From the NCBI GenBank assembly GCA_964247055.1, contig OZ176054.1:7998001-8062000 (forward strand): 64,000 bases of DNA, written 5' to 3'. The position numbers were made by a program, and so were the translations under genes. The number at the start of each line of letters is the position of its first letter. Position 1 is the first letter of the stretch. The notes beneath the pieces are model-generated. The model was not told where the DNA came from and ran no database searches. It saw only the letters and a program-made list of their open reading frames with translations. The DNA comes from Paragordius varius (Eukaryota > Animalia > Nematomorpha). This document shows, piece by piece, positions 1 through 64,000 of the stretch.

Positions 1-458
1 ACATTTACCACCCTTCAATATCTTCAATAATTACACCACTAAGGCAAATCCTGAAGATAGTGTTTCAATGTTAAAATACAATCGACCAAACGCCGATAGT
101 AAAAAAGAAAAAAATTATTCCAACACCAATAAATCACATTTTTTTGTTCAAAATAATTCAGTCGCCAATGACACTCATCTTCTCGAAAAAGATGTTACAG
201 GTAAATAATACTAGTAAATTTAATTATTAACTCATACTTGTAATTTAATAACCAACAATTTAAAAATTTGTGTTTATATTCATCAATTAGAGACTTAATT
301 TTACGTATACTTATATGATTAAAGTTAGGAAATTAAATTTTTTAAATGTTTGTTAGATGTTTCGGTTTCCCATGAATCTGCCGTCGAAGCCGATGAATAT
401 TTTGACGTTAATGGAATCGATATTGAAACTGATTATAAAAGTATTTATTATTAAATTT

Positions 459-523
<65 letters not shown>

Positions 524-1674
524 AAAATTTAACTCAGAACTTTTTTTACCCATATATTGGAGAGCTGTAATCATAATTTTCATTGTTATATAAATTACTA
601 AAATTACTCATAATAATTTATACAGTAAAATTGAAATTATACATTCAATACTTAAAAACTAACAATTATTTTTAGGGCAACCATATTTTTGATTTGTTAA
701 ATATAACTCATCGTTTTTGGGGTGCAAAATGAGGAATAGAGATAAAAATTGTTAATACATTTTATTATATCTTTCAAAATCGTAATCATATAGTTAATGT
801 AGGATAAATCAAGGTTTAAAAAAATATTTTTCTTTTAGTTATAACATTTTGTCTTCAAAATTTTATTTTTTACTATAATTAGAATATTCTACCACTAATT
901 ATAAATATATTTGTTTTACCCCTATATTTTAGAATCATTGACAACTAGCAAAAACGCGTCAAGTAACTTGAAATACCTGGAAGCATTGTTGTATGAGGTA
1001 GAAAAAAGTCCTCGTAAAACTGCAATCTTATCTTCGAATGAACAAAACAGAAACGAAAAGTTAGATAAAAATGATCAATTTTCACTTCATCAAAACAAAT
1101 TTACAATGGATCAAGTAATAAAATTTTTTATAAATTGTTGGCCAGTTATCAAAATTCAATGTGTTTTAAGAAATTTAATATCTATTTTAATGTTTTGCTC
1201 CAATAAAATACATGTTTTAGAATAATGTGTGCTTTTTTTGTATATTTACAGGATCTTTTTTCACATTTCTGGAAAACGATTTGCGATTTATTCGAGAATG
1301 CACCAAACCAAGAGCAACTCTTACACTCGGCCGCCACAGTAGGAACATTATTACTCAATATTGGTATAACTTTCTGTTTTATGCACTATAATTTTTTAAA
1401 TAACTACTCCTTTTTACATATATAATATAAAATAATAGGAGAATCCTCATTACATCAAAGCCATACTACACCTGCTATAAAAGACGATGCCGCGCCTGAA
1501 GAAAAGTTAACCCTCAAAAAGGCTTCAAGCGTGGAAGAAAGAAAAACTGTAGGACAACATGACAACGACACATCACAATGGCACCTTGGGTTCAAACAAA
1601 TTTTAGCTTGCATACTAATGGAACCCATTTTATCGGAGTTTTTTGATCAAAAATATCAAATTGTAAAAAGTTAA
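1..1674 (+). CDS. TBC1D9: 3' part of a TBC1D8/TBC1D9-family Rab-GAP (5' end outside window)
   Basis: Phase-consistent GT-AG exons <2-200, 357-440, 933-1114, 1252-1363, 1439-1674 (TAA). Peptides FWKTICDLFENAPNQEQLLHSAATVGTLLLNIGE and WHLGFKQILACILMEPILSEFFD resemble the conserved TBC1D8/9 C-terminal blocks (recalled as LYHATAAVTSLLLEIGE and FEQFLASLLTEPALVKYFD). Paralogue choice is uncertain. Confidence 0.75.
461..522. repeat. (AT)n microsatellite in intron
   Basis: Perfect (AT)26 at 461-512, extended by one interrupted stretch. Confidence 0.95.
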
Positions 1675-4199
1675 CCATTTCTTTGAAATTGGTATGTGCA
1701 ACAATATATTTCTCAGTACATTGGGTAAAAAGGTGCTGCTCAATTTTTATTCCTTAAAAACAGTAAGATAATTGATATTTTGATATGGAAAAATATACGT
1801 AATACAAAATTTATTTACAACATATTGGTATATTTACAACTTTTACACTTATTTATACAAATGTATAACACACCCCCATAATAAATATTTAACAGTAATG
1901 TTGTTGACTTTTGAGATTATTGGTTTGTGTGATGAGAATGTTTGTTTTGCGATTTAATATCTAAAGATTGAATTAACGGAGTCAAAAAATCATATATTTG
2001 AGTACTGTATAATTTAGACATTAAAACAGTGCCTTAAAAAGGGTACAATGTGTTTCTATATTCTCATTTAATTAGTATAGTTAAAATTAAATTTATAGAG
2101 ACAAATGTAAATACTATTAAAGACAACCATACTTTTTTAAACCTTGATTTTTCCTACATAAAATATGTAGTTACAATTTTAATATATGTGTGCGAACAAT
2201 TTTATCTTTATTCTTTATTCAGCAACCCAAAAAGATACGTTATATTAAAAAATCAAAATTTTTTATTAAAATATTAATGTTTTAATTTTTAAATGTATGC
2301 TAATAGCAATTGTTACTGTAATATGGTAAAATATCTAATTTAGTTTTAAAGTTATATGGAGGTCTGTGGTTTATACCTTTTGTAAAAATATAAACGCATG
2401 TTTTATATATAAATTGGTACCAATTTACATATATTATAAATTAACAAATAGCCTTTTTTCTGAATCATTATTTTTAATAACGTACATGGCTAGATACTAA
2501 ACTCCATAGAACCAAGTCTAAAATACTGTATTTTAGTAGTTGATCGATGAAGGTCGAATAAACTTGCCAGATTAATTTCTTCTTATGTTATATTGGTTCT
2601 TTCAAATTATTATTTCTGTTTCCATTTAAAGAGTTTTCGATATATGTAAAGATATCTTTAGAAGGAGTCTATTTTATCCACTTGGTATCAAAATAATTTC
2701 GGGAACTAGCTATTAAGCTCAGTGAATAAGCATAAAAACCATTTGGAAAACACTCAGGGTTTTCGGAGGACCATTTTAATTATTTAAAATATCTCTTTTA
2801 AAATTCAAAAAGGATTAACCATATATTTCCAATTTCATAATTTTAGCAGATGTCAAAACATAGCGTATAAGGAATCAGAGAAAACTTTAATTTGATTAGG
2901 TATAATACTGTTTAGCCCTAAAAATTATCTAAGAATGGTTCAAAATTGCAAGTATTTAACTAAATTGAAAATGTATAAAAATCACGAGTTTTCAATAATA
3001 TGAAACTACTTAAATGAATCCTTTTTTTCAGCTCATTACCCGAATTGGATTAATCTAAATTATAACAACAATATTCCTTCCAAATATTCAAAATCTGTTG
3101 ATGGCATATATTTAAAGTTTATAATAATATGTGAAAATCGATTCCCTGGAAAACATTTTCAAATAACTTTTTGATAGTAAGGGGGATGGTAAGGTCAATG
3201 TTAAACCGATAAATAATGGCTAATAAATCTAGCAAATATCTTATCATTCGGCCTCGAATTAATCCCTTATTAAAATCCAACATTATATATACAAATGTAT
3301 ATGCTTCATATTTGGGTAAACCTGTTCAGATTTCTTAACCAAAAATTAATTATTAGCGCGAAAGAAATTATTATATAGCAAATATTTGCCTATACTTCAA
3401 ACATGACAGCATTGATAAACCTTAAAAATGTAAAAAATGGAGGGTTTTTTATACATACATTTAAATCAGATGCAACATAAATATAATGATCAATAAAAAA
3501 TCTGTTTAAATTTTCATATGTATGCTACCTAGATGATTTGTTCATATATGTCATTCCATTATCGGAATCTTCAGAATCTGTTAAATTAAATAAAAACCAA
3601 TTAAATTATAAGAATATTGTTTATGATAGGTGTTTTACAATATATTTAATAAAATTAAAATGTATTATACATCTTGATATTAGTTAAGTAGATGTGTTTG
3701 TAACATCTATAAGAATTAAGGAAATATTGAATATGCTCATAAATGCAGTCATAAGGTCATAATCAGTTTTATATAGATAACGAAGATATATGTTATGATT
3801 TATTACAATCAGTTTTAATGTTGGATGTTATTGACTATTAACTTAATAAAAAAATTCACATAAGAAATAAAAAATTCAATTATTTTATATCATGTAAACA
3901 TATATGCTAAAATGTTTTTGAATGGATCATTCTTAACGGAGGTCAGTCACAGTCATAAACTCATTCATAACTGTTGAGATTCAAGACTATTTGATTTAAT
4001 GAGTTATTATTATTTTAACATTGTACAATAAATAAAAATCAAATTAACATATTTCAATGATGTTTTATGTTCATGAGAAATGATTAAAAAACTTAAATTT
4101 ATGTGTTTTTTAACACTTCTCTCAAATATTTTATAATAAAGGCCCAAAGTGTAACAAAAAAGGTAATTTTAGGCCCTAAATTAAATTCAATCCTCATAT

Positions 4200-6740
4200 T
4201 CAAGAATTGAAATAATGGATACCTTCCAGACCATATGGTTGGAACAATTTAGATTTGGGTTGGTTTATATATTTTTGACTAGGTCGATTACCCCGATAAT
4301 CCCCATTGATAGTTTTATTGGCGAATATTTTATAATCCTTATTGATATTCCCATTGTAGGTAAATGTTAAATTATTTTTCCTATTATATGAATATAATAA
4401 CATAAATACTTATTGTGTTTTATTGAGTTCAATTCTTCATCTGAAGATATTTCATCTTCAGAAAAGTTCGAGTTAAAATTTTCAGGTTTCTTAATCTGTT
4501 TATCAAATAAATCAGATTCCCAAGCACCATATTCATCGTTTGTTATATGATCGGCATCTCCTTCAATAAATGCCAAAAATCTAATTAATAAATAAATATA
4601 TGTATCTTCAATATATTGATATATTAACGGCAAATATAATTTAATATAGGGTAATTATAAATCAAAATTGTATAAAATAAAAAACCTATTATAACTATGC
4701 ATTTTATGATCAAATTTTTTAAAACGGTTAATGGTAAAACATAATATAGATTTTCAATGGCAGTTTTAAAATGATTTTTGCGAAATTGTTATAGAATTGA
4801 AGGAATAACATAAATTTTTAAACTTAGAAAGGGCTCATGTTAAATATCATGTTTTTTTTATAATATAAGATAAATTACTCAATTTGTTAAATTTTAAAAT
4901 GTTGCTAGGCATAACTCCAAGATATCTTTATCAAAAAATGTCTGTTATAATTATGTGTGTACTTCAAAGGTTCTTTAAGTTTTTTTGCAACTTGCCACGG
5001 ACTACGTTGATAATTGGTTGTACAATAATCTCGAAGTTCTTTCAACTGTTTTTCCGTTTCTACCCGTCCTTGATCAATATATTCTTCTTCTGTTAACAAT
5101 TTTATGTGAGGGGGAAACTTTTTTCGGCTAGTAAATAATATGAATAAAATATATCAACCACCACAAAGCTAATGAATCAATATGTAATAAAAATCCAAGT
5201 TCTTAACTCTGGATACTATGAAAAAAAATAACACTATATTATATAATGTATCATCATAATACCCTTAATGCAAAAAATTCGTTTGGAAGAATAAAGCTAT
5301 AATGAAAAATATTTTCATCAAAAAAACGTTATATTATGTATATATATATAAGAGCATACTAAAATAATTTCAACGTTTCACCGCCCTTGTAAAGCGGATT
5401 AAAACGAGATCGCCATCGTGCCAAATTATCTAGGGTTATGAGTAGAAGAGGAATGATTATGCTTGTTTGAGCGTTATTACGAAAAGCATAGGCTAGGCCA
5501 CACAGTGATATTAAACGAATACCCCATTTTATTAGTGTGATAGATTTAATATCTTGAGGCGGTCCGCGCCAATAACAAATGGCAAAACTAATGAAACTAA
5601 CAAGTCCTATGTATGCAGCAACTCCCAACGGGTATGCCGTTATAATTTGACGTATGTTTTGCAAAATATGTTGTAAAAAATAAATTCCAAATGACCAGCC
5701 CCCGGCTAATATAAGGTACGTGGCTGTTTTACGCTATCAAAATAAAAAACTCTAATTTACAAAGAAAACGTTAAAAATGAATAAAAATCAGTTATAAATA
5801 AAATTAAATTAAGTAAAGGATTAATGCACAACTAGGCAATTTTTCTCTCATTATAGCTCAAGTGTTAAATCGTTCGTAAAGTTTGATACATTTTAAGTCC
5901 ATACACTTAAAAAAAGGAAATAAAGAGAGTCAAAACTGTATAATTTTTATATTAAGTTTTAATATAGTTATGCGCGTATAATAGAATATTGATAAGGTTA
6001 AAAAATTTAGTATGCTATAAGTTTAATTTATTTATATTGGTATTGTCGATAAATTCAAAACACTTTTAAGTTGAGGAAAAAAATATTTTGATTTTAATTT
6101 ACTTGTGGTATGAGTCGGCTCAAAATATATATTATAACAAGTATAGATGCAATATTTCCAAAAGATATCCCTGACATGTAGTAAAAACTTTCATTTCTAA
6201 ATTTATATAAGCTTTTACCTGGCTAAATGCGGAGCAAAAATATATAAGAGTATTGATATTAATGCCAGAGCCACTTTATTTTTATTGTAAATTTCAAAAT
6301 TAAATTTTATGGTATATGGATCTTTAGTATATATTCCAACGCAAGATAAATGAAAAGTATCCATAGAAATGGTGTTAAATCTCCATGGAAACAATTTAAA
6401 AAAATTTGATGCTTTATATTGATTGAGAAGGTCAGTTGAACTGTTACCCTTGTATATAACATAAGAGCTAGATTCATTAAAGTCCCATTGAAGCTAAATT
6501 TCAATGAAAAAATACTTTGGGGCAACTCAACAGATATTTAACACGAAAGGGTTTTCCCGTATAACAAAAAATATCTAATTGAGAAACAATCTTTGACAAA
6601 AATGATTGACTCATTCCAGACTTTAACCAATATACTATATTATAATATAGATAATAACCTTTATTTAGATCATTTGTAAAAATTTGATCTATTAAAAAGG
6701 CAACGATAAAAATTTTAAACCACATCATGTTAAAAGGCAT
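4200..6740 (-). CDS. NEMP1: Nuclear envelope integral membrane protein (NEMP1/TMEM194 family), about 480 aa
   Basis: Exons 6740-6659, 6634-6516, 6493-6219, 6196-6103, 5733-5375, 5127-4963, 4580-4410, 4380-4200. Signal peptide, IFCY, FYYMSGISFG, ILAGGWSFGIY, FAICYWRGP, and LLTEEEYIDQGRVETEKQLKELRDYC...SPW...FLAFIEG are NEMP family hallmarks. The 5375 donor and the first intron are less certain. Confidence 0.9.
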
Positions 6741-6894
6741 GAGCTGTATCAGCCGTTAGATCAGCATTCTCATGTATAGTTTTGGGTATAGTGGTAAAAA
6801 AATAGGCGATAATGTTAACATCTTTGAAATTTCCAAAGTATGTATTTTTTGAAAATTAATATATAACACTGCGTTTACAAAAAAATATCATGAT

Positions 6895-7915
6895 GAAATA
6901 AATATATTCTGATAGAAAAAATATAGGAATCTCATGGTACTTGTGGTTTTAGGGCTAATGTTTTAAGAAAGTTAACACAAGTTCTTCATATCAGAAAATG
7001 ACAAAAGCACATTTTTAATGAAAGTTAGATGCTTTCTTTGAAAAAACATCACTAAATTATCACTATCTATAAAAAGCAAAACAATATTTTTAAATCAAAA
7101 ATTTATGTGGTTTTTGCAAGTCCCATTTTTTGCTCTTCTAAAATGGGCTGGTTAGATTGCACGATAAATTTTAAATATATGTACAGTTTGATACCAATTA
7201 AAACGATTTTTAAACATTGCATTTTTTTCAAAAAAATATGCTACATACTTTATACTATTAGGCATTAAGGAAACGGGATATAAACGCTTTAAGACATACA
7301 ATTTTTCTAAATAATTATGAACATTTCATCGCATCAAATTTTAATTTAAAGCTTCTTTGCAATTAAATTTTGGTGAATCTTCGTAAAAAAACCTAAATTT
7401 TATTTAATATAATCTTGAAGATGAACGATTGTTTTAATCAAAATTCTGTGATAAAAATGTTAGAATAATCAAATCATATAGAAGTTATTATGTCTTAAAG
7501 CATTTACCATTTTATTATGTATTGAAATATAAAGTACCCTTTAAAAATTTGCAAAAATTAAATTTTTAATAAACTAATCATAAAAATATTTTTAGTTGTT
7601 ATCAAAATTTAGCATTTATTTAAAATTTTTATCGTGCAAAATCAGCATCTTCATGTTATCTTTAGGAAAACCAGCCCATTATATAAGAGCGGAAAAAATT
7701 TGGACTTTCGACCACAACAAAAAATTTTGTTTAAGAAATATGTTTTGATTTTTGGAGAGTTATGAGAACAAGTGATATTTTTGAAATGAAACATTTATAA
7801 TTCGCCAATATGCACAAATTTTGCCATCTGATACGGAGAACTTACCAAAAAAGTGTAAATAACTTTCCTAAAGCATATGAGAGCTTCAAAACCAAAAGCA
7901 CCGTAAAATTCCTAA
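6895..7915. mobile_element. Family C long-TIR (foldback-like) non-autonomous element, about 1 kb, diverged copy
   Basis: The two ends are inverse-similar over several hundred bp. Co-linear with 46190-47220, 34500-35158, 8530-8830 and 33340-33810. Boundaries approximate. Confidence 0.65.
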
Positions 7916-8529
7916 TTTTTCTCAGATTATATTTATTTCATTATAAATATTTTAATGACGCTCGCCGTACACTCTGTAATATTAGTCAGTTAAGTTTTAG
8001 TGCAGTAGTGTACTCCATTTTATAAATGGTGCGTGGCTATTATGTTCTTTTTGAGCTTTGATATATATTTTATTTTGAGTTATCAAACCTATTTTACTAA
8101 GCAAATCTTTTTAGGATGGTACTCTTTAGCCCTCTTTAATCTTAAAGTTGTGGAGAAGATAGGGATTACACAAAATCGGCAGGTAATAAATTTGTATATA
8201 TATATATACAGTCATGTATTTTTATAAATGTCAAACATACGTTTTTAATTGATTTTACCTTGTTTTTAATTGTTATGATCTTTGATATGTCAACTTTCAA
8301 CATGCGCATTAAGCTTTAAAATAATAATAGCCTATTTATTGTAAACAAGTAAAAACAAAGTAAAATCAATTAAAAACGTATGTTTGACATTTAAAAGATT
8401 CTTATGATGTTTTTGGATTTAATTTTACGTATGCTGTAAGAAAATTATAACCACTTTTATGAAAATTGCTATATATCGAAAATTCGAATTTGTAGATATT
8501 TCACTACGTCTAAGGGAGATATATAAATA

Positions 8530-8830
8530 TCTTAATGAAATATATATATTCTGATAGAAAAATGAATTATTATAACAATGCTTATGGTTTTGATTTTCAG
8601 CCCTTATGATTTAGAAAGGTTTTAACACTTTGTGGTATTGCATATTGAAAATGAATTTGCGCAGATTTTGTTAAATAAATTTCTTTGATCAAAACTAAAT
8701 TCTTCATCCCTAAAATGCCATCATATATAAACTTCATATTAATAACAGAACAATATTATGAAATATTGATTTTTAGAAGTGGACTCCAAAAGTCGCAATT
8801 TTTTGCCCTTTAAAACGGGCTTGTTTTCTT
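8530..8830. mobile_element. Family C left arm, interrupted by family B
   Basis: Shares the motifs ttctgatag, ttttagaagtggactcc and gcccttta..gggct with the other family C copies. Confidence 0.6.
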
Positions 8831-8832
8831 AG

Positions 8833-9344
8833 CACTTCACCATACCTTCTCACTTTTCTGTCCGCGATGAGATATTGGGGTAGTTTCTTATTCCAGATAT
8901 CAATCTTATAAATTAACTAATGCTTTATTTTTGTTAAAATTCAATTATCAAACACATGTATGTAAAAAGATCATATTTTTTACAGTTTTGTGGCTAGTCT
9001 AAAAATAGGACAACCCCAAAACACGATCGATATGAACAGCTGCTAATAAAATCATTATATATCAGCTTTTGCTGGTAAAATGTAGTATGAAAGCTTTTAA
9101 AGTTTAATATTTACATTAATAATAATATTCATTTATTTCCATGTTACATTAGCACAAAACATTAAAAAAATGGCGAAAGTTTTATATGAGGATTTTTTCA
9201 CAATTTTACACATTTTAAAATGTTTTGTATGCAATTAAAAGGCCAAACAGAGCATTCTTTTGAATTCTCCTCAATACCTTAAATATTTTTTATATTCGAA
9301 TTTCAAATTGCTGGGATAAAACTACCCCAAAAGATCATCGAGTG
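8833..9344. mobile_element. Family B piggyBac-like MITE (CACTT...AGTG-TTAA)
   Basis: Ends CACTTC and GAGTG|TTAA (left flank reads TTAG). Subterminal TTGGGGTAG and CTACCCCAA. Similar to 35163-35577, 53107-53573 (reverse) and 62900-63382 (reverse). Confidence 0.65.
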
Positions 9345-9348
9345 TTAA

Positions 9349-9690
9349 CATTTGGAAACAACACATTCATTTCAGTCCTTCGATTCATGGGGCAGGCTAC
9401 CCCAGTCTGTTTAAAAATAAATACTATAAAAAATATTGAAATCGTAACTATGGCAAAAGTTTGCACTTTAAATTAATGAACCAGAATATAAAAGAAATCA
9501 TTCAAAAATACCAGATATAAGTTATTTTAAGATAACAATTTAGTCAACACAAGTGTGCATTAGCTAAGTTTTAAAAATAATACAAAATCCATTTTTCTGT
9601 TTCTATCACTGTTAGATGTGATTTAGATAAAAAATTAGCTTTATTATTAAAGAAACACGATATTTTATAAAAATTGTAAAATAAAAATGA
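9349..9690. mobile_element. Family A piggyBac-like MITE, partial reverse copy
   Basis: Reverse complement of the right end of 35582-36150, starting at a TTAA. Confidence 0.65.
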
Positions 9691-12209
9691 TTCATTATTA
9701 TTATATTCATGAATAATTTCAGCATATTTAAATGTTGGGCACACTAAAAAATTTTATCGCTCTGTCCCAAAAAAATAGCCGTATAAACACAAGAACTACA
9801 TAATTGAATCATTTTTTGAGATTGCTTATGCCTAAACAAAATTCCAGGGAGCCACATATAAAAATGTAATAAGTTGTAGACCCGTGATCTCATTATATGA
9901 ATGAGGAAATTATTAATTCCAGAAACTATTTAAAAATTGTGAGTGTCTTTCTTCTCTTTTGTAATAAAAATTTATTTGTTAAGTCCGACATTTTTGGGTG
10001 CAAGACATAAAAGTTTCGGAACTTTTATAAGTTTGCACAAAAGCTAAAAATATTTTATTAGGCTCTGCAAGACCCAAAAATATAACCGTCATTATTTCCA
10101 AGTAATTTTGTCGAAATACCATTTTTAACGCAACACAAAGAAAACATAATTTGAAATAGGTAATAATAATAAAATGACTCAAAAGTTATGTATAATATCC
10201 TTGTCTACGTTTTTTTTTCATATATACAACTTTATAAAGTAATATTATAATTATGCTATGTAATTTAAAAAATAATTATGAATCATCACAAATATTTTAT
10301 GGTACTGAATAATTCAATAACAAACATTTCCCAAGTATTATTACTACTTTTAAAATGATGGCATTGTCTACACCTAGGTTATAAAAATTTATTTTACAAT
10401 TTAATTTACACAAAGATGCTAAATTTTAACATTAGTTATATTGTGCCAATTAAAAAAATTGAATGATGGATGGTATATCTTTAAAATTTAAACTCTTTAA
10501 CTAAGTAAGTACAACAACAATAATAAATATTTTGCAAAACTCATTAGGGTCATTGTATTATAAATTATCTGCAAACCCAAATTTTATTAATCTGTTTCGT
10601 TGTTTAACGATAATATACTGCGAGAATTTAGCCTGCGGTAAATTGATCGAAAGGCACAGATGGATGAACGGAATTCGTTTCAATTTTCTACATTCTTATA
10701 AAATCAACGCATTTTTAACTCACATTTAAAATGAATTCTAAATTTAGTTAAAATTACAGAAATTGTAGTTAATTATTTATCCAGGAATAACATTTTAACT
10801 CAGTTTCTCTCGTTTGAAAAAGGTTATTTAGATTAATTGGTCATATATAGTATATATACGGGCATTTTCTTAATAGGATCGACAAAATTAATATTTTTAT
10901 TTTTCTGACTGTCAAAATAAATATAGGGAGCCGTAATTTTAACTTTAACTAAACCAAATTATTTTTTAGGGTGGTTTAAACTTTTATAAGTCTTTGATAT
11001 ATAGAGTTATATTACACTAGACAACAAATTTTAACTTTTTTTAACTGCCATTCTTGTAAATTTAAAATTTATTTCATTAAAGTACATAATTAGTATATCT
11101 GAAAAGAAAATTGGTCTAGCATGGAAGAATTTTTTTTTAGAGTTTATCGATAATTTTTGGCCCCAATTTAACATTAAACTCGAAATTTGGAAAATTTAGA
11201 GTTTTTGATATGAAGCCATGTATTTTATATCATTCGAAAGAGCGCAAAAAACTGCATCTTTTAAATGGTAGTAAGTCATTTAAATCAATCGGATGTCAAA
11301 GTTATTTGGATTTAAATGGTCGAAATTTTCAGTCCTTAAATAAGTCAGGAATTTTCACAGACAAACTAGTTTGAAAATCATATAAATTATTTTAATATAG
11401 TTATTAGGGTTATATTAATATTTAATTTTAAAAAAATGTTTGAAAAAGCTTTTGGTTCGCTTTTTTAATAAAAATTATTATTATCATAAATATTTTACCT
11501 AGTGGATACTAAAATGCATAGTTATAACTATAAATTTATTACATAATGGCTATAAAAGATCAAAAATACCTTAAACTTTGTTTTTATCTTTAAAATTTCG
11601 AAATTATCAGCCCTGTAAAGAAAATAAATTAATATTGATGAGATGGTAATTTTTAAAAAACAAAAAACTTAAAAATGGCTGTTTTGAGTGACATAAAAGC
11701 AATAATAAAATGTTTTAATCAAAAAAACTTTCTTGTGTTATTTTTTTTGGACATTCATCACCATCTAAACAAAGTTTGAGCTATTTTCATCCATTAGTTT
11801 TAAAAATATAATAATTAAAAAAAATGCTCTCGTTTCGCGCGTTTGTCGCTCTTTGTGTCCAATATTAACTGTCGATGTAATACATATTAGTATGCATTTT
11901 ATAGAGTTTTTATTACTCTTTCGAATGATATATTACAAATGGGCATTACTTGTATATTTTCAAAGAAAAATATTTTTTAGTAAAATTTTGATAGAGAGGG
12001 CGCATAATCAAAAAAATCAAATTATACAAAATTCTTCCAACGAGTTATAATTTTTATTTCAGATTTACTGCTAAAATGATACTAAATATCAGAAAATTCC
12101 AAAAACTCGAATGGCAGAAAAATTTATTGTCCAGTGTTATTATCAAAAAAACATACAAAAAGTCCACTACGGAAGTTTAAAACTCTCTACAAGTTAAGTA
12201 TAAAAATAA

Positions 12210-12510
12210 TTTTTAACAATTCAAATTCACCCTTGAATAATTCAAGAACACCCTAAAAAACTGTGTTTTCGGGCTAATATAACCCACCATTGATATGAAA
12301 TATATTTTCACGACATAGTTTATTATTTTTTCAGAATTATATTAAATTTAAACAGAATTTCATTTTTTTAAATTATATAAAATAAAGGTAATTTTTAATC
12401 TTAAAAAAACACACAATTTTTAGGGTGAATATACATTGTTCGAGGGGGAAGTTGAATTGTTCAAGGATGAATTTGAATCGTTCAAGGGTAAATTTGAACT
12501 AGTATATATT
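12210..12510. repeat. Degenerate foldback element with TTGAAn(n)nTTCAA subrepeats
   Basis: CACCCTAAAA near the left end and TTTTAGGGTG near the right end, with inverted ttgaa..ttcaa units related to 25440-26090. Confidence 0.45.
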
Positions 12511-15500
12511 AATTAAAAAAATCTTCTTCTGAGAATAATATCTGGACTCTTTTAAATGCAGTTAAAATAAAAGTTTGTAAAAAACTATTATAAAATATAA
12601 TAGACATTTTTAGGGATTATAAGAACGGAACCGTTTTTGTGGAGCATATTATTTTAAACAAAAACAATGTCAACTGTACCCTCGCCAAAATTATATTGGA
12701 TGAAGTGGTGTTGGAGCGGGATCGGAAACGGAGCTAGATTCAAAAGCAATGTTTTTTTAATTATAATCCCTGAACTTTTTAATCAAAACTATAAATTTAA
12801 ATTATTTTATAGAAAATATTACATATTTAAAATTATAATTTCTATAATAATCGAATATTCTCGTATTTAAGCGATTATCAGGGGTTCTGTAAAATCTCAG
12901 GATTTAAGTAAAGAATTATTCTATATTGGGCCTGCCACTGTTTCTCAAAACTTTTTTCATAAATCCAAAAAACTTGGTATTTTTGCAAAAGCAAAAACCA
13001 AAGCCCACATTTACGTTACATAAACCGTCGGCATTTACAAAAAAAGGTTAAATGTTTAATTAAATAATATATATTTTCATTGATAAAAATGGTTTAATAA
13101 TTTTTAACATTAGGTTATTTTTTATGGTTTTTGTTATATCAATATAATATGGTAAACAGTATAAAAAACCAATACTAATATGCCTATAAATTGAATTTTT
13201 AATAAAAAGAAACATCCATTGAGAGTAATTTGTACCAATTAATTCATCCTCTTCCCAAAATTATAAATTTATTTCCGAGATTTTGCAAAAAATATGATAA
13301 TAGTTTATAAACTAGAACCCAATTTACATCTGTATATCTAATTATAATTAGGAAATAATTTCTCTGAAATAAAATCCGCGTATGAATCAGAAAAAATCCC
13401 TTTTATTCATTTCTTTTAGTATTGGGTATTTTCTGTTTTCGCCATTTTGAGAGAAATTCAATTTTAGAACGAAGACTTCCGTTTATACTTTTCAAGTCAT
13501 TTATATCGATCATCTAAATTTAAAAGGTTTTAATTATTTAAAAACTAACATAGTGATTATCAAACACTTATTACTTTTCGATTTCAAACCCAACATATTT
13601 CATAGCCTTTGTAATATGGCGATTTAGAAAAGCTTAACGCCAATCTTTAACATCTAAAGGAAATCAAGTCTAGATCATCCTGTCAATACCCTCACATATA
13701 ATTGTTTATAAATGTATATTTAATGAATATAATTAATTGTATAAACTTTTAAGTGTATCCCACATAAAATATTGATATAAATGTTTAAGAAATTACGATA
13801 TGACCTTGATCAGACTAAGATATGGGTATATATTGATAGACACTATACTATAGTATTTATATAATGTTGCAGGTTAAGAAATCAATATTGCTATTATACA
13901 TACATACTTATTGAGGTTTATTGAAAATATTATATCCCTAAGTGCTTATTTTTTTATTTTATCTTTAAGTAAATTTTTGGCATACAAAAAAAGTGTTTTA
14001 ATACACTTCTAAAATTACATTACGATAAAATATAAAAAAAACGCTTTAAATTTATAGCTTTTTTTAAATATATAGCTGTTTATGTGTTTTACCAATATTC
14101 TTACTATATAATATTTTTTGGGTCACCTAAATTTGTTTTTACACTCTCATTAGCAATCCCTGTTTTACCGTAGCAACATAAAAAAGTAGTTTTTATTTAG
14201 TGGTAAATATTTCTAATTTGTTTAATAATATTTCTTATCTAAATTATTAATTTTATCAAAAAATATTTATTGCCTGTTTTTCTACAGTGTTAATTTCTTA
14301 TTTTTTTCCTATTTATCCATTATAAATAATAATAATACTAATCAATTTGTCAAACATGGGACATTAATTTTATGGGCGTTGAATTACGTCAAACAAAAAA
14401 ATTTTTTTTACTCTAGTGAGAAGCTCATTTAAAGTGAAATGGTATTTATCAAAATATATTAAGCACTAATATGGTTGGTTATCTTAATTTTATCGTTAAC
14501 CTAAAAAAGTATTTTTTGTGTGTTCTATACAATATATAATAAAAATAAGGGTAAATATCACAAAATTATATAATAATTTACAAGTTATTTTTTCTAATTT
14601 TTTTCAGATACCTTTTTAACGTAATTATTAAATAAAATTTAGATATTAGGTAGTATATTAGCTTACATAATATTTTAAATGTCTTTGACTGAAATATATT
14701 TTCTTTTTTTTAAATTCTACATATTTAGCTGTTTGTAATTTTTGATAGATATAGTTTTATAGGTCTAATCATACACCGAACAAACAATGACTAATTGTTT
14801 TGAACTAAGAGATACCTTATATGATTGACAAAACAAAAATACAAAAAATTTTATTATACATTCAATAATTGGTTCGATATCACAATACTAAAAAAATGGA
14901 TATGTATTTAAAATATGATATATTCGTATTTTTACTAAAATTTATTTAAAATTTTTTTAGGAAAAAAAACTGTAATTGAAAAGAAAATTAATTCAATTAT
15001 AATCAATTTAATGAAAACTTATAGTAATATTGTAAATTAATCCTAATTAATTAATTATATCATCAATAATATGTAATTTACGTACGTAAATATAAAATAT
15101 TTTGCAAAAATTTATAAAACATTCATATATATAAGGAATATAAATGTTGATTTTTTAGTTGTTTTAACATCTCACTCTCACCGCTATCATTTCCCTCTAT
15201 AAAACAGTACATAAAAAATTAACCTATTTTTCATTTTTTTCATTATACAGGAGAGGAGTAGGATTCAAGATTTTAGAAATATACTACAGGTAAATTATAA
15301 TCAAGATATATCATGAAAAAAAAGTGTAATTTAAAGGTGTAAAGTGATGATGAATGATTATAATTAAGGAAATTATCACATCTCTGTGCAACATTAAATT
15401 AACGTGGTGTGACGCGCTTTATGAGTGTATACTTTCTTCCAATCCATAAAAGCAGATCAAAGTTAATTTGATGGGCATGCCAGGGTTTAAAATAATAAAT

Positions 15501-17347
15501 CTAACATTATAATAAAACAAGCAAGGATAAAATATAAAAGAAAAATGAAATTGAATTAAATAACAAGTTATTTATGAGTTATACGTTCAAAATTTTTACT
15601 TTTTTTTCATTTTTCCCAAGACGATTTGGTGCTAGTATTTTTTGAATCACAAAATGATTTATCTTACGGCGCTTTCTAAAAAAGTATATTTTTAGTATGT
15701 GGAATTGAAAATCATATATTTAAGATATACCACTTATCCCTAAACATCTAAACTTACAATGTTAGTTAATACGTCGTGAATAAGGTAAAAATAAAAATAA
15801 TTTTATTGAAATTTCAATCAGCAAGAATCGTTTAGAAAATTAAAGTATAACTTTCATTATCAGGTAAGGTCCAGTTTATCGACAAAAGAACTATACCTAT
15901 GATATAACAGATTACACCCATAAGGATTTTAAATTTGTCTTTAATTGTAAATTATTATATATGTAAAAATATTTTAATTCCTCTGACTAACTGTAATTAC
16001 AACACACGTGCCAAACAACTCTATGGAGCAATAATCAATCCCTGTGTTAACTTTCCATGTTCTCATTTACACCGTTCATATTTCAATCAATTATTATGTA
16101 GTATATCATACAATTTTATCTTTACTAAAAACAAACAATATTAGGCATGTATAATAACATAAAAACGGGAGTAGGAATTTGTATAACGTTTTTTACCAAT
16201 ATATATTCTCATGTTTCCTTTTCTGTTTTATATATGTATATCGCAAAATATGTAAAATGGGAACGAAAAGGTGTAAAAAATATTATTATAATAATATACA
16301 AATAGCGTAGGGTATAAAAAAAGTTAGTCCAAAAAATTAAATAAACACAAAATTAATGTAAAAGTATGGGGGTAGAATGTGTTTAATTTCTACTATTTGT
16401 TGTTTTTTACCATACGCTACTGTAAAACAAAAAAATTTAAAGGTGTTTTTGTTGGTAGTTTTTGCTTTTTTTTCTGTAAAATAAACCATGAAGCAAAAAC
16501 CTAATTTCGTTTTGCTATTGCTTTTATAAATATCATATCGATTGAATGTTATACATTGTTACGTATTCATATTAAATAAAAAAATAATTAAATTAATTTT
16601 TTGTTAGTTTTGGGATATATAAATATTGCTTTTGGGGGGTATAAAAAAAAACTTTTTGCATGATAGAATTTGCGACTTTTATCACATAGATAAATGGTAA
16701 ATAGATAGATCTTTGACGAATAATTCATTATAATATAAAACATATTTTTATAATTGCGTAATAAATATTTTTCAAAATTAAAAAAAGAAAAAAAAAGTGT
16801 TTTATAAGTTTTTCTCCCAATGAAAAAAAACGTGCGCATATGGTAATTAATGCATTATAAATTATTATAAAATATATACATTAATCATCATATTTTATCA
16901 TTAAAAAAAATAAAATTTGTATACCTTATTTATATATAAAATTTGTGCGCGACAAATTAAAAATATTTATTGTAAAGATATTCCAAGTTAAAAATACAAT
17001 TTGTGTTTTAACCAACCTACATTTATAACATAACATAACATAACACACAAAAATATTTTTTTACTTTTTATTTTTATACACGGTATATATTTGTTCTGTT
17101 AACCAAATAAAAAATCCAATAAAATATTTTTTTTCTTCATAAAATTAATACTACTATTTCCGCTATATCTTCCTTCGTGTTTTATATACAAATTTGCGCG
17201 ATATAATCTTTTTTGTTTTAATTATACATATCATCATATCTATAAAATTTTTTTTTTCCAAAAGTTTATAATATATCCTCAACAACCCAATCAATAAAAT
17301 TATGAAGAGAAACAACGATTAAACCACAACCCAGGGCTAATAAAATA

Positions 17348-20300
17348 ATGACAAATAAAAATCATGTTGATTCCAGAATCACAGATGACAACCCAACGAG
17401 CCAATGTAATATGAGAAGATCCGTTCCTACCCTTATTATTAAGAGTAGAAAAAGTATTAGTCAAGTGAAAACATCTTTCTTACATTGTGATAATAATATA
17501 GTTAGGAGGTTGAAAACAACAAAGGCCCAAAATTGTGTTGAAACAACCAAAAATTATTATTCCGAAAACATATTAGGATTAAACTATTTCTCACCAACAG
17601 CGTTTGCGGACTCTGATAAAGGCACAATGAAATTCAATGATATAGAAATCCATTCGACTAGTTTGTCAAATAATCATTTTAATCTTCGCACACATACAAA
17701 TTATAATCCGATAAAAAGTTCGAGAAAAACCCACAAATCCACCATCATTACGAAATTTAATCCATACACCGCATTTATCTGCCTATTTTTACTTTCCCTA
17801 TTCACATGCCCTTTAACAGGTTGATTATTATTTTAGTTAGCGTTATATTTCTAGGATTACCAATTATTCAAATCTTATAATATCTAACTTATGATTATGA
17901 TTGAATTTTAATTTATAGCATTTCTCAATCATAAAGAAATTAATTGGAAAGTTTCTTAGCAGTACACGATTATTTTATGTTATCAATATTTATGGATATA
18001 ATGCTTAAGCACCGTTAAAATATTTTGTTTTTAGATTGTTAATATATTTTCTATGATTCTAGCCAAATCTCTTTAATTTTCTATTAAATATTTAATATTC
18101 GGACCTTTAACATGCAAATTGTTTTTAACAACCGCGTCAAGCCGTGTAATTTTTTAAATAGTAACACAGATACGATATAAAATTAATTGATCATAATTTT
18201 TATTTTTTTATTTAATGTGTATATAATTATACCTCATCTGGTTTTGAATAAATTTTGATTTTTTCTTTACTGTTTCTAAGTGACCATATGCATTTTTTTA
18301 TCATCTCATCATTATGGATAATAAAAACATTAAGTTAACTAATAAAAACAGAGGTTCAAGGAGGTTTCTTCTTTTTATCATAGTGATCGCAAAAAATTAT
18401 AATCATAAAATATTTTTATATATTTGTATCATTGATAAGTAGAAAATGATAAACTTAGTTTTAGAGCGATAAGCCAATTCGAGAATTTATTTTTTCTTTG
18501 AATGGTTATGCAAATGACAATTTGGGTTTACGACACGGTTGAGTTTAAAACTGGTTTTTTGCTCTTAAAACATAACACTTTATAGAGATATTATTCAAAT
18601 TTATATGCAAAATCAAATAAATACGATTTTGTCCCTATTCAAATTCATTTACATTTTTCTGATTCATTACCGTTTAATATAGAGTGAACATAGTGATTTA
18701 AAGTAAAATTGTTTAGAATGTAATAATTTTTGGTTATTAGTGGGTCACTTTACAAATGAGATCAGGAGTGTTCATACAAATACCTTCGCGGACCACATTT
18801 TTGACTAAAAAATCTGGCGTGGCATACGGAAAATATATATAAGCATAATAAATATTTTTTACATAAAACTGGTAAAAAAATTTACGACGACAATATTACT
18901 ATATTTATTTCACTAGTTTTTGCTAGTTCGTTGTCAATATTTGGGAAGACTCGTCTGAAATTTGTTTAAGCAATGCCAATTTTACTAAAGTTTTGCATAG
19001 CATGTTTTTTGTAAATTATTGAATATCTTACAGTAGCACATGTCATAAAACAGTATTAGTCCATAAAAGAACAAAAATTTTTTAACAAAACAAGGGGTTA
19101 TTATGGATATGTTATATACAACTAGGTTTGTTTTATTAAAAAAACATGGGCTAATAATGTTTTATGCAATACGCTACTGTATTTGGTAATTTTCAAAAAT
19201 TTTCTGCGATCTCAGTATGGAAAACCCCTAATATAAATGCATGATAAATTAGCGGACCGAGTGTTGAAAACCCCTAATATAAATGCATGATAAATTATTA
19301 TATACGATCCTAAATTTATGTATTTTATCATAGTTTTGAGTCAACAACCCAAACCAGAAGATGATTTACCCATTTCTGTGGAAGCACCACAAGCCGCAGT
19401 TCCAACTAACACTCCGGCTCCCCCACAAGCTAATGCCCCCAATGCGGCCCCAGTTGGGGATGTTTCCGCCCCAATAATATCGGAACCACCGATTAACGTT
19501 AAGCTTGATCAATGTAGCGGTCGGACTGCCACTGTAAAATGGGACCCGCCAGCGAAAACAGATGTCTTGAAATATCTGGTCTTGGGTCACGTTGATGGAA
19601 CACCTGATCATGAACTTGACCGCCTAGGTTTTAAAAAAATTTGATATATTCATAATTGTTCTGCTAGAGATATAATCTGGAGTTTGTCTTTAAAATTTAC
19701 GATGAATTATACTGTTTCATCTTAATCAAACCCATTTATATGAATTATAGCATAGTTAGGGCGATATTTCAAAAAGATTTTTTGTTGTTTTTACGATTAT
19801 TGTTAATTTGATTATTTTTAGGATTGGAATAGAGGCGTTGTTTGCAATATATTTTTATTTTTTTGTATTTTTGACGGGTTATGATGTATGATGATAAACG
19901 AAAAATATTTAATTTGATATTTTACGATCATTGGTATTAATGTATATTGTGTATCGAAAGGTATACAATTCTCATAGAAGAGTTTTTTTATTACAACATT
20001 TCAATGAGCCTAATATTTTTTAAAACTATTACCACATTCTAAGGTTTACAATATAATCAATATTGGTCTTTGATATTTTTTGACAATTTCAATTACTCAT
20101 TATTCTTATTTAGGCGAAGCACCAGGAAGCGAGAATATGTTAAGTGTAGATATAAAACCGGGAGGGAAATATCGCTTTAAAGTGGCCACAGTTAATCGCG
20201 ATGAATACATTAGTGTGCCGAGTGCAGCTACCGAGGTATGCAGTAGTCCTGGGGACGTGCCAGCCCATCACCCGTTAAACGTTGTGGGAAAAGGAACTGA

Positions 20301-23300
20301 TAATAACAACATGGTCATTTCATGGGAAGTATAATTACTAACATTAGCGCTAAAAATTAACCTAATCTCTCTCACTCTCTCTCATATAAATTTTAAATTA
20401 TAAATGTCTAAGTCTAATAGTTTTTTTTGGCTTTTAAGTGCTTAAAAAATAAATGTAAATGGGTTTAGGTATTTAAACGATAGCGCCCTTTTATATTTTT
20501 ACACCGTATGAATACCGGTTTATAATTGGGCCAAACTAATATTATAAATGTGCACAAAAAGGCAAAAGTTAAATATTTTGTAGTAAACTCGACTTTTTTT
20601 AAAATGAATCTAAGTCTTTCATAATAAAATATTTGTTAGTTTTAGGTTTCATGCTTTCAAATCCAATTATGATTCAATAATCTAAATTAGTAAAACAATT
20701 TAACAAATATCCTTCATTTATTTGTATAGCCCCTTACGCACAATGAATTAAACGGTCCCGATTTTCATTACAAAGTTGAATACAAACCGAGAGACGAAAC
20801 AGAATGGAAAAGTGCCGAAGTCCGAAATCCGGAAGAAAATACCTACACTATTAAAGGTTTGATAAAATTTTGATATTGCAATATATAAATATAAACAAAC
20901 ATGCGATAAAAATTAAACATCATTCATATATCGTTAATTTTTGGTTTGATTAGATATTGGAAAATATACACCCTACGATATTAAAGTCAGTGCTTACAAT
21001 AGTTTTGGGCCTGCAAACGGGGAACCATCTCAAGCTGTTGGTTTTTCTGGCGAAGATAGTAATATTTTATAATTACTATTTATTGCTATGCAAAATTTAG
21101 CGAAACTATGATATTTGATTAATAAACGCATATTTATATTTGCTTTAGTTCCTACGGCTAAGGTTGAGAATTTACAATTACAAGAAATTATTGATGGTAA
21201 GCGAGCTCGAATATCTTGGTCCCCGGTTAACCCGAACGAAATGAATGGCCCCTTAGTGGGATACAAAGTAAATTTCATGAAATTACTTAACATTTAGAAA
21301 TTAATGTATGCAATTTTAGTTAAATTCTAACTTATAATAAGTCTAAATTTGAATCTAAATATCTACCGTAAAGACTCAAGAAACATTGCAAAATATCTTT
21401 TTTTGTTTTTAAAGAAGGAAGAATGTAAAATAACCATGCCTTTTCTTGAATCTTCCAATTATTTCGGAAAATTTGTTGATTTTAAAACCGCTTAATTATA
21501 AAAAATTATTTATTTAATGCCAACACAAAAATAAGTACAAGAAAACTAATATTTTCTTATATCGAGCTGCCTTTGCCACATAGTACTTTATTTTATCCAA
21601 TTAGTCTTTTTTCTACAATAGATTCGAAGTTATACTACCTCATACGAAGGAGATAATTTGACGGAAACAATTGTACCTCCCCGTGCCACGAATGCTTTGA
21701 TTGATATTCTTAGACCAAACACTGAGAATGTCGTCAAAATCGCAGCCTACAACAATAAGTTTGATGGGCCTGAAAGTGAAGAGTTGGTTATTAGTACACC
21801 TGAAGCTGGTAATTTTTAATAATAAGCACATAAATTCTCTTTTTTATATTTATTTTTTGGAATCATAGAATAGGTTTAATTTGTATTCAATGATACCTTT
21901 TACTAATTTTTATCGTTTATATGAAATACTTAATCAAAGTATTTACATTTATGTTGGCCAATACACATTTTTGGCCAATTGGCATTACAGTACTCAAATA
22001 ATGTAATAAAGATTGAAAATAATAGAAATGTGCATATATTTTAATTTTATCAAAACTTGTTTATTACATTTAAATTTAACAACAAAATTAAAAATAAATA
22101 CTGCCAATAATTAAAATTATAGATTTCACAATCTCAGATTATATAATTAAAAATTTTAAAAATCTTTTTTATTCTATATAGTTCCAGGAAAACCACAAAA
22201 CTTTAAAGCCATGGCACTTGGCCCCACAAACATTCGATTCTCATGGTCTCAACCCATAGAAAAAAATGGCGTCATCAAGGGATACAGAGTCATGTACGCC
22301 CCAGGTAATTTATATTAAATAGGGTTAGATGAATTTTTAATTTGCCAAAAATATGGTTTTTGGTTTAATTTAAAAATTTTTTAAGTGTAATTATTAAATA
22401 TTCCCTTTTTTTGTAGTGGATCAAGCTGGAAATCCATTGGCACCCGAACAAGAAGCTAGGGTTGAGCCTTTGTCACAAGAAGCTTTTATTTCAAGTGAAT
22501 ATGGATAAATTTATAATTTGTTTGCAAAATTATATTTTTGCGTAAGAAGATGTTTTTTAAAAAAATATTTTATTGATATACAAAGGATTACAACCAGAAT
22601 CAAACTATAAAGCTAATATTCGAGCAGCAACATCAGTTGGATATGGAGAGCCTGCTGAGGCTATGACAAGAACTACTCGACCTGGAGGTATTCGTTTTTA
22701 ATCAAATGTTGAAAAGAATACAAAATTAATAATAATGACCTAAAATATATAAAATTTTTATATTATTGATAATCAATTGAATTAGACATATATCCAATTT
22801 TTAAGAATGTTTCATCCTTTATATTTTATATTTAGCCCCAGATAAACCTGATTTTGATGTATCAGTTGTCGATGGAGGTTTCAATATAACTGTGAAACCA
22901 AGTGCATTCCCTGGGGCCTTTTACCATGTTCTTTACAAAAAAACAGGTAAGATAGGATTTTATCAAATTTTAACTAATAATATAATTCTCCTGGACATAA
23001 TTCTATTAGTACACTTTTTATAGATGGTCTTATTCATGTACTTTCAAACATACCAATCCAAAATTTATAATCGCTTTATATCCATTATCGTTCTATTTTA
23101 AGCCGGGTGCGTTTTATTTAACCAAAAATGTTAAGAATATATCTTATTATAATTAACTTCTCTTACAACAATAATTGTCTTATCTTTACAGGCGAAAATT
23201 GGACCTCGACAAAACTCCAATCCTTTGATCGTTCCAGAATGATTCGAAACGTTAGCGAGAACACGGCCTATCAAATTCGCGTGAAAGCAGTAAATGATGA

Positions 23301-24478
23301 TCAAACATCTATCAGCGCACCACAAACTGTTATGGTACCGTTGGAAAGTTTGAATTTTATTATTGTATCAGCTAAGGAATTTCTAAGACTTTTATTTGAG
23401 TTTACAGCTTCCAAACAATTCTATAGTATTTACCTAATTCCATCTAACCCTTATCAAATTTTTTTTCTATTAGGAGCCCCTAACACTCCATTTAATGTGA
23501 ATGTCGATCGATGCGATGCTAAAGAATCAAAAATATCTTGGGATGTTAAACCAGTTGATCATTCTCCCATTACAAACTTTAAGATTGAACACCAAGAAGA
23601 AGGAAATGAAGATTGGAAAGAGTTGGAAGGTTTTTTAACATATTTATTTTTAATTTAAAATTTATGTTGGAGTCTGCAATTATTGATCTAAATTCTATAA
23701 ATTTTGACATATAATTGTATAACAAGCATGCGTCGTTTAATTTAGCATTTTCACTTTACAAAACTTTTATCCAATTATTTTAGGTGTTCCATTCATTTTG
23801 GGTGTTTTCAGTGCTATATTGCTTGCTCTAAACTAAAATTTACAATTAAATAATAACAGTATGAATAAGAATATACAGCTAGTTTTTCATTAATTATTGC
23901 AAGATATGGCATCTAATGCAGAGGGCTGTATTATTGGATTGCATTTATTTTTTCCCACTTTTACCTATTATTAGCCAATAATAATTCTCTTTAAAGTTTA
24001 TGCTATCCAGCATATTTAATGAAAAGCTAGCAATAATTAAAACAAAAAACAAAAGTGTCATTTATACATGTGCTTCTAAGTTTAATCTCCCCCCATAATT
24101 TAAGGTAATCATGCATCGGATTCGGAAGAATTCGTTATAACTGACCTACCTCCTGGTCGTCACCGATTCCGTATTTTAGCGGTCAATAAGAATGGTGTAA
24201 GTAGCCCGAGTGAACCAACACCCATATGTGATATTAGTACGGGTCTGACTGGGGCAGGAACTCCTAAGGGTGGTGTCGAAGGCGCGGGGGGTGAAGGACA
24301 AGCCGATGGAACAGCTAAAACTGGAACAGATGCTGCCAAACCGACTCAAATAATTAAGGGGAAATCTGGAGCTGTTAGTAGTATGCTACTATCATCTTCT
24401 TACGGGAAATATACGGTTATAATCTCCACAATAGGATTAATATGTTTTGGTAGATTGATTGGTGGTCCGTTACATTAA
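17348..24478 (+). CDS. Neuroglian/L1CAM-related protein of six FN3 domains, no Ig domains, C-terminal GPI-like signal (about 872 aa)
   Basis: 14 phase-consistent exons: 17348-17819, 19334-19627, 20114-20328, 20730-20856, 20954-21058, 21149-21267, 21622-21808, 22182-22304, 22417-22494, 22586-22687, 22836-22946, 23192-23347, 23474-23629, 24105-24478 (TAA). L1-family signatures: CSSPGDVPAHHPLNVVGKGTDNNNMVISWEP, NGPDFHY, GFSGEDIP, STPEAVPGKP. Confidence 0.85.
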
Positions 24479-25439
24479 ATGTAAGATGAAACGCAAAACT
24501 AACTATAAAATTTAATCACTGCAAAATATTTTAATATGTATGCAAAAACAACGCATCTCATTACCAATCCTGTACGGTTATTTTGTTGTGCTATATCAAT
24601 TTTGCATTTGTTGGCAAAATTATATATACTTTTATGTAAAATAAAATTTAAAAAATGCAAAATTATTTAAATATACCATATTAAATTATTTTCATCATGT
24701 AATTTATATATAAATGCGATTATACTGCCCTCATAGTTACACAATTAATTTTATATCTTAACTTGCAAATGTATGACAATTAATTTTAAGATTGAATATA
24801 TTTTATTATATAGTTTTTCTTTGATTTTGCAATTTTTGATTATTTTACCATTTCAGAAATAATATAATTTAATCTTCATATATTATTATTGTGTCCATTA
24901 TATTAGTCAATATTCATTTTATAAGACATGTATGCAACATTTAATATTTTTAATAATTTTAATAATTTAATATGTAACGTTTATATATCTCTCTCTATAA
25001 ATTTATATATATTATGAAAAAAAGTGTTATTTTATTAATAAATTTAATGTATTAATATGGCTGACACATTTTTTTAAAAAGTAGAGGGTGTCATTATATC
25101 TAAGATTAGTTTTTAATTTTTAAGGTTTTATTATTGTTCAGATGTGGATTTTTTATGGGGGAAAAAATTGAATTTTAACTTGGGTATTTGGTTTCTAGAA
25201 AATTTATATCTAAACATAGACTTATTGTTTTTGATATAATAATTTCATAAAATTCCTATTTAAAATTAAATATTTTAAGCGATCCAGTTTGAATAGCGTT
25301 AGGGACTTGTAATTACTCGTTTAAAACTGTTGATATTTTAATCCCTAAAGAATTTTTTTATATAGACCTTTCCCTCTTTGGAATACACTGGGGCTATAAA
25401 TTAGGCATCTTATGACATGATTATATTGTAATGTTTAAT

Positions 25440-26090
25440 ATATACCATTTGCACTTCAAGAGTATCCTTGAACATTTCAAGTTGCTTGAACAGTTCAAGT
25501 TCCTTGAACAATTCAAGTTTGTCCTTGAACATTTCAAGTTGGTTTTTAAAATTTTTAAATTTTGATTTAATCATAATTTTTGCATGTATTTATTTTATTA
25601 TTTTTTAATCTAATTTTTTTTGTTTATTATATATTTAATCATTTCAAAATTAAAATTTCTATTCAAAAATCACTTTTTTATTTCAAACTAATTTTTTTCC
25701 AATTTAATACAATTATTAACTTTTAGTGTTTTCAATGAAAATTTTAAATAATAACCCAGAAAACTTATATATTTTTTAATTAGGTTTTATAATTATATTA
25801 ATATCCAAAAAAATTTAAAGAAATTAATAAAGTTATACGGTTTCTCAATGATTAAAAGTTGATATTGTTTTATAATTTATGTTAAATAATAAAAAATAGG
25901 TTAAAAACGATAAAGATATACGATTTAATTGATAAATGTTAAAACAAAACAAAAAAGTCAAAGGACCAACTTGAATTGTTCAAGGACAAACTTGAACTGT
26001 TCAAAGACCTGAACTGTTCAAAGACCAACTTGAACTGTTCAAGGACCAACTTGAATGTTCAAGGAAACTCTTGAAGTGCAAATGATATAT
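25440..26090. mobile_element. Foldback MITE with inverted subterminal tandem arrays
   Basis: TIR ATATACCATTTGCACTTCAAGAG / CTCTTGAAGTGCAAATGATATAT, followed on each side by 4-5 tandem units of about 20 bp with the palindromic core TTGAAC-N-GTTCAA. Confidence 0.8.
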
Positions 26091-26149
26091 TTTAGTTTTC
26101 AAAAAATTGATATTTAATTATCGTTTTGCCATTTATAGCATTTATTAAA

Positions 26150-26585
26150 CACTTGTCGGTTCATCAATATATTATTATGATTTATTCAGGCTTGGGGTCG
26201 CTAGTTCCATTTTATATCGAAGCTCTGATGAACCGAATATAAAAAAATATTCATTCAACTTGACATTGCTTATTTTATAGATAAACCCGATGGTAAAAAT
26301 ATAGCCAAAAAGACATTTGTGCATTAGCTAAATATAAAAATAAAAAACAAATCACTTTTTCTGTTTATATTGATGTTAGTCATTTTATAAACAAAAATAA
26401 CTTTAGTTAAATATTTTGCAAAATCTTCTAAAATAAAAATAGCGTCGAAGCAGTTTGATATGGAGTTTTTTTAAAAAAACTAAATATTTATACGTTTATT
26501 TATATATTTTTATTGGGATAAAATCACATATTTAAATTGGAACCCTCTTCTTGAGTAGTTTTTCAACATTACCCCATGTTGAATC
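26150..26585. mobile_element. Old diverged reverse copy of family A
   Basis: Contains aaaatagcgtcgaagcagtttgatatgga and ttaaattggaacc, matching family A internal sequence in reverse. Confidence 0.55.
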
Positions 26586-26991
26586 AAAATGTCAAATATA
26601 AATGTAAAATAAAACGGAATACTCAAAAAATACAAAACTAAAAAGTTAATCCGATTCCGAATAATTTTAGGGTATATTGTTGAAACAATGCAAAACTTAT
26701 GATAATTCAAATCACATCAAATAAAAAATCAATTTCTATACAATATATAGAATAACTTAAGGCGGTTTTAAGGCGTTTTTGATATTTCGAAAATCGTAGA
26801 TGGGATTTGTTTAACTGTTAAATCCACAACTTAGCTTTAAAATATATTTGGGCCTAAGCTTTGGTACTGCGTTACAAAAATCTTTTCATTTATTCATTTA
26901 TTAAATTTTTATATCATTTACCATTAAAAAATGATTAAAAATGATTAAAATGATTGAAATGGTAAATTTGAAATATATGTAATTTTTAATG

Positions 26992-29900
26992 CTATGTAAT
27001 GTAAGGTTGTAACTCAATTGATATCTTTTAGAAAATGCATGACTTTCTTGAAAAAGCGCTTAAGTTCTTTTCGCACTTCAATATGTACGACATCCATAAT
27101 ATCATTCATTGTCATGGCGCCTGCTGATACAACTGTAATAAAAAAGATAAAACTATAGTTGCTGTACTATTTAATCCTAAATATCTTTCAAATATAATTT
27201 ATATGAAAAACATTTAAGGTTCATTTTTTATTGATATTTTTAAGAACCAGGGCTTCAGTCCTAAAAAAACCTCACGCGTTAGCCTGTTAGGCTTCAAAAC
27301 CAAATCACAGCCGGCATTTTAATAAAACTTTGCCCCTATAATTGAAAATACGAATCATAGCATTTACAGCAGTTCGCAACAGGGTGACAACGTCACCCAA
27401 GGGGGAGGGGGGTCGTAAAAAATTCTAATGAGGCGCGAAAAATTTGGATATAATTAAAAAATAAGCCAGAAACAAATTTAAGATTTGTCACTGATATGAA
27501 TATTAGAAAATTGCAAATAGGATCTTATTGATCGGTAAAATAAATTTACATTTTTATGTTATTTTTTAGAGGATGGCGCAGGAATTTTTATACTCAATTT
27601 GTTGGGGCGTATGTAAAAAAGGTTGGGAGCCACTGATATACAGATTATAATTTCAGAGTTTAATTGGGAAACTAGATATTTTTGTGCGAAAATTATAAGC
27701 ACATAATGTATTAATGTCCTAGATGAATTGGGGCTAGTTTAACCTAGGCCTAAAATATTGTTTAAAATATGAAATACACGGAAGGAATATTTTAAAATAT
27801 AACATTGGGGTATTGAGATTACGATTATTATATTTAAAAATCTGCCACAGCTCTAAATGAGTTATATGATGGAATTAATCTTATTTTGAGATAAAACGAT
27901 TATGCAACCTTTGTTTGAATGGTGTCTATATTCAACTACTCCAATTTATAACGAATGATATGAATATATTTAAAATACTAAATATATATTTTTTGGTACT
28001 TATTAAATTGTTTGCATTAATTAATTACTTGATTCACATGCCTTTTTTACAATTAATTAATGATTTCAATATTTTTCCTTATTATTAAAATATTATTCAT
28101 GGTGATGAATTAGTGTTAACAAACTACTATAATATGTGCTAAAACTGGTTTTCAAGTTACCAGTCCTAAAACCCCACAGATTAGGAAAAACCACCCAACT
28201 AACTGTTTTAAAAACTATTTAAACTAACTGTACCTGTTCCTTTAACCAATATAAAGACGAAAATGATGCAATATTTCTAGGTCCCTCAAACTTACCCAAA
28301 ATCAAAGTTTAGTTGTTAAATATATATATAAAATCAACATATATTAGACCTGAATTATCCACAACATCATCGCTATATTGGTCATCCATATAACCCTAAG
28401 AGACAAATTTTAAATTTGTAATGAAATTAAATAAATTTTAAAGGAATAAGATTACTTGATATTCTTGTGTTTTTGGGCCTTTTTGACCGACATTGCTAAC
28501 TAAAATTTTATTATTGTAAAAAATATTTAATGCGTATCAATAACAGTGGCTCCACACAAATGGCTTCGTAGGCCGCATTCGAGATATATATGGACATTAT
28601 TTAATAATTTTAGAGAGTTTTAACATAAGATTAAAAATACAGACTTGAGTTTTGTTAATCGGTAAATTGAAAAATCATAAAATTTTGTCAACATATTTTT
28701 GCAAATTATGGATTTTCAATTTTTTCGCGGGCCGCGTGTTGGACATATTTAATTTATAATCGATAATATATACAGGAACTAAAAAATTGCCATTTTTCAA
28801 TAAGAAAAAATGGTAAAATATACATACCAGCCTTTTTCATAGCATATTTTTTCAGGGTTTTACGGAACGTGTCAGATATAATATTGTGAACATCATCTTG
28901 TTTATACAAAGATTGGATTGTGTTGAAATCATCATTACCGAAATAGCTGTTTAACATTGATCTAATCTTCGATTTTAGTTGTTCAACAGTTAAACTTTCT
29001 TCGTGGCCCACGACACCCTCATTCCATTTTGGATAAGATAAAGTTTTTGGATGGTTGTTTATATTTATAGGTGCTTTTGACAAATCATTATAATGGGTTT
29101 CTTTTAATTGGGGCGAAGAAACTGGTTTTCCCGGTATCCGCATACGCTTAATGCGACGAGCGATAGTTTGTTTTGGTTGTTCGGTAGGAGTAAAATAATC
29201 TATATTGTGATAGAAAACTATTAAGAGTTTAATTTCCTGAAGTTTAAGGGAAATATATGAATAAGCAGCGCCTAGATTAAAAGTGGGTTTTTGTAGTATG
29301 AATGATGAATCAAAATTGCAAACTAAAAAAATATAGTTTGAAAAATGTGCCACTACCCTACAACACTTTAATTAATTATTAAATATTATATACCTATAAG
29401 ATTTAAATTAACGAATTAGTCTGTTTACTCTCGTCGTTTGTAGGATTTTAAAAATTCGGCTTTTTTAAGCGGTATTATATGTGATATGTAAGAATATATT
29501 TTAGGACTTTTTATGCGAGAGTAACCTTGTAAAATAAACGATTATTTTGAAATTTTTTTTGCGATAATTACATTTAATATATTATAAACTGCTCATCTGG
29601 AGTACAAATTTCAAGCTTCTAAATCTATTTGAAACATACAGATTTTACTATTTTGATTATGTTACTCAAATATATTTATTTAATTAGTTTCATAGCTTAA
29701 ACTAAAAGAACTATTTGGTGGTTGAAAGTTTGAAATTATTTTTTGGAATAATGCGCTTAATAGGCCATAGATAGCACATTTCATAAATTGGTCCAATATC
29801 ATATTTTTAAGTAATCCGTTTAAATTATTATGGGGTAAATTACCACAAACGATGATAAAGTTTTAATACTACCTTCTTGGATGTTGGGCATTATAGAATT

Positions 29901-31845
29901 TATCAAGTTTTTGATTGCTTCTTTCAACATTGGCATGTTAAGGCCATAAGAATTGTCTGTTTGCACAAGATTGTCATAAATATTAGTTTCATATTCGTCA
30001 TTTCTGTGTCCTATATCACGGCGCATTTTGTTGAACATTGAAGGAAAATATTTGCTTAAAAGACTAGTAGTATCGATATTAAAATCATTATTAAAATAAT
30101 ATGCCGGGTTAGTGTCTTTTTGCTCGCTCGACATAAAACTCGAATCATAAGATTTTACATATGGTTCGTAGTAATTAGAGAATGATTGTTGTTGGGCATT
30201 GAATGAATCAATTAATTCCCGTTTAAATGAGTTCAAAGGAGGTACAGGATACGTATAATCCTTTAACTTGGTTGTTTGATTTGAGGCATCGTTTATTGGA
30301 CCCAAATTTTTTGAACCCTCAGATAGTACCAATGATTGATTTTCTAAGGCACCCAATTTTTCATCATTTGCTTCAACAACATTGTCAAATACGTCATCGT
30401 TAATGAATGTTTCAATCAGCGGTAAATCCTTATCATTAATTTTTTTAAGTTTAAGAGGTTGAATGTTTTCGTCAGTTTCAATGTGCGTTTCTGGAATTTC
30501 AGCCATATTAATTTCTAAAATATATAATTTTGTACAAATTATAAAAGTTGTTGCCAAAATTATCACAATCATTCAATTGTAATATATTACATTTTCATAA
30601 ATTAAGAATAGCACGGAACAAACTATGTATCTAAAAAAGCCCATTATACCAAATAGTATAGCAGTTTATCAAATAAATGTTATTTTACCAGTTTTCTTTT
30701 CAAATGTATTTGGGGTAGTTATGTCATCATCGGATGGGATAAGTATTGCCTGTTGATTTTTTAGTTCTTGTGCAGTAACCGACAAAGTTTCATTTAACTT
30801 TATAACTTTTGGCTCGGAATTTGTATCAGGCCCTTCATTATTTTCTGGAGAGGTTGTCACATTTTTATTCTCCATCGTAACAAATGTTTCATTCTCCTTT
30901 TGTTTAAAGTATTCCATAACTTTCTTTTTTAACATTTCTAAAGGCATTATTTTAAATTATTTTGTATGTCGAAATAAATATAAAACCGATACAAATATTA
31001 ACTAAACAAAGCATATATCGTTCGTGTGAATAATTTTACAAAACTTTCAAATTTATGTCTGTCGTTAAATGTAATTATTACTAGCTAAAATTTCCCCTTC
31101 TGAGCCTTTGTGCGCATATGTAATTACCTAAAATTCTCCCCCTAAATTTCTCCAATTCCTTTAAGCTATCAAATAAAAAATATACACAGTCAAAAGTCTC
31201 TTTTTCCCTTTTGTATATTAAAGGATAAGGACTTAAATTGTATCCAGACATGTGAAAGCTTTAACACTCGTCTGCCCAGGGCTGACAGTATTGCGTAGTT
31301 TTGGGGTTCAAACTCTGGCACTCTACACACATAGTGTGAGAGTCCGGCCCCCTACCTTTTAGATCAGGGATGTCCAGCACAATGGCTTCGTGGGCCGCAT
31401 TCGCAAAATATATGAGCATTAAACAATATTTTTAGATTTTAGACATTAGTCATTAAATCGCTAGTTCATTGCCAAAATTTGGAAAGACTTATTCAGAAAA
31501 TTTCTATAATATTTTTTAGCAGATTATTATATATGAAATTACTAAGAATTCCCGCGTACCGCGTGTTGAACACCCCTGAGATATTAAATATATCGATATA
31601 AAATACTAACCTTTTAAATTTACGTAAAATGGATCTATTTCTTCTGTATCATTAATGCTGCCTTTTCCATCATTCGATTTCGTTGATGTTACAAAGGATT
31701 CAACATTCGAATTAAAAGAGTTTTCTTCGATAGCATTGGTATTAATATCATCAACTATAACATTGTCCAAATCCAGGGTAGTGACAAGCGATTTTGTAAC
31801 CAAAAGTAACACGCTTACCGTTAAAGCTAATCTCACCATCCACAT
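26992..31845 (-). CDS. Orphan secreted acidic, Asn/Glu/Thr-rich protein with dibasic sites (prohormone- or granin-like organisation)
   Basis: Signal peptide MWMVRLALTVSVLLLVTKSLVT. Exons 31845-31611, 30937-30689, 30514-about 29850, about 29330 (or 29200)-28790, 28499-28456, 28395-28350, 27132-26992 (TAG). Junctions around 29850-29200 and the last exon link are uncertain. Confidence 0.65.
27247..27635. mobile_element. hAT-like MITE remnant
   Basis: Ends CAGGGCTTC and GGTTGGGAGCCACTG, with internal GGGTGAC-aac-GTCACCC hairpin. Right end resembles 62604-62620 (GGTTGGGAAGCACTG). Confidence 0.45.
28545..28745. mobile_element. Family D hAT-like MITE, degenerate
   Basis: CACAAATGGCTTCGTAGGCCGCATT ... 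GCGGGCCGCGTGTTGGACA, shared with 31365-31578, 59375-59690 and 61959-62202. Confidence 0.6.
31365..31578. mobile_element. Family D hAT-like MITE in intron 1 of the secreted-protein gene
   Basis: TIR CAGGGATGTCCAGCAC / GTGTTGAACACCCCTG with subterminal GGCCGC motifs. No clean 8-bp TSD. Confidence 0.7.
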
Positions 31846-32625
31846 TGTAATTTTTACAAGTATTTATTTAATAAATCGGAATGTAAACTATTTTATAATG
31901 AAAACGATATTTTGTAACTTACAAAATATTTTTTAAAGAAAAATATATAAAATACTAAATGTGCTTTTTGCCATCATCCAAAAATTTATAGCTTTAGGGG
32001 CTCTCAAACACGCATTTTGTTTATTAAAAGAAGGAGATACAGACTTATGCACATAAAATTTTTATCCTCACACTACTTAATTTTTTTGCGTCCCCTTTTT
32101 TCATAAAAACCTATTATTTCTATATTTTCTTATAAATATTTAAAATACATTATTAGATTATTATATTTACATATTCGGAATAAATTTTCAGCTGTTTATC
32201 AAAAGCTGGCAAAAATGCGTCAATAATAGTGATATAAAAAATGCAAGCACATGCTTTAGGTTATATTAGTATCCTGTTGCAGAAATTTTTATAATATAGC
32301 TTGTATTATAATACCTTTTATTATATTTTATTTATTTTTTTGAGTTAAGGGCACAATTAAATTCATTTTGATAATTTTGAATGTTGAAAATATCCAAAAT
32401 AATAACATAAATAATAATGAAAACAGACATAAAAATTAAAAAAATACGAGAAAATTGTGGAAAATAAAATTTTTGTTAACCTATATAAAAGTGTTGCGAG
32501 GATAGTATTATGACCTAATTTGAAATTGTTGTATAATGTAATTTTACAATTTATATTTAAATTCATTTTAAAGCCCGACAGATATCATAGGGTACAGGTA
32601 GAGGCTTTACTTTGAAAGTTAGGAA

Positions 32626-33309
32626 TAGGGTTGTGCATTTGACTGTTTTTTCAAAAATGTCCGGTCAGACCCAGTCAGACTATGGTCATGACTAATTTTT
32701 ACTTATGTAAATATCATGTGATAGAGATTGTGAAAATAATGCTGAAACTTGCGTTTCACTAATAATGTCATGTTTTTTCTTAAGTTTGTATTATTCATTT
32801 TTTTATATATATTTTTTACAAATATATTCAATCAGAATTTTGTTTTCAAATAAATTTTGCTACATGTGTGTGGCCTTCTAAATCTTCGAATGCATAGCTT
32901 TTAATACTGGATATTTTAAATAAAATTTTACCTAGTTTGTTTTACACTTTCTTTCATCAATGATTAAATATAAGATGTTTTTGATTTTATTGGTTCACAA
33001 TTGCTTGAATGTTTTGTTATTCGACATAACTGGATATGCTTAAATGCTGATTGTTATAAAATGTTTAACAATTTTTAATATATTGTTAAATAAGCATATT
33101 TAAATATCGATTAATTAATTTATTTAAATATTTGATTCATATAAAATATATTAAAAACAATAAAATTTTCCTAGCTCTCTTTCAAAAAAAATTTACTATC
33201 ATTTATTCAAAAAACGGATGTTTTTTAAATGACCATGGTCAAAAAATAAATAGTCACTGACCTGGTCATGACCCGGTTAAACGGGTCATGACTTGGTCAG
33301 TTAACCCTA
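32626..33309. mobile_element. Non-autonomous hAT derivative (TAGGG...CCCTA)
   Basis: Termini TAGGGTTGTG and TTAACCCTA with GGTCATGACC subterminal repeats, as in 57597-58975. Confidence 0.7.
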
Positions 33310-33339
33310 ATTAAAAATAATTTTTTTATGCTGAACATA

Positions 33340-33810
33340 TTTATCACCTCAGAAATATTTAAAATATATATTTTTTTAATAATCCCCCAATTTAAAAACA
33401 CACACCATTAAAATTTAAATTCTGCGGTAAAAATGTTTAGCAACATTGTATTTAGAAAAGTTTTTTTTATATCTTAAAGCATTTTGCCTTTCCACCATAC
33501 CATAAAATAGAATGAGGTTCGCTTTAAATATATTCCAAAAATTGCATTTTTATTAAATTAACATTTTTTTTAAATTTATTTCCCACTTTTTCTGCATTTA
33601 TATTTTAAAACAATGAAAAAATTTGAGACTTTCGAAGCTCACATCTACAGAATAAAATTTCATAAAAATATTGTTTTTTACTTAAAAGTGTGCAAATTAT
33701 GGCATTTTTAATGGAGCAGTTACTAAAAAGTAACTTTCATATAGCACTCGTAAGGGCCAAAACCAAAAGCATTATGATAATCCTGATACATTTTCCTATA
33801 TATATATTTC
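33340..33810. mobile_element. Family C right arm
   Basis: Ends gccaaaaccaaaagcattatgataatcctgatacatt, matching 47160-47197. Confidence 0.6.
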
Positions 33811-34499
33811 AGAAGGAGATTTATTTTGTAGACACTTTGCATATCGTATTTTTGTAACTTTAATAATTAAGAATGAAAAGAATATTTGGTAGAATAAGTT
33901 ATATTATTTGAAATTTCTTTAGATAATGATCTTTCCAATATAACTTTTATTTTTGGTGAATAGTATATATTGCGTTTTTTAGAGGTGTAAAACTAAAAAC
34001 GTAGAATGCTGGCTTTTATAACAACGTAAATTGTGTAGGCCTCAAATCATAAGTGGAAAATTGATATGCGCCAAAAATAGTCGAGTATATTTTGAAATAG
34101 CACCTCAAACCTCGTGTTGAATCGGAATTCCTAAAAAAGCGAGTTCCCGAAATTAAGTGCTTTTGAGGATCTTCCGGCCCAGATTTCGCCATATTTTTTT
34201 TAAGAGCGCGCCAAACATTTAGCCTCTGTAATTAGCCGCTCCCGACCTATGACATTATTTTTCTTAAATAACCAAGTCCCCAATAAAGTTTTAAGCATTT
34301 TATTGCCCTTATGAGATTGTATGAAATAAATAGTCTAACTCAGTAGTTAAAGTATCAAAGAAATTTTTAGACCCATTGCTTTTTCAATTAGACGGTAGAC
34401 TTCCACACTCGATAAAATGCGCCCGAATTAAAATAACGTGGTTTGAAACTAATTTCTCAAATTATAAAACTATATGGATTTAATAACACAGTGTAAAAA

Positions 34500-36440
34500 A
34501 ATATCCGATTAAATAAATATTCTGATAAGATAATGTATCAGGATTATCGTGGTGCTTTTAATTTTGGCCCTTACCAGCGATTTAAGAAGGTTATTTATAC
34601 TTTATGGTAAATGCTAAAGATAAAAAAATGGCAAATTTTGCACACATTTTGTTAAGCAATTTTTTACGATGAAAGCTAATTTCATTCCAAAAATATTACT
34701 AAAATACATCATAAACTAAAACATAAAAAGCAAAATAATATTTTTTTAAAAATTTAATTTTTAGACGTGGGCACCGAATGTCCCAAATTTTGCTCTACTA
34801 TAAAATGGGCTAGTTTTCTTAAAATAGCCGTAAAAATGGCGAGATTGTACAAATTTTATTATATACTAAATTTTGATAAATATTTTTAATGCATGATTCT
34901 TTTGATAAATTTAATTTTTGGCAAAATTTGTTGAAGCGTGCTTTATACTATTTTGATACATGATGGAAACGGTATAAAAACGTAAGAAAACTCTTTTCAT
35001 TTCTATCATCTCAGAATGATTACAATGTCTAGTCTTCAAATGTATTTTTATAGAAATTGTGATTTTTTACAAAAACACCATTTAAAAGCAACCTTTAAAT
35101 TAAAATTTAAACCGATAGAAATGTTAATTATCGAATCATATAGAAAACGTATTTGATCTTAACACTTATTTTTTTTATTTTTTTCTTAGTTTAACTTTTG
35201 GGGGTGTTTTAACTCCCAGAGCTCATCTTTATAAATAAACACAATTTAAGTTATTTTAGTTAAAATTTGATTAACAAAATTATTCTCATGTATTAGTTAT
35301 ATATATTTTAATACAGTTTTGTGACTTCTAGGGTCTAAAATTGGTACACCCTTAAAAACACGCTTGAAACGAACAGCTGATAATAAAATAAAAATATATC
35401 AGGTTTTTGATAGTAATATAGCATGAAAGCTTTTAAAAGTTAATTATTTACATTTTCTATCCATAATATGCATTTGTTTGCCTGTTGCATTAGCGATTTT
35501 AAAAATTTTAGAAAAGAAATGGCGGCAAAAACGAATGAGAGGAGGATTTTTTTACAATACATTTTTAAAATTTTTCTTTAACACTTCGATTCAAATTGGG
35601 GTATCTAAATACCCCAGACTAAATTAAAATTAAATTTTTAAAAAACTACTGAAGGAAACGGTCCCAATTTAAATTTATGCTTCTATCCTGATAAATATTA
35701 TATAAATATGCCAAAATATCTTGATTAAATTTTGTTTTGCAAAAAAAGTTCCATCTCAAACTACTTCGACGCCATTTTTATTTTACAAAAATATTGCAAA
35801 ATATCGTCTTAATTTTTAGGGTAAAATTAAAGCTTATTTTTTATATAAATTACATCTAACATTGATAGAAATAGAAAAAGCGGTTTATTTTGTATTATTT
35901 TTTAATTTTACAATTTGACAACGTGACTAAATTTTTACCTTTCAGTTTTAGTTCAAAATAAGTAATACCAAGTATTTTTGAATAAATTTTTTTATATATT
36001 TCGGTTTATTAATGTTATGTAAGTTCAAAATTTTGCCATGGTTTCGATTGCTTCCATACTTTGTAAAGTATTTGATTTTAAACAGGCCTGGGGTATCCAA
36101 CTACCCCAATTTGAATCGAAGGACTAAAATGAGTGTGTTGTATCCAAGTGTTAAAAAACGCGATATTTTGCAAAAATTAAAATAAAAATGGCGTCGATGT
36201 AGTTTGATATGAAACTTTTTCAAAAAATTTTATTTAGATATATCGGCTTATTTATATAAATTTTATTGGGATAGAAGCATAATTTTAAATTGGGACCGTT
36301 TCTTTCACTTTTTTTATTAAAACATAAATTTAAATATATCCTGGAGTATTTAGATACCCCAATTAATCGAAGTGTTAAACCACTCGTAAGGGTCAAAACC
36401 AATAGTGCCATTATAATCCGATACCTTATCCTATCAGTAT
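34500..36440. mobile_element. Nested transposon cluster: family C > family B > family A, plus an inverted partial A
   Basis: C left part 34500-35158; TTAA; B 35163-35577; TTAA; complete A 35582-36150; TTAA; inverted partial A 36155-36374; TTAA; C right end 36379-36440. Confidence 0.75.
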
Positions 36441-37252
36441 CTATATATTTCCTCAGGATATTAATATTCCCCCCGATTTTTTTACAGTGTGTAATTAACT
36501 ATTTTTAGATAAAAATTTATCCAGCCCCTATCAATTAATCCTGGTAGGCTTTCATCCTCTGTGAAATGACTATAGTAAAAAGTGACTTACAAGCAAATTT
36601 TCGCCCCATGTGGAATAATGGTTTTAGGTATTTATTGATAAAAGCCAAATTTATCATTTTTTCAAAATCTTTAGGGTCAGTCTGTAAAAAATCATTAATG
36701 AGAATTAGTGTGGCAAACAGTTTTTCGAAAATCTTGGATACCATATATTTCGTATGGGGTTTTTCATTTTTAGAAAAAACCTTAGTTATGAACTTTTATT
36801 TATAATACCTTTCAATTTCATAACCCACTAAGTCACAGCGACGCGTGACAAAACAGGGTTAATTTATAATAATAGAAATTATTTTTGATCATTTTAATTA
36901 TATAAAACAGAACAACTTTAGTTTCTTAAGCTAAATTTGGCTATCCTATATACTAGACAATAACATTTTATATCTAGCAATATTTTATATTAAATTAAGT
37001 CCATTGATCATGTTATATTTTTATAATTTTCATTAAAACCTAGAAGCAATTTTGACGGCAAAAATTTCAGATTAATATTTTTGTATAACTCAACTTCATT
37101 TAAAATGTTTTTTTATCAAATTTGTTGTCTATATTACGTATGTTAGACGCCCCCTCTTAATTCATAAAAAGAAAGTGCAAATTTAATCATAAATTTTTTT
37201 AGTCACACTTTTAGTGAGTGTTCCCTACAAATGCTGAACCACCAAGTTTAAA

Positions 37253-39572
37253 ATGAACCCAATTCACGAGATATTATATGATGTAACTTTAAAATAATCA
37301 TTCAAGCATTTAAATATTAAACATATTCTCTATCTAGGTGATGATAAAATTTCTAAGAATATTATTATTTTTAATAGTTTTTTACGTTTGGGAGTATTTT
37401 AATTTTTGAAATTTAGATAAATCCCATTATTATAGACTGTAATGATGTTGAATCTGACCACAAACAACTTTGGATATTATTTGTTGATAAAATTTGCCAA
37501 AAATATAACATTGATTATGATATACTTTCAATTTCAGATATCATAGATGCTCAAAAATTGATTACCGATAAACATTTGCACATCGTAATATTTATTTTAT
37601 TTCAGCTCTTTTTAAATGCAGAAAAGTTAAAATATATTGGTCATCATCCCTTGTCTATGATTTCAAGTTTGGGCAACAGAGTAAAATTTAATATTTATTT
37701 TAGATAAATATCTCAACCATATTCATATACGAGACGAATATCAATATAGTATTTGAATATTTCACTCCATTTGTAATAAATGACTCGTTGCCAAATCGGG
37801 GTTTAGTTTACCTTATAATTTTATAGAGGAAATGAAATTAATTTTAACTCAATACTTGACTGAAATGAGTATTGGTATTGATAGTTCGCAAATGGCCAAT
37901 GTCATAAATATTATTTTAAGTTTATATTATCCAATTTGTAGGAATTCAGCCAAATTGATTCAATTGGTAAAATCTTATTAAAAAATTTATAGGCTGAAGC
38001 TATTATGTGTCCGCAAAAAGAAGAAGGTTACTCAAAATATAGTTTATTGTATAATTCATTTTATATTTTAATTTGATTTTTTTTAATTATCGCACATTAT
38101 CTCATTATAACTCCAAATTAATTAGTCTGATATCGAACGATTTAATTTTTAACCATATATTTTGGCAGTAATTGTTGCATGTTAGAGAAAACCTGTCATT
38201 AATAGCTAATAATTAAAAAATTTATATTTTTTAATAAGGATTATTTCTAACTAAGGTTAAATTAAAATGGTAATAAAATAATTGGAGAACTATATAATGT
38301 CCATAATATATTTTCAACCTTAGAATATTCGATCAATAGAGAATTCAAAAATTTATTGTCCCTATATCACCGCTTTATTTCTCCCACAAATGATCCGAAA
38401 TCTCCGTGTAACATTTATATATATTTATATATGTTATAAGACCATAAAAATATTTAATTGCATTTTAACATAGGATAAATTTTTGTATATATATATATAT
38501 ATATAAATATAGCACGGGACATTGATTTCAAATCAGATTATTTATTAAAGCTACCCTTAACACACAAATTTATCTTGTTGTCGGCTTTTATTGCATCATT
38601 CCAAACAAATACTCAATCTATTACGGTAATTTGTGTTTTTTAAAACGCTTGTTTTTCCCGGCATATTTTTTATTGCTAATATATTATTATAAATTGGTTA
38701 TATTTATAAAGTTTTGTTCTTAAATTGAGTTAATATGATATTTTATCGATTATATTTAATCATATTATAAATATAGGACACATATAAAAGCAAGAAAAAA
38801 CGCAAGCAAAACAAAACCAAAAACAAAGGTTCTATCGAATCCGAAAAATTGCTGTTTCCAGCCACGTTTACAACTAATCGCTTGATAACAGTCTTCAGAT
38901 TTGTTTCACGCGGATGGCAAATACATTCCAATTATGAATTTTCATTTGGTTTTCAGACAGCGGTAGATCTTTAATTGTTATTTAAAATTTTTGTGGACAA
39001 TTAAAAACCTATCAATTAACTTTAAAACAATAACAAAAGACAAAAATTTCAAAGCTCTTGTGCCATTAAAATTGAAAAATCTCTTATTTTAAACTTTTGA
39101 TGCTAATTTTTTAGTTTCGTAAAACCAAATATAAAATTGGGAAATTCAAATACAATTTATTATATGGAACACAAATTTTTGATATTTATTTTACAAACGT
39201 TTGTATAATTTTAATTTAATTTTGCAGGCCATTTGAATTTTGTTTATTTAAGTTGCATATAAAAGTATTATTAAATATATAAATAATGGATTTGAAAATA
39301 TTACAACAGAATAATATAGCTTTAAGTATAGTTATTTGCAAATTAAGTTTACGATAACCACCAAATACATTACATTTCATATTTAACTATGTTAGGTCAA
39401 GTCCTTGATTAATCATAAATATATTGTTGACGTTTCAACAACCGCCATAACCAAATTTAATTGCACAATGACTTTGAATGAAGCCAATGCGATAGCCAAG
39501 TTTTTTTATTAAATTTTATCTAACGTGTGTAGGAGTATCGGATTCGATTTGAATGGTATTATGCAAGTTTAG
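37253..39572 (+). CDS. ORC5: Origin recognition complex subunit 5 (about 385 aa), absent from the ORF track
   Basis: Exons 37253-37282, 37307-37393, 37417-37584, 37606-37680, 37704-37800, 37827-37966, 37993-about 38030, 38324-38407, 38513-38625, 38777-38962, 39396-39499, 39533-39572 (TAG). Motifs in ORC5 order: IIIDC, HILFLNAEKL, FTPFVI, INIILSLYYPICRNSAKL, LYHRFIS, LPLTHKFILLSAFIASF, LLFPATFTTNRLITVF, KFNCTMTLNEANAIAKSIGFDL. Confidence 0.88.
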
Positions 39573-39704
39573 TCCTCATACCAAATTTTTTTACATATAT
39601 ATTATTAATAAAGCATTAATTTATTCATAATTGCAAACCATTTAGATAAATCATTATAAGATTTTAACTTAATACGTTCTTTTTAACTCTGAGATTTCTT
39701 TCAT

Positions 39705-42700
39705 TCACTTTTTAAGTATGTTCAGCAATACGGCATCATCGTCATCGGGGTATTGGAATTCAGTTTTAAAATCAAGTCCACCACCACTGTTTGCTTTAGT
39801 TCCCGACATATCTACAAAATAAAAATATTTATCATTGTTTGTTAAATTTTGGGGTCCCGTTTGTACCTTTTTATGCTGCATCGGTTAGAATAAATTATAA
39901 GCCTTCTAAATTTTTTGACAGTTTGGGATTCAATATAATACAATCATGCCGAAAACCAAACATTTAATTATCAGTATTTTGCCTATAGTTTTTATCATAA
40001 GAGAAAACGCCTAAAATCTTACCATATATTTGTATGATATTAAAATAAAATAACCCAATAGTTGATATCTAAAAAGTACAACCGAAATGCTGAAAATCCA
40101 GCGTTTAACCCAACCCAGTTTTTTTTTACATTTCCCCCTGCCCATTAATGTTTTTTTTGGAATTCCGAACCGTCCTCACCCTAATTAAATGTGTTCCGCC
40201 CCCTTAAACCTGACACACTATTAAGTATCCAAAATTCCCATATACTAATGTTTGGCCCATTGTTAATATCAGGGCTATGTTTTGAAGCCATGGCTAATTT
40301 CTGTAACAATTCTTGACCGGCAATAGGTGGTTCATAAGGAGCATCTTCAGTATCAAAAGGAGCGCCAAACAAATCATTACCCGTTGTTAGGCCCCTATTC
40401 TTGTCCATACAATCAAATTTTATTTGTTGTTCTTGAATTTCTGGTGATAGCGCCTATGCCACATAAATTGGATTTATATTTCAGTAAATGAAATTATACA
40501 GACAAAATGTAAAGATTAAAAGACAAATATTTTTTTTGAAAAAAAACCCATACTTTTTCAAACCTTGTTGTTTTTCTATATATATGGTATGAATTATATA
40601 AATAGTATATTATCAATTTATTTCTGTCACCCCCATTGAGCCAAAAAGTATGAGTTATTATTTAATAAATCCAAATTTTAAAATAGGATTATTTCAAAAA
40701 ATATTTGTCTTTTTATTTTTACATTTCGTATGTATAATTTCAACTGTAAAAATGGATTTTTCGGGATAGTTTTCAAATCCAGGGCTACATCAAATTTAAA
40801 TATTTTAAAAATACCAGAAACAAATTAAATATAGATTCCTATGGCCTTTTCCTTATTAATTATATTATAATGTATTAGTGTGAAAATCCCCATTTCACAT
40901 GTCCAAATCTTCGTTAAATCTTTAAAATAGCAATTAGAAAATTGATGATTTTAATCAAAATTTTGCTTTTGTTTCATTTAAATTTCAGAGCCATACAAAT
41001 TTTGGATTCAAAAGTTGACGAATTGTGGCAAAAATAATTTTTATGGTAATATAAATTAAAATAACTAGTCATGAAAACACCCAATATAATTGATTTTAAA
41101 CTATTTGAATAATGAAGTGTTAAGTTTTTCCACTAATCAAATATTAGTTTATTATAATATAATGTAATGTTATTATAAACGTTATCTATTTGCAATATGT
41201 AAAAATGTCAACCACGTAACAACGATATAAGGAAATAAAAACAAATTTAATACCTGATAATTTATAATAATCAAACATTTTTCATTTCTAAAAATAAATC
41301 AAACCTGATCCATGACCGATATAAATGGTTTCTCCGAATCCGTTAAGGGGGGAGGACCTTTTAATCGTTTAACTGGTCCCTGCATTTCACCCATACCAGG
41401 CTCCATGGCTTAAAATAAATAAAGTACATATATTTTTTCCAAATATTGTCCATTTAAATACATCTTTTTAATATATACCTTTATTATTAGAGTTTGGACC
41501 ACGTTTAAATTTACGGGCCTCATCTGCTTTGCGTTTAGCCTCAGCAGCTTGTTCAGCATAAATTTTTCGTTTTACAGATATTACAGCTAAAAAATTTGAC
41601 AAAAAAATGTATAGATGGATATATATAAGATAGTTTAATCAACCATTAGTTTAATTCCCAAATATTAGGTTTAAAATATTATTGTGTTTTTTTTATGTGT
41701 AATTTTTTTCAAAATTTAAAATAGTTTTATCGACCAAATCTATATATTTTTATTATTATCGCCCATTTGTGTTTGATACACAAGTTTAAATGTAAAATAT
41801 TTACATGTATAAATTGACTGTAATTAGTTAAACTATACCTGATATTTTCCGATATGAGAGATAAAACAACACACAAAATACCAAAAATGATATCACAAAC
41901 ACAACAATAAATTTGGTAAAGGATTCTTTTGTAACTAAAGTAAAAAAATTATGAAATAAAATTATTTTATAACTTTTTAATTTTTGAAAGAATATAAACA
42001 AAATATATAATTTAATAATTGCCTTACTGAAATATTGGGCAAAAGGTCCTAAGGCAGGATCTATATGTTTCAAATAAATAAATATCGTTTAAGATTAATC
42101 TTTAAATAAAAATAATGAATTATTATATTTGTCCCTTTTTTTCTTTTATATAGATGGAATTTAGATAAATTAAAAACTTATAACATAAATATTCAATAAT
42201 ATAAAAATGCCCTTACAATAAATAACAGAGTCAAAAAATCATTATTGGGATATAAAACCATCATATAAAATACCATTTACATATACTTTAATTGATTTAC
42301 AAAAATATGATTATAAAATATTTTTTTAACAAACCTGGGATTATCAATTGAACCGGGTTTGGAAAATATTGACCTAACTCATTCATTCCTATGCACAAAA
42401 AGTAACCGTTATAATTGATGGTCAAATTATCCAGTAATAAGTAATTGCGTTCATAGAATGTCAAATTATTTTCCATTGTTTTGGTTGTTGTAATCTGAGG
42501 CGTCCATGCATCATTTTGATTTATATCATGATAGGTTATGTACTTTATATTAGACGTTACATCTATGTCTTGATTGTGTACACCTAAAAATATTTATTGA
42601 TAAAGTTATTATTATTGGTGTAAAAAATGTTAATGTTTAAATTATTTTAACCTGGTTGAATATTAATGGGACGTTTAGAATATATCCAACGTATAACAGG

Positions 42701-45700
42701 TAACGGGTATCCATTAAATTGACACGTAAGATTTAATGAAGTCTCAGTTTTTAGAGTGATTTGACCTTCGGCTGATAAATGTTGAAGGCTTACAGGAGCT
42801 ACGTATAAAAGCATTTTTTTTTCAAATTTTACTAAAAAAATTTATTTGTTTGTGTAAATTTTTTTACCCAATATATTGGGTATAGTGGCATCGACTAGCG
42901 TTTCATTTTCAAAGGTGTAAACACTTTTGCAGACAATGGAGGTACCAATATATCTTGCTGGATTTTCCATACTTATTAAACTTTGAATCTTTTCTCCCAG
43001 GGTTTTATTTATATGGCCCTCGGTTTCACGCATCGCACCAGTTTTATCTTTATATAGCCTAAATAAAATATATTTTAAAAGTTTTCGTTCCACAATGCGT
43101 CAAAAAGGGCGAAAAAAATGCAAAACTTTAAGATCTTATTAGATAGAAGAGTTACATAAAACTCATACACTTAACTTATAATATGGGATAGTCAAGTAAA
43201 TAATAAAATTTATTTTTTTCATATTATACCGAAAATATGTTGACTAATATTATATAAAAACTCATTTTTGGGGTAAAATGAGCTTACTTGAGTAATTTTA
43301 GTTTGCGATAATATCAACTTTGAATTTCCCAGAAAGTTATATGCTATGTGGGAAATTATAGAAATAATTTTTATTTTTTTTGAAATATACTGAAAATAAA
43401 AACTTATTTCGTGTCTTTCTGAATTATGTGGACAGTAAGTTATAAAATTAGGCATTTGTGATTTCAAACTATAAAATAAAGGAAATTTCAAAATTTAATA
43501 TAGTCCTTTTTTACGCGAATAATTCCATTTAAAATTTTGAAATATTATATTACAAGTTTTTTGCCCTTTTGGATCTAAAAAAATACAGTCGTTAAAAGCA
43601 TTAATAAACACACTTAAAGGTTGATTATCACCAATAGCGTGTTAAATTATAGATTAAAAAATTGTCCATTTTATAGTATTTTACATGATATGTAAATATT
43701 TTTTATATTATAAATTAGATATTATTTTACATCTAAAACGAATACATTTTAGTTTTAAAAAAAATCTAAGCATGATAAGTTTTAGCCCATTCATGTATGA
43801 CTTGTTCCACAAAAACTTTTAAAAAATAATTATAAATTTTAACTGTCAAAATATCCTATAAAAACATTATTTCAAAAAATATTTATAATTTAACCACAGA
43901 ATTTTTGGACGCATATATCCTTCTTTTAGCTCACAACCAAAAGATATTGGTTTGTTATACAAGTTATGTTCTATATGCCGTTGAGTAATGTAAAGATTGG
44001 GAAAAGATGGTTTTTCTAAAATAATACAATATAAAAATATAAATCAATAGATATAACCTATTATATACAGTAATAATATCAAAAAGATCATCATCATAAT
44101 TATAAATTTTAATTTAAAAAATGCTAAAAAAATTAATTATAATATATATGTTGGGCAATACATAACGTATTATGTTGTCAAATTATAAACATTTTTTGTA
44201 ATATAACAACTTGAAATAATGATTTTAATTAAGCATAAAAAAGTTCTTATATTGTCAAATTTTTAACATATGCCTAACATTTTTTGTAATGTAATTATTT
44301 GAAATTATGATTTTAAGGTTGATTAGAAATCTTATACAAAAAACTATTTCACACGGCTAATTTAATTAGATTAAAACTTAGGGGCAAAAACTAGATATCA
44401 TGGATATAGAGCAAAGAAAAAAAAGGAAACATACTATAGACAGCAAATTTTAGGGTGTGGGAACCCATGATTGATGCCTTTTTCCCACAAACATTTTCGT
44501 AGATGCGTTTTCTATCAATGATTTGAAGCATTAATTCACTACTATTCATGTTTAATTGGGGTGAAAAGATGGTAAAAATAAGTTGTTTAGGATCAGTATC
44601 CGTTAGTCTAGCCCCATAAGTTGAATCTTGAAACGTTTGTTCAGCATATTTTACGCCATTTATGAACCATATAGAGGAGTAATCATCCGTGGTATAATTT
44701 TGTAAAATGTTATAGGTTATTTGTGATGCATGGTCTTGCAACATATCTCGAACGCTTGGTGGTTTTGTCATTAGAATAGTTCCTAAAAAGTTTCATGTAA
44801 TTAATACGAATTTGGGAATGAATTAATAAAGTAAGTTTTTGTCCCTAATAATTTGTAATTATTAACATAAAGGGGGGTAGGAATACGGATAATGATTGAT
44901 ATTATGGTTAAATATATAGTCTAATATATCTATTTCAACTAGCAAACATATTGTTATTTAATTCGGCCCTTATAAAAATATTATAAAATAAATTTAACTC
45001 TATCATCTTAGTAAAAGTATTTAACTACTTATTAAAAAATAATAAGTAAATACTAATAAAAAAGCGGATTAATTAAAAGTCATGTTTATAGATAATAATA
45101 TGCTAGCACAACCAACCTTATTCAAGATAAATTATAGGGCTCGAAAGAATAAAAGGTATGAATGCAAATATTATAGTAAGACTAATGTACAAATTGGTTA
45201 AAAGATTATGTATCTTTTGATAGATTTAGGGTCACAAAAAAATTCAACACATCTCGAAAATAATCAAAAATAGTTAAGAGTGAAACTCATTAGTTTATAT
45301 GCTTGGTACCAATATCTATTTTAAAAAGCATAAAATTGCAAAATCAAATATAAAGGAGGTTTTAAATTAGAAAAATCAGAAATTACAGTGGATATTAGTC
45401 TTAGGTTCATATTTTTTGTAAATATAAATCATCTCATATAGCACTGCATGAGTGAACAATTAATTGATATTATATCTTATAATTATGACAATTTACCTTA
45501 AACCAAAACTTTACTCATTAAATAAATCTGAGCAATGCATCTATTGTACATATAAATGATTAAATCTTAGTGGTTTTATTTAGAATTTTAGATACTACTA
45601 CCGCTATAGATTCTGTAACGAATTATATAATTCAATTTATTAAAGGTAAACCGTTTTTTCCTTTTTCTGCTTGGCAGAGTATATAATTGAAGCTTTTAAC

Positions 45701-47563
45701 TTTAAAAGCTCAGACCAAGATATATTATCAAAGAAAATCCTAGCGCTTTCAGTTATACTTCCAATCTGATACATGTGAAACTTATACATCACCAGTACAT
45801 GTTCTACTTAAAAATACGCTCCAGGGTCGTAGAAACAGAAGTATCAATATATAAATCAGTAACTTAATTTTTGGAATAAAAAGTAACCAAAAATGTTGTT
45901 CTTTTTCCCGAAATTAGTAATCTAACAACATTGTTAGCAATATGTTCAACGAAATTTGCCGAAAATTTAAAATAGGAATATATATAGCTCTTGCACTCAT
46001 TATAAGTTGTCTACTTTATAAAGAAAAATATCGAGTCATAATAATTTTTATTGAATTGTTACTAAATGCATATTGAGTTTCAATGCAATATTTTTTAATA
46101 TTTGATTTTTAACGTGTTAAAAACTCCCAATATCATAAAAATGCATCATATTTAAATCTTAAAAGGCTTTTAACACTGTTAACTTGATGAAATATATATA
46201 ATAGATAATGTATTAGGATTATGGTGCCTTTGGTTTTGACCGTTACGAGTAATTTACACTTTTGTGGTGAGTGCTCCATATAAGAAAATGATAAAATTTG
46301 CGTACATATCTTTAAATTAAATTTTTTTGGCCAAAGCTAATGCTTCATTCCAAAAATTATCACCTAAAAATACTATAACCTACATTTAAAAAGCAAAACA
46401 ATATTTTCAAAATATTATAATTTTTAGATGTGGACTCCGAAAGTCCCGAATTAATTCGCTCTTGTCAAATGGGTCCCCCTAAAATAAACGCAAATATGCC
46501 TGGATTGGGCGATAAAAATTTTATATGCTAAATTTTATAAACTTAAAATAACTTTTTTCAAAAAATTATTTTAAGCCAAATTTTGTTGAACCGTTTTTCA
46601 TACTATTTTGAGGCATGATGGAAACGGTATATAAACGTTCTATATAATTCGATCATGCTAAACATTTCCATCACATCAGAATTTTCATAAAAATATTCAT
46701 TCGTCTTCAAACTTAATATAAATTTTGTTTTTTTACAAAACTCACCAATAAATGCAAACAAAGTTTTAAAAATGCAATAATTATGTTCAGCATCATCGAA
46801 TTATATAGAAGAAGAGTTTTCATAATATCTTAAAGCGTTTTAAACCGTATACGTCTCCAATAGTATGAAGTACGCTTTAAAAAAAATTTGTTAAAAATCA
46901 AATTTTTGAAAAATGTATTTAATAAAAATTTTTTTATTATATTGAAAATAGCCCATTTAAGAAGAGCGAAAAAATTTGGAATGAGGCCACATTAAAAAAT
47001 TAAAATATTTTAAAAATATTTTTGCTTATATGGAGTTAATATTTTTAGTGATATTTTTTGGAAAAATTTAGCTAAAAAAATATTTAAAAAATATGCGCAA
47101 ATTTTTCCATTTTCCGATATGGATCACCACAAAAGTGTAAACTTTCTTAATTCACGTAACAACCAAAACCAAAGGCACTATGATGATCCTGGTACATTTT
47201 AGTATCAGATTTTATATATTTCAAATTATTGTTTTATACCCCCCCCCCCCCCCCCCCCCGGAATTAGGATGCAGTGTAATAGGGTGAGGTACTGTATTGA
47301 TATAAATCATTATCTTATACATATATATTATATGATGCATATATAATAAATAAAAATTAAAACCACAATCTGATTCATCAGATTGATCAGTTTGGCCTTC
47401 ATTGCAACAGTCAACGATATCGTCGCATTTTTTAGCTATTTCGATACATATTTTTGAGAATTTGCACATAAATCCATCACAAGACACATTTGGAAGCGCT
47501 TGTAAATTATTAAAAAAACCTTAATATTATCCAAATCTTACATAGAAATAAAATCACTAACAT
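39705..47563 (-). CDS. Type I membrane protein: signal peptide, LDLa, three Ig-like domains, TM, long cytoplasmic tail
   Basis: Exons 47563-47542, 47498-47364 (CDGFMC..CI..CDDIVDCC..DQSDESDC), 44782-44435, 44015-43895, 43058-42868 (GCELKEGYMRPKILW...IVCKS), 42798-42652, 42583-42335 (LTCQFNGYPLPVIRW...NGYFLCIGMNELG), 42060-42028, 41934-41839 (TM FIVVFVISFLVFCVLFYLSY), 41586-41479, 41408-41305, 40453-about 40245, then uncertain exons ending 39812-39705. Phases check through exon 12. Confidence 0.8.
40482..40747. mobile_element. Family H Tigger/pogo-like MITE (intronic)
   Basis: Inverted repeats of about 60-70 bp, CAGT..GAAATTATACAGACAAAATGTAAA / TTTACATTTCGTATGTATAATTTCAACTG-TA. Same family as 61577-61865. 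Confidence 0.6.
46190..47220. mobile_element. Family C long-TIR element, best-preserved copy (intron 2 of the LDLa-Ig gene)
   Basis: tgtattaggattatggtgcctttggttttg..tttacacttttgtggtga mirrors tcaccacaaaagtgtaaa..caaaaccaaaggcactatgatgatcctggtaca. Imperfect inverted similarity extends about 300 bp inward. Confidence 0.75.
47239..47259. repeat. C21 homopolymer (G21 on the transcribed strand)
   Basis: 21 consecutive C counted in the sequence. Confidence 0.95.
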
Positions 47564-47648
47564 AAATCATTACAAATTTAAATAGCGAGGTAGAACTGTC
47601 AAATGCTGGAATGAATGTCCGACACGGTCGATCAGGAAAATCCTAAGG
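47564..47648. promoter_or_regulatory. Putative bidirectional promoter (85 bp between divergent start codons)
   Basis: Lies between the LDLa-Ig ATG (47563, -) and the ABHD14 ATG (47649, +); locally GC-richer. Function is inferred from position. Confidence 0.5.
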
Positions 47649-48834
47649 ATGAAACCCATTAGAGTAAATTATTATTTTATCATTTAGATAATTATTGTAT
47701 GCTCGATTTTGGCCATTATCATATCATTGATATATTTTCTATACCAAAGTTCTACAGAAATGGAATCATCACCAAAAGATTTACCAACAAAAGTTTTGAT
47801 TTATTTAACATTAGCATCATAAGGAATATTTTACATTGCGACATTTAGATGTATTCAAGTACAACATTCCACCATATAAATACGATAATAAATCTTCCGT
47901 ATTTAAAACAATGGAATTAAATATAGCTGATAACTGCAAAATTAATGCATTATATCACTTGAACAACAATTCGGAAAACGATGTGCCAGTTTTAATATTT
48001 TTGCATGGTCGTTCCTTTTCTTCTAAAATATGGTTAGAAACAGGCATATTACCAACTTTTTCAAACTTGGGCTTTGATATTTTTGCCCTTGATCTCCCAG
48101 GTTTTGGGATGTCTAAATGTTTACCCAAAGACTACCCATTTAGCAATAGGTTAAAAGAGGCATTAACCCGTAATTATAAAAACGAAACTTCACCATCATC
48201 CCTATACAATAGCAAATCATATGCAGAAATTAAAAATGCCATTTTATTGGATCAAATTGTTAAAACGATTGGTCTTAACTATGGTCACACAAAAAAGTTT
48301 GTTTTAATCAGTCCATCTATGAGTGGAAGTTATAGTATACCATATCTCATGTACTATACGGATATTAATTTTTCCCATGAAATATTTGATGATAATGATA
48401 ATAATGAACATACTTACAAACCAAAAAATGACAAACGGTTTTACGCTTCAACGGATGTAGAAGCAAATTCCATGGAGATGATTGGTTACGCTCCTATTGC
48501 TCCAACCAATTTTGATTCCTTTGATTTCAATGATTATAAACGTTTACGAATACCAACCCTAATCACTTACGGCGAGTCAGATGTGAGATTAGGGATGGAA
48601 TCATTACGGTTTTTAGAACAAATCCCCACAAGCGTTATAGTGCCTATCCCCAATGCTGGACACGCTTGTTACATTGACCAAACGGGTATTTGGTCTCAAG
48701 TGTTTTATAACTTTCTTTTGGCAATCGTACCTAGCCATCTTTCTAGCATTATTATTGGAAACAATTCTCACTCTTCATCTCAATCAATTAGCGAGCCTAC
48801 AATTCCAATCAAAGGTTCGGTTGTTCGAACATAA
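47649..48834 (+). CDS. ABHD14: Alpha/beta hydrolase ABHD14 family with N-terminal membrane anchor (ABHD14A-like)
   Basis: Exons 47649-47663, 47688-47792, 47824-48834 (introns 24 and 31 nt, both removing in-frame stops). IFLHGRSFSSKIW, DLPGFGMS, nucleophile LISPSMSG, YGESD and NAGHACYID give the Ser/Asp/His triad. TM IIIVCSILAIIISLIYFLY. Two Asn/Asp/Ser-rich insertions. Confidence 0.9.
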
Positions 48835-49152
48835 ATGGACCGTTTTTAGTTTACTAATATGGTATTGCTCATCACATTTTTAGATTAAAATAAAAGATAC
48901 AATCGTGATTAACGACAAGTTTTAGAAAACTACTTCATTGTATTCCCTATATGGTCTCATCACATTCAAGGCCAAAAATATTATCAAATTATTTTGTTAT
49001 ATCTACCTTAAATCCAAGCACATATTTATTTTATTTAGCAAAATATTTTTAATATATACAACATCTCTATTATTACTGCACAACAAATGAATAAAATTTC
49101 AATTATTTATTATAGATGAATAATAACATTAAAGTCCCCAAAATTTAGTTAA

Positions 49153-50855
49153 TTAGTCTTCAACCAAAAATTTGCGTTTTTCATGTTCATTCACCATATC
49201 GGTATAGCGCTTTTCAAAATCAAGTTTGGCGAGCTGAGAGGCTTCATACATTTTAACTAATTTAATATTATCTGAAACTAATCGATTGCACAAATCGTGA
49301 TCTGGCCCAAGCTCCTTAGACTCATTCATTTTTTCTAAATACGGCACATTACAGGTAGGACAAAATAAATTTTTGCATGCGACATTTGTTGTTGGTGACC
49401 CTGATAAATTTTCATTTTTGGTTATCAATTTTGTACGACGTTCTTCTAACATGACTTTTATTTTTTCTTCATAGAGATTTATCATTTCCTTTTTTTCGCT
49501 GACAATATTGTTGTATAAACGCTTAATATCTTCCAGATCCTTTTGTGACTTAGCCTTTTCTAAAGCACGCTCCTGTTTTTCACATTCTAATGCTTTATTC
49601 GCTTTTTCTAAATCAGTGTCCAAATCTTTGATACGATTGTCCATTTTAAAGACTTTGTTTTTAAGTAGATCCAATTGCCTGATTAAGCTAAATAAGGGGA
49701 GCGATATATTTTTAAAAAATAATATGGCTAAGCTCTTGTTAAATTTATATATTGTAAATTTAATTGAATATATTTAAATATGTATAACCGACTGCGTTTA
49801 TACCAAAATGTTGTACATATATATATTTATATATACATATACGAAATATATATGTGAAAACCCCAAGTCAAATGGTTGTGTCGTACTGATGTGTGCTAAC
49901 AAGCACAATAGTCTGCGATTGCTACTGACTTACGGTATCGCATTGAATTTTGTTTATAACTATTTCACGGAGTTTAAAAATTGTTAATATATTATTGATA
50001 TATATTAGTGATTTTGAGACTTGTCCAATTTCAAACTATTTTTAACCAGATTATAAATTTTAATTGTACTATATACTCATTTTTTTGTAATTCAAGTTTG
50101 GCTATAATATCATGCTCATCAGATATTTGCTCATCTTTCTGTTTTAATACCCTTTCTAAATTGTTGTGAGATTCTTGCAGACGAATAAATTTTGCCACCA
50201 TAATAGATTGTCTTTCTCCATTATCATTTTTATTGGTATTATATGCACCGATATTTTTATTACTGTCCCACTCATTCTTTATTTGATCATCTGGGATCCA
50301 TTTATACATGGATTTTTGTCTTTGTGACATGTTTCTAAAACCAAAAATATCTGGAGATTGATTGTCTTTCATATCCTTTGATGTTTGACTATCAGATTTG
50401 GTGTGTTGAAGCCTTGTTAATTTATCATTAATCGATTCTCGCACAATATTTTCTTTGTAATCATTGACGGTAAAAACGGATAATACTTCTTTTCCAATCG
50501 TTTTTAGTGTGGGATCCTTGGCCAAAGCTGTATTTGATATCCCAGTTTGCCCATAATAATTTAAATTTGTTATAGATTTGGTTGATTCGTTATTGTATTT
50601 TTGAAATTGAGGTTCGACATTATCTCTTTGGTTAAATACATTCTGTTTATCTATGAAATTTTGTCTACTCCTCCTTTCATGGCTTAAATAGTCATCTTGT
50701 ATTTCTTCTAAAATCTTTTTATAGCATTGTCCACATGGTGGATCTATTTCATTTTTTCCTTCTCTCTGGGCCGATTTTAATTCCAACAACGCATTATTTA
50801 ATGGTGATAATGAGCGTGAACTCACAGTTTTTTTCACATCGATAAAGGCTGACAT
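49153..50855 (-). CDS. Orphan coiled-coil protein (about 437 aa)
   Basis: Two long exons, 50855-50077 and 49687-49153, joined in phase 2. Heptad-rich E/K/L stretch from LERVLKQKDEQ to EERRTKL, and CxxC pairs (CGQC, CPTC). Family not recognised. Confidence 0.75.
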
Positions 50856-51892
50856 AGTGATATTTAGTTAAATAAGGTAACAATCAAAATCATTCAATAT
50901 CACATCAATTTATCTTACTTTATCAATTCGAAAACAAAAATTAATGTAAGGTGATTGACACAACTTTGTCATATATCGATTAATAGCAGGTATGTATATT
51001 TATGGTTGATCATTTGTATTAGCCCTTAAGTTTAGTCCATCTTTCCTTAGCACGTGTTTATAAATATGCTTTAGAGCAGTTCATCGAAAAAGGTGCAAAT
51101 CCAATTCAATAATGTATATTTTACCTTGATGCATAAGCTTATAATTTAGCTATTTTTTAATTACCCCCTGTGTTTAGTTAGTTAAATTAGCTTTCACAAA
51201 AGTGTTAATTCTTAAAACTATTACTTTGGAATTTTAGAAACGTTAACCGAAATATTTAATAGTGTTTTAGGCATCTTTTTTTAAAGAAGATAATAATAGG
51301 ATTTATTAACACCTAGATAACCTCATCTTATATAAAATAAAGTCATAAAAAGATCCTCACTCTAATAATTTTCTGTAAAAGGAATTTACCATGAGAATTT
51401 GAAAATCCTTTCTCCTATTTAATTACCTGATTGCCGTTCATAATTGAGCCATAAATAGCCCTTGAGTATATAATCACGACTTTGTTGCACATCTAACATG
51501 AAACTACCCTATAGGTTTGTGGGCAATAAAATATGGGCTATTTTTGTAAAAAATGATTTATTTTGACTTAAATTTTGGACGATATTATTTAATTAAAAAT
51601 CTGAGTCAGCATCATTGCATTATAAAGAAAAAGTGTTTACAGCGTTTTTATACCGTTTCCATGCCTCAAAATACCCGAAGTATAACAAAATATTGTCATC
51701 AGCAATTTATTGGAAAATTTGCAGCGAGTTTAATTAATTTTTTTCCTGTACACATTCTATACAGGTTAAAGTTTACAAAATAAATGAATGTTTACTTGAT
51801 ATATTTTAATTTTTACAACTGCGGATGTCTTTGCGCGGATATTTTTTATTAATAATTAATTTTTTTGATTAAAAAAATATAATGTGCTTTAA

Positions 51893-53573
51893 CTTCCATG
51901 ATATTTTGGGGTAGATCCTAGAGCGATTTGAAATTAATATCTTAAAAAGTATTTCAGGTATTAACTTCGATTCGAATTGGGGTATCTGAATACCCCAGAC
52001 TATATTTAAATATATTTTTAAAAAACTACTGAAGGAAACTGTCCCAACTTAAATTTATGCTTCTATCCTAATACAAATTTAAATAAGCCAAAATATTTAA
52101 ATAAAAGTTTGTTTTGAAAAAAAAGTTCCATGTCAAACTACTTCGACGCCATTTTTATATTAATTGCAAAATATCGTATTCATTTAATTTTAAAGATAAT
52201 AAAGCTAATTTCTAATTTAAATTAAATCTAACATTGATAGAAATAGAAAAAAATGGTTTATTTTGCATTATTTTTCAATTTAGCCGATGCACACATGTTA
52301 CGTTGTCTAATTTTTACCATTGAGTTTTTACATCAAAATATGTAATATCAAATATTTTTGAATAAAGTTTTTATACATTACGGTTTATTAACACTTCGAT
52401 TCAATTTGGGGTATCTAAATACCCCAGACTATATTAAAGTTAAAATTTAAAAAAAACTACTGAAGGAAACCGTCCAAATTTAAATTTATGCTTCTATCCT
52501 AATAAAAATTATATAAATAAGCTAAAATATCTTAATAAAATTTTGTCTTGAAAAAAGTTCCATCTCAAACTACTTCGACGCCATTTTTATTTTACAAAAT
52601 TTTTGCAAAATATCGTCTTCATTTAATATTAAGGGTAAAATTAAAGCCAAATTTTTATTTAAATTACATCTACCGTCGATAAAAATAGAAAAAGCGGTTT
52701 ATTTTGTATTATTTTTCAATTTTACCATTGCACACATATCACGTTGTCTAGATTTCAGCCTTTCAGTTTTAGCTTAAAATTAGTAATATCAAGTATTTTT
52801 GAATAATTTTTTTATATATTTCGGTTTATTAATGTTATATAAGTGCATTTTGCCTAGGCTTCGATCCCTTTCATATTTTTTAAAGAATTTAATTTTAAAC
52901 AGGCCTGGGGTATTTAACTACCCCAATTTGAATCGAAGGACTAAAATGAATGTATTGTATCAAGGTGTTAATGATATATAAGTGCAAAATTTTGCCATGG
53001 TTTTGATTCCTTCTATATTTTTTAAAGTATTTTACTTTAAACAGGCATCCAACTACCCCAATTTAAAAAGAAGGACTGAAATGAATGTGTTGCATCCAAG
53101 TGTTAAGCCGAATTTTAAAATATGCTTTATGCAACCTTTTAGGCGCATAATACAATTTTTTAAAAAATATAAAGTTGTAAAAAAATATCACTCAAATTTG
53201 GCCTCAATTTTTTTATATTTCTTAAATCGCTGATGCAACAGGCAAATTAATGTATATTTAGTTAGAAAATGTAAACAATCAACTTTTAAAGGCTTTCAGG
53301 CAAAATTTATCAGAAAAAATAGATATATTTGGTTTTTAATATCAGCCATCAATCGTGTTTTGGAGCTGTCCAAATTTTAGACTCTATAAGTCACAAAATT
53401 GTAAAAAAATATAACTTTTTTTTATCTAAAACATGAGAGCAATGTTGGATAAATAGTTTTTAACAAAAATAACTTTAAAAAGCGTCATTAACAAAATTTA
53501 GCTCTGGGGTATAAAACTAGCCCAAAAGATAAACTAGGAAAAAAAGTGAAAGGTAAAAGATTGTTAACTTTCC
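51893..53573. mobile_element. Nested piggyBac-like cluster: B (reverse) > A > A
   Basis: B start 51893-51960; TTAA; outer A 51965-52387; TTAA; inner A 52392-52967; TTAA; rest of outer A to 53102; TTAA; B resumes 53107-53573; TTAA. Confidence 0.85.
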
Positions 53574-53618
53574 GAGACTATACATTTAAAATTTGATATA
53601 AAACATCTGTGGCGAATT

Positions 53619-54070
53619 ATGTCGTTAACAACTCATGTTACTGATTCTTCTATCGTTAAAGCTAAATCAAAATTTCCTTCAGGCATCGGATATTATCCTG
53701 CTGAGTATGATCCAAAAATTCATGGACCGTATTATCCCTGGCGAAATTACGGCAAAAGTTGCTCCTTTTTTATTTTTAGCTGATATAAAATTTATGGATT
53801 TAAAAGTTGGTGATTTATGGAATTGGGTTGGAAGAAGATCATTTCATCCACATGCTATTTATAGCGTTCTCATTAGAAGTTTAAGAAATATAATTAAAGG
53901 ATTTCAACACTATAAATATAGATGGGTTGATACAAAGGTTGGTTGTGCGGCCCCTATGTTTCATGTCTTATTTATCACGATGGGTTTAAGTTATTGTCTT
54001 TTTTTCAAGCGATACTGTATAATTATTTTAATAATTGATAGATTATGAAAGACGAAGAAAATATCATTGA
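53619..54070 (+). CDS. ATP5MF: Mitochondrial ATP synthase subunit f (invertebrate type)
   Basis: Exons 53619-53757, 53780-53878, 53900-54016, 54042-54070 (TGA). YPAEYDPKIHGPYYPWRNYGK, VGDLWNWVGRR and C-terminal RRRKYH match invertebrate subunit f. Introns are 22, 21 and 25 nt. Confidence 0.92.
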
Positions 54071-54617
54071 TTGTCATGTATGTGCTTAAGCGTGAATTTG
54101 TTTAAACTTAATAAATTCGTTTTGCATAAATGTTTATATGACAAAAAATATTTGCTGCATAATTTGAGTCATAATTTATATCATGATTTTGAGATGTGTG
54201 TTATTTATCTATATTGAAATACCATCTGGATTGAATAATGTTAATTTGATAATGGATGTTATCAATTTAAGGCCTTTAGGATTTTCTGAAATATACTTTC
54301 AAAACGCCAAACAAGAAACTAAATTTTACTATGCCTATCAAACAACACCTATTGTAATTTGCTTTTAATGATGGCGATTAATTTTTTTTATATATTTATG
54401 CTATTATATAGAATTTTCATCGTAAATATTATACCCATTAAATTTGACTTGAAACTTTGCACAGCTTTTTTTAGTTTACTTTTTTATTTGCATTGTAAAT
54501 AATATAATTCATTTTCAGTTGTAAAACCTATTCAATAGATAAAAATTGGTTTTAACATCGGCTGACTAGTTAAAAAAATACAATTCAAGTATTATGCATT
54601 TCTTAGTTTCAATCGAA

Positions 54618-55654
54618 AAGAAAGAATTACACGGGGTTTTAATTGACATCGAGAAGGCGTTTGACAGGATTCCTAGAGAAACTATTTGGTGGAGTCTCCG
54701 TCGTAAAAAGGTGTCAGAAAGTTATATTAAGTTGTTACAAATAATGTACGAATCACACACCTCCAGGATTAAAACCCCACAAGGTTTATCAGAGCCCTTT
54801 TCAATAAAGCATGGAGTCTACCAAGGCTCATCACTCAGCCCCTTATTGTTTATAATTTGTATGGACGAGGTAGCCAAGGTTGTTAATGTGAGTTCAGGAT
54901 GGTACTTAATGTATGCAGATGACATAATCATCTTGTCTGATTCATTAATTGAGTTAAAGCGAACGGTAAACAGATGGGTTGTTATGCTGGATCAATAGGG
55001 TCTGAAAGTAAACAAAGCAAAAACCGAACTTATTACTTTTGGGGGTCTACAACATGAAATGGTAGTTGATGATAGTTGGGTTCTGAAGGGTAAAGAAAGT
55101 TTCAAATATTTGGGAGCTAGGTTAAGTGCAGATGGTTCGTTGACTGATGATGAATAAAGAGCAGCTGGGTAAATTGTAAAAAATTTCGAGCGTGTTATGC
55201 GATCGAAATATTGATGTTAGAGTGAAAGGTAAGATTTACAGTTCAGTTGTCCAGCCCTCAATGATGTATAACTCACAGACGTGGGGTGTCAAAAAATCCG
55301 AAGAAAGACATTTTAACGTGACTGAAATGAAAATGCTCAGAATGATGTGTGGGATAACAAGAAAGGACAGAATTGAGAATAGATTTATTCGTGGGAGCAC
55401 AGATATTAAACCAATAGTGGAAAGAATGTCAAAAAATACGTTGGTTCGGGCACATTGAAAGAAGAGATTCTAATTATATTGCAAAAATAATAGATAGACA
55501 TATAGTTGAGGAAAAACGAGGACGTGGGCGGCCTAAAACAAATGGATAGATACAGTAAAAAGAGAGCTAGCAGACGCCATAGATAGAGTTTTATGGCGAG
55601 ACAAGTTGTATAACATGACGGCTCTCGAGTGACATGTAATGTAATAATAATAAT
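54618..55654 (+). mobile_element. 5'-truncated, inactivated RTE-clade non-LTR retrotransposon
   Basis: RT motifs LIDIEKAFDRIPR, GVYQGSSLSPLLF, YADD, GLKVNKAKTE, FKYLG and TEMKMLRMMCG, with stops and frameshifts. Ends in a (TAA)n tail. Candidate TSD AATCGAA at 54611-54617 and 55655-55661. Confidence 0.9.
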
Positions 55655-55899
55655 AATCGAATATTTCCGTACTCAAAAAATATTTTGACTGGCTGAAATT
55701 AAATATTTTATCTGTCTCAAGGGCTCTGCACCATATAACACCGACAAATACCATTGCTGTTTGACACTTTATTTATACTTAAATCGTACTAGCTTAAATC
55801 GCAGCTATACGATTTAGTTTAAAAAATTAAATTTTAATTATAATATTACCACATAAGTGGACATTTTATTATTCGCCAAATTTTTTAACTAATCTGGTT

Positions 55900-56300
55900 T
55901 AGCATCATAATTGGTCAACCTGGCCATATGTTAAGCGAGATGTATTCCTACCATAAATTTTTTTCGAACAAGTTGAGGGGAAAACAGTAAGGATAACTTG
56001 ATTACATTTTTTTATATTTTCATTATTGGCATATCTTGTCAAAACTCAATATACCTTTCTTCTTTTCAATTTTCTTTAAAGATATCTGGAAAATTGGAAT
56101 CTAAATATCTTGCAAAATTTTAGCATACCGATAACCGTTTTAATGACTCTATTAAGATTCCAAATCTTTTAAGGGTCAAACTAGGTTCAGATTGATAGGG
56201 CAACGAAAGTATAAAAGGTTTTGTGATATTTTTCTGTTTTTAAGAAAAACAAAGCTTTTGATGATCGAACAACCATCCGTACCAATGGGGACAGCGGAAT
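55900..56300 (-). pseudogene. Possible degenerate hAT transposase fragment
   Basis: Reverse strand reads VPIGTDGCSIIK...LYFRCPINLNLV*, resembling the hAT TDG..M and HC..H.LNL motifs. Short and broken. Confidence 0.4.
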
Positions 56301-57596
56301 TTTTTATTTAATATTTTAAAATAATTGCCTTTCTATTCTTTTTTAGAGGAGCATTATAGGATTATTTCTGTTTTGTGTTATTTAATATTGTAGAATATTA
56401 TTAGGGAAAACATTGGAGACATCACATATTTTTTTAAGGTTGATATAAAACGTAATGTTGTAGATTAAAAAAATAAGGTTTAAATAGGTTGTTTAATAAA
56501 TTTAATTATTATTATTATTTAAAGTTTGGGTAAATGTTTGCTAATACAGTAAAAAAGATTATGGACGATTTCTAAATGAAAATGTGTCATTTTTTTAAAA
56601 AACCGGGGTTGTCCTTATAAAATACATTCATTTTATAAGTAAAAATCGAAAATGACCAAAAATATATCAAAACCGGAATATTTTTTAAACAGGAAAAAAA
56701 TAAATACGTTTTGAAGTAGGTTAAAACTTATCATCCAAGCAATCATTTGATAAAAAATTTCGATTATGATTTCAGGACCATAAAAAACAATTTTAAGGCC
56801 GCAGTTTGAGTGCCACTGATTTAAAGTATAGAGCAGGGGTATCCAACATGCGGTACCCGCTACCCTATTTCTCTCATGTTAAACTTTTGAAAATAAAAAT
56901 ATAAGGCAAGCAATTAATTAAAATGTTCCTTGCCAAATTTTTTTATGAAATTCTGTAATTTTGATATTTAAACTAATCTGATCTATCAAACGATAGCTGA
57001 ACAATAAATTTAGTATTGTTTTTTCAAGTATAAATTTTATACACTCAAACACTTGAAAAATTTATTTTACGCAGAGATTTATTCTATAAGGGGTTGGTAT
57101 TTTGGAATGCCTCCCAAAAATACATTACATTATTAACTATATATATATAATAATCCTTAGTTTTATTACCAAATATAAATTTAACATTTTACGCCTTTTT
57201 TAAATCCAAACCATCATTTATATATTTCATGGAATATAATTTAGGCCTTTATATTAAATAGTATACAGTATGCTTTGGGGCAGTGGTTTCCAAACCGCGG
57301 CCCTAAATTGCTTTTTATGGCCCCAAAGTTCTATTTTGTATATAATTTGCAAATGTGTCAAACAGCTATTAAAATTATATGGGTTTTACGGCCCTTGATA
57401 AAAGGTAAAATGTTTTTTTGGCCCTTTAAATTTGGTTAGTAACCACTTGTTTAGTATCTCAATTGTCTATAATTTTTTGATTAACCTTTTTACCAAAAAT
57501 TAATTTCATTTTTTACTTATCCACGTCCAATAATATTAGATCTAAATCATAATTTTTGAAAATCGCGATTATGCGGTAAATTATAATTATTATAAC

Positions 57597-58975
57597 TAGG
57601 GTTGTGCCCATTAGTCAATAACCTAGGGTCATGACCTAGGTCATGACTATGGTCATGACCACGAAAAAAAATGACCTAGGTCAATTTTTTTTATTTTTTT
57701 TAATTTTTTATTTTTTTAATTTTACAATTTTTAGCAAAACAAAACCTTATATTATCTATATATGTAATATTTTGTTTTAAATATCATATGATACACATCT
57801 TTTCTTTACTTCCTAAATCCTGATGAAATCAGCCTTGTAGAAATTTTTCGAGCAAAAAAATCAAGTTACATGCAAGAAATGCAACTACACTATATATAAA
57901 ATATTTAAATAAAAACCGAATAAAGAAACATCTAAAAGAAGTTCTGAAATTAATTATATGACATGATGGTCGAAAGCAAGCTAATTATTTAATTTCTTAA
58001 GTTCAGTCATAAAAAATTTCGTTTTGCAAGAGAAATTACAGAAACATTTAGCAAAATTTATTTTTACATCCTCAACTCTTAACATAGTTGAATATAAACA
58101 TTTTCGGATTTTCATTCATAGTTCAAACCTAATTATGCTATTCCAAATAGAAAACAGATTTCCAATGAATTACTAGATTCATGTGAAGATGTAAAAATAG
58201 AAGTTATTGGAATATGTAAAATATTTCATTAACGTCGATCGCTTTACCAATATTCGTAGGGAGCAAATAATTAATAAGATTGGCCAAGGATCCCAAAAAT
58301 TATTACACATCTTATCATAGTAAGACTGCCGAATATATCTTTAACATAATGGAACCAATAAAAGATAAATTTAAAAAATTAATGCCATTGTGACCGATAA
58401 TGCAGCGAACATGAAGGTTGCTGAAAATTTGATTAATAAAGAATATCCTAATATAATATGGCTTGGATGCCGATGTCATATTTTAAATAATTTCATCAAA
58501 GATATATTAAACTTAATAAGATTACTGGAATTTTAAATGTAGTGAGCGCGATTATATATTAAATCTAATAAATCGTATAAAAATTTTCAAAGTATAAAAA
58601 AACTTTGAACCATCCTAAGTTAACATTAATTTTATGGACAGTGACTCGTTTTTACACAATCTAAATAATTAGAACATAAATAGGTTTCAATACATCCATA
58701 TTATCTCGTTACTTTTAACTTTCTGTGATTTGAAACTTTCTATAAGTCTTTATGAATGATTCCAGGAAAGATCGGTAATTGTAGAAATTTAAATTATCAG
58801 GATTGGGGAAAGTATAATTTTAAAAAATTATATACTTTAAAACTTTTTTTACGTGATTTAATCAAGTATTTATGAATGTACTTATATATTATTGGCAATA
58901 ACATATGGTATGACCTAGGTCAGACCTAGGTCTGACCCCCTTTTTCAAAAAAAGGGGGTCAAAATCACAACCCTA
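57597..58975 (+). mobile_element. Degenerate hAT transposon with transposase remnants
   Basis: Perfect 10-bp TIR TAGGGTTGTG/CACAACCCTA; decayed 8-bp flanks (attataac/actacaaa). Broken frames read PNYAIPNRKQISNELLD, VDRFTNIRREQIIN and AIVTDNAANMK...WLGCRCHILNNFIKDIL. Confidence 0.85.
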
Positions 58976-59374
58976 ACTACAAACCATTGTCCTTTTCTTA
59001 TTTTTTCTATGGTTGACAATCACAGATTAATATTTAGTTATTGGACCAAATTTAAAAAATGAATTATATAAATATTAAGCATATTTACCAAAAATATTTT
59101 ATAAAAATTTCTCCGTCTCAGCTGTTTGAATTAAATAGATTTCGGTAGATATTTGAATTTTGTAATCAAGCTGAAGGTAGTAACAGCTCTTATGTTCATA
59201 TTAAATGTTATATAACAATATATTTGCACATCAATCTAATTCTTTATTTGACACTAATGCACTTACAAGCGTTGCTCTGACAAAAGCACGAGTTGGTGAA
59301 TCAGGTTAACAAAATATATACCTTCAATAGACTAATAAATTCCTGATAAAAAATATTATTCTAAATCGGGAATG

Positions 59375-59690
59375 TAACACAAATGGCTTCGTGGGCCGCA
59401 TTAGTGTTTAAAAAATTTCAATTAGCCTTATTCAAAAAGTAGATGGACATTAATAAATATTTTTTAGAATTTATACAAACTGTAATAAAGTAAAAGATAA
59501 AACTCTTTATTTCACCGATTTTTGATATTTCTTTGCCAAAATTTGGAAAGATTATTTAAAAATTGTCCAAGAAATATCATTTAAGATTTATTTCGTAATT
59601 AACAGTGTTTTTGCGAAACATGGAACCTCCTTTGTTCCAAATTTTCAAGGGCCGCATGCAGTTCGCCTTCTGCATGTTGGCCACCCCTGG
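59375..59690. mobile_element. Family D hAT-like MITE
   Basis: CACAAATGGCTTCGTGGGCCGCATT ... GGCCGCATG ... GTTGGCCACCCCTG. Confidence 0.6.
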
Positions 59691-61576
59691 TTTTATCTCT
59701 TTACCTGCTTTTTCCTTTGTAAAACTATTTTTAGTCTGCTTAATTTCTCATTTAACACCTGTTGTAAGTTGTTTACAGTAAAACAAAGCAATCAGTATAA
59801 CAATTTTAATCGTACAACACAATGTCTAATTCAAAGTATGCGAAACAGAGTATCTAATTTAAAATGATTACCATTAATAATTTAAATGGGACTACACGTA
59901 AGTTAGTTCGAGAAGAGATTGTGAAACTGAAAAAAAACGGTTGCTTTTGATTAATAAACCATATTTATATGTCTAGGTTTATATTAAATATCGTATTTTT
60001 ATTTTTGAAGATTTACAAAGCCCCTACATAAAAAGATTTTTTTTGAGATAGCGGTACTTGGCCTGCCCAAATTTATAAGCTAACCATTGTTAATTATGAT
60101 CGGAGTAGCTAAAAAAAATTTTATTTAGTGTTTTAAAAGCTGCTTTTTCAAATACCAGTTATCACATAAATATAGATACCCTAATCCTATCCATAATATT
60201 TTATTTATATTTCGTAATTTGCAGGAAAATATCCTATATCCGTTCATATCATATAAGGTTTATAAAGTTTTGTAAACCTAAAATTTACGGTTGAAACTTT
60301 TTGTCTGCGTAAAACTAGCAGCTTTAAAATTAATTCTGGCTAATTTATACGTTTCAGCTCATATATTTATAAAATTTTGTTTAAAATATGACCCATTTTT
60401 AACAATCTTTTAACTCTTTCTAGAGAGAGTGATCCCTGTTTTCAGTTATATTCTTAAGTGAGTAACATTGTTTCAAAAACCCGAGATAACATTGATATCT
60501 CAAATTACTATGGTAAAAAATTATAACTTACTAGTTACTTAAGAAAAATATAAAATCAAATATTCCAAAAAGAGGTACATATAAGGCAATATTTATTGAA
60601 ACGTGTAATATTAGTTTTATCACAATTATTATTGTTCAAAATAAAGCGAAACTGAATTTTCGTTCCGGTTAAAGGCGTAAACTGTAATCTTTGTCGTGTC
60701 TAAGGATACTTTATCATTCTATTTTGGTGTAAATGTATTTAGAAATTAAAAAAATAATTCGGATTGGCGATTGTACCAACACAAATTTTATAAGTAGCAA
60801 AATAGTCATTAAATTGACATGTCATATTTATTTGAGTAAAAGTATAAAAACAAAAAATAAAATACCATTTCAAATTTTTAAAGTTTATTAAACTATAAGA
60901 TAATATCGCTAAATCATGATAAAATAATTTAGTCGGCTAATTGAAAAAGCCCAAAGTTTTGTTTAAAATATATTCTTACGGATATATAAATCTTTTTTGA
61001 TTGATGTATGAGACCCTAAATATATTACAATAGACCACAAAATTACCTCACAGTACCGCTGGTTGGTGATTGTGCAATCGCAATTTATGTTATGTAACAT
61101 CCAAAATTAATTAGGTTTTAATAATCAAAAATTGTAAATTTTATGTGAATTATGATTAAAATGCGGGATCAAATATTTTTAAGCCTTGTTTAAAATATCT
61201 CTCAATACTAGTAATATGGTTAATTCAAATATTTCCATAACGAACAAAGAATAATTGAAATCATTTAAAAAGTATACCCGTTGGGCACGTCTGCACGTCT
61301 CGCCATAATATATTCTTGTTATACATAACCAATAATAATATTCATTTGGACTTTTTATCTCCAACGCAATATAATTTTCACGATATTGTGCTTTAAGTTC
61401 AGGTAAATTCGAATTTCCTAAAAGTTATCAGATTCAAAACCTTGGTACAGTATGTTACTCCCAACTAATTAAACATAAAATAGAATATATAAGCTCCATA
61501 TTGGTTTTATATTGGTAATATTGGATGGCGAAATTACCATTACCGTATATAAAAAATGGAAGTATGATTTTATTTA

Positions 61577-61865
61577 CAGTAAAAACTGAAATTATACGGA
61601 CAAAACGTAAAAATATAAAGACAGATATTTTTTCTAATGGACAACCATACTTTTTTAACCTGGATTTATATCAATATAACTTATTGTTTTAAATGGCAAA
61701 GTGTGAAATATAAATATATAATCCTTAAAATCAATTCTATATTTAATTGTAACTAAGTAGCTTATGTGAGAAACATTAAGGTTTTAAAAAGTATGGTTGT
61801 CTTTTAGAAAAAAATATTTGCCTTTATATTGTTACGTTTTCTCCGTATAATTTAAATTTCTACTC
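61577..61865. mobile_element. Family H Tigger/pogo-like MITE
   Basis: TA|CAGTAAAAACTGAAATTATACGG start and an inverted repeat of about 70 bp (gacaaccatacttttttaacct / aggttttaaaaagtatggttgtc). Confidence 0.65.
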
Positions 61866-61958
61866 TATAACTAGTTCTAAAAATGTGATGATATGGTGAG
61901 ACATCTTAAAAATAGCCCTTTCATTTATTTATATTAGAATATTTAAAAAGCTTTAAAG

Positions 61959-62202
61959 TAGGGGTGGACACATGCGGCCCGCGAAAAATTTGGAAATTCA
62001 TATACTATAAAAATATACTCACAAAATCTTAATAAAATTGATATTTTATGAACAATTTTTTAAAAATTCCATCCAATTGGCAAGAATAAGATAAAATTGT
62101 TATATTGTTTTTGCATTTTACAGTTTGTTTGAAAACTAATATATCTCTTATAAATGCCCATATATATTCATATGCGGCCACCATTTGTGTCGAACACCTC
62201 TG
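61959..62202. mobile_element. Family D hAT MITE with 8-bp target-site duplication
   Basis: Ends TAGGGGTGGACAC and GTCGAACACCTCTG, flanked by CTTTAAAG and CTTCAAAG (7 of 8 identical). Confidence 0.8.
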
Positions 62203-62899
62203 CTTCAAAGCAAGCATATATACAAATTTTCTTTTGTATTTTCATTAAATATAATTTTTTGCCCAATACCGAACAAGCTAAACGTTTTTAATATAGCCGA
62301 AAATCGGATTTACGTAATAAATGTTAATTAATTATATACATTTTCCCAAAAGGGCGGCGTACAAGAATATAAGGGGGGTGTGAAAATTTTGGAGAATTTA
62401 AGTTAAAAAAACAAGAAAAATTGAAGGATTTTTAGTGCGAGTTATTAAGATTGTCACCAATATGGAAAAAATATATCAAAATGCAGATATAAGGATCTCA
62501 TTAATTGGGATATTATAATATATTTTACATTTTTATCTTGGATTTTTTTGAGAGGGGAGCGCAAGAATTTTTATTTTCAGTTTGGTGGGGTGTGAACAAA
62601 AGTAGGTTGGGAAGCACTGGCTTAAAGTTTTAGGATAATAAATATTGAATTGATAATTATAAAAGAAAAGAGTTATTTTAATTTTCTGCAATAACCAAAA
62701 CTAAAGAATCTCATTTTTATAGCACATTTAGGTCGAAGAAAAATTAATATAAATTGGAAAAGATTATATGTTAATAAAATTTACAAAAATAAGGATATAA
62801 ACGCTAGCATTGTCGATAAAAATGTAACATTTTTTGAGCCCTATTTTTGTTCGCATAGTGTATGGTTTATACAAAAAATATTTTTAAATTTAATCTGCA

Positions 62900-63382
62900 A
62901 CCCATTTAAAGTGGTTTTATATCACAGGCTTTGAAAAAATATTTTAAAAAGGTATAAATATTAAGCCGAATTTTGAAATATGCTTTCTGTCTCAACAGTT
63001 TTAAATGTAAAATTGTAATAAACTTTTTTTTGCCGCCATTTTTTCCTATAATTTTTTATAATGGCTAATGAAACAGGCAAATGTATATTATGGTTTGAAA
63101 ATGTAAAAATTTACTTTAAAAAGCTCAGGCTACATTTTACCAGCAAAAATTTGATATATTTTGATTTTTATATCAACTTTGTGCTTCTGTCCCAATTTTA
63201 GACTCTAGAAGTCACAAAACCATAAAAACATAAGCTTTGTTATTTAATAAGTAAAAACAATGTTTGATAAAATTTTAACTAAAATAACTTTCAAAGCTGT
63301 AGTTATTATTTACAAGAACTCTTGGATATAAAACTACCCCAATACGTAAATTAGGACAAAAAAGTGAAAAGGCAATGAAGTG
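62900..63382. mobile_element. Family B piggyBac-like MITE (reverse)
   Basis: Co-linear with 53107-53573; ends ACTACCCCAA...GAAGTG|TTAA. Left boundary approximate. Confidence 0.7.
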
Positions 63383-63635
63383 TTAAACATGTTAGTTTCC
63401 TCTTAGAAAATTCAATATTTTTTGTAATTATATTATGTACATGTTTAGGAATCTACAATTACACTTTAAAATGGAACTATATTTCCTACTTATTATAAAT
63501 TTAAAAGTTAGAACAATTAAAGGAATTGTTAATTTATTATTAAAAAGTCATTACTTGAGGGTTCAAATCGACCGACACCTCTCATTTTTTTGTGCATATA
63601 TTTAAATGTTTTCATAAAATAAATTGTATTATTAA

Positions 63636-64000
63636 CACTTCGATTCAAAATTGGGGTATCTAAATTCCCCAGACAATATTTAAGCTGACATTTTTCAAAA
63701 CTATTGAAATAAACGGTTCCAATTTAAATGTATACTATCATTATAAAAATTATATAAATAAGCCAAAATATCTAAATTAAATTTAATTTTTGAAAAAAAG
63801 TTTCGTATCAACCTAATGGGCGCCTATTTTACAATATTTTTGCAAAATACCGTGTTTACCTGATTCTTAACCTAAAATATGGTTCGCCTTTTTATTTAAA
63901 TCATATTAAACATTGATAAAAAATGAAAACGTGGTATATTTTGCTTTATTTTTATATTTAGCTTTTGCACACATATGATTTTAGCTAAGTTTTTACCTTT
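63636..64000. mobile_element. Family A piggyBac-like MITE (runs off the window)
   Basis: TTAA|CACTTCGATTCAAAATTGGGGTATCTAAAT start, co-linear with 35582 onward. Confidence 0.8.

Follow-up and report, generated by a model that had tools for sequence, protein, structure and literature searches.

Genes and tiny segments in the window

The window, i.e. the whole 64-kb stretch of DNA that was analysed, contains four housekeeping genes (ORC5, NEMP, ABHD14 and ATP5MF) interrupted by a total of 16 tiny GT-AG segments of 21-33 nt. The existence of these segments is confirmed, and it is very likely that they represent true spliceosomal introns of the GT-AG type from an animal; they are listed below as introns, by gene.

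4200..6725, minus strand: NEMP-family gene, 8 exons, 481 aa model with an open frame
6635..6658, minus: NEMP intron 1, 24 nt, GT..AG, A/T-only interior, in frame without a stop
6494..6515, minus: NEMP intron 2, 22 nt, present in all parses shown; stop at 66 aa if retained
6197..6218, minus: NEMP intron 3, 22 nt (31 nt by an alternative acceptor); stop at 154 aa if retained
4381..4409, minus: NEMP intron 7, 29 nt, in an unconserved tail; 435 aa instead of 481 if retained
37253..39572, plus strand: ORC5-like gene, 12 exons, 390 aa model with an open frame
37283..37306, plus: ORC5 intron 1, 24 nt, with an internal stop
37394..37416, plus: ORC5 intron 2, 23 nt, GT..AG, frame open on removal
37585..37605, plus: ORC5 intron 3, 21 nt, keeps the frame and has no stop, also picked by the ab initio parse
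37681..37703, plus: ORC5 intron 4, 23 nt, GT..AG, frame open on removal
37801..37826, plus: ORC5 intron 5, 26 nt, or 23 nt if placed at 37806-37828
37967..37992, plus: ORC5 intron 6, 26 nt, GT..AG, frame open on removal
39500..39532, plus: ORC5 intron 11, 33 nt (or 36), with an internal stop and a motif, CTAAC, resembling a branch site
47649..48834, plus strand: ABHD14A-like gene, 3 exons, top match Gordionus ABHD14A-like (204 bits)
47664..47687, plus: ABHD14 intron 1, 24 nt, with an internal stop; lies in phase 0 behind codon 5
47793..47814 (22 nt) or 47793-47823 (31 nt), plus: ABHD14 intron 2, two in-frame acceptors, TAG then AAG
53619..54070, plus strand: ATP5MF (ATP synthase subunit f) gene, 4 exons, 127 aa, Pfam WRW match per exon, homologues in the PDB
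53758..53779, plus: ATP5MF intron 1, 22 nt, sole internal A 8 nt from the 3' end
53879..53899, plus: ATP5MF intron 2, 21 nt, keeps the frame and has no stop
54017..54041, plus: ATP5MF intron 3, 25 nt, its removal restoring the terminal RKYH, which we take to be typical of ATP synthase subunit f

Fifteen of these segments had been proposed in a sequence-only reading of the window, and all 15 are real: each begins with GT and ends with AG on the coding strand, the ten in NEMP and ORC5 at exactly the positions it gave. That reading missed NEMP intron 1, and for ABHD14 intron 2 it gave 31 nt, the length with the second acceptor, AAG, while the first, TAG, which makes it 22 nt, is the likelier. All but one of the 16 tiny introns are shorter than 30 nt (median 23.5), and their interiors, described as almost pure A/T, indeed have a G+C content of about 9%, compared to 22% in the long introns and 35% in the coding DNA of the exons. 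Removal of the segments leaves stop-free reading frames of 390 aa in ORC5, 376/379 aa in ABHD14, 127 aa in ATP5MF and 481 aa in NEMP. As to the claim that stops and frameshifts make splicing obligatory, retaining any of 13 of the 16 would put the sequence out of frame or introduce a stop; the remaining three (NEMP intron 1, ORC5 intron 3 and ATP5MF intron 2) are in frame and lack a stop, so that their excision is not forced by the reading frame. The absence of ORC5 from the list of open reading frames, which had been blamed on intron size, is due to its exons of only 10-62 codons rather than to intron length as such.

The same four genes and one neighbour also contain 19 ordinary introns of 90-1514 nt, whose end signals are similar to those of the tiny ones. 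The 35 modelled introns thus form two length classes, with none of 34-89 nt, although one unmodelled intron may be 36 or 69 nt long and the gap between the classes is therefore not firm. A candidate 17-nt intron near position 41300 was rejected, as its donor leads into a long intron.

Exon-by-exon homology

Homology searches were run exon by exon, and the joined models were compared only locally with proteins that had already been retrieved. Support for the segments comes from homology in the case of ATP5MF and ABHD14, and exclusively from the open frame in the case of ORC5 and NEMP. In ATP5MF, exon 1 stops at position 25 of the Pfam WRW profile and exon 2 begins at position 27, with the split codon between them. 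Retention of intron 2 would introduce a 7-residue insertion relative to the PDB homologues shown, placing 77 residues over 70 profile positions. The individual pieces of ATP5MF found no match in a large protein database or in metagenome contigs, but these queries are short and the result is uninformative on absence.

In NEMP, exons 4, 5 and 6 match the Pfam NEMP profile in order (positions 34-62, 63-166 and 178-238), the first of them being the exon that follows intron 3. The last intron of the gene, intron 7, for which the homology tools gave no support, is the least secure of the tiny introns. NEMP pieces had no match in metagenome contigs, which for such short queries is uninformative on absence. 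In ORC5, the Pfam ORC5_C profile weakly matches exons 9 and 10 in order (E-values 0.007 and 0.0004), and no tool matched the N-terminal exons, which flank six of its tiny introns. A piece comprising exons 3-4 remained unmatched in 1.84 billion representatives and in the Atlas (a short query, uninformative on absence), and a search of the PDB with an ORC5 piece, also short, returned nothing beyond one chance match. The single-sequence AlphaFold model of the piece (pLDDT 57) was too poor for a structure search.

Shared intron positions in Gordionus

The ABHD14A-like gene of Gordionus montsenyensis (Gordionus sp. m RMFG-2023, GCA_954871325.2) resembles that of the window in having three exons and the same intron positions and phases. 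In particular, its first intron also lies after codon 5 in phase 0, the second has its donor at the same position, and exon 2 is 105 nt long in both genes. The lengths of the introns are very different: 45 and 3115 nt in Gordionus, as opposed to 24 and 22 (or 31) nt in the window. The first introns of mayfly ABHD14 genes lie about 7 residues away, within a poorly alignable stretch. In the protein tree, which represents one gene with thin taxon sampling, the window sequence is sister to Gordionus (100/100) on a long shared branch; no myxozoan or dicyemid was identified among the sequences of this tree, and it gave no placement in Myxobolidae or Dicyemida. The G+C content of the window (26.7%) is close to that of Gordionus (26.93%). 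On the other hand, ABHD14 protein identity is only about 42%, which points to a distant, different hairworm, and the 27-kb Gordionus ABHD14 locus contains none of the neighbouring genes of the window.

Chance, decay and assembly errors

It could be argued that the segments are assembly indels or pseudogene frameshifts patched by chance GT-AG pairs in A/T-rich DNA. Such pairs do arise often by chance, several introns have alternative boundaries, and ORC5 is very divergent. However, when we asked how often full read-through is attained with an equal number of 20-33-nt GT-AG cuts, separately for three genes, the answer for each was none of 500 dinucleotide shuffles and none of 797-838 non-coding ATGs. 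The earlier claim that conserved frames open upon removal of the segments is borne out by the complete frames of all four genes. An ab initio parse with a codon model chose many identical splice sites; its score for ORC5, 13.2, stayed below the null maximum of 14.4. The possibility that resequencing would reveal indels that open the frames was addressed by a contig from an independent DNA sample (X3), which covers positions 53615-54033, over ATP5MF, with 7 substitutions and no gap, the segments being unjoined. All four read sets examined (X3, X5, X6 and X7) behaved as DNA. Together with the coincidence of the ABHD14 segments with Gordionus introns, the exact abutment of the ATP5MF exons in the family profile and the recurrence of the same pattern in four housekeeping genes, these results make an origin by error or decay very unlikely for the set as a whole; for ATP5MF and ABHD14 it is already refuted.

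The independent contig also bears on somatic DNA elimination, by which the segments would be removed from the genome rather than from RNA, as are the internal eliminated sequences of Paramecium. These elements are 26-30 bp long and similar in size and A/T richness to the segments described here; moreover, minor variants are lost from contigs, and among the joints listed those of a repeat predominated. Nonetheless, the segments end in GT..AG rather than TA..TA, they follow the direction of transcription on both strands, and the deep DNA contig shows ATP5MF in its unjoined form, all of which leaves elimination highly improbable.

Splice signals and a possible mechanism

The GT and AG ends lie on the transcribed strand in all 16 cases, as expected of U2-type introns, and both ABHD14 positions are shared with Gordionus introns. 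The U12-type 5' consensus RTATCCTT and the branch consensus TCCTTAAC occur in none of the 16. Position +3 is always A or T, and the GTAAGT consensus is absent throughout. At the 3' end, T is found at -5 and at -3 in 13 of the 16, mostly as TNTAG. An A at -7 is present in 10/16 (p=0.036), and at -7 or -8 in 13/16 (p=0.06), a marginal enrichment, since these values are uncorrected and several positions were tested. From the sequence we infer that the segments are excised from RNA by splicing, and we propose, with a probability of nearly 0.9, that they are genuine U2-type GT-AG introns which a gordiid horsehair worm inherited at their present positions and which have shrunk to 21-33 nt.

Removal from RNA could in principle also proceed by the IRE1/tRNA-ligase route known from the XBP1 and HAC1 introns, which at 20-26 nt fall in the same length range. 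Nevertheless, neither the CNG/CNG twin stem-loops nor the non-GT-AG ends of such introns are found here: all 16 segments end in GT..AG, and the folding z-scores are between -0.4 and +0.9 in eight of the nine tested and -2.3 in one. Together with the presence of ordinary long introns at the orthologous ABHD14 positions, this makes the non-spliceosomal route as improbable as DNA elimination.

If the tiny introns are U2-type, the major spliceosome would probably remove them by intron definition with minimal signals: GTW as the donor, TNTAG in most cases as the acceptor, and, for a putative branch site, the patch rich in A that lies some 7-8 nt before the 3' end. The predicted lariat would have a loop of roughly 14-18 nt and a tail of about 7 nt. 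In humans the donor and the branch site need to be at least about 46-55 nt apart (PMC11291888), far more than this, and there is therefore probably no room for U1 and U2 to bind the intron at once. Binding in sequence, or branching or activation factors that are trimmed locally, as proposed for Stentor, would be likelier than a wholesale minimal spliceosome. Nonsense-mediated decay could remove most errors of retention, given the 13 introns that shift the frame or add a stop.

The sequence-only reading had concluded that a modified, minimal spliceosome operates here, which our analysis does not support. In its substantive form, which is compatible with the U2-type introns proposed above, this reading requires either that U2AF, SF1, SF3b or activation factors have been lost or shortened, or that another complex is devoted to the tiny introns. 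The short donor-to-branch distance, the two length classes among the 35 modelled introns and the altered branching factors of Stentor would speak for it. However, the length gap is blurred by the unmodelled intron, ordinary introns with similar end signals occur in the same genes, and myxozoans with equally short introns of 22-27 nt retain the branch-pairing region of U2 and U2AF1/2 (PMC13644364, September 2026). The 64-kb window itself contains no Rfam match and no spliceosome gene or snRNA. On balance, we regard a substantially reduced spliceosome as unlikely, if considerably less so than the readings without a spliceosome.

Implications

The smallest intron that an animal spliceosome can process is an open question, and what is new here is the lineage: hairworms would be the third animal group with introns below 30 nt, and, if the case is true, a third origin, again in a parasite, without obvious genome compaction. 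We tentatively suggest that introns of 21-33 nt arose independently, as a class of their own, in a hairworm lineage, which would be their first report from moulting animals. They would have done so in a genome that is rich in repeats, is not compact and keeps ordinary introns in the same genes, while the related Gordionus has a 45-nt intron at an orthologous site. The spliceosome may treat the two length classes differently, via lineage-specific changes in branching or activation factors. A close relative whose introns at these sites are longer offers a natural before-and-after pair for tracing changes in splicing factors, and comparison of hairworm genera could pinpoint which branching or activation factors have changed. 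Gene finders that accept no intron below 30-40 nt would break up such genes, so estimates of gene loss in hairworms could be inflated.

Comparison with known ultra-short introns

Introns below 30 nt were long held to be absent (PMC4675715). Among 51 genomes surveyed in 2026, myxobolids and Dicyema were the only ones to have them, with median lengths of 27 bp in Henneguya salminicola and 22 bp in Thelohanellus kitauei and Myxobolus rasmusseni (PMC13644364). In Dicyema sp. the median is 27 bp and two thirds are shorter than 30 bp (PMC6543705, citing Ogino et al. 2010). We found no report of such introns in hairworms in the literature, and the presence of a hairworm among the 51 genomes was not established. 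The earlier list of known cases, mainly ciliates, nucleomorphs and dicyemids, left out the myxobolid myxozoans (PMC13644364). In Stentor coeruleus the introns are 15-16 nt long, all snRNAs are kept, and the branching factors have changed only locally (PMC9505925).

The Stentor introns resemble those of the window in being A/U-rich and GU-AG, with a branch A near the 3' end (a predicted one in our case) and a small lariat. However, Stentor is unicellular, all its introns are tiny and the position of the branch is almost fixed, whereas here introns of 21-33 nt stand beside ordinary ones. The dicyemids, like the organism studied here, are parasitic bilaterians with a conserved exon-intron structure and introns of the same size class, but they belong to another phylum, while the ABHD14 of the window falls with Gordionus; the 3' end in the window has a modest T bias, whereas that of D. 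japonicum consists only of AG (PMC13644364). The myxobolids are likewise parasitic animals, with GT-AG introns below 30 nt at conserved positions, clustered in the same genes, with the 5' signal cut down to approximately GTa and a weak A patch (a putative one in the window) upstream of the AG. In contrast to them, only 16 of the 35 modelled introns are tiny here, the DNA is repeat-rich, and the introns are known from DNA rather than from long RNA reads. The window probably comes from an ecdysozoan (Nematomorpha) and not from a myxobolid, which suggests an independent origin of introns that nonetheless agree with the published ultra-short animal class both in length and in the reduced 5' signal (GTa).

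Tiny GT-AG segments and their reading frames

All the segments listed by the sequence-only reading are present in the sequence, and those placed in NEMP (minus strand) and ORC5 (plus strand) run from GT to AG between exactly the coordinates proposed (10/10). The segments of ABHD14 and ATP5MF were likewise located in the sequence, and NEMP contains one that is additional to the original list:

47664-47687, plus strand: ABHD14 segment 1
47793-47814 or 47793-47823 (22 or 31 nt), plus strand: ABHD14 segment 2
53758-53779, 53879-53899 and 54017-54041, plus strand: ATP5MF segments
6635-6658, minus strand: additional NEMP segment, 24 nt

Removal of the tiny and the long introns yields uninterrupted ATG-to-stop frames in all four genes, as had been claimed, with joined-model proteins of 390 aa (ORC5), 481 aa (NEMP), 376-379 aa (ABHD14) and 127 aa (ATP5MF). 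It is also true that most segments contain a stop or shift the frame: for 13 of the 16, retention of that one segment causes a frameshift or introduces a stop, and the other three are in frame and stop-free. Within the window, the tiny introns are concentrated in housekeeping genes.

GT..AG pairs by themselves are frequent in the window sequence, therefore full read-through was tested instead, with an equal number of A/T-rich GT-AG cuts of 20-33 nt permitted per gene. The real ORC5, NEMP and ATP5MF stretches gave complete read-through; for each gene, not one dinucleotide shuffle out of 500 and not one non-coding ATG out of about 800 used as starts did the same. ORC5 introns 1, 2 and 4 and NEMP intron 2 are invariant among the enumerated parses shown, and ORC5 introns 5 and 11, NEMP intron 3 and ABHD14 intron 2 have a neighbouring alternative boundary. 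A codon-model parse, also run, was underpowered.

The described near-pure A/T composition is evident in the interiors of the tiny segments (9% G+C vs 22% in long introns and 35% in exons; 26.7% in the window). Among the introns of the five modelled genes, 16 measure 21-33 nt (median 23.5) and 19 measure 90-1514 nt; the empty range between these classes is provisional, because an unmodelled intron of a neighbouring gene may measure 36 or 69 nt. That gene (about 39700-47520, minus strand) encodes a membrane protein that weakly matches LDL-receptor class A and has Ig-like domains as well as a transmembrane segment; the intron has its donor at 42867 and two in-frame acceptors. A multi-FN3 (neuroglian/L1-like) gene (17348-24475, plus strand), open over 748 codons, has 12 modelled introns, all of 90-1514 nt and none tiny.

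Homology and relationship to Gordionus

Homology searches were carried out exon by exon, and the joined models were kept out of the search tools. Against the Pfam WRW profile, ATP5MF exon 1 stops at position 25, exon 2 covers 27-58 and exon 3 starts at about 60, with the split codons supplying positions 26 and 59; the exons are thus contiguous along the profile and leave no space for the tiny segments. If retained, the in-frame 21-nt segment would be a 7-residue insertion relative to the solved subunit f chains shown. NEMP exons 4-6 match the Pfam NEMP profile colinearly, and ORC5 exons 9 and 10 give weak but colinear ORC5_C matches. The N-terminal ORC5 exons, which flank six tiny introns, had no match in protein, PDB and Atlas searches; in its exon phases and in some of its exon lengths (75, 49 and 113 nt) the ORC5 model presumably agrees with the vertebrate gene, as do the first NEMP junctions with theirs.

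The closest match of ABHD14 is from the hairworm Gordionus sp. m RMFG-2023 (204 bits; runner-up 101). The Gordionus gene has a phase-0 intron of 45 nt after codon 5, an exon 2 of 105 nt and then a phase-0 intron of 3115 nt; the layout in the window is identical, with introns of 24 and 22 (or 31) nt. A single long exon with extra insertions encodes the catalytic part in both hairworms (window 47824-48834; Gordionus locus L001, 15934-16887), whereas in the two mayfly genes three to four introns are distributed along the gene. These gene structures suggest that ABHD14 introns were lost in the hairworms as well as shortened.

In a maximum-likelihood tree the window ABHD14 is sister to that of Gordionus (100/100) on a long shared branch. 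Long-branch attraction could lie behind this placement, which is based on one gene with thin taxon sampling; however, the common N-terminus and exon layout speak against it. Gordionus also resembles the window in G+C content (26.93%) and shares the ABHD14 gene structure. The window very probably comes from a hairworm, one that, with ABHD14 identity of about 42%, is distinct and distant from Gordionus.

Other features of the window

A high-copy dispersed repeat (35578-36362, 51959-53106 and 63633-63971) has internal duplications of about 430-440 nt and inverted copies, and its contig depth, when summed, exceeds that of single-copy sequence by a factor of thousands; it looks like a non-autonomous DNA transposon. 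A decayed non-LTR reverse transcriptase fragment with internal stops lies at 54594-55600 (plus strand; Pfam RVT_1, E 3e-18). Two long minus-strand ORFs (49153-49674 and 50031-50855) have no Pfam match, the former combining a coiled-coil-like stretch with a following Cys/His pattern that resembles a zinc finger or RING. A multi-exon gene at 28400-31860 (minus strand), also without a Pfam match, encodes a low-complexity, possibly secreted protein. A run of about 21 C at 47239-47260, within an intron of a minus-strand gene, is unusual for DNA of 27% G+C.

Comparison with sequencing runs

Runs containing window DNA come from six studies, none recorded as RNA. The four that were aligned (X3, X5, X6 and X7) all cover intergenic repeats and are DNA-like. 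X3 is a different sample, roughly 2% divergent, and its contig spanning 53615-54033 shows seven substitutions and no gaps; this identifies the three ATP5MF segments as genomic sequence and not assembly errors. No spliced joints occur in the aligned DNA runs, nor would DNA be expected to show any. Five runs with the same species label, guessed to be RNA (X11-X15), have no sampled words in common with the window. X5, X6 and X7, labelled as three other organisms, carry near-identical window DNA at low depth, which would fit the presence of the parasite in hosts or in environmental samples.

Splicing mechanism and known cases

We consider the tiny segments to be real spliceosomal micro-introns, with a probability of about 0.88; splicing itself is inferred. 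Their removal is most likely the work of the major spliceosome. The splice signals are minimal: at the 5' end GT precedes an A or a T, and the 3' end has T at -5 in 13 of 16 and T at -3 in 13 of 16. The U12 consensus is absent from all 16, and a folding check of nine found no IRE1-type twin hairpin (z-scores between -0.4 and +0.9 in eight, -2.3 in one). Positions 7-8 nt before the 3' end show a modest excess of A (p=0.04-0.06, uncorrected), and in ATP5MF intron 1 the sole internal A is at -8. With a candidate branch A at -7/-8, the lariat loop would measure about 14-18 nt. In human introns the distance from donor to branch has a lower limit of about 46-55 nt (PMC11291888), so steric crowding must be relieved, perhaps by sequential U1/U2 binding or by trimmed branching factors.

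Introns below 30 nt were formerly held not to exist (PMC4675715), and have since been published for dicyemids (PMC6543705) and for myxobolids; a survey of 51 genomes gave no further animal case (PMC13644364). The literature covered, which lacks most subscription journals, yielded no publication on such introns in Nematomorpha; the kind of intron is already known, and the hairworm lineage appears to be new for it. The sequence-only reading postulated a modified, minimal spliceosome. No snRNA match occurs within the 64-kb window, and we regard substantial modification as unlikely. By analogy, precedent would not demand it, as myxozoans retain the U2 branch-pairing region and U2AF1/2 (PMC13644364), and Stentor retains the full snRNA set (PMC9505925).

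What the first reader, a model, noticed from the sequence alone, without database searches (positions are those of the whole stretch)
17348..24478. Ig-less neuroglian/L1 derivative with a recycled first FN3 domain and a GPI-type tail
Known: L1-family proteins have 6 Ig, up to 5 FN3, a TM and an ankyrin-binding FIGQY tail; contactins have 6 Ig, 4 FN3 and GPI. Seen: the signal sequence is followed directly by a Pro/Ala linker and the five L1-type FN3 domains, then a sixth FN3 that again looks like FN3-1 (paired Cys: DQCSGRTATVKW..EVCSS versus DRCDAKESKISW..PICDIS), a Gly-rich stalk and a hydrophobic end (YTVIISTIGLICFG). No Ig exons, TM-plus-tail or FIGQY were found. Inference: a rearranged adhesion or surface-coat molecule, for example a decoy or host-interface protein. 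I do not know this architecture from described L1 members.
Basis: partly seen in the sequence, partly recalled or inferred. Interest (0 to 1): 0.75.

Follow-up and report, generated by a model that had tools for sequence, protein, structure and literature searches.

The report
Ig-less L1/neuroglian paralogue, six FN3
This AT-rich worm genome carries, beside a normal L1/neuroglian adhesion gene, a second intact copy that has lost all antibody-like domains and the cell-interior tail, gained an extra copy of its first fibronectin domain and ends in a lipid-anchor-type tail; a horsehair worm has the same gene, so it is a real, conserved but undescribed variant.

Summary
A 14-exon, all GT-AG, frame-consistent gene (17348-24478, + strand) encodes about 872 aa. 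In order these are: a basic N-terminal extension, one hydrophobic segment, a Pro/Ala linker, six FN3 domains, a Gly-rich stalk and a short hydrophobic C-terminus.

- **L1 cassette:** FN3-1 to FN3-5 are position-for-position the L1/neuroglian cassette.
- **Sixth domain:** FN3-6 is an FN3-1-type domain. It scores 59 bits on the position-1 profile, sits inside the FN3-1 clade (97/98), has the same 80-residue Cys spacing, and has an internal intron at an equivalent place and phase.
- **Missing parts:** no Ig, transmembrane or FIGQY exon lies nearby. The flanks hold unrelated genes.
- **Canonical gene:** a separate L1 gene with Ig exons, FN3 exons and a Bravo_FIGEY tail sits on another contig (C1).
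- **Orthologue:** Gordionus 'neuroglian-like' (761 aa, auto-annotated only) is 55% identical and colinear, and its exon boundaries fall at the same aligned places as all 13 introns. The gene is therefore functional, and the animal is probably a nematomorph.

GPI anchoring is plausible but rests only on a rule-of-thumb test. The proposed function is inference. No earlier scan note covers this gene. Verdict: a new variant of a known kind, of moderate interest.

The parts
17348..17819 (+). Exon 1: first ATG, basic low-complexity N-terminal extension (about 141 aa), then the hydrophobic segment; donor in phase 1
   Evidence: The frame is open for 172 codons (17306-17821) while the other two frames are closed. 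Donor at 17819|GT. The Gordionus orthologue also has a long first exon (103 aa) ending at the same aligned place.
17771..17815 (+). Hydrophobic segment (residues 142-156): signal-anchor or h-region of a very long signal peptide
   Evidence: Highest hydropathy in the protein (mean KD 2.37). Net charge +3 in the 15 residues before it. Small residues at -1 and -3 before the conserved start of the mature part, in both species.
19334..19627 (+). Exon 2: Pro/Ala-rich linker (19342-19482) and first half of FN3-1 with its first Cys
   Evidence: The phase-1 acceptor matches the exon 1 donor. Pfam fn3 partial match. The linker is absent from the Gordionus orthologue.
20114..20328 (+). Exon 3: second half of FN3-1 (second Cys) and start of FN3-2
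   Evidence: PDB 1CFB Drosophila neuroglian E=5.8e-11. 57% identical to Gordionus P0002.
20730..20856 (+). Exon 4: FN3-2, middle part
   Evidence: Pfam fn3 / FN3_DSCAM partial matches. Splice phases fit.
20954..21058 (+). Exon 5: end of FN3-2
   Evidence: tblastn match to the canonical C1 gene's FN3-2 exon. Splice model.
21149..21267 (+). Exon 6: first half of FN3-3
   Evidence: Pfam fn3. 36% identical to the C1 FN3-3 exon.
21622..21808 (+). Exon 7: second half of FN3-3
   Evidence: Pfam fn3 26.8 bits. 41% identical to the C1 counterpart.
22182..22304 (+). Exon 8: first part of FN3-4
   Evidence: Pfam fn3 32.3 bits. 39-41% identical to the C1 counterpart.
22417..22494 (+). Exon 9: middle of FN3-4
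   Evidence: Splice phases fit. Colinear with Gordionus.
22586..22687 (+). Exon 10: end of FN3-4
   Evidence: Pfam fn3 partial match. Splice model.
22836..22946 (+). Exon 11: first half of FN3-5 (L1-type fifth domain)
   Evidence: Aligns with the fifth domain of canonical L1 proteins. Positional profile 5 is the best hit, at 31 bits.
23192..23347 (+). Exon 12: second half of FN3-5
   Evidence: Pfam fn3. tblastn match to the C1 FN3-5 exon.
23474..23629 (+). Exon 13: first half of FN3-6 (first Cys of the second pair)
   Evidence: Best tblastn partner is the FN3-1 first-half exon of the canonical C1 gene and of arthropod neuroglians. 78% identical to Gordionus.
24105..24478 (+). Exon 14: second half of FN3-6 (to 24238), Gly-rich stalk (24239-24391), candidate omega triplet (24392-24400), hydrophobic end (24410-24451), stop (24476-24478)
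   Evidence: FN3-6 scores 58.9 bits on the FN3 position-1 profile and lies in the FN3-1 clade.

Best explanation
This is an intact paralogue of the L1/neuroglian cell-adhesion gene, conserved in at least two lineages. It kept the five-domain FN3 cassette. It lost all six Ig domains, the transmembrane helix and the ankyrin-binding FIGQY tail. It gained a sixth FN3 domain by duplication of the two FN3-1 exons, and it ends in a Gly-rich stalk plus a short C-terminal hydrophobic peptide of the GPI-attachment type. An internal hydrophobic segment, preceded by a basic, probably disordered extension, should take the chain into the ER with the FN3 array outside the cell. A conserved small-residue site just after that segment may be cut by signal peptidase.

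Shown here: the gene model, the domain identities, the absence of Ig/TM/FIGQY exons, the separate canonical gene, and the orthologue with introns at the same aligned places.

Inferred: the mature protein is a lipid-anchored rod of six FN3 domains on the cell surface. It cannot perform Ig-horseshoe homophilic adhesion or couple to ankyrin. It would therefore act through FN3-mediated cis or heterophilic contacts, for example by modulating clusters of the canonical L1 protein or its co-receptors, or as a spacer or coat molecule. FN3-3 and FN3-6 are the most conserved domains and are the best candidates for binding surfaces.
For: - Gene model: 14 exons, GT-AG introns, matching phases, one stop.
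- FN3 identity per exon.
- Neuroglian structure hit, E=5.8e-11.
- Colinear 475-residue match to canonical neuroglians, E about 1e-83.
- Positional profiles: domains 1-5 score best on the diagonal. Domain 6 scores 58.9 bits here and 56.9 bits in Gordionus on position 1, and 17 bits or less on the other positions.
- Domain tree: the FN3-6 pair lies inside the FN3-1 clade at 97/98.
- Equal 80-residue Cys spacing, and no other ectodomain Cys.
- The internal introns of FN3-1 and FN3-6 lie within one alignment column of each other, both in phase 1, unlike the internal introns of the other four domains.
- Orthologue P0002 (XP_065324976.1, Gordionus): 55% identity over 745 aligned residues, the same domain order and the same kind of ends. 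Its tblastn exon blocks break at the aligned places of all 13 introns. Pfam finds no classical Ig domain (I-set, Ig_3, V-set) on it. AlphaFold gives six beta-sandwich domains, and both ends have low confidence.
- No Ig or TM/FIGQY exons at either locus, with positive controls on C1.
- Unrelated neighbours: NEMP on the minus strand at 5362-5733, and a TBC-like gene further upstream.
- Canonical L1 gene on C1 with a Bravo_FIGEY match of 31.7 bits.
- The tail fits omega-site, spacer and hydrophobic-end rules in both species, giving propeptides of 27 and 29 residues.
- GAA1 and PIG-T genes and one peptidase C13 gene (PIG-K or legumain) are present.
Against: - There are no RNA data for this animal, so exon 1 and the 3' end are supported only by splice logic and by the Gordionus model.
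- The hydrophobic entry segment lies 85-141 residues from the N-terminus, which is unusual for a cleaved signal peptide. If it is not cleaved, the protein would be type II anchored as well.
- The GPI call rests on hand rules only. The C-terminal hydrophobic run is followed by an Arg and 5-8 more residues, which would also fit a very short membrane anchor.
- FN3-6 has lower model confidence (pLDDT 43-82), because only two sequences cover it.
- The sister relation to the canonical C1 gene is weak (80/57), so the age of the duplication is open.
- Nothing tested here bears on function.
Confidence: 0.8

Rival explanations
1. The gene is an ordinary L1/neuroglian gene whose Ig exons and TM/FIGQY exons were simply missed. 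They could lie far away, be used as alternative first or last exons, or be too diverged to detect.
For: No RNA data are available. Introns in this genome can be several kb, and intron 1 is 1.5 kb here and about 12 kb in Gordionus. NCAM and Fasciclin II are known to make GPI and TM isoforms from alternative 3' exons (own knowledge).
Against: - Seven canonical L1 N-termini and six C-termini give no plus-strand hit within -40 kb to +64 kb, or in the Gordionus locus including its first intron. The same queries hit the C1 gene at 1e-12 and 2e-6.
- The genome-wide I-set scan lists no hit within 500 kb on C5.
- The only Bravo_FIGEY match in the genome is on C1.
- An unrelated minus-strand NEMP gene and a TBC-like gene lie upstream.
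- Exon 2 begins with a mature-end-like sequence right after a hydrophobic segment, and this junction is conserved in Gordionus.
- The Gordionus protein carries both a submitter accession (CAK9290101.1) and RefSeq accessions with the identical 761-aa Ig-less sequence.
Confidence: 0.05
2. The architecture is the same, but the protein is not GPI-anchored. The C-terminal hydrophobic stretch would be a short peptide membrane anchor with a stub of 5-8 residues. Alternatively the N-terminal segment stays uncleaved as a type II anchor, or the protein is secreted.
For: - An Arg plus 5-8 residues follow the hydrophobic run in both species.
- The entry segment is internal and preceded by positive charge, like a signal-anchor.
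- No validated GPI predictor was run.
Against: - The hydrophobic runs are only 14 and 16 residues, short for a membrane-spanning helix.
- A small-residue triplet lies 27-29 residues from the end in both species, with a polar spacer, which is typical of GPI signals.
- GAA1 and PIG-T genes and one peptidase C13 gene (PIG-K or legumain) are present.
Confidence: 0.25
3. The gene was acquired from an arthropod host by horizontal transfer of a neuroglian fragment, rather than by duplication within the worm lineage.
For: Over 475 residues it is about as similar to tick and horseshoe-crab neuroglians (32-34%) as to the animal's own canonical gene (30-41% per exon). Horsehair worms are arthropod parasites.
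Against: - In the FN3-1 to FN3-5 tree the arthropod sequences form a clade (94/96) that excludes the Ig-less pair. That pair sits, weakly, with the animal's own canonical gene.
- The gene is AT-rich like its surroundings and has 13 introns.
- It is shared by two lineages that are only 55% identical.
Confidence: 0.03

Closest known systems
Gordionus sp. m RMFG-2023 'neuroglian-like' (XP_065324976.1 / CAK9290101.1, 761 aa; P0002)
   Same: This is the orthologue. It is 55% identical and colinear, and its exon boundaries fall at the aligned places of all 13 introns. It has six FN3 domains, no Ig domain, both Cys pairs with 80-residue spacing, a long N-terminal extension before the hydrophobic segment, and a short hydrophobic C-terminus.
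   Different: It lacks the Pro/Ala linker and has a shorter N-terminal extension (84 against 141 residues). It is known only as an automatic annotation. No paper describing it was found.
L1 family: Drosophila neuroglian, vertebrate L1CAM, NrCAM, neurofascin and CHL1; also this animal's own canonical gene on C1
   Same: The FN3-1 to FN3-5 cassette shows position-by-position orthology, including the FN3-1 Cys pair and the L1-type fifth domain.
   Different: There are no Ig1-6 domains, so no horseshoe-mediated homophilic binding. There is no transmembrane helix and no FIGQY or ankyrin-binding tail. There is an extra sixth FN3 of FN3-1 type. The end is of the lipid-anchor type.
Contactins (6 Ig, 4 FN3, GPI)
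   Same: They have related FN3 domains (PDB contactin FN1-FN3 hits: E 1e-3 to 1e-2 by sequence, TM about 0.55 by fold) and a GPI-type attachment without a cytoplasmic tail.
   Different: Contactins have six Ig domains and four FN3 domains. Here there are none and six. Sequence similarity is clearly higher to neuroglian than to contactins.
GPI-linked isoforms of Ig-superfamily adhesion molecules (NCAM-120, Fasciclin II GPI form)
   Same: An adhesion-molecule ectodomain is tethered by lipid instead of a signalling tail (own knowledge, not tested here).
   Different: Those are splice isoforms that keep their Ig domains. This is a separate gene without any Ig domain.

Membership tests
L1/neuroglian family | Six N-terminal Ig (I-set/C2) domains | tested here: not met
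   No I-set hit on C5 within 500 kb. No tblastn hit with C1 Ig exons or seven canonical N-termini, with a positive control on C1. Pfam finds no classical Ig family on orthologue P0002; its only Ig-named hits are below cut-off and lie on FN3 regions.
L1/neuroglian family | L1-type FN3 cassette (FN3-1 to FN3-5 in order) | tested here: met
   Colinear alignment at E about 1e-83. Diagonal of positional profiles. Positional clades in the domain tree.
L1/neuroglian family | Single-pass transmembrane helix after the last FN3 | tested here: not met
   Only a 14-residue hydrophobic run, 8 residues from the stop codon. No TM-exon match downstream.
L1/neuroglian family | Cytoplasmic ankyrin-binding FIGQY region (Pfam Bravo_FIGEY) | tested here: not met
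   The only genomic match is on C1:12775421-12775612. No C-terminal match at this locus or in Gordionus.
Contactin family | Six Ig plus four FN3 domains | tested here: not met
   No Ig domain and six FN3 domains.
GPI-anchored surface proteins | C-terminal signal: small omega triplet, polar spacer, hydrophobic end, no cytoplasmic domain | tested here: inconclusive
   Hand rules are met in both species, with propeptides of 27 and 29 residues. No validated predictor or experiment was available.
GPI-anchored surface proteins | N-terminal ER signal | tested here: inconclusive
   A hydrophobic segment with a conserved small-residue site after it is present, but it lies 85-141 residues from the N-terminus. 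Gordionus has no nearer Met.
GPI-anchored surface proteins | GPI transamidase present in the genome | tested here: met
   GAA1 at 91.5 bits, PIG-T at 61.9 bits, and peptidase C13 (PIG-K or legumain) at 52.5 bits.

The most novel reading that the evidence does not exclude
Horsehair worms evolved a lineage-specific surface molecule from their L1 gene. It would be a lipid-anchored rod of six FN3 domains with a duplicated FN3-1 next to the membrane, and a long N-terminal pre-sequence that might itself be released as a second product. It would be used either to tune or block L1-type adhesion in cis, or at the parasite-host interface, where its FN3 cassette resembles the arthropod host's own neuroglian.
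Probability: 0.15. Interest if true: 0.7.

Novelty: new variant of a known kind. Interest (0 to 1): 0.45.

Why it matters
L1-family proteins are defined by the pairing of an Ig horseshoe for adhesion with an ankyrin-binding tail. Here a natural gene has kept only the FN3 cassette for a long evolutionary time, since the two copies are 55% identical. That isolates whatever the FN3 part does on its own, such as cis clustering, co-receptor binding or spacing. The gene also gives a clean example of exon-pair duplication, with FN3-1 re-used as FN3-6. It lies in a phylum of host-manipulating parasites whose surface proteins are almost unknown. It is also a warning for annotation, because the public orthologue is labelled simply 'neuroglian-like'.

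Tried and rejected
- **Other apparently Ig-less hits from the representative search.** P0012, P0010, P0025, P0045, P0044 and others are fragments or internal exons of canonical L1 genes. P0012 is one open exon on a metagenome scaffold that still includes the last strand of Ig6.
- **Word searches.** Searches with the whole Gordionus protein and with its FN3-6-plus-tail region found no further orthologue. This says little, because other nematomorph proteomes may not be in the collection.
- **Foldseek.** The AlphaFold model against the PDB gave only generic FN3 arrays and could not discriminate families.
- **Flank synteny with Gordionus.** Comparison of 10 kb on each side gave nothing. The look-up of the Gordionus ABHD14A-like gene failed.
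- **Micro-introns.** The 22-27 nt micro-introns reported elsewhere in this genome were not needed anywhere in the model.
- I redid the step with numeric coordinates only.
- **Joined model.** The joined 872-aa model has no reference. It was never sent to a database, family or fold tool. All such searches were made exon by exon by reference or with the Gordionus protein id. The joined-model search and fold were left out, and the joined model was used only inside local scripts built from window.fa.
- **dN/dS.** This was not attempted, because synonymous sites are saturated at 55% protein identity.
Full report
**Setting.** The window is G000:C5:7998001-8062000, from a 110.6 Mb animal genome. Its GC content is about 26%. 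The closest public relatives of two genes in the window are both from the horsehair worm Gordionus. These are the gene studied here (55% identity) and an ABHD14A-like hydrolase (39% identity). The Gordionus genome has 26.9% GC (paper 10.1101/2023.06.26.546503). The animal is therefore probably a nematomorph. This is inference and no name was given. Earlier scan notes hold nothing on this gene or family.

**The gene.** Stop-to-stop frames on the + strand between 17.3 and 24.5 kb show thirteen coding stretches, one of them holding two exons, that are richer in GC than their surroundings. Choosing GT donors and AG acceptors that keep the frame gives one solution with 14 exons. The intron phases are 1,1,0,1,1,0,1,1,1,1,1,1,1 and the intron lengths are 90-1514 bases. 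The result is a 2619-base ORF with a single terminal stop. No micro-intron was needed. Pfam fn3 matches the exon translations one by one.

The encoded parts, in order, are:
- a basic low-complexity extension (residues 1-141);
- a 15-residue hydrophobic segment;
- a Pro/Ala linker;
- six FN3 domains (208-793);
- a Gly-rich stalk;
- a Ser triplet, a short polar spacer, a 14-residue hydrophobic run and eight more residues.

**L1 origin of domains 1-5.**
- Exon 3, which spans the FN3-1/FN3-2 junction, hits the Drosophila neuroglian crystal structure 1CFB at E=5.8e-11. Contactins follow at 1e-3 or worse.
- A search of 1.84 billion representative proteins with that exon returned mostly L1-family sequences (neuroglians, L1, neurofascin), along with some sidekick and multi-FN3 proteins. 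One stood out: P0002, with 57% identity, 761 residues, and the match at residues 180-242 rather than around 680-750 as in full-length L1 proteins.
- Locally, the FN3-1 to FN3-5 region aligns colinearly over about 475 residues with canonical neuroglians at 32-34% identity, E about 1e-83. The alignment includes the characteristic fifth domain.
- I built profiles for each FN3 position from canonical L1 proteins only. They score the window's domains 1-5, and those of Gordionus, highest on their own position: 43-111 bits on the diagonal (31 for FN3-5) and mostly under 35 elsewhere.
- In a tree of 59 single domains, positions 2, 3, 4 and 5 each form one clade with support 98/96, 96/88, 99/96 and 82/94.

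**The sixth domain is an FN3-1 copy.**
- FN3-6 scores 58.9 bits (56.9 in Gordionus) on the position-1 profile and 17 or less on the others. That is higher than the gene's own first domain, which scores 42.9 and 45.4.
- In the domain tree the FN3-6 pair lies inside the FN3-1 clade (97/98). The order within that clade is unresolved.
- The ectodomain has only four cysteines, at 218/298 and 710/790, 80 residues apart in both domains. The Gordionus protein has the same spacing.
- The internal introns of FN3-1 and FN3-6 fall within one alignment column of each other, and both are in phase 1. The other four domains have differently placed internal introns.
- This points to duplication of the two FN3-1 exons, not convergence.

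**What is missing, and where it is.**
- A genome scan with Pfam Bravo_FIGEY finds one match, on C1:12775421-12775612 (31.7 bits). Around it lies a canonical L1 gene with Ig exons, FN3 exons, a TM-like exon and a FIGQY motif split by an intron.
- The FN3 exons of that gene match the window's exons pairwise at 30-41% identity. Its FN3-1 first-half exon also matches the window's FN3-6 first half.
- The Ig exons of C1, the first 620 residues of seven canonical L1 proteins and the last 170 residues of six give no plus-strand hit from 40 kb upstream of the window to its end. The same queries hit C1 at 1e-12 and 2e-6.
- The genome-wide I-set scan has no hit on C5 within 500 kb.
- Upstream of the gene lie a minus-strand NEMP gene (5362-5733; Pfam 84 bits) and, further up, a TBC-like gene with a LINE in an intron, then transketolase. 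There is therefore no room for hidden Ig exons of this gene.

**The orthologue.**
- P0002 is XP_065324976.1 / CAK9290101.1, 'neuroglian-like', from Gordionus sp. m RMFG-2023. The submitter record and RefSeq hold the identical sequence.
- It aligns with the spliced model at 55% identity over 745 residues, from the first residues after the hydrophobic segment to the second Cys of FN3-6. The tblastn exon blocks of P0002 on its locus break at the aligned places of all 13 introns.
- Pfam finds fn3 and related FN3 families on it, with no classical Ig family. The two Ig-named hits are below cut-off and lie on FN3 regions.
- Its locus, including the long first intron and 10 kb of upstream flank, has no Ig or FIGQY exon.
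- Identity per domain is 62.5, 58.4, 71.6, 60.4, 50.6 and 71.1%, so FN3-3 and FN3-6 are the most constrained.
- AlphaFold2 on P0002, with a 25-row alignment, gives six beta-sandwich domains. pLDDT is 85-97 for domains 1-5 and 43-82 for domain 6, which has almost no alignment depth. Residues 1-120 and 712-761 have low confidence.
- Foldseek against the PDB returns only generic FN3 arrays.

**Age and source.** In a tree of the FN3-1 to FN3-5 region the two Ig-less proteins pair at 100/100. They sit weakly (80/57) with the animal's own canonical gene, outside an arthropod clade supported at 94/96. This fits a duplication in the worm lineage or earlier and argues against capture from an arthropod host. 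The date remains open.

**The two ends.**
Exon 1's frame is open for 172 codons while the other two frames are closed. The hydrophobic segment is 141 residues from the first ATG and 47 from the nearest one. In Gordionus it is 84 residues from the only Met. Both extensions are basic, poorly conserved and of low confidence in the model. Positive charge before the segment predicts that the FN3 array faces outward. Small residues at -1 and -3 before the conserved start of the mature part suggest signal-peptidase cleavage. This is inference. If there is no cleavage, the protein is also type II anchored.
- *C-terminus.* Both species show a small-residue triplet 27-29 residues from the end, a polar spacer and a hydrophobic run of 14-16 residues with no cytoplasmic domain. 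The genome encodes GAA1 and PIG-T and has one peptidase C13 gene, which may be PIG-K or legumain. This fits a GPI signal, but no validated predictor or experiment was available. I put GPI anchoring at roughly 0.6 and keep a short peptide anchor as the rival.

**Function (inferred).** Without Ig1-4 the protein cannot make the horseshoe contacts that give L1 proteins their homophilic adhesion. Without FIGQY it cannot recruit ankyrin. What remains is the FN3 rod. In L1-family proteins that rod is implicated in cis clustering and co-receptor contacts (own knowledge). The most likely role is a lipid-tethered cis partner or competitor of the canonical L1 complex, or a spacer or coat molecule. A parasite-host interface role is possible but untested.

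**Known or new.** Full-text searches found no paper on an Ig-less L1 member or on neuroglian in horsehair worms. The only public trace is the automatic 'neuroglian-like' label. I class the gene as a new variant of a known kind.

**Method note.** The spliced 872-residue model has no reference. It was used only inside local scripts built from window.fa. All database, family and fold searches used single exons by reference or the Gordionus protein id, and the joined-model search and fold were left out.

Noticed in passing
G000:C1:12755900-12776500 (loci L003-L006): This is the animal's canonical L1/neuroglian gene. Its FN3-1 appears to carry an insertion of about 35 residues before the second Cys, and its internal FN3-1 intron sits about 15 residues earlier than in the Ig-less gene. 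My exon borders there are approximate.
   Followed up: partly
G000:C4:11816600-11831800: More than 50 near-identical I-set matches occur in tandem with a period of about 298/596 bases, each inside an open frame of 199 aa. This could be an array of alternative Ig exons or a giant repeat protein.
   Followed up: no
window 5362-5733 (-): An exon of a NEMP-family nuclear envelope membrane protein gene (Pfam 84 bits). It bounds the 5' side of the FN3 gene.
   Followed up: partly
window 47815-48831 (+): A single open frame of 339 aa encoding an ABHD14A-like alpha/beta hydrolase. Its best public hit is again Gordionus (39% identity, E=5.5e-56), encoded on a contig of the same length as the Gordionus neuroglian-like gene's.
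   Followed up: partly
window 54570-55455 (+), and 8449-6107 bases before the window start: Reverse-transcriptase ORFs of LINE-type elements. The window copy is broken into three frames. The upstream copy is a 781-aa open frame inside an intron of a TBC-like gene.
   Followed up: no
window 12422-12498, 25455-25541, 25961-26065: Minisatellites with 18-21 base units built around a TTGAAC..GTTCAA palindrome flank the gene. Similar arrays occur in introns of the C1 L1 gene and 34 kb upstream.
   Followed up: no
window 42340-42840 (-) and 47224-47520 (-): Canonical L1 Ig queries give weak Ig-like matches on the minus strand (E 0.003-0.16). There is also a Cys-rich, LDL-receptor-class-A-like open frame. 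These probably belong to other surface-protein genes and are not part of the + strand FN3 gene.
   Followed up: no
window 19342-19482 (+): The Pro/Ala-rich linker of about 47 residues after the hydrophobic segment is absent from the Gordionus orthologue, so it is a recent lineage-specific insertion.
   Followed up: partly
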